Assembly (NCBI GenBank): GCA_019704295.1
Contig: AP024596.1
Coordinates: 1,408,001 to 1,472,000 of the forward strand
Source of the DNA: Sulfolobales archaeon HS-7
GTDB lineage: Archaea; Thermoproteota; Thermoprotei_A; Sulfolobales; Sulfolobaceae
Reading direction: 5' to 3'
Length of the DNA stretch: 64,000 nucleotides
The notes under the pieces: generated by a model
The model's input: only the letters and a program-made list of their open reading frames with translations
The model's database searches: none
What the model was told of the DNA's origin: nothing
Position numbers and translations under genes: made by a program
In this document: piece by piece, positions 1 to 64,000 of the stretch
How the letters are laid out: every line of letters begins with the position of its first letter
Position numbering within the stretch: position 1 is the stretch's first letter

Positions 1-708
1 GTCTATGTTTTCCAGTGAGAACATCGCCAATTCCTTAATATCCCTCCTGGTCTTACATCCTGACCATCACGTCTTTAGTGATGACGTCGTCGAAGAGAGT
101 TCCTAAATACGCCTTTACGCTCTGCCTATAACTTTCCGGGAAACCTCCAACGTTGAGGTACTCCCTAAGTTTAGACTTTACCTCGCTTATACCCCTAGTA
201 CTTTCCCTAACATTCACGTCATGGTATTTGAGGAACTCGCGAAAGGAGAAGGGGAGTAGAAGGTAATCTACGTGCCTCCCGGTTAAATAAGTTGCCATCT
301 CACTGCTCATAAGACTTGCGTTACTGCCCGTAACAATAACGGGCATTAAATCCCTAAGCCTGGACACGAACCTCTCCCAACCCTCTACATTCTGAACTTC
401 ATCAAGGATTAATACTTGTACGGTACCCTTGACCTGGTAAACGGCCTCTAACACTTTTTTGAGCTCATTGGCCTTCATCCGGGAAAACCTCTCGTCCTCG
501 AAGTCAACCCTAGCGTACGTCATCCCCTCACTCAGCTGAATTGAGTAAACAGATTTGCCCGTTCTTCTGGGCCCGGTTATTAAATAGGCGTTGTTCGCAT
601 TAACGCTATAGTCGACTTCCCTCTTTATTTTCTTCTCCTTCTCAAACTTCTCCCCGATCAAATCCTCTTGGTCTAGAATTATCTTCTTAATTCCTCAACT
701 TCCATAAT
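1..708 (-). pseudogene. AAA+ ATPase (AAA_14/DUF4143-like archaeal ATPase), frameshifted; runs off the window start
   Basis: ORF 53..661 has Walker A GPRRTGKS, Walker B ILDEVQ, VTGS and YLxxGGFP motifs. The N-terminus (MEVEEL.. / IILDQED) and the C-terminal continuation (CKTRRDIKELA..) lie in other frames. Confidence 0.8.
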
Positions 709-735
709 GAAGTGTTTCCGTAAGCCTTTTTAAAC

Positions 736-792
736 CTGTCAATTGAGAATTGACAGTTCTGCGCGGTATTGTAAATTAGTAATTGACAGTTC
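736..792. promoter_or_regulatory. Palindromic operator-like site upstream of the ATPase pseudogene
   Basis: ctgtcaatt-gag-aattgacag inverted repeat at 736-756; the half-site aattgacagttc recurs at 781; next to a TTTAAA box. Confidence 0.4.
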
Positions 793-1714
793 CTGCTCAT
801 AGGGCTAGTGCCTCTCTCCTAAACTAATCTCCCTTTCCTGGTCAAGAGTCCTTCGTAATTAGGGTACCTACGGGAGAAACTACACTGCTAATTCGCGTCT
901 GTTCTGAATGTCCTGAAATTCGAGGTGAAACGCTGAGGTCGAAGCGAGTTGGTGTTGACCATTATAACATTGAAAAGTCCATGAGGTGCTATATGTATCA
1001 CCTCTTACACAAGTATGGGAAAAGTGGGTTCAGATCACCCTAGATTAATGCCTAGTTTTTGAAGTTCCTAATCTCAGGCACCTTGAATCTCCTCGTTACT
1101 AAACCGTTTCAAAAGTAGTCATCCCCATTCCTACGCGTTTTCCCCGTGGGGAGGCCTCTACCTTAAGGGGCACATAGGCGTTATCGATACTTTCGTCTGC
1201 TTGAGGTGCACGATTGTTGATCGAGGAAGGAAGTACCGAATGACGCTGGAACCTCTCGCCGACTTCGTAAATCCCGTCATTAATTGTCGTCAGGTACCCA
1301 TATTAAGGTTTGAACCAGTGATCCCCTTACCCTGATGGGGTAATGTATTAAAAATGATCTTCAGGTGGCTTCTGAATTCTAATTTATCACCTTCACTAGT
1401 CTTACTCAGTGCGTAATATGAGTGAAGGTCCTAGCGTGGTACATCCCCCAAGATATTACCTTTCAATAGTCTCTAATACTCTTTGAAATAAGAATAAGTA
1501 GTGTTAATTGCAAATTACGGTTAGGACAGCTCAAATAAGCTAAACTATAAATCGTAGTCTACCGCTAGCTAAGGATGTTCGATTAGATTTTTTTCGTCTA
1601 AATAAACTAAATTCACAACGGGAACAGCCCGGAATCCACTATTCCCACTTAAGAGAATCTAATCGAAATCGAGGGGAATTCGCTAATGCCCAAATTGCGT
1701 TCGACGGTAAATAT

Positions 1715-1739
1715 TTTAACTAGTTTAACTAGTTTAACT
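1715..1739 (+). promoter_or_regulatory. Tandem 9-bp operator-like repeat over the TATA/start region of the RHH gene
   Basis: tttaactag-tttaactag-tttaact, containing palindromic aactagtt, immediately before ATG 1742. Confidence 0.55.
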
Positions 1740-1741
1740 TC

Positions 1742-2074
1742 ATGAAAGTGCTTGTAAAAGACGTTGATGAAAAGCTTTATAGAATGTTAAAGGCTAAAGC
1801 GTCGATTGAAGGTATCTCCGTAAGTGAGGCAATAAATGAGGCAATAAAACTTTGGTTGTTAAATAAGGATTCGGACAGAATTAAGGTAATAAAGAGCAAG
1901 GACTTTTGGGATACCGTAAATGAAGGAAAGTACGCGTTGTTCTGTGATGGCAATTTCATTGGGGGCTATGAGGACGAGAATGAAATGATAAAGGAGGCTC
2001 GGGAATACACTAAGTGTTACGCTCTAAGCAAAAAGTGGTTGATTGGAGAGGGTGAACTCACTGGAGTGTTTTGA
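1742..2074 (+). CDS. Ribbon-helix-helix DNA-binding protein with C-terminal DUF5678-like domain (antitoxin-like)
   Basis: N-terminal VKDVDEKLYRMLKAKASIEGISVSEAINEAI RHH pattern; GKYALFCDG C-terminal motif; overlaps the next gene. Confidence 0.7.
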   Translation: MKVLVKDVDEKLYRMLKAKASIEGISVSEAINEAIKLWLLNKDSDRIKVIKSKDFWDTVNEGKYALFCDGNFIGGYEDENEMIKEAREYTKCYALSKKWLIGEGELTGVF

Positions 2075-2423
2075 TGTAAATGAAAAACCTACACTGCACG
2101 TGACAGTGTCTGACCCGGTGAATGGGAAATCTGCTGAAGTGGACGTACTAGTTGACACTGGATTTTCCGGTTGGTTACTCCTCGATTACGAAGTTTACAC
2201 CAAACTTAACTCTCTGGAAATTCCCGTAACAAGGAAATATAGAAGCATTTTAGGTAATATTGAAGTTTACATGTCCAAAGCCAATATTACCGTCAATAGT
2301 ATTAGCGTAGATGGATTTATTGAGTCCTATCCTTACGTAGAAATGAACCTACTAGGTAGAGAAATATTGAAGAAACTGAATATATGCTTTTATAAAATGG
2401 GTAAAGTATGTATTGCATTCTAA
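2043..2423 (+). CDS. Clan AA (retropepsin-like) aspartic protease
   Basis: LVDTGFSG catalytic motif and C-terminal LLGREIL motif; exact start uncertain. Confidence 0.85.
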   Translation: MERVNSLECFDVNEKPTLHVTVSDPVNGKSAEVDVLVDTGFSGWLLLDYEVYTKLNSLEIPVTRKYRSILGNIEVYMSKANITVNSISVDGFIESYPYVEMNLLGREILKKLNICFYKMGKVCIAF

Positions 2424-2609
2424 TTGAGTTATTCAAAGTTCTCGCAAATTCAGGCTATTTGAAAATGAACGAATTCAATTGAATTCGTGAAACATCGTTG
2501 ATTACGTAATAATCCCTTTCATTACTCGCGAAAAGTCCTTCGCAAAGAACTCTCTAAGATAAAGTACCTTAAGGGAAAAAATTAATACACGCAAAGAAGC
2601 TTTAGCATA

Positions 2610-3668
2610 ATGGACACGGAGAAGTTAAACATTGTACTTAGAATTCTTTGGAAAGGCGGCGTTACCAGAGTTGCGGTAGAAGAAGCTAGAAATATTAACA
2701 GCAGACTGATCGTTTATAGGAACGCTTCTACTCAATACGATCTCTCTGACGTAGACGTTAAAGTCCTTTTCGACAATAAATCAAAGCGGATTTTTACGCT
2801 GTTGACGTCCATTTACGCGGGTCATAGGGGAGAGGAGGCTACGGTAGACTTAGACAGGATCATAAAAGCTAAGGACCTCATTAGGGGACCTGCATTATTT
2901 CACGATCAATTTGCGGGAATAACGGGCTACTTGAGGAAAAGGAAATACGGAGAGGATTACGCGGTATATATTCATGAGACTTCCCTTGATAGTAAGGGAA
3001 AGAAGTGGGCTTTGCCCAGGATCATGGAGAGAAAGGTCTTGGAAAAGAGTAAGGTGATTATCACCAACAGTAATTGGAACAAGGAGATCTTGGGGAGTTG
3101 GGGCTTTAGGGCTGAGGTGGTCTACCCCGGCTGTTATCCCAAGGAGAAGATAAACCTTGACAGGGAGAAAATTGCGCTAACAGTGTCGGTGTGGGACTCA
3201 GGCAGAAGACCGGAGATTTACGGGGAAATCAGCAGGAAAATTAAGGGGAAATTAGTTATGGCCGGTTACTGGACAAGGCAGGACACTTTAACCGAGTTTA
3301 CCAAAAAATACGGGGGAGTGACGGTGACGGGACCTATACCGGAGAGTGAATTGCGAGAGTTGTATGACAAGGCTGCGGTGTTAATACGATTCGGTTTCAA
3401 TGAGAAGGGACCCGGCATGGGAGTTTTAGAGGCCATGGGGGCTGGTATGCCTGTTGTAGTCAATGATGGGCTGGGAAGCAAGGAGTTGATAAAGGATAAC
3501 GGATACGTTGTACGAGATTGGGAGGAGGCAGTTGATAGGGTAAACGAAATACTGGAAGACGAGAATTTAAGGAGGGAGATGAGTAAGAACTCTTGGGAGA
3601 TCGCTAAGAGCTTACACTGGAGCAATCATGCTAGGAGGGTAAGAGAGTTACTATCGAGAGTGTATTAA
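2610..3668 (+). CDS. Glycosyltransferase family 4 (GT-B)
   Basis: [19 protein letters not shown] (Ex7E) motif; N-terminal KGGVTRV. Confidence 0.9.
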
Positions 3669-4569
3669 TTTGTGGTCATATTGATAAGTTTGAGTTATGC
3701 ACCGTGCTAGCAAAAACCGGTAAGCTATTTAGTAAAAAAGAAAGGGTGGAGTTTACCTTACACTTTATTGCTCCTTTGAGGTAAAAAGGGCGTGGAGTGA
3801 TCAAAGAAAAGTGAAGAACCCTGGGGAAAATGCTTTCAAACAAAATTATTAGAAATGAGGGTCCCATCCTGTGTAAGTGATTACAAAGGGTAGTGTGAAG
3901 GTTTTCATTAAGGTTCGTCTGGTCATATAGGGTCTATGGGTCGTCATCACTTATTGAGTCTATTCAAAGGATTACAATAAATTTGATGAAATTGATTCTC
4001 AATCGAACAGAAATTTACGCTATACATTTTCCTTCTTCCTAGTCCGTACAATTCGTGACTAGGAGCTGATATCCTACCTAGTACAGTATCACCTCTGAAT
4101 AAGGGTAATGATAAGTAAACCATTCCTTTCCCTAGGGTAGGGGAACGTTTCGGGTAAATACGATCCCTTCTCCCTTAAGGGTGTAGAAATAAAAAGGAAT
4201 TTGAGACCTTAACGAGAGAGCTCCTGTATCCCTCTATATGGAAATTACGCGCAGACAATGACCCCTGTACAAGATGTCCTGGTCATTTCCTCTCCTCATC
4301 AATCTGACAAAGTGTATCGAATGTACTTTCCAATTTGAGAGGGAATGGAACCATAAGGCGCTATATGCCTCGCCTCCAACATAACTATGGGTACAACTGT
4401 CTCGAACGCTATTTACGTAAACGTCGTCCTTGCCTCTCCTGTCTTGGACAACGTGAGCCTCTCTGACTAGACCGTTGTAGGGATTTGCTATCCCTAGTAG
4501 TGTTTTCCCCGAAGAATCCCTCGGTTGTCCTAAACACTATGTTATACCTACTCTTAACAAGGGGAATAT

Positions 4570-5979
4570 TTAGCTTATAATCCTTAAAATGACAGATATG
4601 AAATTGAGACTACGAGGTAGGAATCCCTCAATTATCTTAACGTCCTCTTCTGTGATTATCTTAAATATTTTGAAAATGGCAAGAACAGCTATTATTAGAA
4701 CGAAATCTAGGAAAAGAGGGTCAACTGCTACTTCGTAGAGGCCAATAAGCGGAATCATTGAGAGAACGCCGATTTCCTTCTTTCCTAGAGAGAAAGCAGA
4801 AGTTCTAATAGCGTAAAACAGCACAAAGAGAGAGGAGATTGTTGCTACTGTGATCTGAGATATAGCACCTCCCATTATTCCTATCCTAGGAATTAACAAA
4901 TAGGAAGTGAGTAATACAAGACCGCCGTTTAAAACTGACAGGATAAGAAAAGGTCTCAGATCCCTCTTAAATGCGACAATGAAATTAGTCAAGGAAGATA
5001 CGGAAAATGGAAGGGTTGATGAAATCAAAAGCAGAACGAAAACATCTAGTCCCGTCTTGTACGCCGGAAAGAAGCGGTCAATTACTATTTCGCCTATGGG
5101 AATAGAGACTATTACTGCAAGAAAAGTTATTAGTGATAGGACTCTAAAGGAAAGGGAGGACATCCTCTTCTCATCTTTCCCTAAAGCCTTGTAAAAAGAC
5201 GCTGTTGGCAACAAAACGCCGCTTAAGGCGCCTAAAACCATTGAAGGTACTCCGGCAACTAGAGCTGAAAATTGGTAAATGCCTAAGTAGTAAGAACCTA
5301 GTAAATAAGCTGTAGTTACTCTATCCCCTTGAGAAGAAAAGAAATTTGACGAAGAAGATAGGTAAAGAGGCAAACCTTCCCTGAAATGCTTAAAAAGAAA
5401 TGCGAAATGTGGAGAAGGGAAAATTACTCCAATTTTCCTGCTCAAGAAGGCATAGTTTATGGAAACTGAAAGCATTCCTCCTAAAGTCCAGATCTCAACG
5501 AATAGGTAAATGCTGTGAAAGAGGACGGCTATTATCGATATACCCCATCTTATGATTAGAAATAGGTTCCCCGTTATTGCTAATTCAGTGAACATGTCCA
5601 TCCCTATCATTATCACTGTCATTACGGCATTTAGAAGATAGAGGAAAAGGTAAGGTATTGCCAACTTAACGTAGTTCGGGAAAAGGAGAAGGACTAGGAG
5701 AATAGGAATGGTCATAAAGGGGAATGAAAGAAATTTTTCTACTATACCTTTATTTATCTCTTTATTAGCGTAAAGATAAGATATTTCTCTTGCGATTATT
5801 GCACCAGGGATTAGATAAAAAAAAGTCGATGTAATTACCTCCAGGAGTTGAATTATCGCGACTTTCCCGAAGAACGCCGGATTGGTAATTTTAGCGGTAA
5901 TGATGAAGAATATTAAGGCAACGATGACGTTAGTAGTGGTGACACTAAGGCTCTTCAGTGCATTCTTTATAGGGTTCAT
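4570..5979 (-). CDS. Oligosaccharide flippase (Wzx/MOP family)
   Basis: 12-14 hydrophobic helices; DRxxxxYLLGxxxLGIYQ and LIPRIGIMGGA motifs; glycosylation context. Confidence 0.88.
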   Translation of the reverse strand: MNPIKNALKSLSVTTTNVIVALIFFIITAKITNPAFFGKVAIIQLLEVITSTFFYLIPGAIIAREISYLYANKEINKGIVEKFLSFPFMTIPILLVLLLFPNYVKLAIPYLFLYLLNAVMTVIMIGMDMFTELAITGNLFLIIRWGISIIAVLFHSIYLFVEIWTLGGMLSVSINYAFLSRKIGVIFPSPHFAFLFKHFREGLPLYLSSSSNFFSSQGDRVTTAYLLGSYYLGIYQFSALVAGVPSMVLGALSGVLLPTASFYKALGKDEKRMSSLSFRVLSLITFLAVIVSIPIGEIVIDRFFPAYKTGLDVFVLLLISSTLPFSVSSLTNFIVAFKRDLRPFLILSVLNGGLVLLTSYLLIPRIGIMGGAISQITVATISSLFVLFYAIRTSAFSLGKKEIGVLSMIPLIGLYEVAVDPLFLDFVLIIAVLAIFKIFKIITEEDVKIIEGFLPRSLNFISVILRIIS

Positions 5980-6024
5980 TCAGTTATCGGCTTTAGAAGT
6001 AAAATAATAAAGCTTTTCCTTATG

Positions 6025-7026
6025 TTGAGTCTGGGACAAAAACTTCAGATATCACTTATTTTATATTACGAATACGTGAATAAGAAGTTAACCCAGAGGG
6101 ACTTCGAGGACTTCAAGAAGTCAATAGAGGACTTGATTACTATACAAGGAGAGTAGGGTCGGTAAGGCGGAAACTGAGGAAAGGGAAGAGGAGAGGTTAA
6201 CTAGGTTAAGGTTCGGTAAAGAGTTAAGGAAGGACATAGATGAAAGGGAAGTTCGTGAAGACATGTAAGAGTAGGGGAGGAAAAGCAAGTTAACCCCACA
6301 AGGCGTACTGGTAAAAGGAATACCTAGGCCAACAGGGGAGTTGTAGAACAGGCGTCACTGCTAACGAAGGAGGAGATAAGCTACAGGACGGTAGAGAGAC
6401 TTATTTGATATCTTCGTTTTCCTTTACAACATGCTCTCAAAGGGCGTAGTGGCCTTCGATCAACGCGGTCATGGACAGGCTATTCCCTAGTGGTAAGCAT
6501 TACTGGATGAAGGGGAGAAGTCTGGGGAAGAGGTGAGGGAAGGGAAGGACTTCTTGTACTCTTCATCTTCGACTTGGGCAGTAACTTGATCGCTTACGGT
6601 TACTCGCTTAAGAGCGAGAGAGGCTTATGAGATGGCCCTCGAGGTCCTGAGGGATCTTGGAGCCCAAGTGGACTCCTTGAGGACTGACAAGTACTACGGC
6701 AAGTCTACACTTGATGACTTCCCTGATTCCAAGGTCTACTTGATACCCAAGTCTAACGCCACGATTAAAGGAGGTGGAGATGATATTGAGGTTCATTGGG
6801 AACCTGCTGGAGTAGTTGGAGGAGTCAAGCGTGAGAAGGTAGAGTCCCTGGTCTCCTCCAAGGAGGACAGAGTGGATCATAAACAAGGTCAGGGAAGAGA
6901 GGATCCGCTTGATGGTCTTAGCGAGGGTCGCGATTCACGACCTACTGTGGTCCAAAGCGTTAGATTAAAAATTATGAAATGATATGTAAATTTAGAACCC
7001 ATTAGACTAACTTGTCCCAGACTCAA
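6025..7026 (+). mobile_element. Degenerate ~1.0-kb insertion sequence (probably IS5-like) with fragmented transposase
   Basis: Perfect 15-bp terminal inverted repeats ttgagtctgggacaa / ttgtcccagactcaa; transposase remnant 6632..6982 (SLRTDKYY, LIPKSNA); higher GC than the flanks. Confidence 0.8.
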
Positions 7027-7107
7027 TTTGACCTAAAGATTTATTACTGAACGCCATACTCACTATATCTACAAAAATTTTTAAATGTATTTTTATATTT
7101 TATGTGA

Positions 7108-7747
7108 ATGTGCAATACAGCAGTTATCGAATTTTTTGTAGAAAATATTAATTGTGAAGAATTTCAAGGCAAAAGGGTTATAGAGGTGGGAAGTAAATAT
7201 GTTAATGGTAGTGTTAGGCCTCTTATAGAGAAGTTTTGTAAACCTAGGGAGTATATTGGAGTAGATGTTAAAAAAGGGAAATTTGTCGATGTTGTTCTTC
7301 CTGCAGAGCAGCTTGTTGAGAAATTTGGAGAGGATTCCTTTGACGTGGTGATTTCTACGGAAATGTTAGAACATATCAAAGATTGGAGGACAGTTATAAA
7401 TAATATGAAGCTGATTCTTAAACCGACCGGATATATATATATCGACTAGGTCTTTCGGCTTTCCATATCATGCATATCCTTATGATTTCTGGCGTTATGA
7501 AATTGAAGATATGAAAGAAATTTTCGATGATTTCGAAATAATAAACCTAATGAGAGATCCATTAGAACCAGGTCTGTTCCTCAAGGCTAGAAAACCCTTT
7601 AATTTCAAGCTGAGGGATTTAACGGTTATCGCATTATATTCTATGTTAACTGGAAGAAGAATTAAAAGTGTTCCAGATAAATTGCCTATGAGCAGAAAAA
7701 TATTTCTATTATATCAAAGATTTAAAACTCACACATTCTTCATTTAA
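7108..7747 (+). pseudogene. Class I SAM-dependent methyltransferase, split by one frameshift at an (AT)6 tract
   Basis: VIEVGS, FDVVISTEMLEH, LKPTG motifs; TRSFGFPYHAYPYDFWR continues in the +1 frame into ORF 7511..7747. Confidence 0.85.
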
Positions 7748-7863
7748 ATATATTCAACTGATAGGGAATTTTTTTATATTTTAAGAAACATTAAAATAAG
7801 TTTATCTAACTTGACTATACTTTAAAAACCTTTAAATATAGTACTTCCAAAAAAAAATGTCAT

Positions 7864-8766
7864 ATGAATAAGCTACTCTACCATTTAATATATCTTGATT
7901 TATTCCTATTACACGGTAAAAGAGGTAAATTCAATAATTATTTTGCATTTTCAAGGAAAAAAGGTAAAGTAATATTTCCTAATGAGTTTAGTATTAAATT
8001 AAATAAAGATAATTTTGATGATGTGTTGAACCTTTATCTTTTCTCTTATAAATACGGTGTGGATATTGGAAATAGTTGGAAATTTGATAACGAGAATAAT
8101 ATTATAATTACTCCAGATGAAATAAAATTCTCTATAAGAGGATTTGATAGCTTAATTTTTGCTGAAACTTTTTTGTATGACACGCATTTCGTGGATTATA
8201 ATCTAGAAAATAGAAAAGTAATTCATGCTGGAGCCTACACTGGCGAGACGGCATTATATTACGCAAAACGGGGAGCTTATGTTTATGCCTTCGAGCCTCA
8301 ACTAGACTGTTATAATATTGCTCTTAATAATCTTAAATTAAATCCTGAAATAGCTAGAAAAATTGTGTTAAAGGATTGGGCGATAGGAGAGAATGGCGAA
8401 ATAGAATTTCCTAACACTAAGTGTAATGGAGGAACTTCTTACCTTCATGAGTATAAAGATAAAATAAAAGTAAGGAGTGTAAGTATTTCTACGATTCTAG
8501 AAGAATTTAGTATTTCTCAACCAGATATTCTTGATTTAGATATAAAAGGAAACGAGTTTCAAGTCATTAATGATAGAGTTATACAAAAATTCCGTACAGT
8601 TAGGATAGAATACCTCACTATAATTAATGGCAAAAAGATAGGAGATATGAACTATGTAATTGAAAAATTGCGAGAGTACGGCTTTACAAAAATAAGGATT
8701 TATAAACAAAACGAGTTACCATTTGATCTTTCAATTAATGGAACAATAATAGCACAAAAACAGTGA
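7864..8766 (+). CDS. FkbM family methyltransferase
   Basis: IHAGAYTGE, VYAFEP and LDIKGNE motifs. Confidence 0.85.
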   Translation: MNKLLYHLIYLDLFLLHGKRGKFNNYFAFSRKKGKVIFPNEFSIKLNKDNFDDVLNLYLFSYKYGVDIGNSWKFDNENNIIITPDEIKFSIRGFDSLIFAETFLYDTHFVDYNLENRKVIHAGAYTGETALYYAKRGAYVYAFEPQLDCYNIALNNLKLNPEIARKIVLKDWAIGENGEIEFPNTKCNGGTSYLHEYKDKIKVRSVSISTILEEFSISQPDILDLDIKGNEFQVINDRVIQKFRTVRIEYLTIINGKKIGDMNYVIEKLREYGFTKIRIYKQNELPFDLSINGTIIAQKQ

Positions 8767-8782
8767 TGTTTCATCAATTTTA

Positions 8783-10162
8783 CAGTCATGTTTCGCTAAT
8801 TTTACTAAAAATAAGACAATTTCTAAAACATAGGAAAATTCCGCTCAAAAAATAGAAATTAGCTAAATTTCCGTTGAAGTGGAGAAAGGATAGATTTTTA
8901 TCTTAGAGAAAGGCCCGTAACTTAGTTTTTACACGTATAGTAATACCTTGTGTGTTATCAGGTAGGTAGAAATGAGAACGTTGAAGTTTAAGCGAGCGAT
9001 TTCCTAAATCTAGGTATGAGGATAAGCAAACTAGGACAAGTCCCTCGCTAATGAACTTGTATTGGAGGCGTTCAAGAAGATTTCGTGTAATTCCCGCGAC
9101 GTTATCGGGAGAATTAAATCCCTCCTCCTGGGGAATAGAGGAAAGGACTACATTTCGCTTGTAAGATAAGGGAAAAAGCTAGGGGAACTATTGGGTAGAA
9201 CTTTCGAGTTCTGGGAACTCTGCTTGATCTTCTCTGAGACCGCGCTTGGTTTCGACGGGACCTTCTTGGGATTGGGAGAGAAGGAGACGGAGTAAGTGGG
9301 GGACAAACTCTTCTCGGGAAAGGTTAGATCAGCAGAACTCCTGTCTCCCGTGAGATGTAACGTGGTTACCTAATTCGCGGTTAGAGAGGATCAAAAGCCC
9401 TCTGAGTTTCTTCAAGAGTTCGTCAACAAGGCAACGCAGCACGTCAACTTGGATTACGTTGTTGCGGATGCGGGATTCCTCAACCTGGAGATCCTCAAGG
9501 AGTTACCCGCAAAAACCGTGATTAGGGGGGAGAGAATTTTAAGGGAGTCAAGGAACTCTTTGCTCAGCCCCTTACCGTGAAGTACTACAAGGTTGAGGAT
9601 AGATCTTACGTTGCCTACAGCGTGATAGAGTACAAGGGACTCTACTATTACGACGTGATTTACGTGAAACATAAGGAAAAACCAATGCAGTTCGTTTTCG
9701 TGTCCAACATTAAGGAAGAACCTTACGAGTTGGAGGAGACCTACAGGTTGAGGTGGCAAATAGAGGAGGGATTTAAGACGAGGAAGGCTAGAATAGAACT
9801 CATAAGGAGTTTGTGCAACAAGCTCTACCTGATCTACGCGCTCCTCGACACTTCCTGGAACTTGTACCTCTTCCTCTCATTTAACCTCAAGGCACCTGGA
9901 GAGAAGTCCTAGCGTTTAAACAGTTCGTCAATCTCCTCTAGGTGTTTTTAAGCTTCAGGGTGGACTACGTACCTCGCTTTGACCTCGTGAGATAAATTCA
10001 GAACTTCTTGTGTTTGCTATCATTAACTTGTAAAATATATCAGATTTTGACTAAACATATCTTATTGTTACGTCCATGGAGTTGACTTAATCCTATATTT
10101 TTATATACAAATTACACTAATAATATCTTACAAACATGAGATTTTTTTGTGAAACAAGACTG
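8783..10162 (+). mobile_element. Decayed ISH3-family (IS4-like) insertion sequence, ~1.38 kb
   Basis: Terminal IRs cagtcatgtttcgc / gtgaaacaagactg; transposase fragments with VVADAGF and YRLRWQIEEGFK (YREK-type) motifs and many stops. Confidence 0.85.
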
Positions 10163-10299
10163 TCTATATATCTATCTCATTCATAAATTGCTATTCACAA
10201 AAGAATCCTGTATCGCCATACCCTTCTAGGATTCTTAGTTATTGTAACACGGCATTTTCATTATTAAATTAATCTATTATAGTTAATTTTAAAATTAAA

Positions 10300-11358
10300 T
10301 TAAATATTATTATTTTGTATATTTTTGTAATGCCTTATAAGTAAGAATTGAGGCGTTCGTCTTTTACCGAACAATAGTGGCATGGTAATTGCGATTAAAC
10401 TGAAGCTAAATTCTGATATATTCATCTGCGAAATGAGAAGATATTTAATGAATTTAAACAGAAAATTTCCATATGATGGTAGTTTAACTTTGTAAGTACA
10501 ATTAAAATAATTATTATATATATATAAATATTTTTCTAAATTAATTATTAGTATCTCAACAACTCTTCTACAATTATTACAATTCTTCACTAATTTTAAG
10601 ATATTGTAGTAATCTTTCAAATCTCTGTTTGCTTTACAGATCGTCTTATGTTGAAACTCTACGAAATCGTTGTAACTAGAAAATTTTCCAAAGCTTGTAA
10701 TTCCAGAACCTACTCTGAAAAATGTTAATCTTCTGGAAACATGTAAAATATTACCTTCCAATAATGATATAAAAAATAGAGCTAAATCTGGAATATTATC
10801 AATACCTTCAATAAAACTCTTATACTTTATCAGAACATTTTTCCTTATACCCATTGAAGAGGTATTATGATGAATATTTGAATAATGCCTATATATAGAT
10901 AATATATTGTTTGAGTTTATAACCATATCTTCATGAGGTTGTCGTTCGTCCAGGGACTTAGCGTAAAAATTTTCTATTTTATTACCAATAATATCAATGT
11001 ATTGCTGATGATTGTGTATCATTACTATATCGTCATTTTTTTCAAAAATTCTCTTTATATATTCAATCTTATCACTCTTGAACATATCGTCATCTTCTAA
11101 GAAAAACACTATATCTATATCATTATTTAAATAGTCTATAGCAGCGGCGATTTTCTTTCCTATTGATGCATAACCCGCCTCAATAATATTGTAGTTTTGG
11201 AATCCTTTGATTAGTGGTAAGCCTTTTACGAATTCTACATTATCAGTTGTAATAATTACTTGTTCAGGAACAATGGTTTGGTTTAAAAGAGAACTTAATG
11301 CTTGAGCAATATAGTTGTAACGCTTATAAATGGTTACAATTACAGCAGACTTCATCAC
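10300..11358 (-). CDS. Glycosyltransferase family 2
   Basis: N-terminal VIVTIYKR..ALSSLLNQ; FFLEDDD (DxD) motif. Confidence 0.88.
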   Translation of the reverse strand: MMKSAVIVTIYKRYNYIAQALSSLLNQTIVPEQVIITTDNVEFVKGLPLIKGFQNYNIIEAGYASIGKKIAAAIDYLNNDIDIVFFLEDDDMFKSDKIEYIKRIFEKNDDIVMIHNHQQYIDIIGNKIENFYAKSLDERQPHEDMVINSNNILSIYRHYSNIHHNTSSMGIRKNVLIKYKSFIEGIDNIPDLALFFISLLEGNILHVSRRLTFFRVGSGITSFGKFSSYNDFVEFQHKTICKANRDLKDYYNILKLVKNCNNCRRVVEILIINLEKYLYIYNNYFNCTYKVKLPSYGNFLFKFIKYLLISQMNISEFSFSLIAITMPLLFGKRRTPQFLLIRHYKNIQNNNI

Positions 11359-11616
11359 TTATAACATAAGAGTCTAATAGTTATAAGTTTCTTATGTTAA
11401 ACATGTTTGGCGTGCTCACTGTACTATCATTAAGATATCCTTTTTTGCATAACAACAATTACTTTTGGGTAGGAAGCGCTACACACTTAATTTCTAATAA
11501 GACTACTAGAACATCGAGTCCAGTGCACCACATATTTTGTTTTTCTTGAGATCAACATTCTTTCCTATAGGCATACGAGGCACTACTTTATGACGCGCTT
11601 ATAGACGTCTTCCAAT

Positions 11617-11880
11617 AATAAAATGTCTAGTACGTAATTAACGTGAATACCTAGATAAAGTAAAAAGTTATAAAACACCTCTGTTTAAGATTAAATTAGT
11701 TAAATTATGTTAAGGAAAATAACATAAAATTAGTTTATCATGAGTATTTGGAAGATATCTTGAAGTTTTCGAGAATCAAGACTAGAAACGAGTTTTTCTA
11801 GCCTGATTTTAAGTGGAGATTTCAGCGTTTACTAATGGACCCAAACCACTGAGCATTGTAAGGTGGGCCCAAGAGGCGTC
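11617..11880 (-). mobile_element. Truncated 3' end of the IS5-like element
   Basis: Resembles 25975-26235 (ataaagtaaaaagttataaaacac; ttttaagtggagatttcagcg). Confidence 0.65.
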
Positions 11881-12025
11881 GCATGCTTCTCCTTTAATAC
11901 GGCTTTGGGAATAATGGGTCCAAAATGACACTTACGACAACGTCACGGTGCTTGACGTTCTTAACCTTGGACAGCTTGTGCTTCTTTATAACTAAACCCT
12001 TATACGCGCGATCTATAATAATAAT

Positions 12026-13308
12026 GTGACAGTGTCTAATATGCAATAAATGTAATCTAGTTTATTAAGTAAATTTTTATGGTAAAAATAAACACCAAGA
12101 ACTTAACTAACGGGATAATACTTAAGGGAAATTACGCCTAGGTTATACCGTGATCTACATTTATTCCGACGTAATCCCCCAAGAGTTGGGTTGGAAGAGT
12201 AAATCCCTTTTGGAGTGCGAGGAAATCCTGAGTAAGTTACAGGACGTAATTGTCAGGGAGTTCAAGGACCGCGAGTTCTCCAAGTACGAACGCGGTGTAC
12301 TTGAAGATGCTGATCGTGAGGGTGCTTTTCGGAGAGTCGTATAGGGGAGTAATTGAGCTAGCGGTTACCAATGAAGTGGTCAAGGTTTTCCTTGGCGTTA
12401 AAGATGTTCCGTCTAAGTCCTCGTTGCACTGGTTTGTGTATGAATACGACGATAGAATTAGGGATCTGCTCCTCAAGGTCTTCAGGAGATTGGAGTCGCG
12501 AGTTAAAGAGGAGCGACTTCCACCATTTCTTAGCTAAGGAGAAGTTCGGAATGCAAAGGTTGATGGACAGCTTTCCCGTGGAGCTTCCTCACGGGGAGAA
12601 GATCGTCGAAACGCACATAGAGAATCTTGTACTGGATCTCAGGGAAATTGATCCAAGAAAGAAACCTCATGAAGTACTTGCGTCTCTCGATGAGAGGAAA
12701 AGGAAGAAACTCTTCTCCCATTTCCCTGGAAATTACACGATAGTGAACACGAGGGTAGCTGGGGAAGAAGTGGGGGAAAAGCCTGTTCGGGGGGAAGTGC
12801 TTCGCCGAGATCTCCTTAAGACCCTCATGGTTTGCAAGGTTAAGATAGTTCCGGCTAAAGTTTCAACTTTAAGTCTCCTATCTGCAACGTGATCACGCTC
12901 GCGGACAGGGGGTTTTCAGAGAGAGGCAAGGTGATCAGAGTCAAGAGGGGCTTGGGAATACTGAGAGGTGGTGTAGAGTTCTTTGACACTTTCCTCAGAA
13001 CGTGAGGCCTTACGCGAGGAGCATGAGGGGATTTAACGTCTTTGCCAGCCTCTTTGGCCTGGCTTACAATATTCAGCGGTTCAGATCCGTTAAAAAGCGC
13101 TAAGATCTCCAGTTAAAACCCCGCTAGAGAAGCTCGTCCCTAGCCTTGATCCTCGAAAGTATAGAGATTAGTTGCTAGTGTACTTAATAAACTGATTTTA
13201 TATTGTTTCTTCACTAGTAATTAAACGAATTTAATTCTAAACTTACGTATTTTATAACTTTTTACTTTATCTAGTTATTCACATTAATTACACATTGGAC
13301 ACTGTCAC
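12026..13308 (+). mobile_element. IS5-family-like element (~1.28 kb), transposase pseudogene, copy A
   Basis: IRs gtgacagtgtc.aat / attggacactgtcac; frameshifted transposase with DUF772-like ESYRG..FLGVKDVPSKSSL; homologous to 25975-27245. Confidence 0.88.
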
Positions 13309-13448
13309 GTGATTTTCCCCTAATTTAGAAATCATCTTATCCCTGGTGAAATTGATAAAACAAGACTACCTTAAAAAAAGAATATTCCTACATTTTCTTG
13401 CTTGTTCTAATTGTTTATATAAAAAATTCCTTATAAACATAGATAATT

Positions 13449-15749
13449 CTAAATTAATTTTAGATTAAATAAGAGTTTTTTATTTTCTATAATTATGACT
13501 AGTATAATTAATACGATAAGCAAAATAGTATAAAAAATAACTAGTATGTCATTTAATGAACTGTAAACATAATCTAGCTTTATATTAGAATTAGTTATAA
13601 CTACGAAACTTTCATTGGAATATACAGGTATAACTTCGTTACTTCCACTTGTTTTTAAGAACCTATTCATATCTTCAATATAGCTATATCTAAATATTAT
13701 AGGAAATTCAAACTTCTTATCAGTATTCTTAGTAATAATGACTTGATTTGATCCAATTTGTTTTATTTTTAAGGAAGGTATATTCTTAACATAAATAACT
13801 GAAATATTCTTTGTAGTAAAAAATATAGAGTAGTTTGTAATACTATTTAGTACTTCTTTCTCATATTTTATTGATAATATTGCTGCTTCAGAATAATTCA
13901 CTCCAGTTATATTCAAGGATCTAGCTAGCAAATTTAGCTTATAGGGATACTCGCCTTGTGGCTGAGGACTCCAGAGAGGCCCTGAAATATTTACAAATAT
14001 AATATATCTAACCGGGCTAGCTTCCTCTTCGTCAGAAAAGTTATATACAATGATCTTACTATTATTAAATATAACTGGATACTTTTGTAAAATCTGTTCG
14101 AATTTATATATTTCTTGGGAAGTAGGATAGGGGTAAAAGTCGTGAGGGATCACATTTTTTGTTAGGATAATGTAGTTTATACCAAGTATTTTCGCTGCAT
14201 TTATAACTGGTTCTAGAGAGGAATTAGGGTTGATAGGATAAATGGTAATAAACCATTCTAGAGAGTTTTTATTATAAGGAAAATAGGAATTATAGACATC
14301 CCCCTTTATTAAGGTGCTCCAAAATCCAGCGCCTACATATTGATTGTTTTGGGAGAAATTATATGCTACATAAACTCCACTTGAAGGAAGAACTAAAATT
14401 TGTGGATTTATGTCGGGTCCTCTATCTACGACTTGAGCTACCTGGTAAAGATAGTTAGGAGGATTCCACGCCTCTGCCTTCGTTATAGAGCCGGTGTAAA
14501 AGGGGTATACCTGAGCAGCAACAATTAACAAAACACATATAATGATAATAATCTTTTTCGGCACATTTAATTTTATATTAACAAAGCTAACTGAAAGTGA
14601 CAGTGTAACACTAAGCACAATGAAAAATGTAAAAGATAACCAAGGTATGTCTAAACTCCATAGGTAAGGAGTATTAGCGTAGATTTGAATGTACTGGGGA
14701 TAAATGTAGGGCAATGCCAACCAAAGATCTAAAAGGAGAAACATGAAACAAGTTATTATTTTAAGTTTATTTGCTTTATAAAATATAAAATCAATAAAAA
14801 TTAATATCTGTATTAGTAAATTTGTATATATAAGAAAATCAGTATTATTATTAAAGAATGTATTCGGATAATACGTAAGAGTAAGTGCGTGAAATATATT
14901 ACCTTGGAATGAGTCGATATATGCTTTCAATACTGCCACATAATACCTTTTTCCAATACTGGAGGGAAATACGTTTAATGCCGATATATATGATGAGAGA
15001 TAACTGAAAACATTAAGAACAATTACTGTAATTACTGACATCATTAATATTTTAAGCTTGGATTTTATGTTTTGTTTTGAGATTAACATAAGTCCGAAAA
15101 AGAAGATGGCAACGACGAGATATGCTACAAGAACAAGGGTTAAAATAGAATCAACCGATATTACGAGCAGGATAGACGCTATAATAACCTTTAGTGATTT
15201 TGTTATAAAATTATAATTATCTATAAATACTGAATAAATAAAATATAGTACCCAAGGAAATAAAGCATGAAAAGGAATAAACGTGCTAGGAAGCAAAAGT
15301 ATATCATAATATAAATTAATTCCAGAATTAAAGAAAACCTCTGCCAAGATCACCAAACAAAAGAAGAACATGTTAGGTTTAGTAGAATTTCTAATTATGT
15401 TATCATACGCTATTAGGGAGATTGCAACGTTTCCGATAAGAGTGGTAATTAGCATACTAGTGATCTCATCGTATTTACCCAGGAATAGAAAAAACATTAA
15501 TGAAAAAATATCGATTATTACGTTGTTACTTATAGAGCCGCCGTTTACGTTTGTGAAGAATAACTGATAGTTGCAAAGGTAGTTAAAGCTTAAGGGGAAA
15601 ATATTATCGCCGTAACTATAAAATATATATCTATGATATAATATTATTATAGTAGCTAAGGATGATAATAATGCCGTAGCTAACACAAACACATATTTTC
15701 TAGTAAGATAAGTCGTTAGCGCCCTGGCACTTAGTGAAGGCATGAACAA
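13449..15749 (-). CDS. Large multi-pass membrane protein, possible GT-C/polymerase-type glycosylation enzyme
   Basis: About 12-13 N-terminal TM helices with an early YGD loop motif, extracellular C-terminal domain (LGINYIIL) and C-terminal TM anchor; very AT-rich. Confidence 0.65.
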   Translation of the reverse strand: MFMPSLSARALTTYLTRKYVFVLATALLSSLATIIILYHRYIFYSYGDNIFPLSFNYLCNYQLFFTNVNGGSISNNVIIDIFSLMFFLFLGKYDEITSMLITTLIGNVAISLIAYDNIIRNSTKPNMFFFCLVILAEVFFNSGINLYYDILLLPSTFIPFHALFPWVLYFIYSVFIDNYNFITKSLKVIIASILLVISVDSILTLVLVAYLVVAIFFFGLMLISKQNIKSKLKILMMSVITVIVLNVFSYLSSYISALNVFPSSIGKRYYVAVLKAYIDSFQGNIFHALTLTYYPNTFFNNNTDFLIYTNLLIQILIFIDFIFYKANKLKIITCFMFLLLDLWLALPYIYPQYIQIYANTPYLWSLDIPWLSFTFFIVLSVTLSLSVSFVNIKLNVPKKIIIIICVLLIVAAQVYPFYTGSITKAEAWNPPNYLYQVAQVVDRGPDINPQILVLPSSGVYVAYNFSQNNQYVGAGFWSTLIKGDVYNSYFPYNKNSLEWFITIYPINPNSSLEPVINAAKILGINYIILTKNVIPHDFYPYPTSQEIYKFEQILQKYPVIFNNSKIIVYNFSDEEEASPVRYIIFVNISGPLWSPQPQGEYPYKLNLLARSLNITGVNYSEAAILSIKYEKEVLNSITNYSIFFTTKNISVIYVKNIPSLKIKQIGSNQVIITKNTDKKFEFPIIFRYSYIEDMNRFLKTSGSNEVIPVYSNESFVVITNSNIKLDYVYSSLNDILVIFYTILLIVLIILVIIIENKKLLFNLKLI

Positions 15750-15787
15750 CTTATTAATTTTTTAGTAATAAGCATTTTTAGGGCTGA

Positions 15788-16672
15788 ATGGATATAGCGT
15801 CATGTATAGTCACTTATAATCCTGATTATGAACTCTTAGAATCAACATTACATAAATTGAAAACCTCGGGATGTGTGTCAATAGTAATTGATAATACTGG
15901 GACACATAATAAGAATATCGACTCCGATATATTAATTTATAATTACAAAAACTTCGGTTTAGGAAAGGCTTATAATCAGTGTCTGGAAATAGCAAAAAAA
16001 GATGGGTATGAGTGGCTATTATTATTAGATCAGGACTCAAGACTAAATGACCAATTTAATCCACATGAGCCAGTCCAGAAATTAGCAAAATACCAAGATT
16101 TTTACATAAAAACTGCAATACTTAGTATAAATAAAGATATTTCAACTAAAATCTTAAAATTAAATGATGACTTTTACTTAACTAAATACGTAGTAGGTAG
16201 CGGCTCGATGCTAGAAGTAAATAAGTGTTATTCGGACCCGTTTCTTGAAAACCTTTTTCTCTATAGTATTGACATAGAATATTCAGTTAGAATGAGAAAA
16301 AAGGGATATTTTCTACTTTCATATTCTAAACAGATGATAGATTACACCATGGGCCAAGAAATTAGGATGTTTAAAAGAAGGTTCAACACTCTAACATTTA
16401 AGATACTTAGCAAGTTGTTACATAAAGACTTAACTAGATACCCATATTATAAGAATACTAACAGGTATTATTTAATGCTAAGAAATGATCTATATTTGCT
16501 CCTGAGAAGAAAAGTAGACATTTCATATGTTAGATATATTCCTCTGTTGATAGCATATATAAATGAGACCGACGGATTTTTAAACGGAAATATCAAGGTC
16601 TTAAAGGCGGTTCTCCATTCCATTAAGGGAGATCTTGATAAAGATAACTTAGAAACAACAAGTGCACTTTAG
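15788..16672 (+). CDS. GT2 glycosyltransferase (rhamnosyltransferase-like)
   Basis: IVTYNP, IDN, NFGLGKAYN, LLDQDS, DIEYSVR, RYYLMLRN motifs. Confidence 0.88.
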   Translation: MDIASCIVTYNPDYELLESTLHKLKTSGCVSIVIDNTGTHNKNIDSDILIYNYKNFGLGKAYNQCLEIAKKDGYEWLLLLDQDSRLNDQFNPHEPVQKLAKYQDFYIKTAILSINKDISTKILKLNDDFYLTKYVVGSGSMLEVNKCYSDPFLENLFLYSIDIEYSVRMRKKGYFLLSYSKQMIDYTMGQEIRMFKRRFNTLTFKILSKLLHKDLTRYPYYKNTNRYYLMLRNDLYLLLRRKVDISYVRYIPLLIAYINETDGFLNGNIKVLKAVLHSIKGDLDKDNLETTSAL

Positions 16673-16681
16673 TGTTGTGAA

Positions 16682-17725
16682 ATGATGAAGGTAGTTTTTT
16701 TTAACATACCCCATTTAAGTGTTCAAAGAGGAGGAGAATTCTGGGAAAGAAGAGTTATAGAATATCTCAATTCCTTAGGGGAAATAAAAGCATCGCTAAT
16801 AACAACAGATTGCTGTTTAGTTAGCGAAATAAAACCAAATTTCGATTACGATGTTATAAAATTTAAGAAATTACTCTTTTTTAATTTATATGATTTTAAC
16901 GAGCTTTATCAAAAAATTCAAGATGCAGATATTTTATATTATTTTAATAGTTTTGTAGGAAGTCAGATTCCTCTTCTAATAAACAGAGAGAAGATCAAGG
17001 CTAAGTTAGTATTGGGATATCATGCTAAGAACGATTGGAACTTTTTACAAAGAATGTACTATCGCCTACTAGACTTTAAGATGAAAAATATTGGATATCA
17101 TCACGTATTGACTGAGTATCAGTCAAACTTATTGAAAAAGAGAGGTTATAAAAATGTTTTCATCATACCTAATTTTATAAATTTAAGTGAATTTAATCTA
17201 AATAAAGAAGATAAATCGTTTAGAGAGATAGTTGCGCCGGGGGCTACAACAATAGAGAAAGGGATAGATACATTACTATTTGTATCAAAATATTTTAGCG
17301 ATATAAAATTCTATATCACAGGTAGAGAAATAAGTTACAAATTACCTGATAATGTAATCTTTTCAGGACAATTAAATAGAGAGAAATATATTGAATTGCT
17401 AAAAAGAACCTCGATATGCTTGCTACCTACCAGAGGAGAAACATTTAGTATTTCTCTTTTAGAATGTATGGCCGCTGGGAACCTGATTGTAACCAGAGAC
17501 CTACCTGTGCTTAGAGAAGTATCTAGAAATGCAGAAACAGTTTTCTTTTCGAGAAAGAATCAAGATTTCATAATGAATATTAAAAAAGCTCTTTCCTTAG
17601 CTCACGCTGAGATTCCAGCACAAAAATCAATAGACGTAGCTAAGATGTATGACGAAAATGTAGTATTAAAAAAGCTGTATGAAAAGCTAATTTCTATTGG
17701 AGAGGGACAACAAGCAGGAGGGTAA
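16682..17725 (+). CDS. Glycosyltransferase family 4
   Basis: RGGE N-terminal motif, EKGID, ETFSISLLECMAAG. Confidence 0.9.
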   Translation: MMKVVFFNIPHLSVQRGGEFWERRVIEYLNSLGEIKASLITTDCCLVSEIKPNFDYDVIKFKKLLFFNLYDFNELYQKIQDADILYYFNSFVGSQIPLLINREKIKAKLVLGYHAKNDWNFLQRMYYRLLDFKMKNIGYHHVLTEYQSNLLKKRGYKNVFIIPNFINLSEFNLNKEDKSFREIVAPGATTIEKGIDTLLFVSKYFSDIKFYITGREISYKLPDNVIFSGQLNREKYIELLKRTSICLLPTRGETFSISLLECMAAGNLIVTRDLPVLREVSRNAETVFFSRKNQDFIMNIKKALSLAHAEIPAQKSIDVAKMYDENVVLKKLYEKLISIGEGQQAGG

Positions 17726-17759
17726 TAATGAAATAGAATTAAAAGTCTATTAGTTTATA

Positions 17760-18659
17760 TTATTTTTGAAATCTTTTATAATTATCCTTTTGTAGATCTC
17801 CTATTACTCCATGTAGAGCACCACTGATAAATAGTTTTACGCCTTCAATACCCATTCTATCATAGATAACAAAGAAATCTCCTATAATTATTTTGACCCA
17901 TGATAAAGGGACTTTTTCTCTTAATAAAAGCCAGATATCATTCCTCACTAATAAATAATACCTTACCTTGTTAGAATAGAAAAGATATGTAAATCGAGTG
18001 TAATCCCAATCCTTGTGTAGAAAAAACAACACTTTTACATAGAGTTTACCTAAAAAAGTCTTGTAACTTTGCCCTCTCTCTCCAGGCTTATGTTTTATCA
18101 TCTGTTCCCGATATACAAGGATTTTAAAGCCTTTCCTTACGCTTCTAAGGCAATATTCACTATCAATTCTGTCCAAAAATAACTCCTCGCAGAAAGGTTC
18201 GGAAATCCCGTAACTAACATTTAATATCATTCCGCTGTTAACAACCATTTTTCCCTCATAAAAATCTTCTTTAATGATATTTTTTATATATACAGAATTT
18301 AACGGATTTATACTTATAATAACAATTTTTTCATCTTTTATTGCCCTAACTTTGTCAATTATCATGTTAGGGTTAAAATTATCTAAAATACCCGTGTCTT
18401 GATCTAAAAACATTATCCATTCTTGGTTTAAGTCCTTAGCCAATTTAATGGCAAAATTATACGCCTTTCCAACACCATAGTTCCTATCAAATTTGAAGAG
18501 ATAATCTATGAGACCTCCTAATTTCTCAATTTCCATCTGATTAGAAGAGTTGTTATCAATAACGGCTATTTTGAGAGAACTGTCTATCCTTTTTATTTTT
18601 GTGACTGTATTTATCAAATCATTCAAATTAGGATTGAAAGTGACTATAGTGATTAGCAT
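17760..18659 (-). CDS. GT2 glycosyltransferase (rhamnosyltransferase-like), paralogue of 15788..16672
   Basis: IVTFNP, IDNNS, NYGVGKAYN, FLDQDT, DSEYCLR, RYYLLVRN. Confidence 0.88.
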   Translation of the reverse strand: MLITIVTFNPNLNDLINTVTKIKRIDSSLKIAVIDNNSSNQMEIEKLGGLIDYLFKFDRNYGVGKAYNFAIKLAKDLNQEWIMFLDQDTGILDNFNPNMIIDKVRAIKDEKIVIISINPLNSVYIKNIIKEDFYEGKMVVNSGMILNVSYGISEPFCEELFLDRIDSEYCLRSVRKGFKILVYREQMIKHKPGERGQSYKTFLGKLYVKVLFFLHKDWDYTRFTYLFYSNKVRYYLLVRNDIWLLLREKVPLSWVKIIIGDFFVIYDRMGIEGVKLFISGALHGVIGDLQKDNYKRFQK

Positions 18660-18720
18660 CTCGTAGTTAATAGATGATCGAAATACAAGACTTATAAATT
18701 TTAATAAATGGTTAGACGGA

Positions 18721-19078
18721 GAGACAACGCTCAGCGTATAATAAATGTGAATAACTAAATAAACTAAGAAGTTATAAAATACGTCTTTCTGCTATTAAAT
18801 CGTTCAATTACGAGGAAAGGAGTAATATAAAGTAAGTTTATTAAGCCAACTCGCGAACAATAACGTATTCCTCAAGACAGGAGTTTTGAGCGAGATGAGT
18901 TCAAAGGTTACAAGGAGTAGAGCTGGATACTTTAAGCTTAGGAAGCCAGCAAAGGAGTTTAATCTCTCGTAATTCCCCACACTATTGTCATGATTATATG
19001 TTCTAGATAGATAATTCCTTATATTTTAAAACTCAGTTAATAAAGTAAATTACATCTGTTCCATATTGGACATGCCAC
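18721..19078 (-). mobile_element. ~360-bp MITE derived from the IS5-like element (diverged copy)
   Basis: Both termini resemble the IS ends (gaataactaaataaactaagaagttataaaatacg ... taaagtaaattacat...attggacatgccac). Confidence 0.65.
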
Positions 19079-19140
19079 AAGAATCATCGATTCAAAATAG
19101 TGACGATAAAACTTTTATAATATATAAAAATATCGCTTTT

Positions 19141-19900
19141 ATGGATGAGTCATCCGAGATTTTTACTTATGAGAGAAAAGCCTATGAAGGTACTTTAGAT
19201 GAAGAATTAAAAAATAAATTTGAAATAGATAATAAGCAAATATTATATTATATAATAAAGGAATTAAAATCTTTATTTCCTAATGGTATTAATAATATCT
19301 TAGACGTAGGTGGAGGAATTGACCCAACACTCAATTCTATAACGCAACACGTTAAAATAAATAACGCTTATAGCACAGATTTATATGTGCCACCCGATTA
19401 TATTTAGAAAGTTCTACATAATATAAAATTTATAAATAGTACAGCATATGATTTAAGTAAAATATTTGAAGAAAAATTTTTTCGACGTAGTGCTACTAAT
19501 TGATGTAATAGAATATTTATTTTACACAGATAGAACTTTAAGCGTGTTAAAAGGTATTTTCAAAAAGTCTTAGTAATATCCACTTCTAATCTTTCCTCTT
19601 TTATAAACAGGTTATTATTATTTGGATATCAGCCTCTCGGAACAGAGGTATCTACAAGCAAGCATTATGGAAGACCTCGTAAATATGATTTAAGTGAAGG
19701 AGTAGCTGGACATATCAGAGTGTTTACTTATAAAGCATTAAATGAATTTTTAAGCTACAACGAATTTGAAATCATATACCGCGATAAACAACTGGCCCAG
19801 GGAATATAATTTCTTACATAAAATAGAGAAATTTCTTTTAATTGTCAATAAATCGTTTGGTTCTAGAACTTTAGTCGTTTGTAGAAAGATAAAAGATTAA
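19141..19900 (+). pseudogene. Class I methyltransferase pseudogene, homologous to 25123..25869
   Basis: ILDVGGG motif, then a stop and frameshifts; downstream fragments STSNLSSFINRLLL-GYQP and GHIRVFT match the intact paralogue. Confidence 0.8.
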
Positions 19901-19922
19901 TCCTGAGGAGCAACTAGGGGAG

Positions 19923-20828
19923 CTATGAGTACTTAATCTCGTCAGAGTTTATTAATCCGTCAAGCAATCCATCAAGTACTGCCTTAACTCCTTTCAATCC
20001 CCTTCCTGATTTATTTGCAACGTATAACCAATAAATTACATATATTGGAAGAGAAAAATAAAAGGTAATCCTTTCAGAAGGAGGATCAAGATCTCTGTGG
20101 AGAACGATCTTTGACCTCATTGCATAGTATAACCTCATTTCGTTATATCTTTTCACTCCTTCTTTGGGATCTACATCATGATATACCCTAGCATAGCCTA
20201 ATGTGATGTTTTTATAACCAAGCTTCTTTATTTTATATTGTAAGTATCCATCTTCTCCATTCCAAGGTATTCTTTTCCAAGGTATTAACCCTGCTCTCTT
20301 TACCGCATCCATCTTGAACATATAACTGTTAGCAAATACATCCACTTCTATTACCTTCCCTTCTAGACCCTTACAAGAAAAACCAGTATATAAGGAGACC
20401 GTTCTCCTCATAAACTTAGAGAACACTGCACCGGCATACATAATCTTTTCTGGCATCGTGTAATAGCAAGTGACCGGGGCTACTGTTCCAACATCTTCAT
20501 GCTCTTCAGCATAGTTTAAAAGTTTTTCAATTGTGTTCCCTTCTACTACATTATCATCGTCGATAAAGAAAATGTAATCTCCCTCAGAAGCCTCTATTGC
20601 GTCATTTCTTGATTTAGCTACTAATGTGGGTCTCTCATGCTTTATGTACCTTACCTCTGAAAATTCATTTCTTATCATTTCCTCGGTACCGTCAGTTGAG
20701 GCGTCATCTACAACTATAACTTCAAAGTCCTTAAAGGTGGAGTCCTTAAGGGAATTTAATAGTCTTTTAAGTTTTTCCCTTCTGTTATAGGTAGGAATTG
20801 CTACGCTTACTTTTACCATTAATTTCAC
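19923..20828 (-). CDS. Glycosyltransferase family 2
   Basis: VAIPTYNR, VVDDASTDGT, SRNxAI, FIDDD, GED motifs. Confidence 0.92.
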   Translation of the reverse strand: MKLMVKVSVAIPTYNRREKLKRLLNSLKDSTFKDFEVIVVDDASTDGTEEMIRNEFSEVRYIKHERPTLVAKSRNDAIEASEGDYIFFIDDDNVVEGNTIEKLLNYAEEHEDVGTVAPVTCYYTMPEKIMYAGAVFSKFMRRTVSLYTGFSCKGLEGKVIEVDVFANSYMFKMDAVKRAGLIPWKRIPWNGEDGYLQYKIKKLGYKNITLGYARVYHDVDPKEGVKRYNEMRLYYAMRSKIVLHRDLDPPSERITFYFSLPIYVIYWLYVANKSGRGLKGVKAVLDGLLDGLINSDEIKYS

Positions 20829-21168
20829 ATAAAATTCCAGTTTAATATAATTTTTGTTCTATGTCGTTTTTAACTTTCAAGAATTTTAATTATTCAAATC
20901 TAACCCCAAACCTTATATAAGTTATTCTCAACATCAAGATATTCCATCCTACGAATGTTCCAGCAAGTTCTTCCATGGGGAAAACGCGTACCACTAGGGA
21001 TGAGGATAGCCAGTCAATGCAAGCGTTTAGTTGCTAAGAAGTCCAAGTTGCCCAAGGCAAGAAACGCCAAGGACTAAGATGTTGATGCAAGCAGGGTTCT
21101 GGTCTTGATTTTCCCATAGCTGTGTTAGAGGCAAAGAGTGTAATGCCTTGATAGAAAGAAGATATGAG

Positions 21169-21951
21169 TTATAAGGTGTATCCTATTATAAAAGGAACTC
21201 CTCTAGACAGATAGAGCAAGTAAAGGAGGAATCTGTTTCCCTTACAGATATTCCTCTTCTTTCTCGAAACTCTCACGAGGTTGCTATAAGGCGTCCCCTT
21301 CAGCACTTTTAAACTTTTACCGTACCTGTAATACTTCCTAACAATATCCACTAACCTAGCATCACCGTAGTGCATTATTAGCTTATCCTTAAGTGAAGAC
21401 ACGTCTTTGCTCGTCTTACTAGCTTCATAGTATATCAACTCGTGATCTGGGAAGACCACATCGTCAAAATTCTCCTTCAAGTTCTCTCTCAACTTCCCGA
21501 ACGTCCTGTCCAATATCTCTCGTCTGAAGAACCTCGGTAGGGCAAACCCTTTCACCGCCTCAGGAGTATTGCATTCCATTATGTTCTCCTTATCTAAATT
21601 AGCGAGTCTTATCCAGAAGGAGTCACCGATCTCTTCCTCTCCTATTATCGTCATATCGTGATCCTGAGAAGAGAGGAGAGCTAGTGCGTCCTTCCTCAGT
21701 GTCCTAGTTTCGTCCAGTAGAAAGGCATATTCACCTTTTGAGTAGTAATGAGATAAGTACCTTGCCTTAAGTAGCTTCACCTTTTCTTTGATCTCCTTAA
21801 AGCCATATTGTTGTATAATGTCGGAAACATTCTCGTCAGATGAGGAGTTGACAACTATAACTTCGTAGTCTTGGAAGGTTTGGTCTCTTATTGATTCGAA
21901 GAGGTGGTTTAAGTATTTTCCATGTAATACTGGAATTTCTATCGATATCAT
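21169..21951 (-). CDS. Glycosyltransferase family 2
   Basis: ISIEIPV..ESIRDQTFQDYEVIVV; FLLDET; KYYRYG. Confidence 0.85.
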   Translation of the reverse strand: MISIEIPVLHGKYLNHLFESIRDQTFQDYEVIVVNSSSDENVSDIIQQYGFKEIKEKVKLLKARYLSHYYSKGEYAFLLDETRTLRKDALALLSSQDHDMTIIGEEEIGDSFWIRLANLDKENIMECNTPEAVKGFALPRFFRREILDRTFGKLRENLKENFDDVVFPDHELIYYEASKTSKDVSSLKDKLIMHYGDARLVDIVRKYYRYGKSLKVLKGTPYSNLVRVSRKKRNICKGNRFLLYLLYLSRGVPFIIGYTL

Positions 21952-22061
21952 GGTAAATTGTAGACGTGTTATTTAAAAACCCTACGTTTAAGAAAAGGGA
22001 CTTCAGACAAAATTTTTACTACATCATCAATTAAATAACTCTCTATCAAGCTAAAGGACAT

Positions 22062-23155
22062 GAGACAGTATTCAATGTGTAATAAATGTAATCTAGTTTA
22101 TTAAGTAAATTTTAGCGAGAAAAATAAACACCAAGAACTCAACTATAGGGATAATACTTAAGGGGGATTACGCCTAGGTTATACCATGGTCTACATATAC
22201 GATGACGTAATCTCCCAAGAGGCGCTACATTCTTCGCCTCTAACATGTCTACAGGAACAGCCTGTCCAGAACGGTACCTAAATCAACGTTGTATTTCTCC
22301 ACGTTCTTACTCTTGGCAAACTTGCACCTCTTAAGACTAAACCATTATAGGGATTCGCTATCTTCATCCCTAGTGTTACGTGTTTTCCCCGTGGAAGTTC
22401 CCCTAGCTTTTCCCTTGTCTTACAAGGGATATGTAGTTCTTTCCTCTATTTCCCAAGAGGGGGGATTTAATCCTCCTAAAAACGTCAGGAGATTAGAGGA
22501 AATCTTCCTAAACGCTTTCTCCACTATTTGTAAGGGACTTGTCCCTCGTCCTGTTTTCCCGCCTACCAAGATTTGGGAAGTCCCTCGCTTAAACTTTAAC
22601 GTCCTCATTTATACCCACTTGATAGTATAGAAGGTATTACCATGCATGTAAAAACTAGGTAGTTTACCTCTCCCTTAGATAAAGGTCAATCTTTTCCTCG
22701 CTTTAGTCAAAATTTACCTAATTCCTACTCTCTTCAGCGAGATTTTCCCTTGCATTAGAAATTATCTTACTTTTAGTAAAATTGGTAAAACATGACTATT
22801 TAAAGAGTTATAAAGCATATTTGTCTAGGATTAAATTCTCTTACCCATGTGTAAAGCGATAATATAAAATCAGTTAATTAAGCTTTATAGCAAATAATTG
22901 CTTAATTTTCGAGAATACAGGTTAAGGACGAACTTGATAACGTGATATGTTTGGGTTTACCGAGGGACATAAACCGCCTGACCTCGTAAGCCTAGTTGTC
23001 TAAGGTATTCAATCTCTTGATAATCCCCCAGATATACTCCTATTTGAGTAGTATAAGTAAGTTATTCCCAAAATTTAGTTTTTAAACTATGCTTAGTCAG
23101 ACCTTGAGAGTCAAAGAGAAATCTCTTGTGGGGTTAATGCATACCACGCTTAACT
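22062..23155. mobile_element. Nested IS debris: IS5-like 5' end (22062-22220), inverted ISH3-like 5' part (~22400-22798) and a MITE remnant
   Basis: 22062-22220 matches 12026-12185; 22400-22798 is the reverse complement of 8783-9190 (ORF MRTLKFKR..); after 22800 it matches MITE ends. Confidence 0.7.
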
Positions 23156-23345
23156 CTGCGTAAGACCAGGGATCGTACTTGGGATGTGTTATTATATGCA
23201 AACTAATAACCTGGTCTAAGATCAGACAAAGTATAAATCATTACTGCATTAAATACATCTGCTAATGACAGAGAATTCTCTAATCTTTTCTCTTATGTAG
23301 CCTGGGTTCTCTCACAACTTTATAACTTGGGAGGGGGTAAGTTAT

Positions 23346-24429
23346 ACGTTATTTAATCCCAGACCTAAAGACAAGCTAAAAGACGTTTTTGATAGAGAAA
23401 AAGAAATAAGTATACTAAGGAATTCGCTTGATTCCCCATTGACTGTCGTTTTGGGCTTAAGGAGAACGGGCAAAACATCGTTAGTTAAATCAGTCCTTAA
23501 CAACGTAAAGGCCACTTACATATTCTTGGATATGAGAAGATTTGAAAATAGGGAATACGTAGTTTACAAGGATTTCCTAGGAGTATTGGAGAGAGAAGTT
23601 AATGCAATTACTAGAAAATATAAGGGATTAGTTGATTATGTGAAGACAGTTAAGGGAGTCAACTTCGCAGGTCTTTCTCTAAGGTTTAGTTGGGGAAAGG
23701 ACAGAGCTCTCCGACGTGCTTTCTTCTTTAAACGATTGGGCTGAGGATAACGGAAATAACGTGATCTTGGTTTTAGACGAAGCTCAGGAGTTGATAAAGG
23801 TTAAAGGATATGACGTACTACCGTTAATAGCTTATGCCTTTGATAATTTAAGGAACTTGAGTTTCGTAGTCACAGGTTCTGAAATAAGGGTAAAATCGAA
23901 GTTCTTGAGGGTTGACAATGAGAACTCCCCACTTTACGGTAGGGCCTACGTTGAAATCAACGTTAATCCCTTTGATAAGGACACGTCAATTAAGTTCGTT
24001 GAAAGAGGTTTTGAGGAATATCTTAAATTCAGTAAGGCGGAGGAGGTTTACGAAGAACTAGGAGGAAACCCCGGGTGGCTAACCTACTATGGTTACGTTT
24101 ATGTCAAGAAGGGGGACATTGACGTATTGGAGCAAACTAAGAGGTACGCTAGGAAGTTGTTGTCTATCGAGTTCTGTAATTTTCTGGTGGAGGGCAATAG
24201 ATTGCAGTCGAAGGAAAGATACCTTAAAGTCCTGGAAACGTGCAAGCTCGGTTGTTCCTGGAAGGACGTAAAGAACGCATTAGAGGCCTTGGAGGGAAGG
24301 GAGATAAATGACGATACTTTGCACACCATACTCCGCAATTTACTGGAGTACTCATTTCTAGTTAAAGAGAACAGAAGATACTTCCTAGCTGATCCTATTT
24401 TAAAGGAGATAGGTAATGTGAAGTGCTAA
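23346..24429 (+). pseudogene. Archaeal ATPase (ATPase_2/AAA with wHTH), frameshifted near 23710 and start codon mutated
   Basis: LFNPRPK..FDREKE, Walker A GLRRTGKT, Walker B LDEAQ, GGNPGWL, split over ORFs 23439..23744 and 23716..24429. Confidence 0.85.
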
Positions 24430-24654
24430 GCCCTACGGTATGTTTCCGATTTACGGACTTATGGATTTCTACAAGGCGATCTGTTCCTTTGCAATTTGTT
24501 TCTATAGATGAGAGTAGCTGTTTCCACATTTGAATAACACTAATAGGGGATCATGGTAATATCGTGGAAAGTGATTAAATCGACTAGAGAGTCCTTCTTA
24601 GCCGAAGAAGTAAGGGAGGAGCACAGACAAAAGGACAACATTATGTACATCCTC

Positions 24655-25016
24655 AAGATAGCATATAATGTACAATAAATGCTACTTTAAATAAATTTCA
24701 GGATAGGAATGACTCATCCTAAACTGCTTAATTAGGACGACAATATAGCAAATTACCCGAGATCGAACACCCTTGCTGAACTCGTAGCCCTAAGTATATC
24801 CGCCGTTACCCTCAGTAAATGCTAAATTCATAACGCTGAAAACCTCGTTTTTCTCCTTAATCCACAAGATACAAATGGTTATTTGTGAAGATTCTCGATA
24901 AACTAATTTTATATTATTTTACTCATAGGATTAAACAAATTAATTTCAGACGTACATATTCTATAACTTTTTACTTTATTTAGTTATTCTATCAAATATA
25001 CGTTTGACACCCTCAC
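24655..25016 (+). mobile_element. ~360-bp MITE (IS5-like ends)
   Basis: Right end ataactttttactttatttagttattc...gacaccctcac matches the IS copy A end; length matches 29191..29553. Confidence 0.65.
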
Positions 25017-25122
25017 GACACAATGTGGCCCAAAGTGCTAGGGTAAAAACCTCAAATTGTTATACACTTTGGACCAATGGAACTAATTGTCCCAAAACCG
25101 GAATCACCAAATTTTATAATTT

Positions 25123-25869
25123 ATGCCTTTTATGTCTTTTGTGGAAGACAAAAGAAACCCGATAAAGGATTTTTACGAAGAACATTACGCTAAGCTAGAA
25201 CAGACTTCTCATATGTCAAAAAGGGTGAGATATACAGAAGAAGCTATCAAAAAATTTGGAAAAAAAGAATATATTCTAGAGATAGGCTGTGGAACGGGAG
25301 AAAATTTATCATATTATGCCAAGGAGTTCAACTTTAGTAAAGCCTATTGTGTAGAGGTGGCCTCTCTTACAGAAACCAAAATAAGAGAGAGAGGATTATT
25401 TCCGATTATTTTGGACGTTAATGCTAATAAGATTCCTTTAGATGACTCATCTATCGACGTAATAATTTTCGAGGAGGTTGTAGAGCACCTCTACAATTCT
25501 GACTTGGTAATAGGAGAGATAAAAAGGTTGCTGAAAAGAGAAGGTATACTAATTCTGAGTACACCAAACCTAGCATCCTGGATAAACAGGTTAACTTTAC
25601 TGCTCGGCTATCAGCCCTTTTCTCACGACATATCTTTCCTAGGAGGATTCGGAAGATTAAGGAATAAGACACAGACTAACGGTCACATTAAGTCCTTTAC
25701 GTTAAGGGCAATGATCGAGTATTTAAAATTCTTTAATTTTGAAATCCTAGAGATTAAAGGCATTGAGGCTGACGGTGTTTCTGGACTTCTAAGCAAGATC
25801 GACTTGTTCTTTTCTAAATTTCCAAATTATGCTTCCCATATGTTCATAGTAGCTAGGAATTCTCAATAA
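25123..25869 (+). CDS. Class I SAM-dependent methyltransferase
   Basis: LEIGCGTG, DVIIFEEVVEH, LSTPN motifs. Confidence 0.9.
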   Translation: MPFMSFVEDKRNPIKDFYEEHYAKLEQTSHMSKRVRYTEEAIKKFGKKEYILEIGCGTGENLSYYAKEFNFSKAYCVEVASLTETKIRERGLFPIILDVNANKIPLDDSSIDVIIFEEVVEHLYNSDLVIGEIKRLLKREGILILSTPNLASWINRLTLLLGYQPFSHDISFLGGFGRLRNKTQTNGHIKSFTLRAMIEYLKFFNFEILEIKGIEADGVSGLLSKIDLFFSKFPNYASHMFIVARNSQ

Positions 25870-25974
25870 CATAGTCACTAAACCAATTACATCTTATTAA
25901 TTTTATTGGAAACGGCGCAATTTCAATAAGGGGCGATTCATGAGGGAATTCAGGTTTCCTGTGGGGCCGTTCAC

Positions 25975-27245
25975 GTGACAGTGTCTAATGTGTAATTAAA
26001 GTGAATAACTAAATAAAGTAAAAAGTTATAAAACACGTAAGTCTAGAATTAAATTCGCTTAAGTACCAGTGGAGAAACAATATAAAATCAGTTTATTAAG
26101 ACCACTCGCGACTAATCTCGAAATTTTCCGATAATCAAGGCTAGGGACGAGCTTCTCTAGCGGGGTTTTAAGTGGAGATTTCAGCGCTTTCTAACGGAGC
26201 TAAACCGCTAAATATTGTAAGCCAGGCCGAGGAGGCTGGCAAAGACGTTCAATCCCCTCATGCCCCTCGCGTAAGGCCTCATGTTCTGAGGAAAGTTCCG
26301 AAGAACGCCTCCTCTCAGTATTCCCAAGCCATTCTTGACTCTGATCACCTTGCGTCTCTCGGCAAACCCCCTGTGTACGAGCGTGATCACGTTTGGCTTG
26401 ATAGGAGATTTAAAGTCGGAAACGTTAGCTGGAACTATCTTAGCCTTGCAAACCATGAGGGTCTTAAGGAGAACCCGGCGAAGCACTTGCCCCCGAACCA
26501 ATTCCCCACTTCTTTCCCCAGCTACCCTCATGTTCCCTGAGGGTGTAATTTCTCGGAAATGAGAGAAAAGTTTCTCCCTTTTCCTCTCATCGAGTGTCGC
26601 AAGTACTTCATGAGGTTTCCTCCTTGGATTAATTTCCCTGAGATCCAGTACAAGTTTCTGTGCTTTTCCACGCTCTTCTCCCCGTGAGGAGGCTCCACGG
26701 TAAAGCCATCAACCTTTGCCTTCCGAACTTCTCCTTCGCTAAGAAATGGTGGAAGTCGCTCCTCGTTAACTCGCGACTCCAATCGCCTGAAGACCTTGAG
26801 GAGCAGATCCCTAATTCTATCGTCGTATTCATACACAAACCAGTTCAAGAGGACCTCGAGGGAACCTCTTTTACGCCAAGGAAAACCTTGACCACTTCAT
26901 TGGTAACCGCTAGCACAATCACTCCCCTATACGACTCTTTGAAAAGCACTCTCACGATCATCATCTTCAAGTAGACCACGTTAGTACTTGAAGAACTTGT
27001 GATCCTTGAACTCCCTTTCAATTACGTCCTTTAACTCACTCATGATTTCCTCGCACTCCAAAAGGGATTTACTCTTTCAACCCAACTCTTGGGGGATTAC
27101 GTCGGAATAAATGTAGATCACGGTATAACCTAGGCGTAATCCCCCTTAAGTATTATCCTTCCATGTAAGTTCTTTGAATTTGTCTTTCTCATAAAAATTT
27201 AATTAATAAAGTAGATTACATTTATTGTGCATTGGACACTGTCAC
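25975..27245 (-). mobile_element. IS5-family-like element (~1.27 kb), transposase pseudogene, copy B (inverted)
   Basis: IRs gtgacagtgtctaatg / cattggacactgtcac; reverse-complement homologue of 12026..13308 with different frameshifts. Confidence 0.88.
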
Positions 27246-27574
27246 GATATTAATCTGTGGGTCCTCATTGTACACCTTATTAAAGATAGGGAATGTATAG
27301 TGGAGCCTCCTGTCCACATACTCTGAGAGGAGTTTAGACGCCAAACGATATTTGGATGTGTGACGCAATCACGGAACATGACCCTGATTTAGCATACATT
27401 GAGAGAGTTTTTTCAACCCGCTTTCACTACCCTAACTTAGTGCAATTCATGGGGAATCGTTAACGATAATAACTCTTCCGAGACCGACGCCATTTTGTAG
27501 TAACTATGATTGATCTTCCGCAGAATCGTTCTCTGATTTCTAAACTTTTTAACCTGGAAGATTTAATACATCAC

Positions 27575-28633
27575 ATGGAAGAAATAAAGAGAAAATCTAG
27601 TGATATAGAAACTAATTACGTTAGGGAAATAGAAGTTCATCACCTCAGAGGTGTCAGTGTAGTAGACCACGACACTCTGGAACCTCCGAGGCTTACCCCA
27701 AGGAAAATAAACGTTATTACCGGCTGTAACGGCTCTTTCAAAACGACATTTCTCGAAGCGTTAACAGTATCGCTATTCATGACTTCAAGAAACGTACTTA
27801 AAGCCAGATCGATTATTAATTTGGCGTCAACTCTAAGAATGGAACCCCTTTGGCAATACTTATTAGCAAGAGACGGGTTTGAAATGATAGTTAATAATCA
27901 GTATAAGGTAAGGAGTGCTACTTTTGACGAGATTATAAAAGTGAATCCAATGCAGCCTGTTAGTACTATGATAAACCCCGTAGGCTTCATACTCCTCAAG
28001 AACGATAAGGAAGTGAGAATATTTAGAGTGGATATTTCTGTTTTACCTGCTTCGGCACAGATCAGCATCTCTATACAAGACAAAGATAGAGACGAGGTCA
28101 AGGAATTATCCGGTTACACATTTATAGCGTTCTCCACGCCAAACCCGATATCTCCAGACTTCGTGAGCAACTTTTCTCCTTTAATGGAATTTTCCAAAAT
28201 CAAGGACTCATTAAGGAAGTTATTGAACTTCGAATTAATGGGCGTGAAAATGGACGAATTCGGTAGATTGACCTTCGTAGTGTCAAACGGTAATAAGGAT
28301 CTTGAAGTACAGTTTTTGGGAAGCGGTTTCGCATCCCTTATTCTGCTAGCTATGGCCTCGAGCAACGATATAGTGATCTTCGACAACATTGAAAACCATT
28401 TACACCCTCAGCTCATGTTAAAGGCAATAGAGCTCATGAAGGAAAGTAATTCTCAGTGGTTCATAACCACCCAAAGTACCGAATTTCTGAATTATTTACT
28501 GCTGGAGAACCCGGAGGAGGTAATGGTTTACGAATTCCTCAAAAGGGAAAATATACATATTAGACAATTGGAGGGGAGTAAAGCTAGTGAGCTGATCAAC
28601 GAACTCTCTGAAGATTTGAGAGGATTATGCTGA
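27575..28633 (+). CDS. ABC-type ATPase (AAA_21/AAA_15-like)
   Basis: Walker A GCNGSFKT, signature LGSG, Walker B/D-loop IFDNIENHLHP, ITTQS; start taken at ATG 27575 behind a TTTTTAA box (the ORF track starts at 27506). Confidence 0.85.
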   Translation: MEEIKRKSSDIETNYVREIEVHHLRGVSVVDHDTLEPPRLTPRKINVITGCNGSFKTTFLEALTVSLFMTSRNVLKARSIINLASTLRMEPLWQYLLARDGFEMIVNNQYKVRSATFDEIIKVNPMQPVSTMINPVGFILLKNDKEVRIFRVDISVLPASAQISISIQDKDRDEVKELSGYTFIAFSTPNPISPDFVSNFSPLMEFSKIKDSLRKLLNFELMGVKMDEFGRLTFVVSNGNKDLEVQFLGSGFASLILLAMASSNDIVIFDNIENHLHPQLMLKAIELMKESNSQWFITTQSTEFLNYLLLENPEEVMVYEFLKRENIHIRQLEGSKASELINELSEDLRGLC

Positions 28634-29214
28634 TGAAAGTTATCTTCACGGAGGGAATATCTGACGCTAAATTCATCGCGGGATTACTAGGAATCAGTGA
28701 CTTAGAAAACGCTGAGAAGCACGCTAAAGCAATAGTTTCGAGCTATAGATGCTACAAAGATGACGATCTATTGATTTGCGAAGGAGGTGGTAAGGATAAT
28801 ATTTGTAGAAGGGCTAAAGAATTGAGTGAATTACTCAAATATAAGAAATTAAATTTTGAAATTCTCATCCTTCTAGATGGAGACGCTAAGGGGACTAAAT
28901 GCGACGTTGGTGAAATATTCTATTTAGATAATAAAAACCTAGATGAATTGCTCTTCAACGCTTCAATGCAGATCCTTACGAGCCACGATTACGCAAAACA
29001 ACTACTAGAGCACGAGAAAAACAACGCAGATTCTAAACTAAAGGTTTATTTGGTTATGTATTTATTCAAGAAATTCGTATCATCTGGTGAAAACTGGACT
29101 GATTTGAGTTCGTTCTTTTATTTTGTAGCATGGCATTACAAATCTCAGTTATTGTCACTTGATTCTGGTCTATCAAAAATAATTGAACTCGTGACGGTGT
29201 CCAGTGTGGAATAA
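28627..29214 (+). CDS. TOPRIM-like (DUF3226/OLD-type) putative nuclease partner of the ATPase
   Basis: IFTEGISD and LLDGD TOPRIM motifs, GGG motif; overlaps the ATPase stop; last codons lie in a MITE. Confidence 0.75.
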   Translation: MLMKVIFTEGISDAKFIAGLLGISDLENAEKHAKAIVSSYRCYKDDDLLICEGGGKDNICRRAKELSELLKYKKLNFEILILLDGDAKGTKCDVGEIFYLDNKNLDELLFNASMQILTSHDYAKQLLEHEKNNADSKLKVYLVMYLFKKFVSSGENWTDLSSFFYFVAWHYKSQLLSLDSGLSKIIELVTVSSVE

Positions 29215-29553
29215 ATGTAATCTAGTTTATTAAGTAAATTTTTAGATATAATAATAATTAAATCTACGTTGTATAATAAGGACGATAGTACGGAGGAATT
29301 ACGGGAAGTTAAACCCCATTGCCGACTTCCTAGGCTTAAAAATATCCGGTACCCTCCGCTAACTTTTAACTCGTAGTACTGAGACTCTTTTTAGTCTTGT
29401 TTCTTGAGAAATATGTAATTAATTATGCCTATTCCCAATAAACTTATTTTATACTCCCCTATCGTAATTTAATGGATTTAATTCTAGACAGACGTGTTCA
29501 CAACTTTTTAGTTTATTTAGTTATTCTATTAATTACACATTGGACACCGTCAC
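29191..29553 (+). mobile_element. 363-bp MITE with IS5-like ends
   Basis: Perfect IR gtgacggtgtcca / tggacaccgtcac; subterminal aataaatgtaatctagtttattaagtaaattt identical to IS copy A; no ORF. Confidence 0.85.
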
Positions 29554-29901
29554 GGGAACTTTCCACCTAGTTCCCGTAGTATCACCTCCGAGTAATACTC
29601 CCTTGCCCACCCTGAAAAGGGTTTACGCCACATTCTATTGATTAATCCTCTTATTCTCTGAAATACTTTCTAGCTAAACCATATCTTTATGCTCTGGATC
29701 CTTTTTTAGCGTTCATTACTACGTCCATAACATCAATACCTTCCTTTTCTGCAATTTTTAATACTTATTCCATATTTTCCCCTTCTTCCTAGAGGTTATA
29801 AAAGTTGCATATGACGTTAGATATCTTATCATCCTTTTTGGGCTATTGTAAAAAACTAATATTTAAGAAAACTTTTGAGTGGAAAGTAGAAAATATACTA
29901 G

Positions 29902-30111
29902 GAAGAGAAAGCTACAATAAAAGTAAGTGAAAATACCCTTAAGATGCTTAAAAAACTTAAAGAAGAGAATAACTTCTCATCAATGGATGAGGCTATCGCT
30001 TTGCTATTAAAATTGTATGGAGAGGAGAAGTTAAGGAGAGAGTTTAGAATAGACAAAGGGCGAATTACTCCGTTTGGCAAAGATGATAGAATTGAGGATC
30101 GTAATGAATAG
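29902..30111 (+). pseudogene. vapB: VapB-like antitoxin lacking a start codon
   Basis: Frame reads EEKATIKVSENTLKMLKKLK..SMDEAIALLL..DRIEDRNE*, preceded in frame by TAG; overlaps vapC. Confidence 0.65.
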
Positions 30112-30496
30112 TTATGCCTGGATAGAGTTCTTTTTAGGAAGTGATAAGGGAAAGAGAGTTTTCGAAATTCTTTCCTCAGTCGATGAAATATTAACACCGG
30201 ATTTAGTGTTAGCCGAAATAGGTAGGAAATACGTTAGAGGAGGAATTCATGAAAAAACTATCATAGAGAGATTGGAATTTATAGAGGAAAATAGCGTAAT
30301 TCTTTGCATTAACTCAGAGTTAAGCGTCGAAGGAGCAATGGCTTACATTAAATTACTAAGTGAGGCTAAAAGTGAGGGAAAGAACAAACCTAGCTTAACA
30401 GATAGTGTACTTTTAGCAATACGTAGGAAGTACTCTGCAAAGATAGTCACTGGAGATGAAATATTTAAGGGAATAAATGAGGTAATGCTTATATGA
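30092..30496 (+). CDS. vapC: PIN-domain VapC toxin; first catalytic Asp appears replaced by Asn
   Basis: xNSYAWIEFF, VLAEI, SLTDS, IVTGD motifs; start uncertain (ORF track 30074). Confidence 0.8.
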   Translation: MRIVMNSYAWIEFFLGSDKGKRVFEILSSVDEILTPDLVLAEIGRKYVRGGIHEKTIIERLEFIEENSVILCINSELSVEGAMAYIKLLSEAKSEGKNKPSLTDSVLLAIRRKYSAKIVTGDEIFKGINEVMLI

Positions 30497-30502
30497 GTGC
30501 TA

Positions 30503-30680
30503 GGGCCGTTAACGTGTTCATGCAAATTCAGTTTGTTTAGAAAAATAGAATGAATTTAATTGAATGGTATCGTATGGACTGGAAAGGATTCGCACTTAAC
30601 AATTTCCCATATTTACTACTCATTTGTAATAATTACAATTCACATTGGAAACCTGAATTACCCAATCGGAAATATCAGCA
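30503..30680 (+). repeat. Dispersed non-coding repeat (second MITE-like family), homologous to ~50853-51030
   Basis: Shared aaaatagaatgaatttaa.tgaat...ttaacaatttcc..attta block. Confidence 0.6.
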
Positions 30681-31679
30681 CGAATCCCTAGAATAGGGGA
30701 TTAAGCTTTTTGTTTGATCAGTTCCATTTCAGCATCAATTTCTCGCTACAATTTTCAGGGTGTAAACTAGGGAGTTAACTCAATTTTTCCCACCCCCCGA
30801 CTTTAATGGTCTGGCGTCCCTTAATTCCTCAACAGTTTATCAAAACTCGTTGGGAGAAACCAGGATACCTTTTTTTAACACCTTATCACAGGTATCTATC
30901 CATGAAGACTGGGAAGGACGGGAAATACTATTACGTTGAATTAGATAGAGAGGATATATTTAAGCTTAAGGGAATTGTTAAAAAGAAGGGTAAGCACCGT
31001 AAACCCTCTTATGAGATCTCATCTTCCAAATAGAACAGTTTTTTTGTGTCCACACTGTAAAGTATCCCCGGCTACTTCTATTGAAAACTATTACCATACT
31101 TTTCCTTTCCCAACTTCTCTCTGGCGTGTTTGAAGGGATTATCAAGTATGAGTAATTCCTTATCCAGAATAAGCATAACCAATTTATCGCTTTTAAATTC
31201 CTCCAGCAAATATTCCGCTAATTCTTCTGAACTGTTTATTTTCTTGTTGAACATAACCTAGCATTCCGCTTCTCACAGACCGCATTAACATAAAAGGAAA
31301 AACGTATTTAATAATCTTCATTTTCCTTTAATATTATATCAGAAATATTTATAATATTAACAACAACTACGTGTTTTTAGCCGAAGGTTGAACTAAGCAC
31401 CTTGTGCTAAGCTTGCAAGAAAAACTAGAACTTTTCGAGTTGCCCGGTGTTGACTTTAAAATATACGAGATTTTGGCCAAATACAACATGTAGTCACGCT
31501 ACCTAAGTCGACTTAAACCCAGTTTTCATATCCAGATTACTCTAATAATTAGTAATGAGATTTTTTGGTGGGACAGAACGTCCCGACGACTTAGCATTGA
31601 GTTTCATCAGGTCTCACTCGGAATTAAATATCTACTCCTGTACTAACCTGTTGAGGTAATTGAGCGGTGAAAAGGGTTA

Positions 31680-34610
31680 TCAGATCAAATCGGCGACGCA
31701 ATAGAGCATGTAAATCTGATAGGCTTTCAATTTGGCTACCTCCTCAGCTACCTCCTTTCTGTTCGAATCCCCCTTCACTATCATGTCAGAGAATTTCTTG
31801 TAAATGTCCCTGTTCACTTGCTCTGAGAAGATCTCATCGTAAAGCTTTTCCAAGCTAATGGGTCTCTCTCCTCCCAATTTGCTCAGGTAAATTTGGTGCA
31901 CGTCGTAAAATCCCATTACTCGCAGAATGGCAGAGTTAGTTACTCCTAACTTACTCAAGATCTCCGATTGACCAAAGTGGACGATGCTCTCTAAGGAACC
32001 TGAGAGGACGGATTCGGAGATCGCCTCCCTTACCTTTTCCTTTCCGCAAATGTAATTCCCGTTGAAACCGCATATTATCGCTTCCTCTCCCAGGTAAATC
32101 GCTGAGATCGCTAGTGCAGGCTTCCTCTCAACGGTGGCAACTCCTACCTTCTTCGTGTTCACTACTGTCCTATCGCACAGGTAACCCAGGTACCTTATGC
32201 CGAGTTCCCTCAATTTCTCCCAGGATGCCATTTTGCTAGGCCTTATTCCCGGGTCGATCCACCTCATTATCACCTTTACTAGTTCATCTTCATTGATCTT
32301 CCTTAACTCATCCTCCAATCGGCTGCAGTTCAACTCCTCGTTCCTAACGCTTATGCCCCCTTTTCTTAACCTCTCCACGAGAGCCGTTGGTTCATACTCC
32401 CAGATTACCACCCTGTTCTTGGACTCCTTCCCAAGTCCCATCGGCTGTATGAAGAACCTCAGGTGATTGTGTTGTACCCCGAACTTCCTCCTTAATACGG
32501 CGCTTACAAAAGCGTGACCGAGGGTTACGGATTCCTCATCGTCCCTGGGGTCTAGATCGCTTTCGTAAACGTATGTGTAGTCCTCGTACCTCCCCACTTT
32601 GCTACAGGCTAATTCGATCTCCCTCGTTCTGTACTCCAGTACGCCTTTCCCATCTCCTAAGGGAATCATCTGCTTACCCTCGCTCTCCACTATCCAGCTG
32701 ACCGAATGCGGAAACTCGGTATATCTGGTAAAACCCTGCTTCTCATATGAAAATCCTACGGTCACTTTCGGCTGGATCTTCCCCCTCAGTAAGTCTTCGG
32801 CGAACTTCTTAACCCCCTCTTCTGTCAATTCCTCCCAGGACTTCTTCACCTGAAGGTAGGCCTGTATTCCCTGAGCTACGCAATTAGGAACGTTGTGAAG
32901 CCCTTCCCTCACGGAGGTCTCGTTTACGGTGTAACCTTCCTTTTGCGTAACGGACGTAATGACAGCGTCATTTACGTGATCCAGGTATCCAGGCTGGTAC
33001 TTCTCAACCAAATCCTTCATCGAGATCTCCGTGTACTTCCTACCATCGACCACGACGGGGATCATGTTCTCATACGTTTTCCCCCTAGTGTAGAAGTTAA
33101 CTGCGTAAAACTCCTCCTCTCCCCTCTCATTTAGCCTCTCCTTGTACAGCCCCATTTCCTTTAGGAGTTCGTAACTCCCGCTTAAACCTAATTTGGCCTC
33201 AATTAGCTCTCTGAGGAGTTTCGGATACTTGTTCTCAGCTGTGTATATAAGTACCTCCGGTCCTAAGCTCTCCCACTCGTTTATGCCCCCCGCCATGATA
33301 GCCATGTCATCCTCAGTTAAGGGAAACACCACTATCTCAGAGACGGGCATCTTCTTGGGATCTCTCCCCGCCCTTCCGTTCTTTTGAATGTACTCCCTAA
33401 CGGATTGGGGTAATCCGTAGTGAACTACTCTCCCTATATTCGGGAAGTTTATGCCCTGGGAAAGCGTCCTGACGGATATCCCCACCTTTTTTCTCCCCTG
33501 CGCTAAATCCTCCTCTAGCCTCCTCCTCTCCCCCTCCGAAACGTAATGATGGTGCACTCCTGCAGAAGGCAACCATTTTTTCAACTCATTCGCTGAATTA
33601 ACCCCCTTGGTAAAGACCAGGGTCACCGCCTCATCCCTCTCGTAATTCCTTAAGAGGAGTATTACGTCATCCTTATTATAAGGTCTAGAAGATATCCTCT
33701 GTCCCCGTCTTATGAGTTGGTAATTTTTCGAGGGTCTCCACTTAAGGTCGCTGACGAACTTGTGAAAAACCCTCTTGAACTCCTCGTAATCAAGGGAGTA
33801 ATCCCCCCACTCTGAGGAAAGGGAACGGGAGATCTTGTGAAGCTCGTCAACAACTCCCCTTCTTCCCAGGATGAGGTAAGTGGTGATTTGAGGTCTCGGG
33901 GCCTTACCCTGTATTATCGCGCACTCCCTCCCAGTTAACTCTGAGAGCCTGTTTGAGAACTCCTCCGGATTGGAGAGTGTGGCGGTGACCACTACTATCT
34001 GTATTTGCCTTCCAATAACGTGAGAGATCAACAACCCCAGGAGCTCGAGGAGGAGCGAGGCCTTACTGCTTCCGTAAAAATCGAACTCGTCGAGGACGAT
34101 AAGCTGAACTGAGGAGAGGAATTTCCTGAAGGGAGAGTTCAGGTATTCGTAAGTCCTCACCCTCTTTATCTCCATGAGCAACTGCTGAGGGTTGGTCGTG
34201 ACTATGTCCGCTGACTCCAGAACTGTACCCTCTGTCTTCTCCCTTCCTGAGATCACGCCTATTGACAAATTGGTCATCTGAGCTATCTCCCTGAGCCTCT
34301 TGGTCTGATCGCTTTGAAGGGCGACAGTAGGGTAAACCGCGAGGGTTCTCACCCTTTTCGATATTGAGTAGAGGAGCCACGACTCCGTCTTACCGCTACC
34401 CGTCTCCGCCCTGAGCACAACGTTCTTTCCCTCGTTTAGGGAGTTTAACGCCTCGCATTGGTGGGCGTATAAGTTGAAGTTCTTGTCACTCGGAATGAAG
34501 TCGTTCAACGTCTTATCGCAGAGATCTACGGTATTGGGCTCCCTAACGAAGGTCAGGTATTCGAGTTGAAGACCCCTCAGCAACGGTTCAGTGGAGAGCA
34601 TAACGGTCAT
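31680..34610 (-). CDS. Large SF2 DEAD/DEAH helicase (Hrq1/SftH/DrmB-like) with C-terminal extension
   Basis: LYAHQ, ETGSGKT, YPTVALQSDQ, DEFD, TATL, GINFP, QKNGRAGR motifs. Confidence 0.9.
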   Translation of the reverse strand: MTVMLSTEPLLRGLQLEYLTFVREPNTVDLCDKTLNDFIPSDKNFNLYAHQCEALNSLNEGKNVVLRAETGSGKTESWLLYSISKRVRTLAVYPTVALQSDQTKRLREIAQMTNLSIGVISGREKTEGTVLESADIVTTNPQQLLMEIKRVRTYEYLNSPFRKFLSSVQLIVLDEFDFYGSSKASLLLELLGLLISHVIGRQIQIVVVTATLSNPEEFSNRLSELTGRECAIIQGKAPRPQITTYLILGRRGVVDELHKISRSLSSEWGDYSLDYEEFKRVFHKFVSDLKWRPSKNYQLIRRGQRISSRPYNKDDVILLLRNYERDEAVTLVFTKGVNSANELKKWLPSAGVHHHYVSEGERRRLEEDLAQGRKKVGISVRTLSQGINFPNIGRVVHYGLPQSVREYIQKNGRAGRDPKKMPVSEIVVFPLTEDDMAIMAGGINEWESLGPEVLIYTAENKYPKLLRELIEAKLGLSGSYELLKEMGLYKERLNERGEEEFYAVNFYTRGKTYENMIPVVVDGRKYTEISMKDLVEKYQPGYLDHVNDAVITSVTQKEGYTVNETSVREGLHNVPNCVAQGIQAYLQVKKSWEELTEEGVKKFAEDLLRGKIQPKVTVGFSYEKQGFTRYTEFPHSVSWIVESEGKQMIPLGDGKGVLEYRTREIELACSKVGRYEDYTYVYESDLDPRDDEESVTLGHAFVSAVLRRKFGVQHNHLRFFIQPMGLGKESKNRVVIWEYEPTALVERLRKGGISVRNEELNCSRLEDELRKINEDELVKVIMRWIDPGIRPSKMASWEKLRELGIRYLGYLCDRTVVNTKKVGVATVERKPALAISAIYLGEEAIICGFNGNYICGKEKVREAISESVLSGSLESIVHFGQSEILSKLGVTNSAILRVMGFYDVHQIYLSKLGGERPISLEKLYDEIFSEQVNRDIYKKFSDMIVKGDSNRKEVAEEVAKLKAYQIYMLYCVADLI

Positions 34611-35152
34611 AATTGACCGTAAATTAAAAGGCTTTACATTCGTGGTACAATACCTCTTTAACGAAGGCTTAGCGCGTATGCTTTTCTAGACGACATTACG
34701 GGGGCCGTAATATATCCGTTTGGTAATTCCTCCTCTACGAGTGAGCTGGCCCCTTTCACTCACTTCACTGCGCGAGGGAATAAACCCTCGTCTATACAAG
34801 GCCTTAGGTACAGGGTAGAAAAACCCACTGACGTTTAGCCTTGAAGTTTCCGTCTTGGGTTTGAGCCAAATAGACCGCGAAGAGTCACTGTCTTCAACAC
34901 GCGATCCCCTCGGAAAAATCCCTGAGGTAAGACAATGTGACCTGGATCTCCAGACACCAAAGGGTGTTAAGGATCCTATTACGTTTTAACGTGTACGGAG
35001 GGAGAGAAAGACGAACAAGAAAATCGTTGAGCGTGAATTCTCACTGCTCGTCGTAGTACCGAATTAAATTATACTAAATAAACTAAATTTGTAGGTAGAC
35101 GCTCCTCTAAACGTTACGTAAAGTTTTTAATTATCGCGTTTAAGACAAATTC

Positions 35153-36271
35153 GTGAAGGTACACCCTAACGTCGTCGAGTTGAAATACCTCGCTACGTCT
35201 CTGTTACTAGGGCTTGTGCTTTATTTCCTTTATGAGTACACTCTGTACTACCCCCTCACGTTAACTTCCCTCATATGGAATTCGATCATAGCAGTCCTTT
35301 TGGGGGCATTGACCCTCCTGTACATGAGGGAGTTCTCCTACGGAAGGGGGTTTACAACTTACCTGTGGGTAACTTTCGTTGTACTCCTAATCCTTAAGAG
35401 TCATGACATTTCCCCGGTTCTGCAGGGAGTTCCTTCCCTAGTAAGGGGATATTACCTTTTCCTCATGCCCATCGCCTACTCAATTGTATACGGCAGTCTC
35501 TTCTCCCTCTCGAGGTTCCTGATAGGAAGGAGAAGGTTGTTGTCATTACGAACAGGGCGACAGTACGCCTACGCTTCCCTCCTATACCTCCTCCTCATGT
35601 ACTTAACGTTTAGATATTACACGTCCTCCGACTTGAAGATCGTCTCTCCGGAGAGGCTTTTCCTCATCTTAGGAGTATCCTACCTGCTCTCCAACGTGAT
35701 TATCCTCTTTAACAAAATTGGGTACAACCTAGCTATAGCGGGAATACTTTTCTACGGGGTGTACCCCCTGTACGCCTTTTTAAAAACCAGCGTGAATTTA
35801 AGCGTTCTAATTCTGTTGGGAATACTAACGGCGTTCAGCTTCGCTTACTTCAGCCTAACGATGCGGGTTGAAACCAATTACAGGGGAATAGCGACGGGCA
35901 ACGTGGTTTCATCAATAAGTTCCGACGTTTACCTTCCGTTAATCGTGGTGGTAGTCTGGTCTGCGAGTTCCTATTTTCTCCACTTGAGTTCAATAAACAG
36001 CTACGATTTCCTGGTCGTGCTTTTCCCCATAGTCCTGGGTTCAGTAGTTATGGATACTGTGAAGGGATTAAAGGCGGACGTGTTACACCAGAGACAGACG
36101 GGAGAGAGAAGTTACGGAGTGATATGCGGTGTGGGGATGGCAGACGGTCTGTGGCTAAAGGTCCTTGCAATACTTATGTTCTACCTCCTTTTGGGATACC
36201 TGGGGTTACTGGAAGCCTTAGTGTTTTACGTGTTCTTATCGATTGTGATGCTAATACTCGCCAGAATATGA
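35153..36271 (+). CDS. Uncharacterised multi-pass membrane protein (~11 TM)
   Basis: 372-aa hydrophobic ORF behind a TTTTTAA box; divergent from the helicase. Confidence 0.75.
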   Translation: MKVHPNVVELKYLATSLLLGLVLYFLYEYTLYYPLTLTSLIWNSIIAVLLGALTLLYMREFSYGRGFTTYLWVTFVVLLILKSHDISPVLQGVPSLVRGYYLFLMPIAYSIVYGSLFSLSRFLIGRRRLLSLRTGRQYAYASLLYLLLMYLTFRYYTSSDLKIVSPERLFLILGVSYLLSNVIILFNKIGYNLAIAGILFYGVYPLYAFLKTSVNLSVLILLGILTAFSFAYFSLTMRVETNYRGIATGNVVSSISSDVYLPLIVVVVWSASSYFLHLSSINSYDFLVVLFPIVLGSVVMDTVKGLKADVLHQRQTGERSYGVICGVGMADGLWLKVLAILMFYLLLGYLGLLEALVFYVFLSIVMLILARI

Positions 36272-37043
36272 GGAACCTTAACGGATGGGGTTCGCCGGGG
36301 ATTCGAGGGTTCAAGAGAGGTTGCTCAGGTTAACCTGCATTAGCCACTTTGAGGAAAGTGGACGAGAGTTAGCTAACGAAGTAGAGGCGATCACGCGCTC
36401 GTTGCCGTTCATGAGAGTGGGATAAAAAACAGTGAATGGCTATCTAGGGCCCCTTAGTCCTTGCGTGGTACTGGTTTCCATCACAAATTGTAATTATTGA
36501 GGGAAGTATTAGATAAAGGAAATTATTAAGTGAGAATCCTCACTAGTCCTGAGGATATTCAATTAAATTTATCCTACTATTCTAAATAAACTGAATTTAA
36601 GGATGAACGGGTCGCGGTAGTATTGAGCTAGATTTGTCGTAACTAGTAAACGAGATGACATTGAGAGCGGAATTGAACGTGTTTGGCGAAATCCAGGCAG
36701 TTCTATCATACGGTAAATTACGGTAAAAAGTCCCGTAATAGTCCCTTGGGTTACAGTAAAATAACTCCGCTGACGTCTCTTCCCTTTTGCTTCAGGAATC
36801 TGTAAAAGGGCCTGTCCATAATAAGCAGGGATACCGTCATAGTCTTGTAGGCGGAGTAGAGAACAGCGTCGAATATATCGTTCCAGCCTGCGTGCATTAC
36901 CTGAAATACAGTACCTACGTCTATCATATCTAGTCTGCCCCAATTTATGGAAATTTGCTAGACCTTATCTTACGCCCTCAGGGGGCTCCTCAAATTTCAG
37001 CTTTTTCGCTTCTCTTGTGATACCGCTACAAGTTCGGTAAGCA

Positions 37044-37150
37044 TCATTGTAGGATAAAATATTTTTTTCTAAGTAGGTCGTCCTTAACTCCTCTCACCTT
37101 TATCCCCCCAAAGGGGAGTAAAAACGGAGTATCAACTATCAATTCCGAGA
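37044..37150 (-). pseudogene. Truncated VapC (PIN) remnant
   Basis: LIVDTPFLLPFGGIKVRG resembles a PIN N-terminus and overlaps the stop of the AbrB-like gene. Confidence 0.55.
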
Positions 37151-37551
37151 TTGTTGCTAATTTGCTCTCCAACGACCTCATCTGGGTCGATCTCGGCCCA
37201 ATACTTAGATGCCTTCCTGAGGGGTACAAGCTCGATTTTGTTGTCGTCCCTTAAGATTAAGATCAGCTTATCCTTCTCCTTTAGGTTCAGTTTTTCAGCT
37301 ACGCTTTTAGGGATGAAAATCGCGTTATTTATCAACTCAACTACAATTTCCGTAGGGTTATTCTGACTTTTCTGACTATTGAGTACCTCCTGTTCATCAT
37401 CAACCGATATGCCTTCTTCCATTCTAAAGCCTGACTTCACTACATTCAACCGCTCCACCTCCGCTCTAGCCTCGCGTTCGTAATACACTACCTTGTTTTC
37501 ATAATCAATCGCGTACCAGAATTTCATCAATTTATCCAAATATTTTTCCAT
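37132..37551 (-). CDS. AbrB/MazE-like antitoxin domain with an unrelated N-terminal extension
   Basis: C-terminal IFIPKSVAEKLNLKEKDKLILILRDDNKIELVP is an AbrB fold pattern. Confidence 0.65.
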   Translation of the reverse strand: MEKYLDKLMKFWYAIDYENKVVYYEREARAEVERLNVVKSGFRMEEGISVDDEQEVLNSQKSQNNPTEIVVELINNAIFIPKSVAEKLNLKEKDKLILILRDDNKIELVPLRKASKYWAEIDPDEVVGEQISNNLGIDS

Positions 37552-37641
37552 TTCCCTTATTTTATAATTTTGCTTACGTAAGTTTCAAATTCTAGAAGGG
37601 GAGATATAAACTGACGGTTATTATAGTGAATGACCGCGATT

Positions 37642-40409
37642 GTCTCAAAACCTGGTAGGAAGGCTACAAAACCGTTTGTCGGAAACTTCTCAGGAATGCT
37701 CTGGCTGGCTTTAAGCCGTCATAGGAAAGCTACAAACTATTCTCCTAGAAGCGAGTATTTCAAACAACTGACTAGTTTCAAGCCCTCATAGGAAAGCTAC
37801 AAACTCCTCGAGGAAATCGAAGAAAAACCAAACACATGGGGTTTCAAGCCCTCATAGGAAAGCTACAAACCATATCGTGATTTATACAAATACCTACAAG
37901 CATAGGGAGTTTCAAGCCCTCATAGGAAAGCTACAAACGATTATGAGGATATTGATTACTGCGATTTCGAGTAGTTTCAAGCCCTCTTAGGAAAGCTACA
38001 AACATGATACAAATGAGCGCTATACCTAGTATTCCGTCTTGAGTTTCAAGCCCTCATAGGAAAGCTACAAACCGCTCCCTCTTTGCCAAGCAGTTCCATA
38101 ACCCTATCTCCGTTTCAAGCCCTCATAGGAAAGCTACAAACCCAATACACATCTATCAAACCATGCAACATCGACTGGTTTCAAGCCCTCATAGGAAAGC
38201 TACAAACTCGCAAAATTATAGATTAATTGTAAATTTGTAATTTTGTTTCAAGCCCTCATAGGAAAGCTACAAACCAACCTGGTTGCTGAGATCAGGCTCG
38301 TGTACAACGGGTTTCAAGCCCTCATAGGAAAGCTACAAACGCGTCTTACCGAGATATGCGGTCGGAGCAGGGAATGGTTTCAAGCCCTCATAGGAAAGCT
38401 ACAAACCATGAGTTGGTGCGCCGGGCTCAACATATACAGCGAGTTTCAAGCCCTCATAGGAAAGCTACAAACTCGCATCTTGCACGCACTGAACAGTCAG
38501 TTCATCCTCAGTTTCAAGCCCTCACAGGAAAGCTACAAACACAGAAGAGGCAACTACTTGACCCAAAAGCGAAATAGGTTTCAAGCCCTCACAGGAAAGC
38601 TACAAACAGTGGCAAGACGTGAGGACTTTTGCGACCTAGTATCGGTTTCAAGCCCTCACAGGAAAGCTACAAACTATGAGAACATGCTGCAGGCAAAGAA
38701 AGCGGGAGAGAGTTTCAAGCCCTCATAGGAAAGCTACAAACCAATTCCGTAATTTGTATTTATGCCAGTTGGAACGGGTTTCAAGCCCTCATAGGAAAGC
38801 TACAAACAAGGTAGCCGGAAGGAAATTGGACGAAGTGGAGAGGTTTCAAGCCCTCATAGGAAAGCTACAAACGTACTCGTCTCAATGGTCTAAATATTCC
38901 AGATCAGAGTTTCAAGCCCTCATAGGAAAGCTACAAACAATATGTGTTATTAGCCCTAATACCATGGGAGACCTAGTTTCAAGCCCTCATAGGAAAGCTA
39001 CAAACCGTTAGGACCGACGCAACTTGTTCGTTCACACTAGAGGTTTCAAGCCCTCATAGGAAAGCTACAAACGCGTTACAAATTTTCCTACTAATCAAGA
39101 TGTAACTGGTTTCAAGCCCTCATAGGAAAGCTACAAACCAGGTTGGAGAAAAGGATTTTGGATGGAATTATACAGTTTCAAGCCCTCATAGGAAAGCTAC
39201 AAACGAATCCGGCGAATTTGAATCACCACGCCCCTGGCGTCAGTTTCAAGCCCTCATAGGAAAGCTACAAACTGATGAGGACATTTCAGAAGAAGTTGAC
39301 AGAATAGCCAGTTTCAAGCCCTCATAGGAAAGCTACAAACCCTCAGAGGGTTGATATAGGATGAGGATAAATTGGAGTCGTTTCAAGCCCTCATAGGAAA
39401 GCTACAAACTAATATAGCAATATATAATATACCTATATAGGAATATGTTTCAAGCCCTCGTAGGAAAGCTACAAACTTTTCGCCTTTCTCCATAAAACTA
39501 TCGATCTGTTTTAGGTTTCAAGCCCTCATAGGAAAGCTACAAACATAAGGAGGGGGTTTGAATTAGTCTCTACCAGGGATGTGTTTCAAGCCCTCATAGG
39601 AAAGCTACAAACCATTTATTCCATTTATTGCTGTCGATGATACGGCTAGTTTCAAGCCCTCATAGGAAAGCTACAAACTTAGCCGAAGCTGAACCAAATG
39701 AATTTGTGCGTATGAGTTTCAAGCCCTCATAGGAAAGCTACAAACCGAAGAGAAGGAAGAAACGCATTATTGAAAAAATTTGTTTCAAGCCCTCATAGGA
39801 AAGCTACAAACGAAAGAGTGAGGCTAGTTATGAAACGGTTATAGAGCAGGGTTTCAAGCCCTCATAGGAAAGCTACAAACGTAACAGGAAATTTTCCCGT
39901 CAATTTTACATACTATCAGTTTCAAGCCCTCATAGGAAAGCTACAAACAATTTTACATATTTACCCAAAATATTTCCGTAATTGTTTCAAGCCCTCATAG
40001 GAAAGCTACAAACATTTATAAACGAACGTAAACCGCCCATTACCGTATTGTTTCAAGCCCTCATAGGAAAGCTACAAACCAACATTAAACCGATAATATG
40101 ATGACCCGTATACGTTTCAAGCCCTCATAGGAAAGCTACAAACGTATTACACCTGCAGATCTAATTGCGTATATATCGAGTTTCAAGCCCTCATAGGAAA
40201 GCTACAAACCCGTATGCCGATTCAAATTCATACCAATATGTACACTGGTTTCAAGCCCTCATAGGAAAGCTACAAACAATGGTGTGCAACTATCGGTGAA
40301 CTATACGACCCCGAGTTTCAAGCCCTCATAGGAAAGCTACAAACGCGGACCACGATGCCTTTTACATCTACTTCTATTTGTTTCAATCCCTCATAGGAAA
40401 GCTACAAAC
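37642..40409 (-). CRISPR. CRISPR array 1: ~40 intact + 2 degenerate 30-bp repeats, ~34-39-bp spacers, transcribed on the minus strand
   Basis: Repeat gtttcaagccctcataggaaagctacaaac on +; degenerate trailer repeats at 37642 and 37708; leader on the right. Confidence 0.98.
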
Positions 40410-40614
40410 ACTCCTTCTTTTGTCCTTTCTCGTTCATAAATTTTTCGGTATCAAATTCGGCAATCTCGCTCTCCCTAGAGGTTACGTGAGGTTGCCGTCG
40501 ATAATTTACGTCTAAAAATATATGTTCTGTTATACATATTTTGGTATTACGTGGGGTTGCCGAATTCTTGTATGAAATAAAAAGTGAATATCAAAATAAA
40601 TAGAAGGATTATTT
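40410..40614 (-). promoter_or_regulatory. CRISPR leader of array 1
   Basis: AT-rich; reverse complement of 44704..44908 with ~3 mismatches; BRE/TATA-like cgaaaaatttatga ~25-30 bp from the first repeat. Confidence 0.92.
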
Positions 40615-41271
40615 ACTACTTATGGAGTTTTCTTTCCTTCACGAGAAAAACACGTAACGCTATGATCATGATATCCAGTTCCTAGAAGGATTAAGTTATG
40701 ACGAAGTTTAAGTTATTCAAGGCCAGGAACTTCAACGATCACCACGTTGATATAGGTAAGGTTCTGGACTCGGGTGTTCCCATAGCTATGTCAGAGGGGG
40801 TGTATATAGTGCCTTTGCATGAGTATTAACCTGTTTATACAAGACAAGTACTCTCACGTTACTAGGAGAGTCTGTAGGTCTTTCCCATGCACTTTGTAAT
40901 CATCGCTAAGCCCCTAAGGAACGAGTACCAGAGTACCCTTTCCTCCCAACCTGCCCCCAGTTTGGACTAATCTCCTTAATAGCTCCCCCCTCTCAATCCA
41001 TTGTTTAATAACGCCTTCAACTAAGGGGAGACGAGCTGGAAACTCCAGTATTCAGTAAAGTTTTTCGATTCAGCGGTTTCATGACATTATTCCCTGCTAG
41101 TCCCTCATTTGGTAGTCCGGTTCAGCAGTAAATCGGTTCATTATAGGATAAGATAAAGCGAACTCGTAAACCCTTGACGGTTCCACCAAAACTGCGGATA
41201 AGGTTTCCGCGTTCTCAACCAGAACAAACGCATACACGAATCTTTTTTTGCCGAAGAGTACATAGATCACA

Positions 41272-41736
41272 ATGAAGTGGAATAAGGCGGAATTTCAGGA
41301 CGGGCTCGTACTCTTCTCCTCTGATGAGATAGAGACTACTACTATAGTTATTTCAAAAAGGGGGATACACTCCATCTCATCTAAGAGGGACGTTATTCTA
41401 ATGGGATACGTTGAGTTCGGGAGGAAGGGCGAAATACGCTATTACGAGTTCGCCTTTACTCCTCCGCACGGTAAGGCAATGCTGACCAGGAGCTTCCTCG
41501 CTAAGGACCCTGAATTGAGAGAGAAGGCCTTGAGGATTGGGGACGCTCAGGAGTACCACGAGTTCATGTTGGAACTAGAGAGGGAGAGTAAGGAAAGGGA
41601 GGAGTGTTTGAGGAAGTTGAGGAGCGTGAGGGGTAACTTGGACGTAGATGAGGACTGCTTCGTAGAGAAATGCAGGAGAGTGGAACCTATCGCCGACGCA
41701 CTGAGGGAGTGTATCAAGCAAGAAGTTGAGGAATAA
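41272..41736 (+). CDS. Hypothetical protein (154 aa, Cys-containing helical C-terminus)
   Basis: Clean ORF with host-like codon usage; no recognised motif. Confidence 0.75.
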   Translation: MKWNKAEFQDGLVLFSSDEIETTTIVISKRGIHSISSKRDVILMGYVEFGRKGEIRYYEFAFTPPHGKAMLTRSFLAKDPELREKALRIGDAQEYHEFMLELERESKEREECLRKLRSVRGNLDVDEDCFVEKCRRVEPIADALRECIKQEVEE

Positions 41737-42086
41737 GGTCAACCCGGCCGTTTCAAACTCTCCTGAACTAAATTTACCCTTCCCTATTTATCTCAGCCCT
41801 TATTTCAGAATTATAACAACTTCCCTGGTTAACACTCAATTACCGCACTCCTTACCCTCTAAGGGTTGATTTATCAAAGGCGTTCCGTGATAAACCTCTC
41901 TACTTAACTTACAGTGTTACTTCAGTAAACTTAAGCTATACCACAAAACAGAGGAATTAACAGGGTGGCATTTTCTTGAAACCGCTAGGATACTTCGTTT
42001 TTCATTTACCTTGAGCCGATTCCCAGGTTTGGGTATCTAAAAGGGCACCTTAACCAGGACGTTTCACGGTAGGTCGGGACTTGCAC

Positions 42087-42415
42087 GTGAAGGCATACAA
42101 TGCGTAGTTAACATAACTAAATAAACTAAAAAGTTATAAAGCATGCCGGTTCAAAATTATGAGAAGAAATGTAATATAAAATAAGTTAATAAAAAATAAT
42201 TAATATTTTTCGTAACCTAAGGCTGAAAGAGGCTTACAACGTGAAGAGTTACGAGTTGGTAAAGGAGGCCGAACGTTTTAAGCTTATGAAATTAATCAAG
42301 TAGTTTAAATCCTCCCCCCCATTACTATAGTTGGATATACACTAAGGATCTAATTATTCCTTAGTGAAACTAAGACAATAAGGTAATAGCGTTTGTTCCA
42401 CATCATCGCGTCATT
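42087..42415 (-). mobile_element. Diverged MITE copy (IS5-like ends)
   Basis: ataactaaataaactaaaaagttataaagcatg matches the IS/MITE end; far end approximate. Confidence 0.55.
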
Positions 42416-42555
42416 CGAGGCCGGGATCGCGCCTCCCTGTAAGAGGTAATTTGAACAGGGGCTAACGTTATGAGAATTACAATTCTCAGAGCGTAACAGA
42501 TCTAAACGTAAAGTTCGTAAGATAAGTTTATATCCTAGCCCGTAATACTTCGAGT

Positions 42556-44136
42556 GTGGAAGAGACGTGCCCCCTATGTGGGAGCAGGCTCGGAGTTGCC
42601 ACCAGGAAAAGGGTACAGTGTAGGAATTGCAGATTCACTTTTAAGTTAAGGGAAATCGACCCTGAGAGGCTAAGTAGCCTCGTGAAAACAGGGAACGAAC
42701 TCTTTCACCAGGGGAGATATTATCACGCCTTCCTGACTTACCTACAGGGATTTGAGGAGTCCTGCTGGGAAATTAAGGAGGAGAATAGGAAATACTGCTT
42801 TGGCACAGCGTACAACATGGCTGTAGCTTGTTCAAGTCTGGCAAAGAAATTCATTGAGGACTCAAATCCCTCAACCAACGGTGCCGACATTTGGATTTTC
42901 AGAGGGAAGGAACTACTCAGATGGCTCAGGAGAAAAGGGGACGAGGGCGAAGATATTCCCAAATTAGAGAAGGAGTTAAAGGAACTGGAGAGCGTGGATG
43001 GTGAAAAACAGGTAGACCACGATTCCAATTCTGGGAATAGCGAGGTGAGCGAAACGTCAAGCGAATCAAAGGATGAGTCCGAGGACGCTGAATCCAATTT
43101 TCAGAGACCACAGGTAGCGAAGAGGATTACCCCTCTCATAACCTACACGAATGAAGGGGTGATCTCCGAGATATATCCCGGAAAAAGCGTAATCGACTTC
43201 TCGTCGATCGCGGGGTATTCCTCAGTAAAGGAACAGCTCTTTGAGTTCGTGGTGCTCAGGCACAGGAAACCGGAAATAATGGAGAGATATGGGTTGGATT
43301 CTGTTGCTAACGTACTGCTCTATGGTCCTCCCGGTAACGGGAAGACCCTAATGATCGAGGCACTGGCCGGGGAGATGGGAATCCCCTACCTAATTATAAC
43401 CCCCAGTACAGTGCTTAACATGTACACGGGGACTAGCGAGAGAAACCTGGCTACGATATTCAACTTCGCAAAGAGTAACTCACCTTTACTTCTGGGAATT
43501 GACGAGTTAGATGGAATAGGATATGATAGGAATCTCAGAGTCGGAGATAGCACAATAACCGTGATTTCCCAATTACTATTTGAGATAGGGGAACTCAGGA
43601 GTTCGGCGGAATCCGTCTTCGTTGTCGGGACGAGCAACTCCCCTTGGTTAATAGATCCCGCTTTGTTGAGGACGGGAAGATTCGATAAGTGGATATTCGT
43701 CCCGCATCCCTGCAAGGAGGAGAGGAAATCAATATTTGAGTACTACCTAAAGAAACATGGGAATTTCGACCTTGAGAAGTTCGCGAAGATGACGGAATGG
43801 GCATCAGCGTCCGAGATAAGATCAATAGTTACGGACGCACTTATGAAGAAGGCAAGAGACGCATACTTGTCAGGAGACTTTCCTCCACTAACTGAGGAAG
43901 ATCTTGAGCAGGCAATCAAGGTTAGGGGGAACCTGGGAGTTGTAACGAAAAGATGGTACGTTGAGGCCTATCACGCCTTGTCGTGGAATTCCCTTGGAGT
44001 GGAGGGGCCTGTCTTAGATTTCATAGCCAAAGCTGTCAAATCCATGGAGAACGATGGTGGCAATGCCTTTTTTAAAGAGGTTGCGCTTCCGGGTTCTCAT
44101 GTCTTATCTCATTCCTCAGTCCTTGGGCTACACTGA
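42556..44136 (+). CDS. Single-domain classical AAA+ ATPase (Cdc48/Vps4-like) with N-terminal Zn ribbon, TPR/MIT-like helices and acidic linker
   Basis: CPLC..CRNC; GNELFHQGRYYHA; Walker A GPPGNGKT; pore loop MYTG; Walker B IDELD; SRH NSPWLIDPALLRTGRFD. Confidence 0.9.
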   Translation: MEETCPLCGSRLGVATRKRVQCRNCRFTFKLREIDPERLSSLVKTGNELFHQGRYYHAFLTYLQGFEESCWEIKEENRKYCFGTAYNMAVACSSLAKKFIEDSNPSTNGADIWIFRGKELLRWLRRKGDEGEDIPKLEKELKELESVDGEKQVDHDSNSGNSEVSETSSESKDESEDAESNFQRPQVAKRITPLITYTNEGVISEIYPGKSVIDFSSIAGYSSVKEQLFEFVVLRHRKPEIMERYGLDSVANVLLYGPPGNGKTLMIEALAGEMGIPYLIITPSTVLNMYTGTSERNLATIFNFAKSNSPLLLGIDELDGIGYDRNLRVGDSTITVISQLLFEIGELRSSAESVFVVGTSNSPWLIDPALLRTGRFDKWIFVPHPCKEERKSIFEYYLKKHGNFDLEKFAKMTEWASASEIRSIVTDALMKKARDAYLSGDFPPLTEEDLEQAIKVRGNLGVVTKRWYVEAYHALSWNSLGVEGPVLDFIAKAVKSMENDGGNAFFKEVALPGSHVLSHSSVLGLH

Positions 44137-44142
44137 AGTCAC

Positions 44143-44657
44143 GGGAGAGCGTCTAATGTGCAATAAGTGTTATTTACTTTAAAAACTAAATTTTAATAAG
44201 TGGGAGTAACCTACTTTACACTACTCAATCAGGACGATAGGATAAGGAGAGCCAGAGTGAGTAACCCCCTTTACTAACTTACTATTATACTTTGTCAGAC
44301 CTTAAAAACCAAGCTTTTTAGTTTGTACATATAAACCTACCAAAACATAATTCCTATATTCCACATAGTAAGGCATGTTGTGCAACACCCCAAGAGAGAT
44401 TTTCCTTGACCCTAAGGGTATGACCAAGTATAAAATACCCGACAACAACCTCAGTAAACTTCGAGCTCGTCACGTTGAAAACTCAATTTTTACCTCTGTT
44501 CAATAAAGGATATATAGTCAGTTACGAGTAATTATGTTAACTAATTTTATATTATGTCTTCTCGTGTAATTAAGCGAATTTAATTTTGAAGAGGCGTGTT
44601 TCATAACTTTTTACTTTATCTAGTTATTCACATTAATTGTGCATCGAACACCGTCAC
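44143..44657 (+). mobile_element. Non-autonomous derivative (~515 bp) of the IS5-like element
   Basis: Ends gggagagcgtctaatgtgcaataa / ataactttttactttatctagttattcacattaatt...acaccgtcac. Confidence 0.7.
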
Positions 44658-44703
44658 GTGAAGTATGATTCGCGAGGGAAAATTAGAACTTCTCGATAGT
44701 GAC

Positions 44704-44908
44704 AAATAATTCTTCTATTTATTTTGATATTCACTTTTTATTTCATACAAGAATTCGGCAACCCCACGTAATACCAAAATATGTATAACAGAACATATAT
44801 TTTTAGACGTAAATTATCGACGGCAACCTCACGTAACCTCTAGGGAGAGCGAGATTGCCGAATTTGATACCGAAAAATTTATGAACGAGAAAGGACAAAA
44901 TAATGAGT
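44704..44908 (+). promoter_or_regulatory. CRISPR leader of array 2
   Basis: Inverted near-identical copy of 40410..40614; TATA-like box at ~44878; internal cggcaacc.cacgtaa repeats. Confidence 0.92.
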
Positions 44909-47900
44909 GTTTGTAGCTTTCCTATGAGGGCTTGAAACTAAGTACCGGCACCGATACTTTCACAGGATAGTATGGGTTTGTAGCTTTCCTATGAGGGCTT
45001 GAAACAGGTGTAGTGGTACTGTTGTACTCTGTGACCGTTATGTGTTTGTAGCTTTCCTATGAGGGCTTGAAACTGAAAGATGTGTGATATTGTAGAGGAG
45101 GATAGTCGGTTTGTAGCTTTCCTATGAGGGCTTGAAACATGTTCCTTGTCTAGAACGTAGTAAACTATATCGTTCGTTTGTAGCTTTCCTATGAGGGCTT
45201 GAAACCAGGAACGGGATTACTACTATTATTTTGAACAACAAGTTTGTAGCTTTCCTATGAGGGCTTGAAACTTTCAAATAGTTTCTTTATTATCTTCGGC
45301 TTATTTTCGTTTGTAGCTTTCCTATGAGGGCTTGAAACCGGTTTCAAGACATAGGATAATTATGAATATTATCGAATGTTTGTAGCTTTCCTATGAGGGC
45401 TTGAAACCCACATTACTGCTTTCTTCACTCAACTCTGCCAATAGTTTGTAGCTTTCCTATGAGGGCTTGAAACATTTTGCCCTCCCCCCTGGTACCTTCG
45501 GCAGCGTAAGTTTGTAGCTTTCCTATGAGGGCTTGAAACGGTTCATAAAGAAAAACGGAAAATTGGGGGCATTAAAGTTTGTAGCTTTCCTATGAGGGCT
45601 TGAAACTTCTATCACGATAGTCCTTATATTGTTCATCTGTAAGTTTGTAGCTTTCCTATGAGGGCTTGAAACAGTCCACAGTGTTCTTAGAAGTGCCTCT
45701 AACCCACGTTTGTAGCTTTCCTATGAGGGCTTGAAACAACTCTAAGTACTCATTCAATGGTAACTCTATTTCGGGTTTGTAGCTTTCCTATGAGGGCTTG
45801 AAACAGGTGAGAGGTACGAGTGATGTTCCGGACTGGGTCGGTTTGTAGCTTTCCTATGAGGGCTTGAAACTCACAAACCCCGCGTCCTTCCACAGATCTG
45901 CGTTCCACTGTTTGTAGCTTTCCTATGAGGGCTTGAAACGGTTAAGGGCGGTAGCCCTTATACAGCGAACGAATGGTTTGTAGCTTTCCTATGAGGGCTT
46001 GAAACTTTTTCCTAACAAGCCATGAGACCAAGTCCTCCTTGTTTGTAGCTTTCCTATGAGGGCTTGAAACAAAAAGTGAAAATTAAAATCTCTTTTATTG
46101 TGAAAAGTTTGTAGCTTTCCTATGAGGGCTTGAAACTAAATATAATGGATATCCTAAGTAGATGTTTTCATCAAGTTTGTAGCTTTCCTATGAGGGCTTG
46201 AAACCCAAAATAATACATGGGAATACTAGCATGGTGAAGGGTTTGTAGCTTTCCTATGAGGGCTTGAAACAATTTTCCAGGAGCCAGAACCAGCTCTGAA
46301 TATCTTGTTTGTAGCTTTCCTATGAGGGCTTGAAACAATTTTTCCGTAATCGTGAAGTTTTCACCCTGTACGGGGTTTGTAGCTTTCCTATGAGGGCTTG
46401 AAACCTATTTTGGGTCTCTGGGGAGGCTCTGCTGTTTCAAGGTTTGTAGCTTTCCTATGAGGGCTTGAAACTATATGAAACCAATTTCACGTTCATTTTC
46501 CTATAACCGTTTGTAGCTTTCCTATGAGGGCTTGAAACAAATTTTCTAAGTTTCACGAAACTGAGACAAATACAAAAGGTTTGTAGCTTTCCTATGAGGG
46601 CTTGAAACTAGATCTTCTTTAGTCCGTCAGCCTTACTATTTTTCGTTTGTAGCTTTCCTATGAGGGCTTGAAACTTCGCTATCGTGTGGATGTCTTTCGG
46701 CGTCGCCATGTGTTTGTAGCTTTCCTATGAGGGCTTGAAACTACCGTCCCTGTAGATACTCGTGAATGAATAGATCCAGTTTGTAGCTTTCCTATGAGGG
46801 CTTGAAACCTGGGGAGGCTGCCACACAATGAAACGTGTGAAATCGTTTGTAGCTTTCCTATGAGGGCTTGAAACCTGGGGAGGCTGCCACACAATGAAAC
46901 GTGTGAAATCGTTTGTAGCTTTCCTATGAGGGCTTGAAACTCTTCCTCCGAACTCTGAAGCGAATTGATTACTTCAGTTTGTAGCTTTCCTATGAGGGCT
47001 TGAAACTTCGCCGGGTCCCACCTCATCTTCAGCGATTTGAGGGTTTGTAGCTTTCCTATGAGGGCTTGAAACTAAAGTTACGTAAAAGCACGTAAAAGAC
47101 GTGTAACGTTTGTAGCTTTCCTATGAGGGCTTGAAACACTTTCAGAAAAGCATAAATATTTCCGATAACGTTTTGGTTTGTAGCTTTCCTATGAGGGCTT
47201 GAAACATTCGTTCAATTTCGGATACTAACTTCTCTCCTTCTGTTTGTAGCTTTCCTATGAGGGCTTGAAACGTGACATCTTTCAACCATCTGGAACGATC
47301 TCATCAGGTGGTTTGTAGCTTTCCTATGAGGGCTTGAAACTCATTTTCATCGAAAACAAAATACGCTTTCTTTTTCATTGTTTGTAGCTTTCCTATGAGG
47401 GCTTGAAACAACTAGGTGATGGAGTGAAGGAAAGGGATACGCTCTTGTTTGTAGCTTTCCTATGAGGGCTTGAAACAACGTTCAGCCTGCCACATTAGAT
47501 ATATAGCAGGAAATTGTTTGTAGCTTTCCTATGAGGGCTTGAAACCAAATCGGTGACTGATTTGGGTATATGACGCGATTCTGTTTGTAGCTTTCCTATG
47601 AGGGCTTGAAACTTACATATACCTTTCCAATGTAGTATTTTCTGTTCCAGTTTGTAGCTTTCCTATGAGGGCTTGAAACCTTTCGTTTTTCCCTAGTTGA
47701 CCGCACTCGAAATCGGTTTGTAGCTTTCCTATGAGGGCTTGAAACCATTCCGTTGTATAAGGGTCTGCCTAATCTCCTAAGAGCGTTTGTAGCTTTCCTA
47801 TGAGGGCTTGAAACCTAGAATTCTTTCCTCTATGTTGCCCCCTTCTTTTAGTTTGTAGCTTTCCTATGAGGGCTTGAAACTACATCCCGGGTAATGTGGG

Positions 47901-49547
47901 TTATCCCGGCAAAAATTAGTTTGTAGCTTTCCTATGAGGGCTTGAAACAAGTATGCCCTTATAATGTACGTTTCGCTATTCTCAGTTTGTAGCTTTCCTA
48001 TGAGGGCTTGAAACTTCCCGTTCAGGAAATCGCCCAGGGCTGTAAAATGGTTTGTAGCTTTCCTATGAGGGCTTGAAACCAGAACCAATTGGAGAGTGAG
48101 AATAATGAATGATATAGGTTTGTAGCTTTCCTATGAGGGCTTGAAACCAAATATTATCATATATTTCCCTGTATCCTTGTCAGTTTGTAGCTTTCCTATG
48201 AGGGCTTGAAACAATTTCACGGGAATTTTCATACCTAAACCGAACGGTTGTTTGTAGCTTTCCTATGAGGGCTTGAAACCTTCAGGTCAAAAATTGGGTG
48301 AATACCCGTTATGAGTTTGTAGCTTTCCTATGAGGGCTTGAAACCAGAACCAATTGGAGAGTGAGAATAATGAATGATATAGGTTTGTAGCTTTCCTATG
48401 AGGGCTTGAAACGTGGAGTTTTGGCAGTTATAGGTTTGGAATAGGTACTCCGTCTATGGGGTACCCTGGTGAACTTGAAACGTGGAGTTTTGGCAGTTAT
48501 AGGATTTTGGTATGACCGTTTGTAGCTTTCCTATGAGGGCTTGAAACCAGAACCAATTGGAGAGTGAGAATAATGAATGATATAGGTTTGTAGCTTTCCT
48601 ATGAGGGCTTGAAACCAAATATTATCATATATTTCCCTGTATCCTTGTCAGTTTGTAGCTTTCCTATGAGGGCTTGAAACAATTTCACGGGAATTTTCAT
48701 ACCTAAACCGAACGGTTGTTTGTAGCTTTCCTATGAGGGCTTGAAACCTTCAGGTCAAAAATTGGGTGAATACCCGTTATGAGTTTGTAGCTTTCCTATG
48801 AGGGCTTGAAACAAAAGTAGTCATATATTGATTGTCGGTCAAACCCATGTTTGTAGCTTTCCTATGAGGGCTTGAAACCCCGTACCCAGGTGTTGGGTTT
48901 TTGTTCAATCTCCTCGTTTGTAGCTTTCCTATGAGGGCTTGAAACAGATTAGCCCTAATCCTGCATGTCTGTTAGCGTGTGTTTGTAGCTTTCCTATGAG
49001 GGCTTGAAACCTACTGACACGAGAATGCAGAAGCTGGCTTTCCTGGGTTTGTAGCTTTCCTATGAGGGCTTGAAACCAGCACCAACAACTAACACGACTA
49101 TAGCAAGGACGAGTTTGTAGCTTTCCTATGAGGGCTTGAAACTCCATCCTCTTGTTATTAGTCCTTCTTTTGCCATTTCGCTGTTTGTAGCTTTCCTATG
49201 AGGGCTTGAAACACACGAATATAGTGGAGTTTACGGCACATGGGTATTTTGTTTGTAGCTTTCCTATGAGGGCTTGAAACCTAAAGGTGAACATGTATGC
49301 CACCGGGTGATGGATGTTTGTAGCTTTCCTATGAGGGCTTGAAACATCTGTCATTTCGCGATAAAAACGATAATAAAGTTAGTTTGTAGCTTTCCTATGA
49401 GGGCTTGAAACTTTCATCATACTGCAAAACTTTTCCTTCTTCTAACCTGTTTGTAGCTTTCCTATGAGGGCTTGAAACCTCTTCACTACTTCGATTAAAT
49501 GTGAATTTTTCACTTTTGTTTGTAGCTTTCCTATGAGGGCTTGAAAC
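44909..49547 (+). CRISPR. CRISPR array 2: ~70 30-bp repeats GTTTGTAGCTTTCCTATGAGGGCTTGAAAC
   Basis: Regular ~66-bp period; includes duplicated spacers and one anomalous 105-bp unit. Confidence 0.98.
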
Positions 49548-49579
49548 ATTTTATTTTCCAAAAAATAATAGGTGGGAAT

Positions 49580-49780
49580 ATGAGTAGAGAGTCTGGATGG
49601 TACGTTCGTTATTTTTTGTACGTAATTTTGCCTGGTCTATTTGTCATAGGTTTGTGGTTTTTCATTTTTGGTAATATTTTACATAATGAATCATTAGCTA
49701 ATAGTTTTCTTGTTTTTATTGTGGTCTCCTTAGTTAGTAGCACTATGTATTATTTTTATCGAAAAAGACATTTATTATAG
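49580..49780 (+). CDS. Small 2-TM membrane protein (66 aa)
   Basis: ATG at 49580 preceded by SD-like AGGTGG; two hydrophobic helices and a basic tail. Confidence 0.6.
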   Translation: MSRESGWYVRYFLYVILPGLFVIGLWFFIFGNILHNESLANSFLVFIVVSLVSSTMYYFYRKRHLL

Positions 49781-49899
49781 TTAATAGTAATGACAATGAT
49801 AAGAGTAGAGAAATTACTTTTAGACCTACAGAGAGAGCCCCCGTTAGATGAGCAAAGGGAATCTCAGGAGTCAGCTGCGAATTCAATTTATTTCCCTAA

Positions 49900-51030
49900 A
49901 AATAGATAAAAGAAATCGACTCTACATTTCGAGTAGTACTAACAGGGGACGAGGGTAAGGTAATATCATAGAAATGCTAACTGTGAACGAGGTAACCCTC
50001 CACGTCAGAATAAGGAAGTTCGTAGAGGGACAGAGCTTAACCACTACACTGGACCCTAAGATATTACTTGACGGCACGTTACTAAATAAATCGGTACAGG
50101 ACATCTAGAGGATAACTCAGGAGCAAGCCGAGAGGGTGAGTCCAAATTAAGAGGGTAAGGAAGTCAAGAGGCAGTACTACGCGAGGTACAGGTACCTCAG
50201 GGGTTCAAGATCATGATGGGAGGAAAGTAGGATTTGGAGTGGATTTTGGCGGAGTTGTACGTATTTTAAGGTGAGGAGAGGATGAGGACGTAGGTTGAGG
50301 AGACTATGGGGCAGAAGAAAGAGATTCTCGCCTTGACAGCGTCTACTCGGTGAAGGGAGGTAAGTTTAACGTCAGGCTCTGGATGCTTGAAACCTGCGTG
50401 ACTTCAAGTATGTGATAGTCGACTTGATATACGTAAAGCTTAAGGGAGTAGGTACTTAGCCTCTAACAATCTGAAGCATAACAAATACTATAGTCTCTGC
50501 CACCGTAAGAGGCCCTACATGTCTGGCCTCTAATAAAGGGTTTACAAGTTGGTATTTAGACAGCTTAAACAGTGGGTGGCTAACACATACGCCAAGGGCT
50601 GGATTTGTGTGTAGCTATCCCCAAGGGCTTTAAGCATGAGATCTCTCCAACCCAAGGCGCTACACCCTTCGCCTTAACACAGCTATGGGAACAGCGAGTT
50701 CGGAACGCTAACTATATCAACATCTCATGGATCGCTATGTTCATCCCTATACTACGTTCTCCCCCTGGAAGTACTCTTGAGGGATTACATCAGTTTATAG
50801 CACCCTTTGAGGGATTGTGACTTCACCGTTCCCTATCCTGTCTCGGCCCCGTTGGACTGTTCACGCGTTCATTCCAAACTCAGTTTAATTAGCAAAATAG
50901 AATGAATTTAACTGAATGTAATCGTATTTACAAGGGAATTCCCAGTTAACAATTTCCTTTATTTAATCTCCATTTGCCAAAACTACAATCCAAGCACAAC
51001 CTGAACTCCTACAGCGTAAATCGCCACCCA
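49900..51030. mobile_element. Degraded transposase/IS and dispersed-repeat debris
   Basis: GC-rich, stop-ridden coding-like text (YVIVD.., RLWGQ..); 50630-50700 resembles the reverse complement of 21110-21170 and 40775-40820; family not resolved. Confidence 0.45.
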
Positions 51031-51177
51031 GTCATTCATTTCAATGAATTAAACATTTATTGAATTAACTGAATCTGCAATGGGGTATGGTGCCCTATTT
51101 AGTTTTCTTGTAAATAGTGCCTACGGTGAAAATGATCAGCACTCCCTAAAAACTGCACTACCCATCAGTATCATGAC

Positions 51178-52092
51178 CTACTCGCCTTCATCAAATTGCA
51201 ATAGCGAACCCCATCCTAGCTTGCTTAGTTCCCCTAATTTCCTCTTTGCGTTAACCTTAAGAATAGCCCCAGGTAAAATCGCAGGATACATAGGTCTTCT
51301 GGCCCCGACCGACATGCTAAACCCCGTTCCTATTACCCCCAGCTTACCGCTCATCAGAATATCCTTTACTTCTACGTCGTCCACCTTAAGTTTAAGTACG
51401 TCGTCCAGTGATGTTATTCTCACGTTATCCGTTAAGGGAATAAGTGCGGGGGAAACCAGAACGGACTTACCTCCCCCCTTATTCAGGGAAAGAGATACCT
51501 CACTTACCTTTGCGACTCTTCCTTCCCCGCCTATCTCGATCACGCCGTCAAAACTAATGGGCATCTCCAGGTATATTCCCCACGTTTCCACCTCTTTGAA
51601 GTTCCTTATTACCGTAGCGTTTAGGTCCTCTAATTTCGAGCTGTAAAGCATATGTTCCTTAGAGCTTCCCCTACCCAAGTCCCTACCTATCCCTATCCTG
51701 TTGATCTCGGCAGGTTCTATTTTGATGGGGTTACCGTCCTCGTCTCTAGCCAACACTACTCTATCTTCCCTCTTTTCCAGCAACAGGAGCTTCCCCGGGA
51801 AATCGTGAACCATTATGAACTCACCCTTTTGCGTTTCCCTCTTCGCGTACACCCCCTTCACGTAGATCACAGGTCCCCACACGTCAACGAAGGTCTTCTC
51901 GAATTCTTGGATCTCGTTTTGCGGCGTCAGGGTTTTAATCCCCACGTACTTCCTGTAAATTGCGCCTAACACTGTGCTCACTAGGGGAAGAGGTTCCGAA
52001 ATCCCCTTATTCATGGGTCCGCTGAAGTTGGGAGAGTATTCCCCGTACCACCTGAAGAACACGGGTTCTATAGGCCTTATGAGCAGTCCCAT
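51178..52092 (-). CDS. cmr3: CRISPR type III-B Cas5-group subunit Cmr3
   Basis: N-terminal IRPIEPVFFR, PLxSTVLGA, IGGEGR, C-terminal LGWG; follows cas10. Confidence 0.92.
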   Translation of the reverse strand: MGLLIRPIEPVFFRWYGEYSPNFSGPMNKGISEPLPLVSTVLGAIYRKYVGIKTLTPQNEIQEFEKTFVDVWGPVIYVKGVYAKRETQKGEFIMVHDFPGKLLLLEKREDRVVLARDEDGNPIKIEPAEINRIGIGRDLGRGSSKEHMLYSSKLEDLNATVIRNFKEVETWGIYLEMPISFDGVIEIGGEGRVAKVSEVSLSLNKGGGKSVLVSPALIPLTDNVRITSLDDVLKLKVDDVEVKDILMSGKLGVIGTGFSMSVGARRPMYPAILPGAILKVNAKRKLGELSKLGWGSLLQFDEGE

Positions 52093-52095
52093 CCC

Positions 52096-54855
52096 TTACA
52101 CCTCCAATTGCTTAATGGCCTTGATGACCTCCGTTCTCTGATCCCTTTCCATTTGTCTTTTGTTTCGGTTTACGGGGTGATGATTGATGACCTCCGTTCT
52201 CTGATCCTCTTTTTTAGGGGAGGAGTTTGAAAAATCCATATCACGGCTCGCATCCTTTCTCTGATCCCATTTCTCCCCCTTCATCGTTATCGTCAGGTCC
52301 AGGGATACCAAATCCTGGTAAAGTCCCCTCAACTTAAGGTGAGGATCTCCGTTCCTTCGGAAAAGGTGAGCTATAGCGTCTTCAGGGAACTCCCTTATGA
52401 CCGTCACGTCAGTGGTTAACCAATCCTGTATAAAGCTAGACGTCAACTTCTTTTCCCTTCTCAGGGAGTCTAGGACGTCAAGGACTCTCAAGGAGAGCTT
52501 ACCGCCCTCCACCAGCGGATAGTTGTAGAGAATGGCCGCTTCCTCCCATTCAATTGCCCCCCTTCCCCTCAGCACCACAGTTACGTCCTTAGGTGAGCGA
52601 GTCTCCGAATTGATTTTGATTTCCAGGAAATCCTTTGTTTCCTCCAGGGAATGCGCAATTTCCCAAAGGTTATAGACTGCGTCCTTGTAGTGAGCTATGA
52701 GAACGCCGTAACTCCTACCGTATAAGGACAAAGCGTCCACTACCATCTCGTTAAATACGTGAAAACCTACGGGGGAACCCCAGTAGTTAGTCCTGGTTTC
52801 CTTAACTAGGTCGAGGGCTTCCTCAACGGGGGTAAGGAACATTACGTCGTCACCTCCAGCGAACACCAGAAATCCCTTTTTGCTTACTGTGGACGCGTCC
52901 TTCACCGCACTCAAGGCCAGAGCTCGAGAGATGGCTATGAGATATATTCCAGTCACCGGGATAACAGCACTCCTCTCTCCCTTGATGAAGTCGTCAGGAC
53001 CTAGGGAGAGATGTTTCATGAGGGATAACAGAGAGTTAAGCCTCCTTTCAATTTCCTCAGTAACACTCCCTCTCGTTTTCTCAATGTACACCTTTAGGGT
53101 CATTTCAATGCCTCCTCTCCAGACCTTCTTTCCTATGAAGTCCCCGTCCCCTCTCACTATAGCGTAGTATATTTTGATCTTCTTGGGTAATTCTCTCAAG
53201 AAATCATCGTCGTTTACGTTGCTGAATAACTCCTTGGCCTTTTTCGGTTCCCTGAGTATCGAGATAAAGGGCCTCTCCTCCCCAATGTAGAACAGGTAGC
53301 CCACGTCTTCGTATTCCTTAAGCGGTTTGGGAAGAGGTATCTTAACGTTGTCCTTTATTCCTACCTTACTCAAGACCTCCCTCCACAGGCTTAGGTTGGC
53401 TATATCTATCGTGGAGGGTATTACCTCAAAATCTTCCTCTACGTAGAAGCCCAATTCCTCCAATAGCTTCCTTTTATTGCTTTTCCCTAAAACCCTCTTA
53501 ATGTAGCAGTAAGCACAGAGCTCCTCCCTTTCGTCAAGGTTCTTATCCTCACCCCCATGTACGACTGAGGGTAGGATACCGCAAGACGTACACAGCGCGT
53601 ATTTTCCTCCTTCTTTAAAAAGGGCGTGCGTGTTCTTCCCAGCTTCCAACGCGTACGTTACACCGTAAAGTACTTTGACCGGGCTTTCCTTATTTACCTC
53701 TTTAATTAACCACTCCAAGAAGAGGGAATTAGATGGCTCAACTAAATCTGAACTCCCGCTCGTAAAACTCCCTACAGCCTCTCTGAAATCCTTAAACGCG
53801 TTATTCACGTCAATGACCTCAACCTTTATGGGCATTATGGGGAAATCCCTGATCCTCTCTCTAACGTCCGAATTGATGCACTTATCCACAAGAGTCTTCC
53901 AGGCGTTGCTGTAATTCTCCGTAATTTCCCTCTTAACGTCATCAGCCTTTTCGTAAACAGGAGGTAGTGCCAGCAGAATGGTTGCGGGCATTACGGGTTG
54001 GTATGGGGTGAGAATTTCGGAGGAGAAAAGGTTTCTGTACTTTTTCGCAACGTCCTTGGGAACTCCCTCCTCCATTTTCTTAATTACGGAGGAGATTAGG
54101 AACGGGTTAAGGCCTATGAAAGGCGAAATCATGATGTCAGCACCGTACTTGAAGATCAGGGGTTCAACCGTTCTGTATGCCAGGAAGGAGAGGGTCCAAC
54201 TGCCAGCCCACAGATCTGAGGCCCTTCTGGCCTTGCTTATCACCTGCTGAATGCCCGGTATGTCCACCTTAACTAGGTAGCCCTTGGGTTCATCCCCGTC
54301 AAGGAACCAATTTGAAAGAGTCGCCGTGCTGTAGAGGAGATCGAATAATGAGTAAGTGGGTGACCTTGGGTCGGCTACGGGAATTCCCTTAGGGTTATGC
54401 GAGTACCAAAGAAGTTCTAGAGACGTGTAAAGAGCGTTGTACCTGATCACGTCGTTCTCTATGCCTAGATATAGGTTTAAGGCGTCCTCGACGAAGCCAG
54501 GTACGTCCCTAGGTTCCTGTATATCGTACTTGTACAGGGGATTAAACATATTGAGTTTATACCTAGGGACTTGAACTTCCGCCTGGGGCGTCAAGAACTC
54601 ATCAGCGGACGTGGAGAATAGCCTAGCTACGTTCACTGTCCTCTCCAGTTTTGCAACGTCCGCCTTCCCTATGACCTTAGCTAGGGCGTATCCCTCAGAC
54701 TTCCCCAGCTCTCCCAAATCCTCATACGCGCTGCCAAGCCCCATCTTCGTCAAAACGTCTTTCACTATCCTCCTTTCCTCAATCCCCTTCAACCAAGGCC
54801 TCCACGGGGGTTCGTGAAGAAGCGCCAGGAACTTAACCTTTATTTCATTTACCAT
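52096..54855 (-). CDS. cmr2: Cas10/Cmr2 large subunit; GGDD intact, HD domain degenerate
   Basis: IQQVISKARRASDLWAGS Palm1 motif, CxxC..CxxC Zn site, RGDGDFIG, FAGGDDV; N-terminal LLHEPPW. Confidence 0.95.
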   Translation of the reverse strand: MVNEIKVKFLALLHEPPWRPWLKGIEERRIVKDVLTKMGLGSAYEDLGELGKSEGYALAKVIGKADVAKLERTVNVARLFSTSADEFLTPQAEVQVPRYKLNMFNPLYKYDIQEPRDVPGFVEDALNLYLGIENDVIRYNALYTSLELLWYSHNPKGIPVADPRSPTYSLFDLLYSTATLSNWFLDGDEPKGYLVKVDIPGIQQVISKARRASDLWAGSWTLSFLAYRTVEPLIFKYGADIMISPFIGLNPFLISSVIKKMEEGVPKDVAKKYRNLFSSEILTPYQPVMPATILLALPPVYEKADDVKREITENYSNAWKTLVDKCINSDVRERIRDFPIMPIKVEVIDVNNAFKDFREAVGSFTSGSSDLVEPSNSLFLEWLIKEVNKESPVKVLYGVTYALEAGKNTHALFKEGGKYALCTSCGILPSVVHGGEDKNLDEREELCAYCYIKRVLGKSNKRKLLEELGFYVEEDFEVIPSTIDIANLSLWREVLSKVGIKDNVKIPLPKPLKEYEDVGYLFYIGEERPFISILREPKKAKELFSNVNDDDFLRELPKKIKIYYAIVRGDGDFIGKKVWRGGIEMTLKVYIEKTRGSVTEEIERRLNSLLSLMKHLSLGPDDFIKGERSAVIPVTGIYLIAISRALALSAVKDASTVSKKGFLVFAGGDDVMFLTPVEEALDLVKETRTNYWGSPVGFHVFNEMVVDALSLYGRSYGVLIAHYKDAVYNLWEIAHSLEETKDFLEIKINSETRSPKDVTVVLRGRGAIEWEEAAILYNYPLVEGGKLSLRVLDVLDSLRREKKLTSSFIQDWLTTDVTVIREFPEDAIAHLFRRNGDPHLKLRGLYQDLVSLDLTITMKGEKWDQRKDASRDMDFSNSSPKKEDQRTEVINHHPVNRNKRQMERDQRTEVIKAIKQLEV

Positions 54856-55715
54856 AGTTTCACCCTGGATACCTCAATGTCCGCCCTTCCGTATCCCTTG
54901 CTTGTCCTACTGCCGATTCCCCTAGATAGGGAGTAAGTTAGCAGTAGAAAGGCCAGCTCTGCGGGTTTTTTAAGGTCGTAGTTGAAGACTGTTTTAGAAT
55001 ACCACTTTGCCTCCTCAGTAGGTTTCATCCCTATTATGAATCTAAACTTTACACCCCTCTTTACTGACAAACTGGTGATAGGATTTGGCACGACCTGCCA
55101 TTCGCTCTTCACCACTCTCCCATTACTGTAATAGTGTGGATTCACGATATCTCCCTCGAATAACTCCCCCTCACTCAACTCCACCGGATAAGCGTTTGAA
55201 ACTACGATTTCACCGACTTTACTCTGACTTTTTAGATCTTCTACTTTAAGGTACTCGAGGTCCTCCTTGTCGATAACGTCACCTGAGCCGAAGACTTTTA
55301 GTACGGATTCGACGCACCTTTTCCTCTCATTAACTTTCCTGCACAACTCTAATGCGTATGACCTCATGACTCCCTTAAGTGAGGAACCTGGTACAAAGGG
55401 CAAGTCCAGGACTGAGTCCCAGTGCATCCCGACCTCGGTGACGAGCTGAAGGAATCCCGACGCCGAACCGGTTAAAAGTCTAGATGTCAACACAGCTATT
55501 ACGTCACACCCGCTTAGCTTGAGGCCCTTAAAGGCAGTAACTACCTCGTCAAGGTAACTCCTGGCCAATTCCACGTTATTCTGGAAGTCGAAATCAAGCC
55601 CCTCATTAACTACCGTCTCCTTGATCTCTTTTCTCATGTCCTCCTTGCCAAGAGAACCCTTATACTTTTCCTTCACGGCAGATATTGAGGTAAGCATGAA
55701 GTTCCTTCCTTTCAT
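54849..55715 (-). CDS. cmr6: CRISPR type III-B RAMP Cmr6
   Basis: PFVPGSSLKG, DIVNPHY, PNPI, GIGSRTSKGYG. Confidence 0.95.
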   Translation of the reverse strand: MKGRNFMLTSISAVKEKYKGSLGKEDMRKEIKETVVNEGLDFDFQNNVELARSYLDEVVTAFKGLKLSGCDVIAVLTSRLLTGSASGFLQLVTEVGMHWDSVLDLPFVPGSSLKGVMRSYALELCRKVNERKRCVESVLKVFGSGDVIDKEDLEYLKVEDLKSQSKVGEIVVSNAYPVELSEGELFEGDIVNPHYYSNGRVVKSEWQVVPNPITSLSVKRGVKFRFIIGMKPTEEAKWYSKTVFNYDLKKPAELAFLLLTYSLSRGIGSRTSKGYGRADIEVSRVKLW

Positions 55716-57223
55716 ACTCGCCTACCCCCTCCGAAGCATTGAGTTGACTGATCCCTTTGTTCTTGTCCAGGTTTACAACACACGCCTATGTAGGCTTTGA
55801 CATACATCATGGCGTTATCCACTAATTTGCTAATACTAGTAATTTCTAAGTCGTCTCTAATCGGGATGAATATAGGCCCTCTCTTTTTATCATTTATCAG
55901 AAAGCCCTCAGATACCCCTTCCTCTTTGGGTGTCCCAGATACCTTCTCTTTGGGCACATTTGGTAGAAAAGTTAGGGCGTGAACGTTAAATCCGTTTTCG
56001 GCTTTACTCACATCTAATACAACGTAAGATTGTCTTCTCGCTATCTTCTTTTCCCCAAAGAAGATGTATCCTGTAATTTTAACATGAGGTCTTACCGCCC
56101 CCCTAGATTTATCTCCTTTCCCCAAATCAATTACATCACGCAGGCGTTCCCCTAATATCTTCTTTGCCTCTTCGATATTAGGTGTTCCTTTTCCACCCTT
56201 ACCCTCTCTGGGTAATCCTAAAACCCATGTGTCTAACTTATTACCACGCTTTTCCTGATATAATCCCTTCCACTCTGCCTTAAGGATGGCCCTTCCTATA
56301 CATTCTAAGGCATGCTCCACATTTCCTGAAACAAACCCTAATTTAACGCGACTGGTGTATACCGGAAAGGTATCTGAACGAGACAGTCTCTGGTGTAAGA
56401 GGTCCTGTGGGTCGACGCTTAACTCACTCCTGTCTAATCGCTCGAACCTCCCGAACCCTCTGTTGCCCCCCTGTCCAATTCCTAATCTAGATAATGTGAA
56501 CAGAGAGGATTTAACGAATTCCTCACCCAAGGTCTTTTCTTCCCTTTCCGCCATCACCTCCACTGTGATGGACACAGTACCTGGTCTCACAGGTAAAGCC
56601 TTTATAACATTCAACAAAGCGCTCTCTTGGGAACCCTGACGATACCAAATCCTAAGCAATTTTTCCACCTTGAGAAAAACTCTTGGAATACAGAATATTG
56701 ACAGGAAATCAAATCCTTGCTTTTCATCACAGAGACCTCTGAGGCTTCCCTCAACCTCCTTCATTTTCCTCTTTAGTTCATTCTCCTCATTCAGAGCGAG
56801 GTAAGTTACCTTTTTTCTCCCCCCGTGGCCTGTACTCGACTCCTTCTTTGCAGTTTCAGGCACGACGTCGTTCACGACCTCACCTGTCTTTAAGTCCACC
56901 TTTATAGGGCTACCAGTAATGCTAACGGTAACAGCTGACTTTCTCCTCTTCTTTGAGTCCCCCGTTATGCCTAATTTCTCTAGGAAATCGTCTCCCCTAA
57001 TAGTCCTCATGAACCAAACGGTCTTACCCATCAGGGATTTCGCATCAGGTAAATTGACGTATCCGTAATTCCCCTTTACTCTGATGACGTTACCGGAGAA
57101 ATCTCCTCCCCACCAGGGAGTGTAGTTGACGAAATTCCCCCTGAAGATTACTTCTTGTTTCGCGACTCCCTTTACCTTGTTTATCATGTTCCCTATGTCT
57201 GGATTATCACTCATTAGTGTCAC
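55712..57223 (-). CDS. cmr1: CRISPR type III-B RAMP Cmr1
   Basis: TPWWGG, GIGQGGNRGFG, LGLPR, RRQS motifs. Confidence 0.9.
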   Translation of the reverse strand: MTLMSDNPDIGNMINKVKGVAKQEVIFRGNFVNYTPWWGGDFSGNVIRVKGNYGYVNLPDAKSLMGKTVWFMRTIRGDDFLEKLGITGDSKKRRKSAVTVSITGSPIKVDLKTGEVVNDVVPETAKKESSTGHGGRKKVTYLALNEENELKRKMKEVEGSLRGLCDEKQGFDFLSIFCIPRVFLKVEKLLRIWYRQGSQESALLNVIKALPVRPGTVSITVEVMAEREEKTLGEEFVKSSLFTLSRLGIGQGGNRGFGRFERLDRSELSVDPQDLLHQRLSRSDTFPVYTSRVKLGFVSGNVEHALECIGRAILKAEWKGLYQEKRGNKLDTWVLGLPREGKGGKGTPNIEEAKKILGERLRDVIDLGKGDKSRGAVRPHVKITGYIFFGEKKIARRQSYVVLDVSKAENGFNVHALTFLPNVPKEKVSGTPKEEGVSEGFLINDKKRGPIFIPIRDDLEITSISKLVDNAMMYVKAYIGVCCKPGQEQRDQSTQCFGGGRRV

Positions 57224-57683
57224 CCTGCGGCGTGAGCATTTCGCTAAGTTCCTTGACTCTTATGATCGGCGTGAGTATCTTCTTCTCTATTTTCACTTCC
57301 CGCTCCTCAATGCTCCTTATGCACTCTAAGATCAAATCCTCCCTGATTTCGTCACCACCACAACTTTCCACCTCCATACTGTTCAAGATGTAGAAAAGGG
57401 AACCGATAAACGCCGAATAGCCCTTATTGCTCTCCCCTTCCATGTCACTACATATCTTTTTGTCTTCAACCCTCGGAGATTCCGCTCTCCAATAATCGTA
57501 ATAGTACCCGATATCGGAGATCTTCCCCTTTGATAAGTAGAAAATCATGGCACCTACAAGACCTCCCTGCAGCATCAATGATGGGAAGTCCCTTGCTCTT
57601 CTCGTAAATCCTTTAATTCCCTCATCCCCGCACTTCCTCTTGACTTGGTATAACTTCTTAGCAATGTCTATAGCCAAATCCAA
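57207..57683 (-). CDS. cmr5: CRISPR type III-B small subunit Cmr5
   Basis: RARDFPSLMLQGGLVGAMIFYLSK motif; position after cmr4. Confidence 0.92.
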   Translation of the reverse strand: MDLAIDIAKKLYQVKRKCGDEGIKGFTRRARDFPSLMLQGGLVGAMIFYLSKGKISDIGYYYDYWRAESPRVEDKKICSDMEGESNKGYSAFIGSLFYILNSMEVESCGGDEIREDLILECIRSIEEREVKIEKKILTPIIRVKELSEMLTPQGDTNE

Positions 57684-57687
57684 GTTC

Positions 57688-58596
57688 TCACTCTCTAAGC
57701 AAGGAGACCTTAATAACGCCCCTTCCGATTGTCTCCTTACCGCCCAAGTTCATGTAAAATGAGTTGCCCGACTCACTTCCCGTCGCCATCTTAAGGAACT
57801 CCTTATATTGGTTGGCGAAACAGTTATCACTGCAGATCTCCTCATGGTTCCTACAGTACTTATTGACCTTAGGAAGGGAAGGCACGAGTAGTCCGAACAT
57901 TATCGTTCCTTGCGGTAAGTACTCCTCCGTCCACAATCCTCCCTCATTCGTGGTCTTCGTACTCAGGTTTATTTTATTCCTGGTCATCCTGATGTAAGCC
58001 CTCTCCAAGATCTCCGAACCCTCGTCGTCCTCTAAGACGGTAATACCGTCATTGATCTTCTCACTAAGCTTGCCCAGTCCCGTAAACATAGTCGGATTTT
58101 CGATCTTTATTAGCGGTTTCTTCAATCCCGCCACGTCGACTTCTCCGCTGGAATTTCCGTAGAACTTTTTGATTGCGGAACGTAAGCTCTCGTTGCTTGT
58201 GAGTTCCAACAGGTCCGTAACCCTGCTGATTAGGTACCGCGACGTTCCGTAAATGTACCCGTGAGTGTTACTCGGAATGGGAACTAGTAAGGGTATCAAA
58301 TCGGTCACGCTTATTACCCCACTACCCGTCTCGTCTCCCTTCTCAGGTCCGAAAAGACAACAGCATATTCCAGCCTTCTCGCAATTGATCCTTCCATCTT
58401 CGAGTGGAGAGTTGTAAAGAGTAGCACAGAACGATTTCAACGCTCCCTTAAAGGATGAGGCGTAAACTACAGGGTAGTTAAACGGATCCCTTTGCACAGG
58501 AAGATCCACAGCTCCCCCGCTCCTCCCAGCTCCTACGTGAAGTGGAGTTATTGCGTAAATAAGTATTACGTCAACCTTCTCCTTAGGGACAGACAT
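57688..58596 (-). CDS. cmr4: CRISPR type III-B RAMP Cmr4 (catalytic Asp present)
   Basis: TPLHVGAG..VDLPVQRD, SSFKGAL, LWTEEYLP, LGGKETIGRG. Confidence 0.96.
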   Translation of the reverse strand: MSVPKEKVDVILIYAITPLHVGAGRSGGAVDLPVQRDPFNYPVVYASSFKGALKSFCATLYNSPLEDGRINCEKAGICCCLFGPEKGDETGSGVISVTDLIPLLVPIPSNTHGYIYGTSRYLISRVTDLLELTSNESLRSAIKKFYGNSSGEVDVAGLKKPLIKIENPTMFTGLGKLSEKINDGITVLEDDEGSEILERAYIRMTRNKINLSTKTTNEGGLWTEEYLPQGTIMFGLLVPSLPKVNKYCRNHEEICSDNCFANQYKEFLKMATGSESGNSFYMNLGGKETIGRGVIKVSLLRE

Positions 58597-58949
58597 AGCA
58601 TTTAGATAATCCTGAAATTTAAAAAATGTATCGGTCTCATCAGCTCTTACAACTTCTACATACCCTCTATCTTGTTAAGGGTTTTCACGGTTAATCGAGG
58701 ATCAACGTGAACGTATTACGCCTAATCTCGGAAACTCCAAGAGGTAAATGTCTTTAACTTTAGTTAAGTATGCAAATAACAATAACGAAATTTACTTAAA
58801 ATTCTAAAGAGTTTTCTCAGGTTAACTTACCACTTTCACAATTGATTTACTCTAAATATGGGAAAAGCTTAAACCGACTTGCACATACTTCGCGATTTCC
58901 AGCTACTGCGCGATTCGTAATCCCCCAATAATTGCAGTCCGTGGAAGAA

Positions 58950-59168
58950 TTGGAAAGTTCCTCGCTTAAACTTTAACGTTCTCATTTCTACCCACTTATT
59001 AACACCCAGGGTATTACTATACGCGTAAACTAGGCTACTCACCTTTCTCTAAGATAAAAGTTGATCCTTTCTCCACTTCAACGAAAATTTAGCTAATTTC
59101 TACTCTCTTGAGCGAGATTTTCTCGTGCATTAGAAATTGTACCATACTTTTGGCGAAACACAACTGGA
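58950..59168 (-). mobile_element. 5' end fragment of the ISH3-like element
   Basis: Similar to 22580-22798 and to the reverse complement of 8783-9000. Confidence 0.65.
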
Positions 59169-59324
59169 TTTCATCACGGGATTTTTATAATAAGAGCAAG
59201 TGTGGTATACGACTTGTGTATTCGCGAATCATTATCACGATAAATGACTTTTTCTAAAATCAAAAATTTTATTTAAAATGTTTAGTGAGCTATCCTTTTT
59301 AATGCAAAACTAGATCATACGCAC

Positions 59325-62255
59325 GTGTCCATGAAGATATCGATTGATAACAAGGAAGCAACAGCAAATGAAGGGGAAACCATCTTATCAGTATTAAAGA
59401 GGAACGGGATATACGTACCCCACATATGTTACAATGAGGGCTTATCGCCAGTAGAGAGTTGCGATTCATGCCTAGTGGAAGTGGACAAAAGACTAGTTAG
59501 GGCTTGTTCAACAAAGGTCGAAGATGGAATGAGCATTCTAGTGAACAGTTCCAGGGCGATAAACTCTAGGAAAACTGCAATTTCCAGAATATTAAAGTAT
59601 CATAAACTCTATTGTAGTATGTGTGAAAATAACAATGGAGACTGCGAATTACATGACGCTGTAATAAAATTGGGAATAAACTCACAGAAATACGTTGAAA
59701 AACCGCACACCGTCGACGATACAGGACCCTTTTACGTTTATGATCCATCGCAATGTATACTTTGTGGGAGATGTGTTGAGGCTTGCCAGGATTTCGCAGT
59801 AAATGAGGTAATATGGATTAATTGGGATTTAAATCCTCCCCGAGTGGTCTGGGATAACGGAAATCAAATAGGGAATTCCTCATGTGTTAACTGCGGAACT
59901 TGTGTAACAGTGTGTCCTGTGAACGCTTTAATGGAGAGAACAATGCTAGGAGAAGCTGGATATCTAACGTGGATTAACAAAGAGTTAAAGAGAAGGGCGA
60001 TCGAAGCAATAGGAAAAGCTGAGGACAACTTCAGCCTGTTAATGACTTTTAGCGAAATCGAGGCAAAAGCCAGGGAAAGACAGATAAAGAGGACGAAAAC
60101 CGTTTGCGTTTACTGCGGAGTCGGTTGTTCCTTTGAGATATGGACTAAGGGGAGGAAAACACTAAAGGTGGAACCTAAGCCAGAGTCTCCAGCTAACGGA
60201 ATTCTAACGTGCGTCAAAGGGAAGTTCGGTTGGGACTTCGTTAATAGCTCAGATAGGATAACAAAACCCCTAATAAGGGAAGGAGATAGATTCAGAGAGG
60301 CGACCTGGGATGAAGCGATATCATACATTGCTAAAAGGCTAAAGGAGATAAAGGAAAAATACGGACCAGATTCCGTCGCAATCATAGCCTCAGATAAGAT
60401 GAGTAACGAGGAGGCTTACCTATTACAAAAACTAGGTAGAGCGATAGTAGGAACCAACAATGTAGATAACTCTGCAAGGTATTGCCAGGCCCCAGCCACA
60501 GTAGGGCTTTGGAGAACCGTGGGGATAGGGGCAGATTCCGGAACTATTAAGGACATAGAAATGGCTGACTTAATAATTACAGTGGGGCATAACACTACCG
60601 AAAGTCACCCCGTTATAGGAAGTAAGGTAAAGAGAGCCCAGAAAATTAGGGGGGCAAAGGTAGTTGTAATAGACGTGAGAAAGCACGAAATGGCTGAAAT
60701 GGCCGACCTATTCATAAGACCAAAACCAGGCACCGATGCGGCAATATTGGCTGCCGTTGCTAAATACATTATTGACAAAGGATGGGAAAACGCGGAGTTC
60801 ATTGAGAAGAGGGTAAAGGGATTTGATGAATTCAAGGAATCCATAAAGGGGTTCACATTAGATTACGTTGAAAGCGTTAGCGGAGTTTCAAAGGAACAAA
60901 TAATTAAATTAGCGGAAATGATACACGAAGTTAAAAACGTAGTAATATTATGGGGAATGGGAGTAACGCAGCATTTAGGAGGGGCTGATACGTCAACCAT
61001 AATATCTGACTTGCTGTTAATAACCGGAAACTACGGAAGGCCAGGGACTGGAGCGTATCCCATGAGAGGTCATAACAATGTACAAGGGGTTAGCGATTTC
61101 GGCTGTTTACCTAATTACTTACCAGGATATCAGAGATTAGACGATGAAAACGTAATAAGGAAATTCGAAGAGAGTTGGGGAGTTAGATTAAACGGAAAGC
61201 CGGGATTGCAAATACCTAAAATGATTGAGGGAGTATTAGAGGATAAAGTTCACGCCTTGTACATAGTTGGAGAGGACACCGTAATGGTGGACTGCGGAAC
61301 CCCATTGACTAAACAGGCCTTAGAGAAGGTAGACTTCTTAATAGTTCAGGACATGTTCATGACCGAAACTGCCAAATTAGCCCATGTAATATTACCGGCA
61401 GCTGCCAGCATAGAGAAAGAAGGGACATTCGTAAATACCGAGAGGAGGATTCAAAGATCCTATAAGGCCATGGAACCGTTAGGAGACTCTAAACCTGATT
61501 GGGAAATAATCCAAATGATCGCTAATGCCTTAGGGGCAAACTGGGACTATAAGCACCCCTCGGAGATAATGGATGAAATAGCTAGACTGTGTCCAATATT
61601 TGCCGGAGTTAGCTACTTAAGGTTAGAAGGATTTAATAGCCTACTATGGCCGGTACATGAGGATGGAAGCGACACTCCACTTTTATATGCTAACGCTTTC
61701 GCAACGAGAGACGGAAAGGCCGTGTTATATCCGTTAAGCTGGAAACCTCCGGAACTAAGAGATGAGGTTCATAGAGTGATCGTAAATAGCGGAAGAGTGC
61801 TAGAACACTTCCACGTAGGAAATATGACGGGAAGAGTTGAGGGATTGAGGCGAAAGGTTCCGGAAACTTTCGTTGAGGTATCAAGGGAATTGGCCGTAAA
61901 GTACTCCATAAAGAGCGGAGATCTCGTATTGGTAAAATCTAAATTTGGAGGGGAGGTAAAAGCTAGGGCTGTAGTTAGCGATAGAGTTCGAGGCGAGGAG
62001 ATATTCATACCCTTATTCGCTTCAGATCCCTCTAAAGGCGTTAATAACCTCACTGGCTTAGAAATAGACAAGGCAAGCGGTACCCCTGGATATAAGGATA
62101 CGCCGGTGGTAATAGAGAAAATAGAGGAAGGGAAGGGAGGAAGCCCGTTACCTTCAGATAATTGGAGATTTCACTTAAATGAGAGGAAAAGACAGATAGG
62201 AATAGAGGTGCAAAAGAAATGGGTGAAAGAGGAGTTCAAACCATTGACGGATTAG
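59325..62255 (+). CDS. fdhF: Formate dehydrogenase alpha subunit-like molybdopterin oxidoreductase (FdhF/YjgC type)
   Basis: N-terminal 2Fe-2S and 4Fe-4S motifs (CILCGRC, CVNCGTC), CVYCGVGC, ARYCQAP, RGHNNVQG, C-terminal Mo-bisPGD domain. Confidence 0.93.
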   Translation: MSMKISIDNKEATANEGETILSVLKRNGIYVPHICYNEGLSPVESCDSCLVEVDKRLVRACSTKVEDGMSILVNSSRAINSRKTAISRILKYHKLYCSMCENNNGDCELHDAVIKLGINSQKYVEKPHTVDDTGPFYVYDPSQCILCGRCVEACQDFAVNEVIWINWDLNPPRVVWDNGNQIGNSSCVNCGTCVTVCPVNALMERTMLGEAGYLTWINKELKRRAIEAIGKAEDNFSLLMTFSEIEAKARERQIKRTKTVCVYCGVGCSFEIWTKGRKTLKVEPKPESPANGILTCVKGKFGWDFVNSSDRITKPLIREGDRFREATWDEAISYIAKRLKEIKEKYGPDSVAIIASDKMSNEEAYLLQKLGRAIVGTNNVDNSARYCQAPATVGLWRTVGIGADSGTIKDIEMADLIITVGHNTTESHPVIGSKVKRAQKIRGAKVVVIDVRKHEMAEMADLFIRPKPGTDAAILAAVAKYIIDKGWENAEFIEKRVKGFDEFKESIKGFTLDYVESVSGVSKEQIIKLAEMIHEVKNVVILWGMGVTQHLGGADTSTIISDLLLITGNYGRPGTGAYPMRGHNNVQGVSDFGCLPNYLPGYQRLDDENVIRKFEESWGVRLNGKPGLQIPKMIEGVLEDKVHALYIVGEDTVMVDCGTPLTKQALEKVDFLIVQDMFMTETAKLAHVILPAAASIEKEGTFVNTERRIQRSYKAMEPLGDSKPDWEIIQMIANALGANWDYKHPSEIMDEIARLCPIFAGVSYLRLEGFNSLLWPVHEDGSDTPLLYANAFATRDGKAVLYPLSWKPPELRDEVHRVIVNSGRVLEHFHVGNMTGRVEGLRRKVPETFVEVSRELAVKYSIKSGDLVLVKSKFGGEVKARAVVSDRVRGEEIFIPLFASDPSKGVNNLTGLEIDKASGTPGYKDTPVVIEKIEEGKGGSPLPSDNWRFHLNERKRQIGIEVQKKWVKEEFKPLTD

Positions 62256-62575
62256 TTGAACAACTGGCTGAAAGCAAGGACGCGTTAGAGGAGTTCTTAG
62301 CCCTATTAAACGCATTGCAGAAGTCCGGAATACTGCCGCTGTTAATTGGAATAGTGGAAAAACTGGACGAGAACTTAGCTTTCTTAGCGGAACAAAACGC
62401 TATATTCATAAGGAACGTTAACGTGATTTACAGCGTTTTAAGTGGGAAGGAAGAGGTCGGTAATGTGAGTTTAGGAGAGTTAATAAGGGAACTAAACGAT
62501 CCCGATGTCAGGAGGGGATTGCACCTAGTTTTAAAGGTACTTAAGGCGATAGGTAGTGCAAGTAAGAAAAGTTAA
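62219..62575 (+). CDS. DUF1641 family protein (YjgD-like)
   Basis: LQKSGIL and LNDPDVRRGL motifs; lies between fdh and fdhD. Confidence 0.85.
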   Translation: MGERGVQTIDGLVEQLAESKDALEEFLALLNALQKSGILPLLIGIVEKLDENLAFLAEQNAIFIRNVNVIYSVLSGKEEVGNVSLGELIRELNDPDVRRGLHLVLKVLKAIGSASKKS

Positions 62576-63320
62576 TTTAACTAGGGTTAAGGAGAGGGAA
62601 GAGTTCAATGATGAGGATTTCGTGGCAGTAGAGGAGCCTTTACAGATTAGGATATGTAATGGGAGTTGCGATACTTTCGCGGTCATAATGAGGACTCCAG
62701 GAAATGATGAGGAACTCTCTTTAGGTTTCTTATACTCTGAGGGAGTGATAGATAGTGTAGAGGACGTTGAAAGCATTCAGCGAAACGGAAACGTAATGGA
62801 TGTTAGGATAAACAAACCGTTAAGGGTGAAAACCAGAGACCTAATAGTTAATTCCAGTTGCGGAGTTTGTGGAAGGGCATTCCTTTACACTATCAACATA
62901 ATAAGCTCTAAGACAAAAATTAAAAAGGAAGTGATTTTCTCCTTACCGGAGAAATTAAAGGAAAGGCAGAGCGTCTTTAACGTAACTGGAGGACTTCACG
63001 CCTCAGCCTTATTTACAATTGACGGCGAACTAATTTGCTTATACGAAGATGTCGGAAGGCACAACGCTGTAGATAAAGTAGTGGGAAGCCTCGTTTTGAA
63101 GAAAAAATTACCCGCTTATTCATATGTGATGCAAGTTAGCGGAAGAATAGGTTACGAGATCGTAAGCAAAGGAATAAAGGCGGGAATCCCAGTGATCTGT
63201 GGCATCTCAGCTCCAACTAGCCTCGCAATAGAAATGGCTGAGGAGGCTGGAGTCACGTTAATAGGCTTTCTAAGAGGGAAAAGCTTTAATATTTACACGC
63301 ATAGAGAGGCAATTTTTTGA
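62556..63320 (+). CDS. fdhD: Formate dehydrogenase accessory sulfurtransferase FdhD
   Basis: EEPL, MRTPG, SSCGVCG, TGGLHA, EDVGRHNAVDK, SAPTSLA. Confidence 0.96.
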   Translation: MQVRKVNLTRVKEREEFNDEDFVAVEEPLQIRICNGSCDTFAVIMRTPGNDEELSLGFLYSEGVIDSVEDVESIQRNGNVMDVRINKPLRVKTRDLIVNSSCGVCGRAFLYTINIISSKTKIKKEVIFSLPEKLKERQSVFNVTGGLHASALFTIDGELICLYEDVGRHNAVDKVVGSLVLKKKLPAYSYVMQVSGRIGYEIVSKGIKAGIPVICGISAPTSLAIEMAEEAGVTLIGFLRGKSFNIYTHREAIF

Positions 63321-64000
63321 ATTTTTTGTATTATTCCTGTAATTAAAAGTCAATTTTGAACCTTTGTGTAGTTATTAAAGGTATCAATAACGTTTATCAA
63401 AAATCATTAAATCACTTTACGCATTAACTCTAGCCATTTACGCGATAGAAATCAAATAAATATTTACGGGCCGTTGAGGGGTTCTGGTGTTGCATCCCAT
63501 TTAGGTATGTAATCTGGGTTAGATACCCTTCATGTTCTATGTTTACATAACCTACCATTCTTCTGTAGCTGTATTACCGTCGTTACTCACACCGATCCTA
63601 TAATATTTAATGCCATTAACATGATGAGCACTTACTCACTTTGTATCAAATATTTTACCATTAGCCGGGAATCGGTCAGAATTCTCCGGACATATTTCCC
63701 GTAATTATGCCCAGGAAATAGAGTATAGAAGCAATAAAATACCCTATTATCTCCGGAATGTTGAAACTGATTGATACTTTTTTCCTTATTTATACTAAAG
63801 AATTAAATCTTTAATTAATGCCTCGTTTATTAGCAATCTTCACAAAGCATGTACTTTAACATTCGTTACGCTTAATGGAAATTTGGAGCAAAATGATCTA
63901 AGAGCTATGAAATGCTAATCTACTTCCGTAATAATGGTCCGAAATAATCTTAATGTAATGAAAAAACTTAACTTAGAAGAGCAGTAGAATAAACTAATGA

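Follow-up and report, generated by a model that had tools for sequence, protein, structure and literature searches.

Twin divergent CRISPR arrays in the genome of Sulfolobales archaeon HS-7 lie next to a Cmr cassette whose Cas10 has a degenerate HD site, and the question arises of where the signal of such a complex goes and what the genes enclosed between the arrays are doing there. A preliminary description had proposed that the enclosed genes might be undescribed type III-B ancillaries, for example a remodeller of the complex or an effector. The features at the centre of the stretch of DNA under analysis (the window, 64 kb in full) are the following:

37132..37551, minus strand: AbrB/MazE-type antitoxin gene (PF04014 above cut-off)
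37642..40409, minus strand: CRISPR array 1, 42 repeats of 30 nt, with a degenerate trailer at the left
40410..40614, minus strand: leader of array 1, 205 bp
40640..41016: genome-wide repeat fragments (IS/MITE relics), up to 16 genomic copies
41272..41736, plus strand: 154-aa orphan, predicted to form a beta-meander plus helices (pLDDT 90)
42081..42159: MITE-like fragment, inverted relative to 44535-44664, about 30 genomic copies
42556..44136, plus strand: 526-aa protein with Zn ribbon, TPR, acidic linker and classic AAA+ ATPase
44138..44664: MITE-like repeats between the ATPase gene and leader 2, 27-64 genomic copies
44704..44908, plus strand: leader of array 2, 205 bp
44909..49547, plus strand: CRISPR array 2, 69 repeats and one disrupted unit, with internal spacer duplications
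49541..49780, plus strand: small two-TM ORF of low GC3

Comparison of repeats and leaders bore out the divergent arrangement first described: both arrays face outward and have a common 30-nt repeat, and the leaders are inverted to each other with 98.5% identity over 205 bp. The genome contains four arrays with one repeat and near-identical leaders; the leader of array 1 shows 8-10 differences from those of the remaining two arrays over the last 196 columns. No spacer is common to arrays 1 and 2. Spacers of array 1 gave weak matches to the rod-shaped viruses SBRV1 and SIRV2 (E 0.2), and two spacers of array 2 match STIV1/STIV2 (89-94% over 33-36 nt, E 0.03 and 0.003). The twin arrays probably arose by duplication of a leader in inverted orientation, followed by independent growth. 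ORF inspection confirmed that the space between the leaders holds two credible genes only, encoding the 154-aa orphan and the ATPase. The MITE-like fragment at 42081..42159 is 75% identical over 85 bp to its downstream copy. A homologue search with the small two-TM ORF beyond array 2 found no credible orthologue.

The Cmr cassette runs from 58596 to 51178 in the order cmr4-5-1-6-2-3, with all six genes open and full length:

51178..52092, minus strand: cmr3, below the TIGR01888 cut-off; syntenic and 46% identical to Stygiolobus caldivivus Cmr3
52096..54855, minus strand: cmr2/cas10, HD site degenerate, Palm motifs intact
54849..55715, minus strand: cmr6, above the TIGR01898 cut-off
55712..57223, minus strand: cmr1, assigned by position and homology (34% to the syntenic gene of the closest cassette); no profile match
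57207..57683, minus strand: cmr5, above the TIGR01881 cut-off
57688..58596, minus strand: cmr4, above the TIGR02580 cut-off, with the catalytic Asp motif VDLP

With Cmr2, Cmr4, Cmr5 and Cmr6 above their NCBIfam cut-offs, the genes constitute a type III-B set. In the closest cassette, that of S. caldivivus (53%), the genes follow one another in the same order and an array is adjacent; no CARF gene adjoins this cassette, and the csx1 of that genome lies about 120 kb off. The best PDB match of the HS-7 Cas10 is Cmr-beta of S. islandicus (6S6B, E 1e-41). When positions near-invariant in 15 other Cmr2 proteins were examined, the HD site was found to carry the changes D15E, H51G, D78R, R86E, T163P, H168Y and H173L; near-invariant columns are altered in 9 of 29 cases in the HD domain and in 4 of 52 elsewhere (p=0.01). 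The Palm motifs GDGD (569-572) and GGDD (667-670) are retained, and the Zn-finger motifs are intact. Judged by its sequence, Cas10 appears to have lost its DNA-cutting site while keeping the cyclase motifs, a loss specific to the HD site. Because the closest orthologue retains every HD residue, the loss is lineage-specific.

Where, then, is the rest of the machinery? A gene search confirmed that the window has no cas1/2/4, cas6 or CARF gene; these genes are missing because the window ends where it does, as the same genome carries them outside. The whole-genome search suggested earlier found all of them. A stretch 9-24 kb past the window end contains cas1 (18 kb), cas2, cas4 and cas6 together with a type I-B module (cas3, cas8b, cas7, cas5), and cas1, cas2, cas4 and cas6 adjoin a third array whose repeat and leader are those of arrays 1 and 2. 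The statement that the system has no recognisable effector holds inside the window and fails at the scale of the genome, where four CARF genes are present: csx1, 35 kb from cmr4 (TIGR01897, 170.8 bits against a cut-off of 110; RxxxxH HEPN motif), a CARF-PIN gene (E 3e-132), a second CARF-HEPN gene (E 2e-79) and a Crn1-like ring nuclease gene (E 2e-65). A second Cmr module, with an HD-intact Cas10 and Cmr7, lies about 36-45 kb to the left of the window. Most likely, the signal of the HD-degenerate Cmr is received by effector enzymes of a standard kind, whose genes are 35-45 kb off.

These observations point to a class 1 CRISPR system that is complete although its parts are dispersed, and in which the HD-degenerate Cmr signals in trans and passengers accompany the arrays; we consider this reading probable. 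A CARF effector and a ring nuclease are encoded elsewhere in the genome, as such signalling would require, and so are adaptation genes and cas6, which share the repeat. One adaptation module (cas1, cas2, cas4) and one Cas6 would serve the four arrays, as the common repeat and leader suggest, and the crRNAs would load into the I-B Cascade, the HD-intact Cmr with Cmr7 and the HD-degenerate Cmr. Upon binding of target RNA, Cmr4 would cut the RNA and the Palm domains of Cas10 would make cyclic oligoadenylate. The product is most likely cA4, because Csx1 and Crn1-like genes are present in the genome and 84% of known effectors are activated by cA4 (PMC11229360). The signal would diffuse to Csx1, and possibly to other CARF proteins, and would be removed by the Crn1-like ring nuclease; here the genes are seen and their coupling is presumed. 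Because the cell also has a Cas10 whose HD site is intact, selection on the degenerate HD site would have relaxed, with loss of its metal ligands, and the ATPase and the orphan would be passengers of a MITE-rich variable region. Earlier work described 133 cyclase-only Cas10 loci without a local effector, with enrichment in genomes that carry several type III loci (PMC11229360). On the other side, different CARF proteins may require different cOA species (PMC6546367).

The alternative that survives best is compatible with that reading and concerns two genes to the left of array 1:

31680..34610, minus strand: YprA/MrfA-like SF2 helicase, 976 aa
35153..36271, plus strand: multi-pass membrane protein, 372 aa

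It is possible, though we hold it tentatively, that one or both belong to the type III systems of Sulfolobaceae as accessories not described so far. In that case a repair helicase would have been recruited to unwind or remodel nucleic acid during interference or adaptation, and the response would have its membrane arm in the membrane protein. A cas or CARF gene or an array lies within 10 kb of the helicase gene in 8 of 11 Sulfolobaceae genomes and of the membrane protein gene in 7 of 14, HS-7 included in both counts, compared with an own-genome background of 7.4%; this background refers, however, to the whole genome, and the variable region would be the proper baseline. One of the seven genomes without linkage of the membrane protein has its copy on a 5-kb contig. 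Immediate neighbours of the helicase gene among Sulfolobaceae include csx1, CARF-PIN (twice), a Cas10, a III-D small subunit and cas6, while the gene that adjoins the membrane protein gene encodes a CARF effector in three genomes and is cas6 in one; in S. caldivivus the membrane protein gene is found between csx1 and a III-D cassette. Outside Sulfolobaceae the helicase is near-universal in other families and 0 of 20 loci are linked, a comparison made with a Cas library built from Sulfolobaceae proteins, which is less sensitive in other families. The membrane protein is restricted to Sulfolobaceae (13 of 46 family genomes, 0 of 257 other genomes of the class searched) and matches nothing in Pfam, PADLOC or the PDB. 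PADLOC has no specific Cas-accessory profile for either family.

On the side of the helicase, the family profile matches Bacillus subtilis YprA best in the PDB (6znp, E 2e-42; next match 2e-24), and a scan of 14 members gave no Pfam match to the C-terminal DUF1998. YprA/MrfA helicases act in repair and have been repeatedly recruited into defence systems (PMC12458937, whose main text is silent on Sulfolobales and on any CRISPR link), among them DISARM, Dpd, Druantia and ARMADA. The HS-7 helicase core is closest to YprA, and the Sulfolobaceae clade differs from other such helicases in adjoining type III/CARF genes. There are, however, reasons for caution. Linked loci are mostly type III-D or CARF loci and partners vary (III-D, variant type III, III-B, I-B), so that they fit co-residence in a defence island as well as coupling. 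Both genes are absent from most genomes with type III systems, and no sensor domain was found in either protein. In addition, 15-17 kb separate the HS-7 copies from cmr3, and the helicase of the window sits on a long branch. The earlier side remark that these genes might be ancillaries finds some backing in their neighbourhoods, but not as anything specific to III-B. A joint version can be put forward just as tentatively: the helicase and the membrane protein would both have been recruited to type III loci, in HS-7 flanking the twin arrays and aiding the HD-degenerate Cmr, the former by remodelling nucleic acid and the latter by a membrane-level response beside CARF effectors.

Returning to the enclosed genes, considered passengers in the preferred reading, the orphan has a homologue in 1 of 46 family genomes, that of Metallosphaera yellowstonensis, where the nearest array is 68 kb off and a Cas10 about 94 kb off; no Cmr2 was found in that genome. 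Linkage to type III cassettes was not observed for this single homologue (n=1). The confident structural model gave no Foldseek match at E<0.001 (best Z 8.1, generic beta-sheets). The orphan is a probable passenger.

The most likely role of the ATPase is that of a protein unfoldase or disassembly ATPase targeted by its TPR. Its N-terminus has a CxxC..CxxC ribbon followed by a TPR bundle (residues 33-150; VIA Z 12-15.5 against TPR proteins), and its single intact classic AAA module (PF00004, E 1e-31) has every motif of a classic-clade AAA+ unfoldase: GPPGNGKT (Walker A), IDELD (Walker B with Glu), sensor 1 N361, Arg finger R372/R375 and a pore-loop Tyr that is Phe in one orthologue. The protein shares these catalytic and pore motifs with Cdc48/VAT, Vps4/CdvC, PAN, IetA and TRIP13, with matches below cut-off to every model, and resembles TPR-AAA clusters at TM 0.59-0.62; unlike those AAA+ systems, it has a single AAA ring with a Zn ribbon and TPR at the N-terminus. 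Identity with IetA was rejected (IteA profile, 85 bits against a cut-off of 510), and neither an S8 protease nor a HORMA gene, as in Ietas and CBASS TRIP13-HORMA, was found beside it. Orthologues occur in 2 of 46 family genomes, Sulfuracidifex tepidarius and Sulfodiicoccus (three Sulfolobaceae genomes with HS-7). No Cmr2 was found in either, and neither orthologue adjoins a type III cassette (0 of 2, a small sample).

An unlikely alternative is that the ATPase is an array-associated factor irrespective of subtype, which might strip Cas1-Cas2 or chromatin from leader-repeat junctions; such a role would account for its place between leaders. Its catalytic motifs are intact, its TPR module could bind substrates, and leader-specific integration in S. 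solfataricus requires an unidentified ATP-dependent host factor (PMC5815122). Furthermore, the S. tepidarius orthologue, which adjoins decayed type I-D genes, is flanked by two small outward-facing arrays 1.8 and 5.3 kb off, so that two of three family members are array-proximal. In S. tepidarius, however, seven arrays are spread over a 135-kb stretch, so densely that an array lies no more than 2 kb from 20% of positions there and no more than 6 kb from 54%. For the Sulfodiicoccus copy, the closest CARF gene is 40 kb off and an array 62 kb off. The search for the ATPase in 46 family genomes came up empty for 44 of them, among these 8 of 8 of one genus (presumably Saccharolobus, in which the host factor had been observed). 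The TPR-AAA layout at a length of about 500 aa is a generic one among archaea and bacteria, and the gene is flanked by MITE fragments. The ATPase looks like a passenger, although the array-flanked S. tepidarius orthologue calls for some caution. Homologue counts are tiny (n=2 for the ATPase, n=1 for the orphan).

It is likewise improbable that the cassette is decaying, with HD loss as the first pseudogenisation step of a redundant Cmr that has little or no role in immunity. A second full Cmr module is present, seven HD-site residues are changed and a 63-bp in-frame duplication lies near the 3' end of cas10; set against this are the six open genes, the intact Palm, Zn-finger and Cmr4 catalytic motifs and the few changes outside the HD domain.

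The weakest proposal, that the ATPase and the orphan are dedicated III-B ancillaries (a remodeller or a second-messenger effector) replacing a missing CARF effector, is very improbable: they lie inside the arrays, 7 kb from cmr3, with GC3 as high as that of the cmr genes, and new effectors have come to light at effector-less loci of the HD-dead, cyclase-intact kind (PMC11229360), but the genome encodes a ring nuclease and Csx1/CARF effectors of the canonical type elsewhere, no homologue co-occurs with Cmr2 and for two of three the nearest CRISPR gene or array is 40-68 kb off, all seven related Cmr cassettes lack both genes, the high GC3 is regional (about 200 kb, including transporter and carotenoid genes), and fold searches gave no CARF/SAVED-like match to the orphan model and no nucleotide-sensor match to the N-terminal domain of the ATPase, which resembles TPR folds (no CARF profile match; linker and AAA part poorly modelled).

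The dispersed system with signalling in trans has close relatives. With Sulfolobales III-B systems (S. islandicus Cmr-beta, PDB 6S6B; Cmr-alpha with Csx1), HS-7 shares the Cmr1-6 set, the Cas10 architecture and the Palm motifs, as well as arrays and a Cas6 used jointly with a type I system (PMC3973734); it differs in that the HD metal ligands are replaced, the cassette lacks cmr7 and csx1, and the 30-nt repeat is common with a I-B module. The III-B system of Thermus thermophilus signals by cOA without a Cas10 DNase and with CARF nucleases in the genome (10.1101/2023.09.03.556089); there the HD domain is absent, whereas in HS-7 the domain is present and its site mutated. From the effector-lacking, cyclase-positive type III loci described by Hoikkala et al. 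2024 (PMC11229360), for which signalling from one locus to another has been proposed, HS-7 shows no substantive difference, as it combines a nuclease-deficient, cyclase-bearing Cas10 with effectors and a second type III locus elsewhere; it is a further case.

The best reading is therefore that of an ordinary archaeal CRISPR region whose HD-dead, cyclase-only Cmr signals in trans and belongs to a kind already known. HS-7 offers a clean natural case, in which a Cas10 has lost the DNase site only and the genome still has an HD-intact paralogue and several CARF effectors, thus making inter-locus signalling testable in a cultured archaeon. Apparent orthologues of the membrane protein and the helicase occur in Sulfolobus acidocaldarius and Sulfurisphaera tokodaii, respectively; if both proteins prove to be accessories, two families would be added to the archaeal type III toolkit.

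The twin divergent arrays, inverted leaders, enclosed genes and HD-degenerate Cmr cassette of the preliminary description were borne out by sequence analysis. The main features are:

31680-34610 (-), YprA-like helicase, 976 aa
35153-36271 (+), membrane protein, 372 aa
37642-40409 (-), array 1, outward-facing, 42 copies of a 30-nt repeat
41272-41736 (+), orphan gene between the leaders, 154 aa
42556-44136 (+), ATPase between the leaders, 526 aa: Zn ribbon, TPR bundle (Z 12-15.5), acidic linker, classic AAA
44909-49547 (+), array 2, outward-facing, 69 copies of the same 30-nt repeat and one disrupted unit
49541-49780 (+), 79-aa ORF
58596-51178 (-), type III-B cassette cmr4-5-1-6-2-3

The HS-7 genome is a single contig (2,151,177 bp, 39.6% GC; G000:C1 below). 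The leaders of arrays 1 and 2 form a 205-bp inverted repeat with 98.5% identity. One repeat is found in all four arrays of the genome, and over the last 196 columns their leaders show 2-10 differences; the inverted pair is thus a single leader type, the only one in the genome, present in both orientations. Arrays 1 and 2 have no spacer in common, which indicates independent growth. Two spacers of array 2 match the turreted icosahedral viruses STIV1/2, and no convincing self-targeting spacers were detected.

Other observations concern the arrays. Because the inverted leaders are nearly identical, the 4.1-kb segment inside 40410-44908 could invert through recombination. In array 2 (48405-48517, sequence confirmed), a 39-bp insert lies between copies of a 30-bp duplication made of the last 8 nt of the repeat and the first 22 nt of a spacer, and looks like off-register Cas1-Cas2 integration. 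Between array 2 and cmr3 there are also two degenerate repeat-like motifs (50605-50830), which may be remnants or may form a regulatory mini-array.

Adaptation, cas6 and CARF genes had been described as absent from the window. This is correct, but the genome has them just outside or elsewhere. Past the window end, in continued window coordinates, we found:

72530, cas3
75615, cas2
79766-81387, third array
81897, cas4
82447, cas1
to 88376, cas8b, cas7, cas5 and cas6, type I-B
93648, Csx1
103327, CARF-PIN

To the left of the window, at a distance of 33-45 kb, there is another Cmr cassette; it includes cmr7, has an HD-intact Cas10 and is accompanied by the fourth array. A second CARF-HEPN gene and a Crn1-like stand-alone CARF gene are found elsewhere in the genome. 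The effector gap is therefore largely explained as a product of the window edge. Archaea commonly have type III modules that draw on the same arrays, Cas6 and adaptation genes as type I systems (PMC3973734). One survey counted 133 Cas10 loci that are cyclase-only and lack a local effector, and found them over-represented in genomes that have several type III loci (PMC11229360).

The region past the window has peculiarities of its own. A lone near-perfect repeat (G000:C1:1484008-1484037, window +76008) lies just upstream of cas2, in the interval separating it from the third array; a tRNA-like sequence abuts the trailer end of that array (G000:C1:1487766 region), and the array and three low-GC genes separate cas2/cas3 from cas4/cas1. 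The abutment and the split suggest integration or rearrangement. Between the Cmr and I-B clusters, a 1439-aa protein with SIR2, NTPase and repeat regions (G000:C1:1473673-1477992, window +65673; ThsA/SIR2 profiles, E 9e-18) is probably encoded by a stand-alone defence gene.

When the window Cas10 was aligned with 15 other Cmr2 proteins, it was the only one to have lost the HD residues (D15E, H51G, D78R, R86E, T163P, H168Y, H173L). Near-invariant columns were changed at 9/29 positions in the HD domain versus 4/52 outside it (p=0.01), with the Palm and Zn-finger motifs left intact. Close to its 3' end (52121-52207), cas10 carries a 24-bp direct repeat that flanks 39 bp with the frame kept (sequence confirmed). 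The closest cassette belongs to Stygiolobus caldivivus (53% identity); its genes are in the same order, an array adjoins it and the HD residues are kept. No CARF gene is nearby, and a csx1 is ~120 kb off. Immediately upstream of that cassette (L074:14172-20000, L075) are clustered large unannotated genes together with three tandem paralogous genes of 910-920 aa, possibly a restriction-modification-like defence island.

As a whole, trans-signalling by the window Cmr complex in a dispersed CRISPR system is the explanation we consider likely. Its observed part comprises gene content, motif states, the common repeat and leader, and neighbourhood counts. A single Cas6 and Cas1-2-4 set would serve all arrays; the window Cmr complex would cleave target RNA and make cA4; this signal would activate Csx1 in trans until terminated by the Crn1-like protein. 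HD loss would have come after redundancy with the second Cas10, and the twin arrays would stem from an inverted duplication of the leader within a region rich in MITEs.

Compatible with trans-signalling is a more tentative proposal, somewhat short of an even chance, that the helicase or the membrane protein left of array 1 is a true accessory. In several other families of the class the helicase is almost universal, and 0/20 loci there had a cas gene or a true array at a distance of up to ~8 kb. In Sulfolobaceae it is patchy (10/46 other genomes), and a strongly supported branch has the helicases of this family on one side. It lies <=10 kb from cas/CARF genes or arrays in 8/11 Sulfolobaceae genomes, its direct neighbour being csx1, CARF-PIN, a Cas10, a III-D small subunit or cas6. 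These counts and those for the membrane protein were made with a Cas library derived from Sulfolobaceae, and related genomes among them are not independent. The three unlinked genomes belong to one genus, and one copy is on a 5.5-kb contig.

The membrane protein was found in Sulfolobaceae only. CRISPR genes or arrays lie close to six of 13 orthologues and to the HS-7 copy, and in three genomes the gene directly adjoins a CARF effector gene. The background in HS-7 itself is 7.4%, the proper control being other variable-region genes. A conserved Asp and a GVG(L/M)ADG motif hinted at a DUF1614 or presenilin-like protein, an assignment rejected as neither Pfam nor PDB supported it. A non-exhaustive literature check found neither family described as CRISPR-linked. 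The earlier suggestion that the helicase or neighbouring membrane proteins may be ancillaries retains a neighbourhood signal, but the CRISPR partners of the two genes are of mixed subtypes.

The enclosed ATPase has a single, intact classic AAA module and resembles generic TPR-AAA fusions; family knowledge makes it most likely a hexameric unfoldase whose TPR region chooses the substrate. Its full-length model is poor except in the N-terminal and lid domains. An inverted MITE-like pair flanks the gene, and much of the remaining space between the leaders consists of genome-wide repeat fragments. A word-indexed protein search with the N-terminus returned the query alone, a full-length profile search Cdc48 proteins only, and an exhaustive profile search one orthologue plus generic TPR proteins. 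No plasmid carried the full-length ATPase. Scans of viral and metagenome contigs gave no relatives; such blanks are weak, as a genome-contig scan with the C-terminus missed the known orthologues themselves.

Orthologues occur in 2/46 family genomes, and Cmr2 was found in neither. In Sulfodiicoccus acidiphilus the distance from the gene is 40 kb to a CARF gene and 62 kb to an array. The Sulfuracidifex tepidarius copy has a small outward-facing array on either side, the two differing in repeat, and is surrounded by decayed type I-D genes and small plasmid-like ORFs (DUF5658) at 599-619 kb. The between-arrays parallel with HS-7 is notable; however, with seven arrays spread over 135 kb of that region, chance could easily place the gene close to one. 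Integration in S. solfataricus involves an ATP-dependent host factor that is still unidentified (PMC5815122), which would leave room for the ATPase as an array-associated remodeller, but it was not found in the eight genomes of presumed Saccharolobus, and we consider this role unlikely. Decay of the window Cmr cassette, to which HD loss might point, is just as improbable, the Palm and Zn-finger motifs being kept.

The orphan has a confidently predicted fold, a beta-meander with helices; fold searches gave no significant match, which does not establish a new fold. A word-indexed protein search returned only the query. The one homologue of the orphan comes from Metallosphaera yellowstonensis; it is 68 kb away from an array, and Cmr2 was not found in that genome. 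The 79-aa ORF gave borderline matches only, to longer membrane proteins. A PF09651 search had no match anywhere, controls included, and is uninformative. High GC3 common to cmr and the enclosed genes was rejected as a sign of co-transfer because it is regional: ~200 kb (G000:C1:1300000-1530000) spanning CRISPR, carotenoid and transporter genes has raised GC3 (0.5-0.6 vs a genome mean of 0.40), with the second Cmr cassette low (~0.3). That ATPase and orphan are type III-B ancillaries, as first proposed, is very improbable, since their homologues lie in genomes where no Cmr2 was found and 0/7 related cassettes have either gene nearby.

The locus thus belongs to an already known kind, which largely explains what had drawn attention to it. 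The signal from the neighbourhoods of the helicase and the membrane protein is what gives it lasting value.

Follow-up and report, generated by a model that had tools for sequence, protein, structure and literature searches.

Probable off-register spacer integration about 21 bp into 30-nucleotide CRISPR repeats: a scar in a Sulfolobales array and its recurrence elsewhere

How did one unit of an otherwise invariant CRISPR array come to hold an inter-repeat segment of 105 nt, in which the border between repeat and spacer occurs twice? The unit lies in a 64,000-nt stretch of the Sulfolobales archaeon HS-7 genome (AP024596.1, positions 1,408,001 to 1,472,000), which is referred to as the window. 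The array (44909–49547, + strand) consists of 69 identical 30-nt repeats and 68 spacers. All four HS-7 arrays have the 30-nt repeat and a conserved leader in common; the leader of this one, at least 120 nt long (44789–44908, + strand) and near-identical before all four, fixes the + strand as the repeat orientation. Since the leader is at 44.9 kb, the anomalous unit is number 53 of 68.

Geometry of unit 53 and its setting

The anomalous segment (48413–48517), 135 nt for the whole unit, is bounded by an intact repeat on either side (48383–48412 and 48518–48547, both + strand). The original prediction described an exact 30-bp duplication around a 39-bp insert, and this is what we find: 48405–48434 is identical to 48474–48503, and the insert, termed B, occupies 48435–48473 (all + strand). 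The duplicated 30 bp comprise the last 8 nt of the repeat and the first 22 nt of a spacer, termed A, and their length equals that of the repeat. The match is maximal, with neither side extendable; because the measured length is that of a maximal match, the true duplication may be 29 nt with a 40-nt insert. Spacer A itself is complete (48482–48517, + strand, 36 nt) with just 8 nt of repeat ahead of it. Excising one copy together with the insert restores a normal spacer, as had been claimed, 36 nt being the modal length in the HS-7 genome (46 of 134 unique spacers; range 34–40 nt, 39 nt or more in 13%). Insert B, the putative new spacer, falls inside the same range.

In a genome-wide tally of exact direct repeats of at least 18 nt at offsets of 25–200, with ordinary repeat-to-repeat matches excluded, the duplication in unit 53 was the sole direct repeat of 29–31 nt flanking an insert of 34–40 nt. 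With a geometry unique in the genome, it is not a product of chance. Neither B nor the restored spacer A has a second copy in the 2,151,177-bp genome (GC 39.6%). The source of B was not found: exact 22-mers of B had no match in IMG/VR, those of A were absent from the metagenomes and IMG/VR searched, and blastn against phage and plasmid collections gave chance matches only (E 0.9–4).

The event sits in a rearranged block (48050–48812, + strand) with the spacer order X Y Z W X A* X Y Z W, in which a 295-nt segment is present twice and spacer X three times. The block is probably the result of later recombination, and its order would fit a history in which A* was lost from between two copies of X and an unequal crossover then took place; alternatively, it may reflect mixed alleles in the assembly. 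Two spacers, at 49143–49182 of the window and at G000:C1:1488187–1488221 in a different array, have 20 nt in common and probably derive from overlapping sites of one invader.

The machinery for spacer acquisition is encoded outside the window. The only cas1 found in HS-7 lies at 1.490–1.496 Mb of the genome (G000), together with cas4, a cas8b-like gene, cas7, cas5 and cas6, and cas2 and cas3 are located at 1.481–1.484 Mb, 7–10 kb away on the opposite strand; cas1 (I-B model) and cas2 scored above the model cut-off, the cas4 match below it. This type I-B Cas1 (L002 8448–9398) has close homologues in 6 of 46 genomes of the family, and the next matches are mostly bacterial with less than 50% identity. 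A direct repeat with 29 of 34 positions identical and a 66-bp period was observed at the end of cas1 (G000:C1:1491370–1491469).

The duplication in unit 53 very probably arose by off-register full-site integration, catalysed by Cas1-Cas2 at a cryptic site that lies some 21 bp inside the repeat. Reading together what is directly seen, that is the geometry, the recurrence of the shift at 20–22 bp and the sum of 30 described below, and the presence of cas1, cas2 and cas4, we infer Cas1-Cas2 as the agent. A type I-B Cas1-Cas2 complex, possibly with Cas4, would dock with a normal-sized prespacer about 22 bp downstream of the repeat start, and the two strand transfers would take place 30 bp apart, on the top strand between positions 22 and 23 of the repeat and on the bottom strand between positions 22 and 23 of spacer A. 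Gap repair would then leave a copy of the 30 bp separating the two cuts on each side of the 39-bp insert. The original prediction held the integration to be leader-independent, but the present position does not date the event, because growth of the array moves any first-unit event inward: a slip at the leader while A was the newest spacer would have left the identical sequence.

The consequences for the crRNA can be predicted from general Cas6 behaviour. The 8 nt that open the second copy are an orphan repeat end that, in folding calculations, lacks the repeat hairpin, so the unit should yield one long crRNA, uncut by Cas6 at the orphan end, whose guide would open with the initial 22 nt of A and continue into B. 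For the cell, one memory would thus probably be damaged and another wasted, with A partly crippled and B mostly of no use.

Recurrence at a shift of 20–22 bp and alternative origins

One duplication cannot tell integration from template switching, and for this reason recurrence was looked for. Including HS-7, which is the discovery case, we identified five independent events, all in 30-nt repeats of the same family, one of them in Sulfodiicoccus acidiphilus and three in metagenomes. The S. acidiphilus event (G010, L014 19581–19742), which came to light among related Sulfolobales I-B arrays, has 9 nt of repeat and 21 nt of spacer duplicated, 30 in all, around a 36-nt insert, and the Cas1 of this organism is 75–76% identical to that of HS-7. 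One metagenomic event, identical in three separate assemblies (L025, L036, L037), has 10+20=30 around 35 nt, another (L035), which adjoins cmr genes, has 9+22=31 around 36 nt, and the third (L040, 1384–1533) has 11+21=32 around 34 nt. The maximal-match lengths of the four are thus 30, 30, 31 and 32, and the sums of 31 and 32 fit a true value of 30 with chance extension.

Two regularities emerge from the five events. First, every shift lies at 20–22 bp, with none at the 4–19 bp that the search pattern permitted; five shifts within a window three positions wide have P of ~0.001 under a uniform distribution from 4 to 23. Second, in the events free of chance extension (8+22, 9+21 and 10+20) both ends move together, and such covarying ends with a fixed sum are as a 30-bp ruler predicts. 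In a simple likelihood comparison, a model with the sum fixed at 30 reached −8.8 log10 units, a model with a fixed 8-nt crRNA handle −11.8, and a model with independent ends −14.2, so that the fixed sum is favoured by about 3 and about 5 log10 units, respectively. The slip of 20–22 bases therefore appears to be a natural mistake that the spacer-inserting enzyme makes repeatedly, and no one-off accident. Of the original prediction, the off-register Cas1-Cas2 reading is supported; it took the event for a single fossil and overlooked that the shift recurs.

The metagenomic events come from a scan of genome and metagenome collections with a pattern that admitted right shifts of 4–23 and unit lengths of 55–85. 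The scan returned 21 loci, five of which have a common spacer prefix and represent the three events. The other 16, with 0–1 nt in common, were rejected as deletions, partial repeat duplications, variant repeats or assembly gaps. Sensitivity of the scan is partial by design. Its genome-contig part gave two matches, both without a common spacer prefix, and missed the S. acidiphilus event, which the pattern fits, so that it gives no rate. Units of 30-nt arrays numbered 1,178 and contained two events including HS-7, too few for a rate difference from the 24–26-nt arrays of Sulfolobaceae, in whose ~6,100 units no border-straddling event was found and one event lies within a spacer; no convincing small-shift event was seen. 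Among 60 genomes there was no relative with the HS-7 repeat, nor was a relative with spacer A found; the loci examined held no uninterrupted allele of the four other events, the inserts of the three metagenomic events had no IMG/VR match, and neither a protospacer nor a PAM was found for any event tested.

The within-spacer event is located in a 24-nt-repeat array (L127, ~15572–15790) of the genome G007, which may be Sulfurisphaera tokodaii str. 7. An exact 24-bp duplication surrounds 39 nt and lies wholly inside a spacer: the 169-nt 'spacer' holds three copies of a 24-nt stretch from a 43-nt spacer, and between them the same 39-nt insert twice. This is a within-spacer integration that was later tandemly duplicated, like a nascent mini-array, and in this one case the duplication length follows the local repeat. 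A repeat-length ruler in off-register Cas1-Cas2 integration, as originally proposed, is thus supported by the four further events, by their covarying ends and by the 24 bp of this array.

These observations bear on the other routes by which unit 53 might have formed. In replication template switching or microhomology recombination, a polymerase that had replicated 22 nt of A would have continued on a foreign template for 39 nt before rejoining the array 30 nt upstream. The surrounding array region is indeed rearranged, a 10-nt word of the A/B junction recurs at the neighbouring junction of X and repeat, and the HS-7 target lacks the integrase anchor motifs discussed below, all of which could be read in favour of such a route. 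It does not predict, however, that repeat-length duplications and spacer-length inserts with covarying ends should occur five times, or that the duplication should measure 24 bp in a 24-nt-repeat array, and we consider it unlikely.

Another view would be that unit 53 holds two related adjacent spacers, a 39-nt A' and the 36-nt A with 22 nt in common, split by a heavily degenerate or foreign repeat that kept its last 8 nt. Set against the first 22 nt of the repeat, the final 22 nt of B agree at 10 positions, a level that 6 of 134 spacers reach, and the gapped local score is attained by just 2 of 134. Such a repeat would need 12 substitutions in an array whose repeats are otherwise invariant, plus an unrelated 22-nt coincidence; furthermore, the pseudo-repeat folds unlike the repeat (z of 0.24 against −2.64), and the four other events have the same geometry. 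This makes a decayed repeat very improbable.

The repeat part of exactly 8 nt in HS-7 could also point to a crRNA 5' end, handle plus 22 nt of spacer, that was reverse-transcribed and returned to the array, 8 nt being the usual length of the handle left by Cas6. The repeat parts of the other events measure 9–11 nt and trade off against the spacer part, and the fixed-8 model, which corresponds to this origin, is the one that trails the fixed sum by about 3 log10 units. An RVT_1 (PF00078) query gave no match in the HS-7 genome, and acquisition by an RT-Cas1 finds no counterpart there, Cas1 being a stand-alone protein of 311–316 aa. As reverse transcription also leaves B unexplained, we regard it as hardly credible. 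An assembly artefact is just as implausible: although the unit lies within a repetitive, block-duplicated stretch, HS-7 is an isolate whose genome was assembled with Unicycler from 301-bp and 150-bp Illumina reads plus Nanopore reads (runs DRR286851-3; PMC8459659), the 135-nt unit fits within a single MiSeq read, an assembler would not be expected to invent the unique B, and one analogous event is identical in three assemblies.

Site preference and relation to known integration

In the event-bearing repeats, the 3' part best resembles the 5' start at a shift of 20 or 21, with 5–6 of 9–10 positions matching. This self-similarity peak fits four of the five events, e.g. the repeat peaking at 20 carries the 10+20 event and the S. 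acidiphilus repeat, peaking at 21, the 9+21 event. In HS-7, the repeat interior at 48396–48412 (+ strand) resembles the leader-repeat junction at 11 of 17 positions when the cut is placed at 21|22, a single base away from where the boundary actually lies; this level is reached at 0.08% of genomic sites, for a stretch that was picked after the fact. In L040, the clearest case, the target spacer contains the 9-nt core of the repeat in register at shift 21 (12 of 21 matches; 0 of 291 ordinary spacers score as high), and this core coincides in part with the location of the anchor motifs in the Haloarcula hispanica type I-B system (PMC4872114).

HS-7 itself is the weakest fit of the events. Its target is a weak mimic of the repeat, with 10 of 30 matches overall and 7 of 22 in the spacer part, the latter equalled or exceeded by 37% of ordinary spacers, and the boundary lies one base past the best mimic at 21|22. 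The H. hispanica anchor motifs (repeat positions 11–15 and 18–22; PMC4872114) are out of register in this target, which moreover has C as its first base and G as its last, opposite to the G...C preference reported for Pyrococcus furiosus (PMC6698737). The offset may be due to a one-base slip at 22, to a 29-bp duplication, or to a shift of 21 followed by a G-to-A change, three origins that leave indistinguishable sequences.

Judging from these resemblances, the site may be chosen by the likeness of the last 9–10 nt of the repeat to its first 9–10 nt and to the leader junction, and the distance of 21 bp, corresponding to two helical turns, perhaps aids the choice. On balance we favour a broader interpretation, in which 30-nt repeats of the I-B/III family hold a cryptic docking site about 21 bp past the true one that Cas1-Cas2 reuses in nature, in archaea and in metagenomic hosts, leaving systematic, unannotated scars of mis-integration. 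A repeat of a different HS-7 array is missing its final 9 nt (G000:C1:1487796–1487889; L002 ~5797–5890) and has normal spacers on either side; it breaks at the same position, 21|22, which would be explained by a deletion or by a short duplication of 21 bp.

Experiments have already demonstrated off-target integration; what is new here is a common hot spot, resting on five events, and each event is a mistake made by established machinery rather than a new system. In vitro, P. furiosus Cas1-Cas2 attacks non-CRISPR targets at paired positions separated by 30 bp (Grainy et al. 2019, PMC6698737), and off-target integration in E. coli creates neo-CRISPR arrays in vivo (Nivala et al. 2018, as cited in 10.1101/148544, PMC7054753). 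The events described here resemble these full-site integrations in the spacer-sized insert, the attack sites one repeat length apart and the non-canonical site. They differ in that the scars are natural, fixed in wild genomes and placed at the repeat-spacer border inside an array, and in that the shift recurs at 20–22 bp in unrelated hosts.

A parallel in terms of cut-site choice is H. hispanica, likewise type I-B with a 30-nt repeat, in which the cuts are set by mid-repeat motifs of the kind seen in register in L040. With engineered repeats in that organism the leader-side cut stays fixed and the duplication length varies between 29 and 33 bp (Wang et al. 2016, PMC4872114), whereas in the events of the HS-7 type both cuts move by ~21 bp and the length stays at 30. 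A joint cut shift with the length kept, i.e. the behaviour of a ruler, has been described for E. coli type I-E with non-cognate Cas proteins, as discussed in PMC4872114; there the shift is 2 bp toward the leader, compared with ~21 bp into the array here.

New spacers away from the leader-proximal site are also known from locus E of Sulfolobus solfataricus, where acquisition occurs in register at internal repeats (Erdmann and Garrett 2012, PMC3468723) and shows integration within an array to be possible in Sulfolobales, and from type II-A leader-anchor mutants with ectopic in-register acquisition (as cited in PMC5224486). In these cases an entire repeat is duplicated and the resulting units work, in contrast to HS-7, where 8 nt of repeat are duplicated out of register and the unit is chimeric. 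No report of a recurrent natural shift of ~21 bp was found in the literature searched, which consisted mostly of papers available without subscription.

The way in which Cas1-Cas2 locates the ends of the repeat in the absence of IHF-like helpers is still under study, mainly on engineered substrates. Natural scars in which the 30-bp spacing is preserved in one wrong register reveal features that are read in vivo, namely the repeat ends, the mid-repeat core and possibly the helical phase, and they predict a minor paired peak at +20 to +22 in vitro. If the cryptic-site interpretation is true, the scars map both the ruler and the site preference of the integrase in vivo. Array callers probably log a unit of this kind as a single long spacer or as a repeat that has degenerated, so the scars may be undercounted. 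All five events are internal in their arrays today.

Several features of the surrounding defence loci were recorded alongside. The array adjoins a type III-B cmr operon (51178–58596, − strand), in which Cmr2, Cmr4, Cmr5 and Cmr6 score above the cut-off and Cmr3 is weak. A KwaA-like anti-phage gene, below the model cut-off, is located between a lone repeat at G000 1484008 and an array (L002 3733–4320, − strand). At the 3' end of cmr2 (window 52121–52267), an exact 24-nt repeat recurs 63 nt apart with a third, degenerate copy, and being in frame it gives a repeated peptide near the C-terminus; it is probably a coding repeat, though its 24+39 geometry resembles that of a scar.
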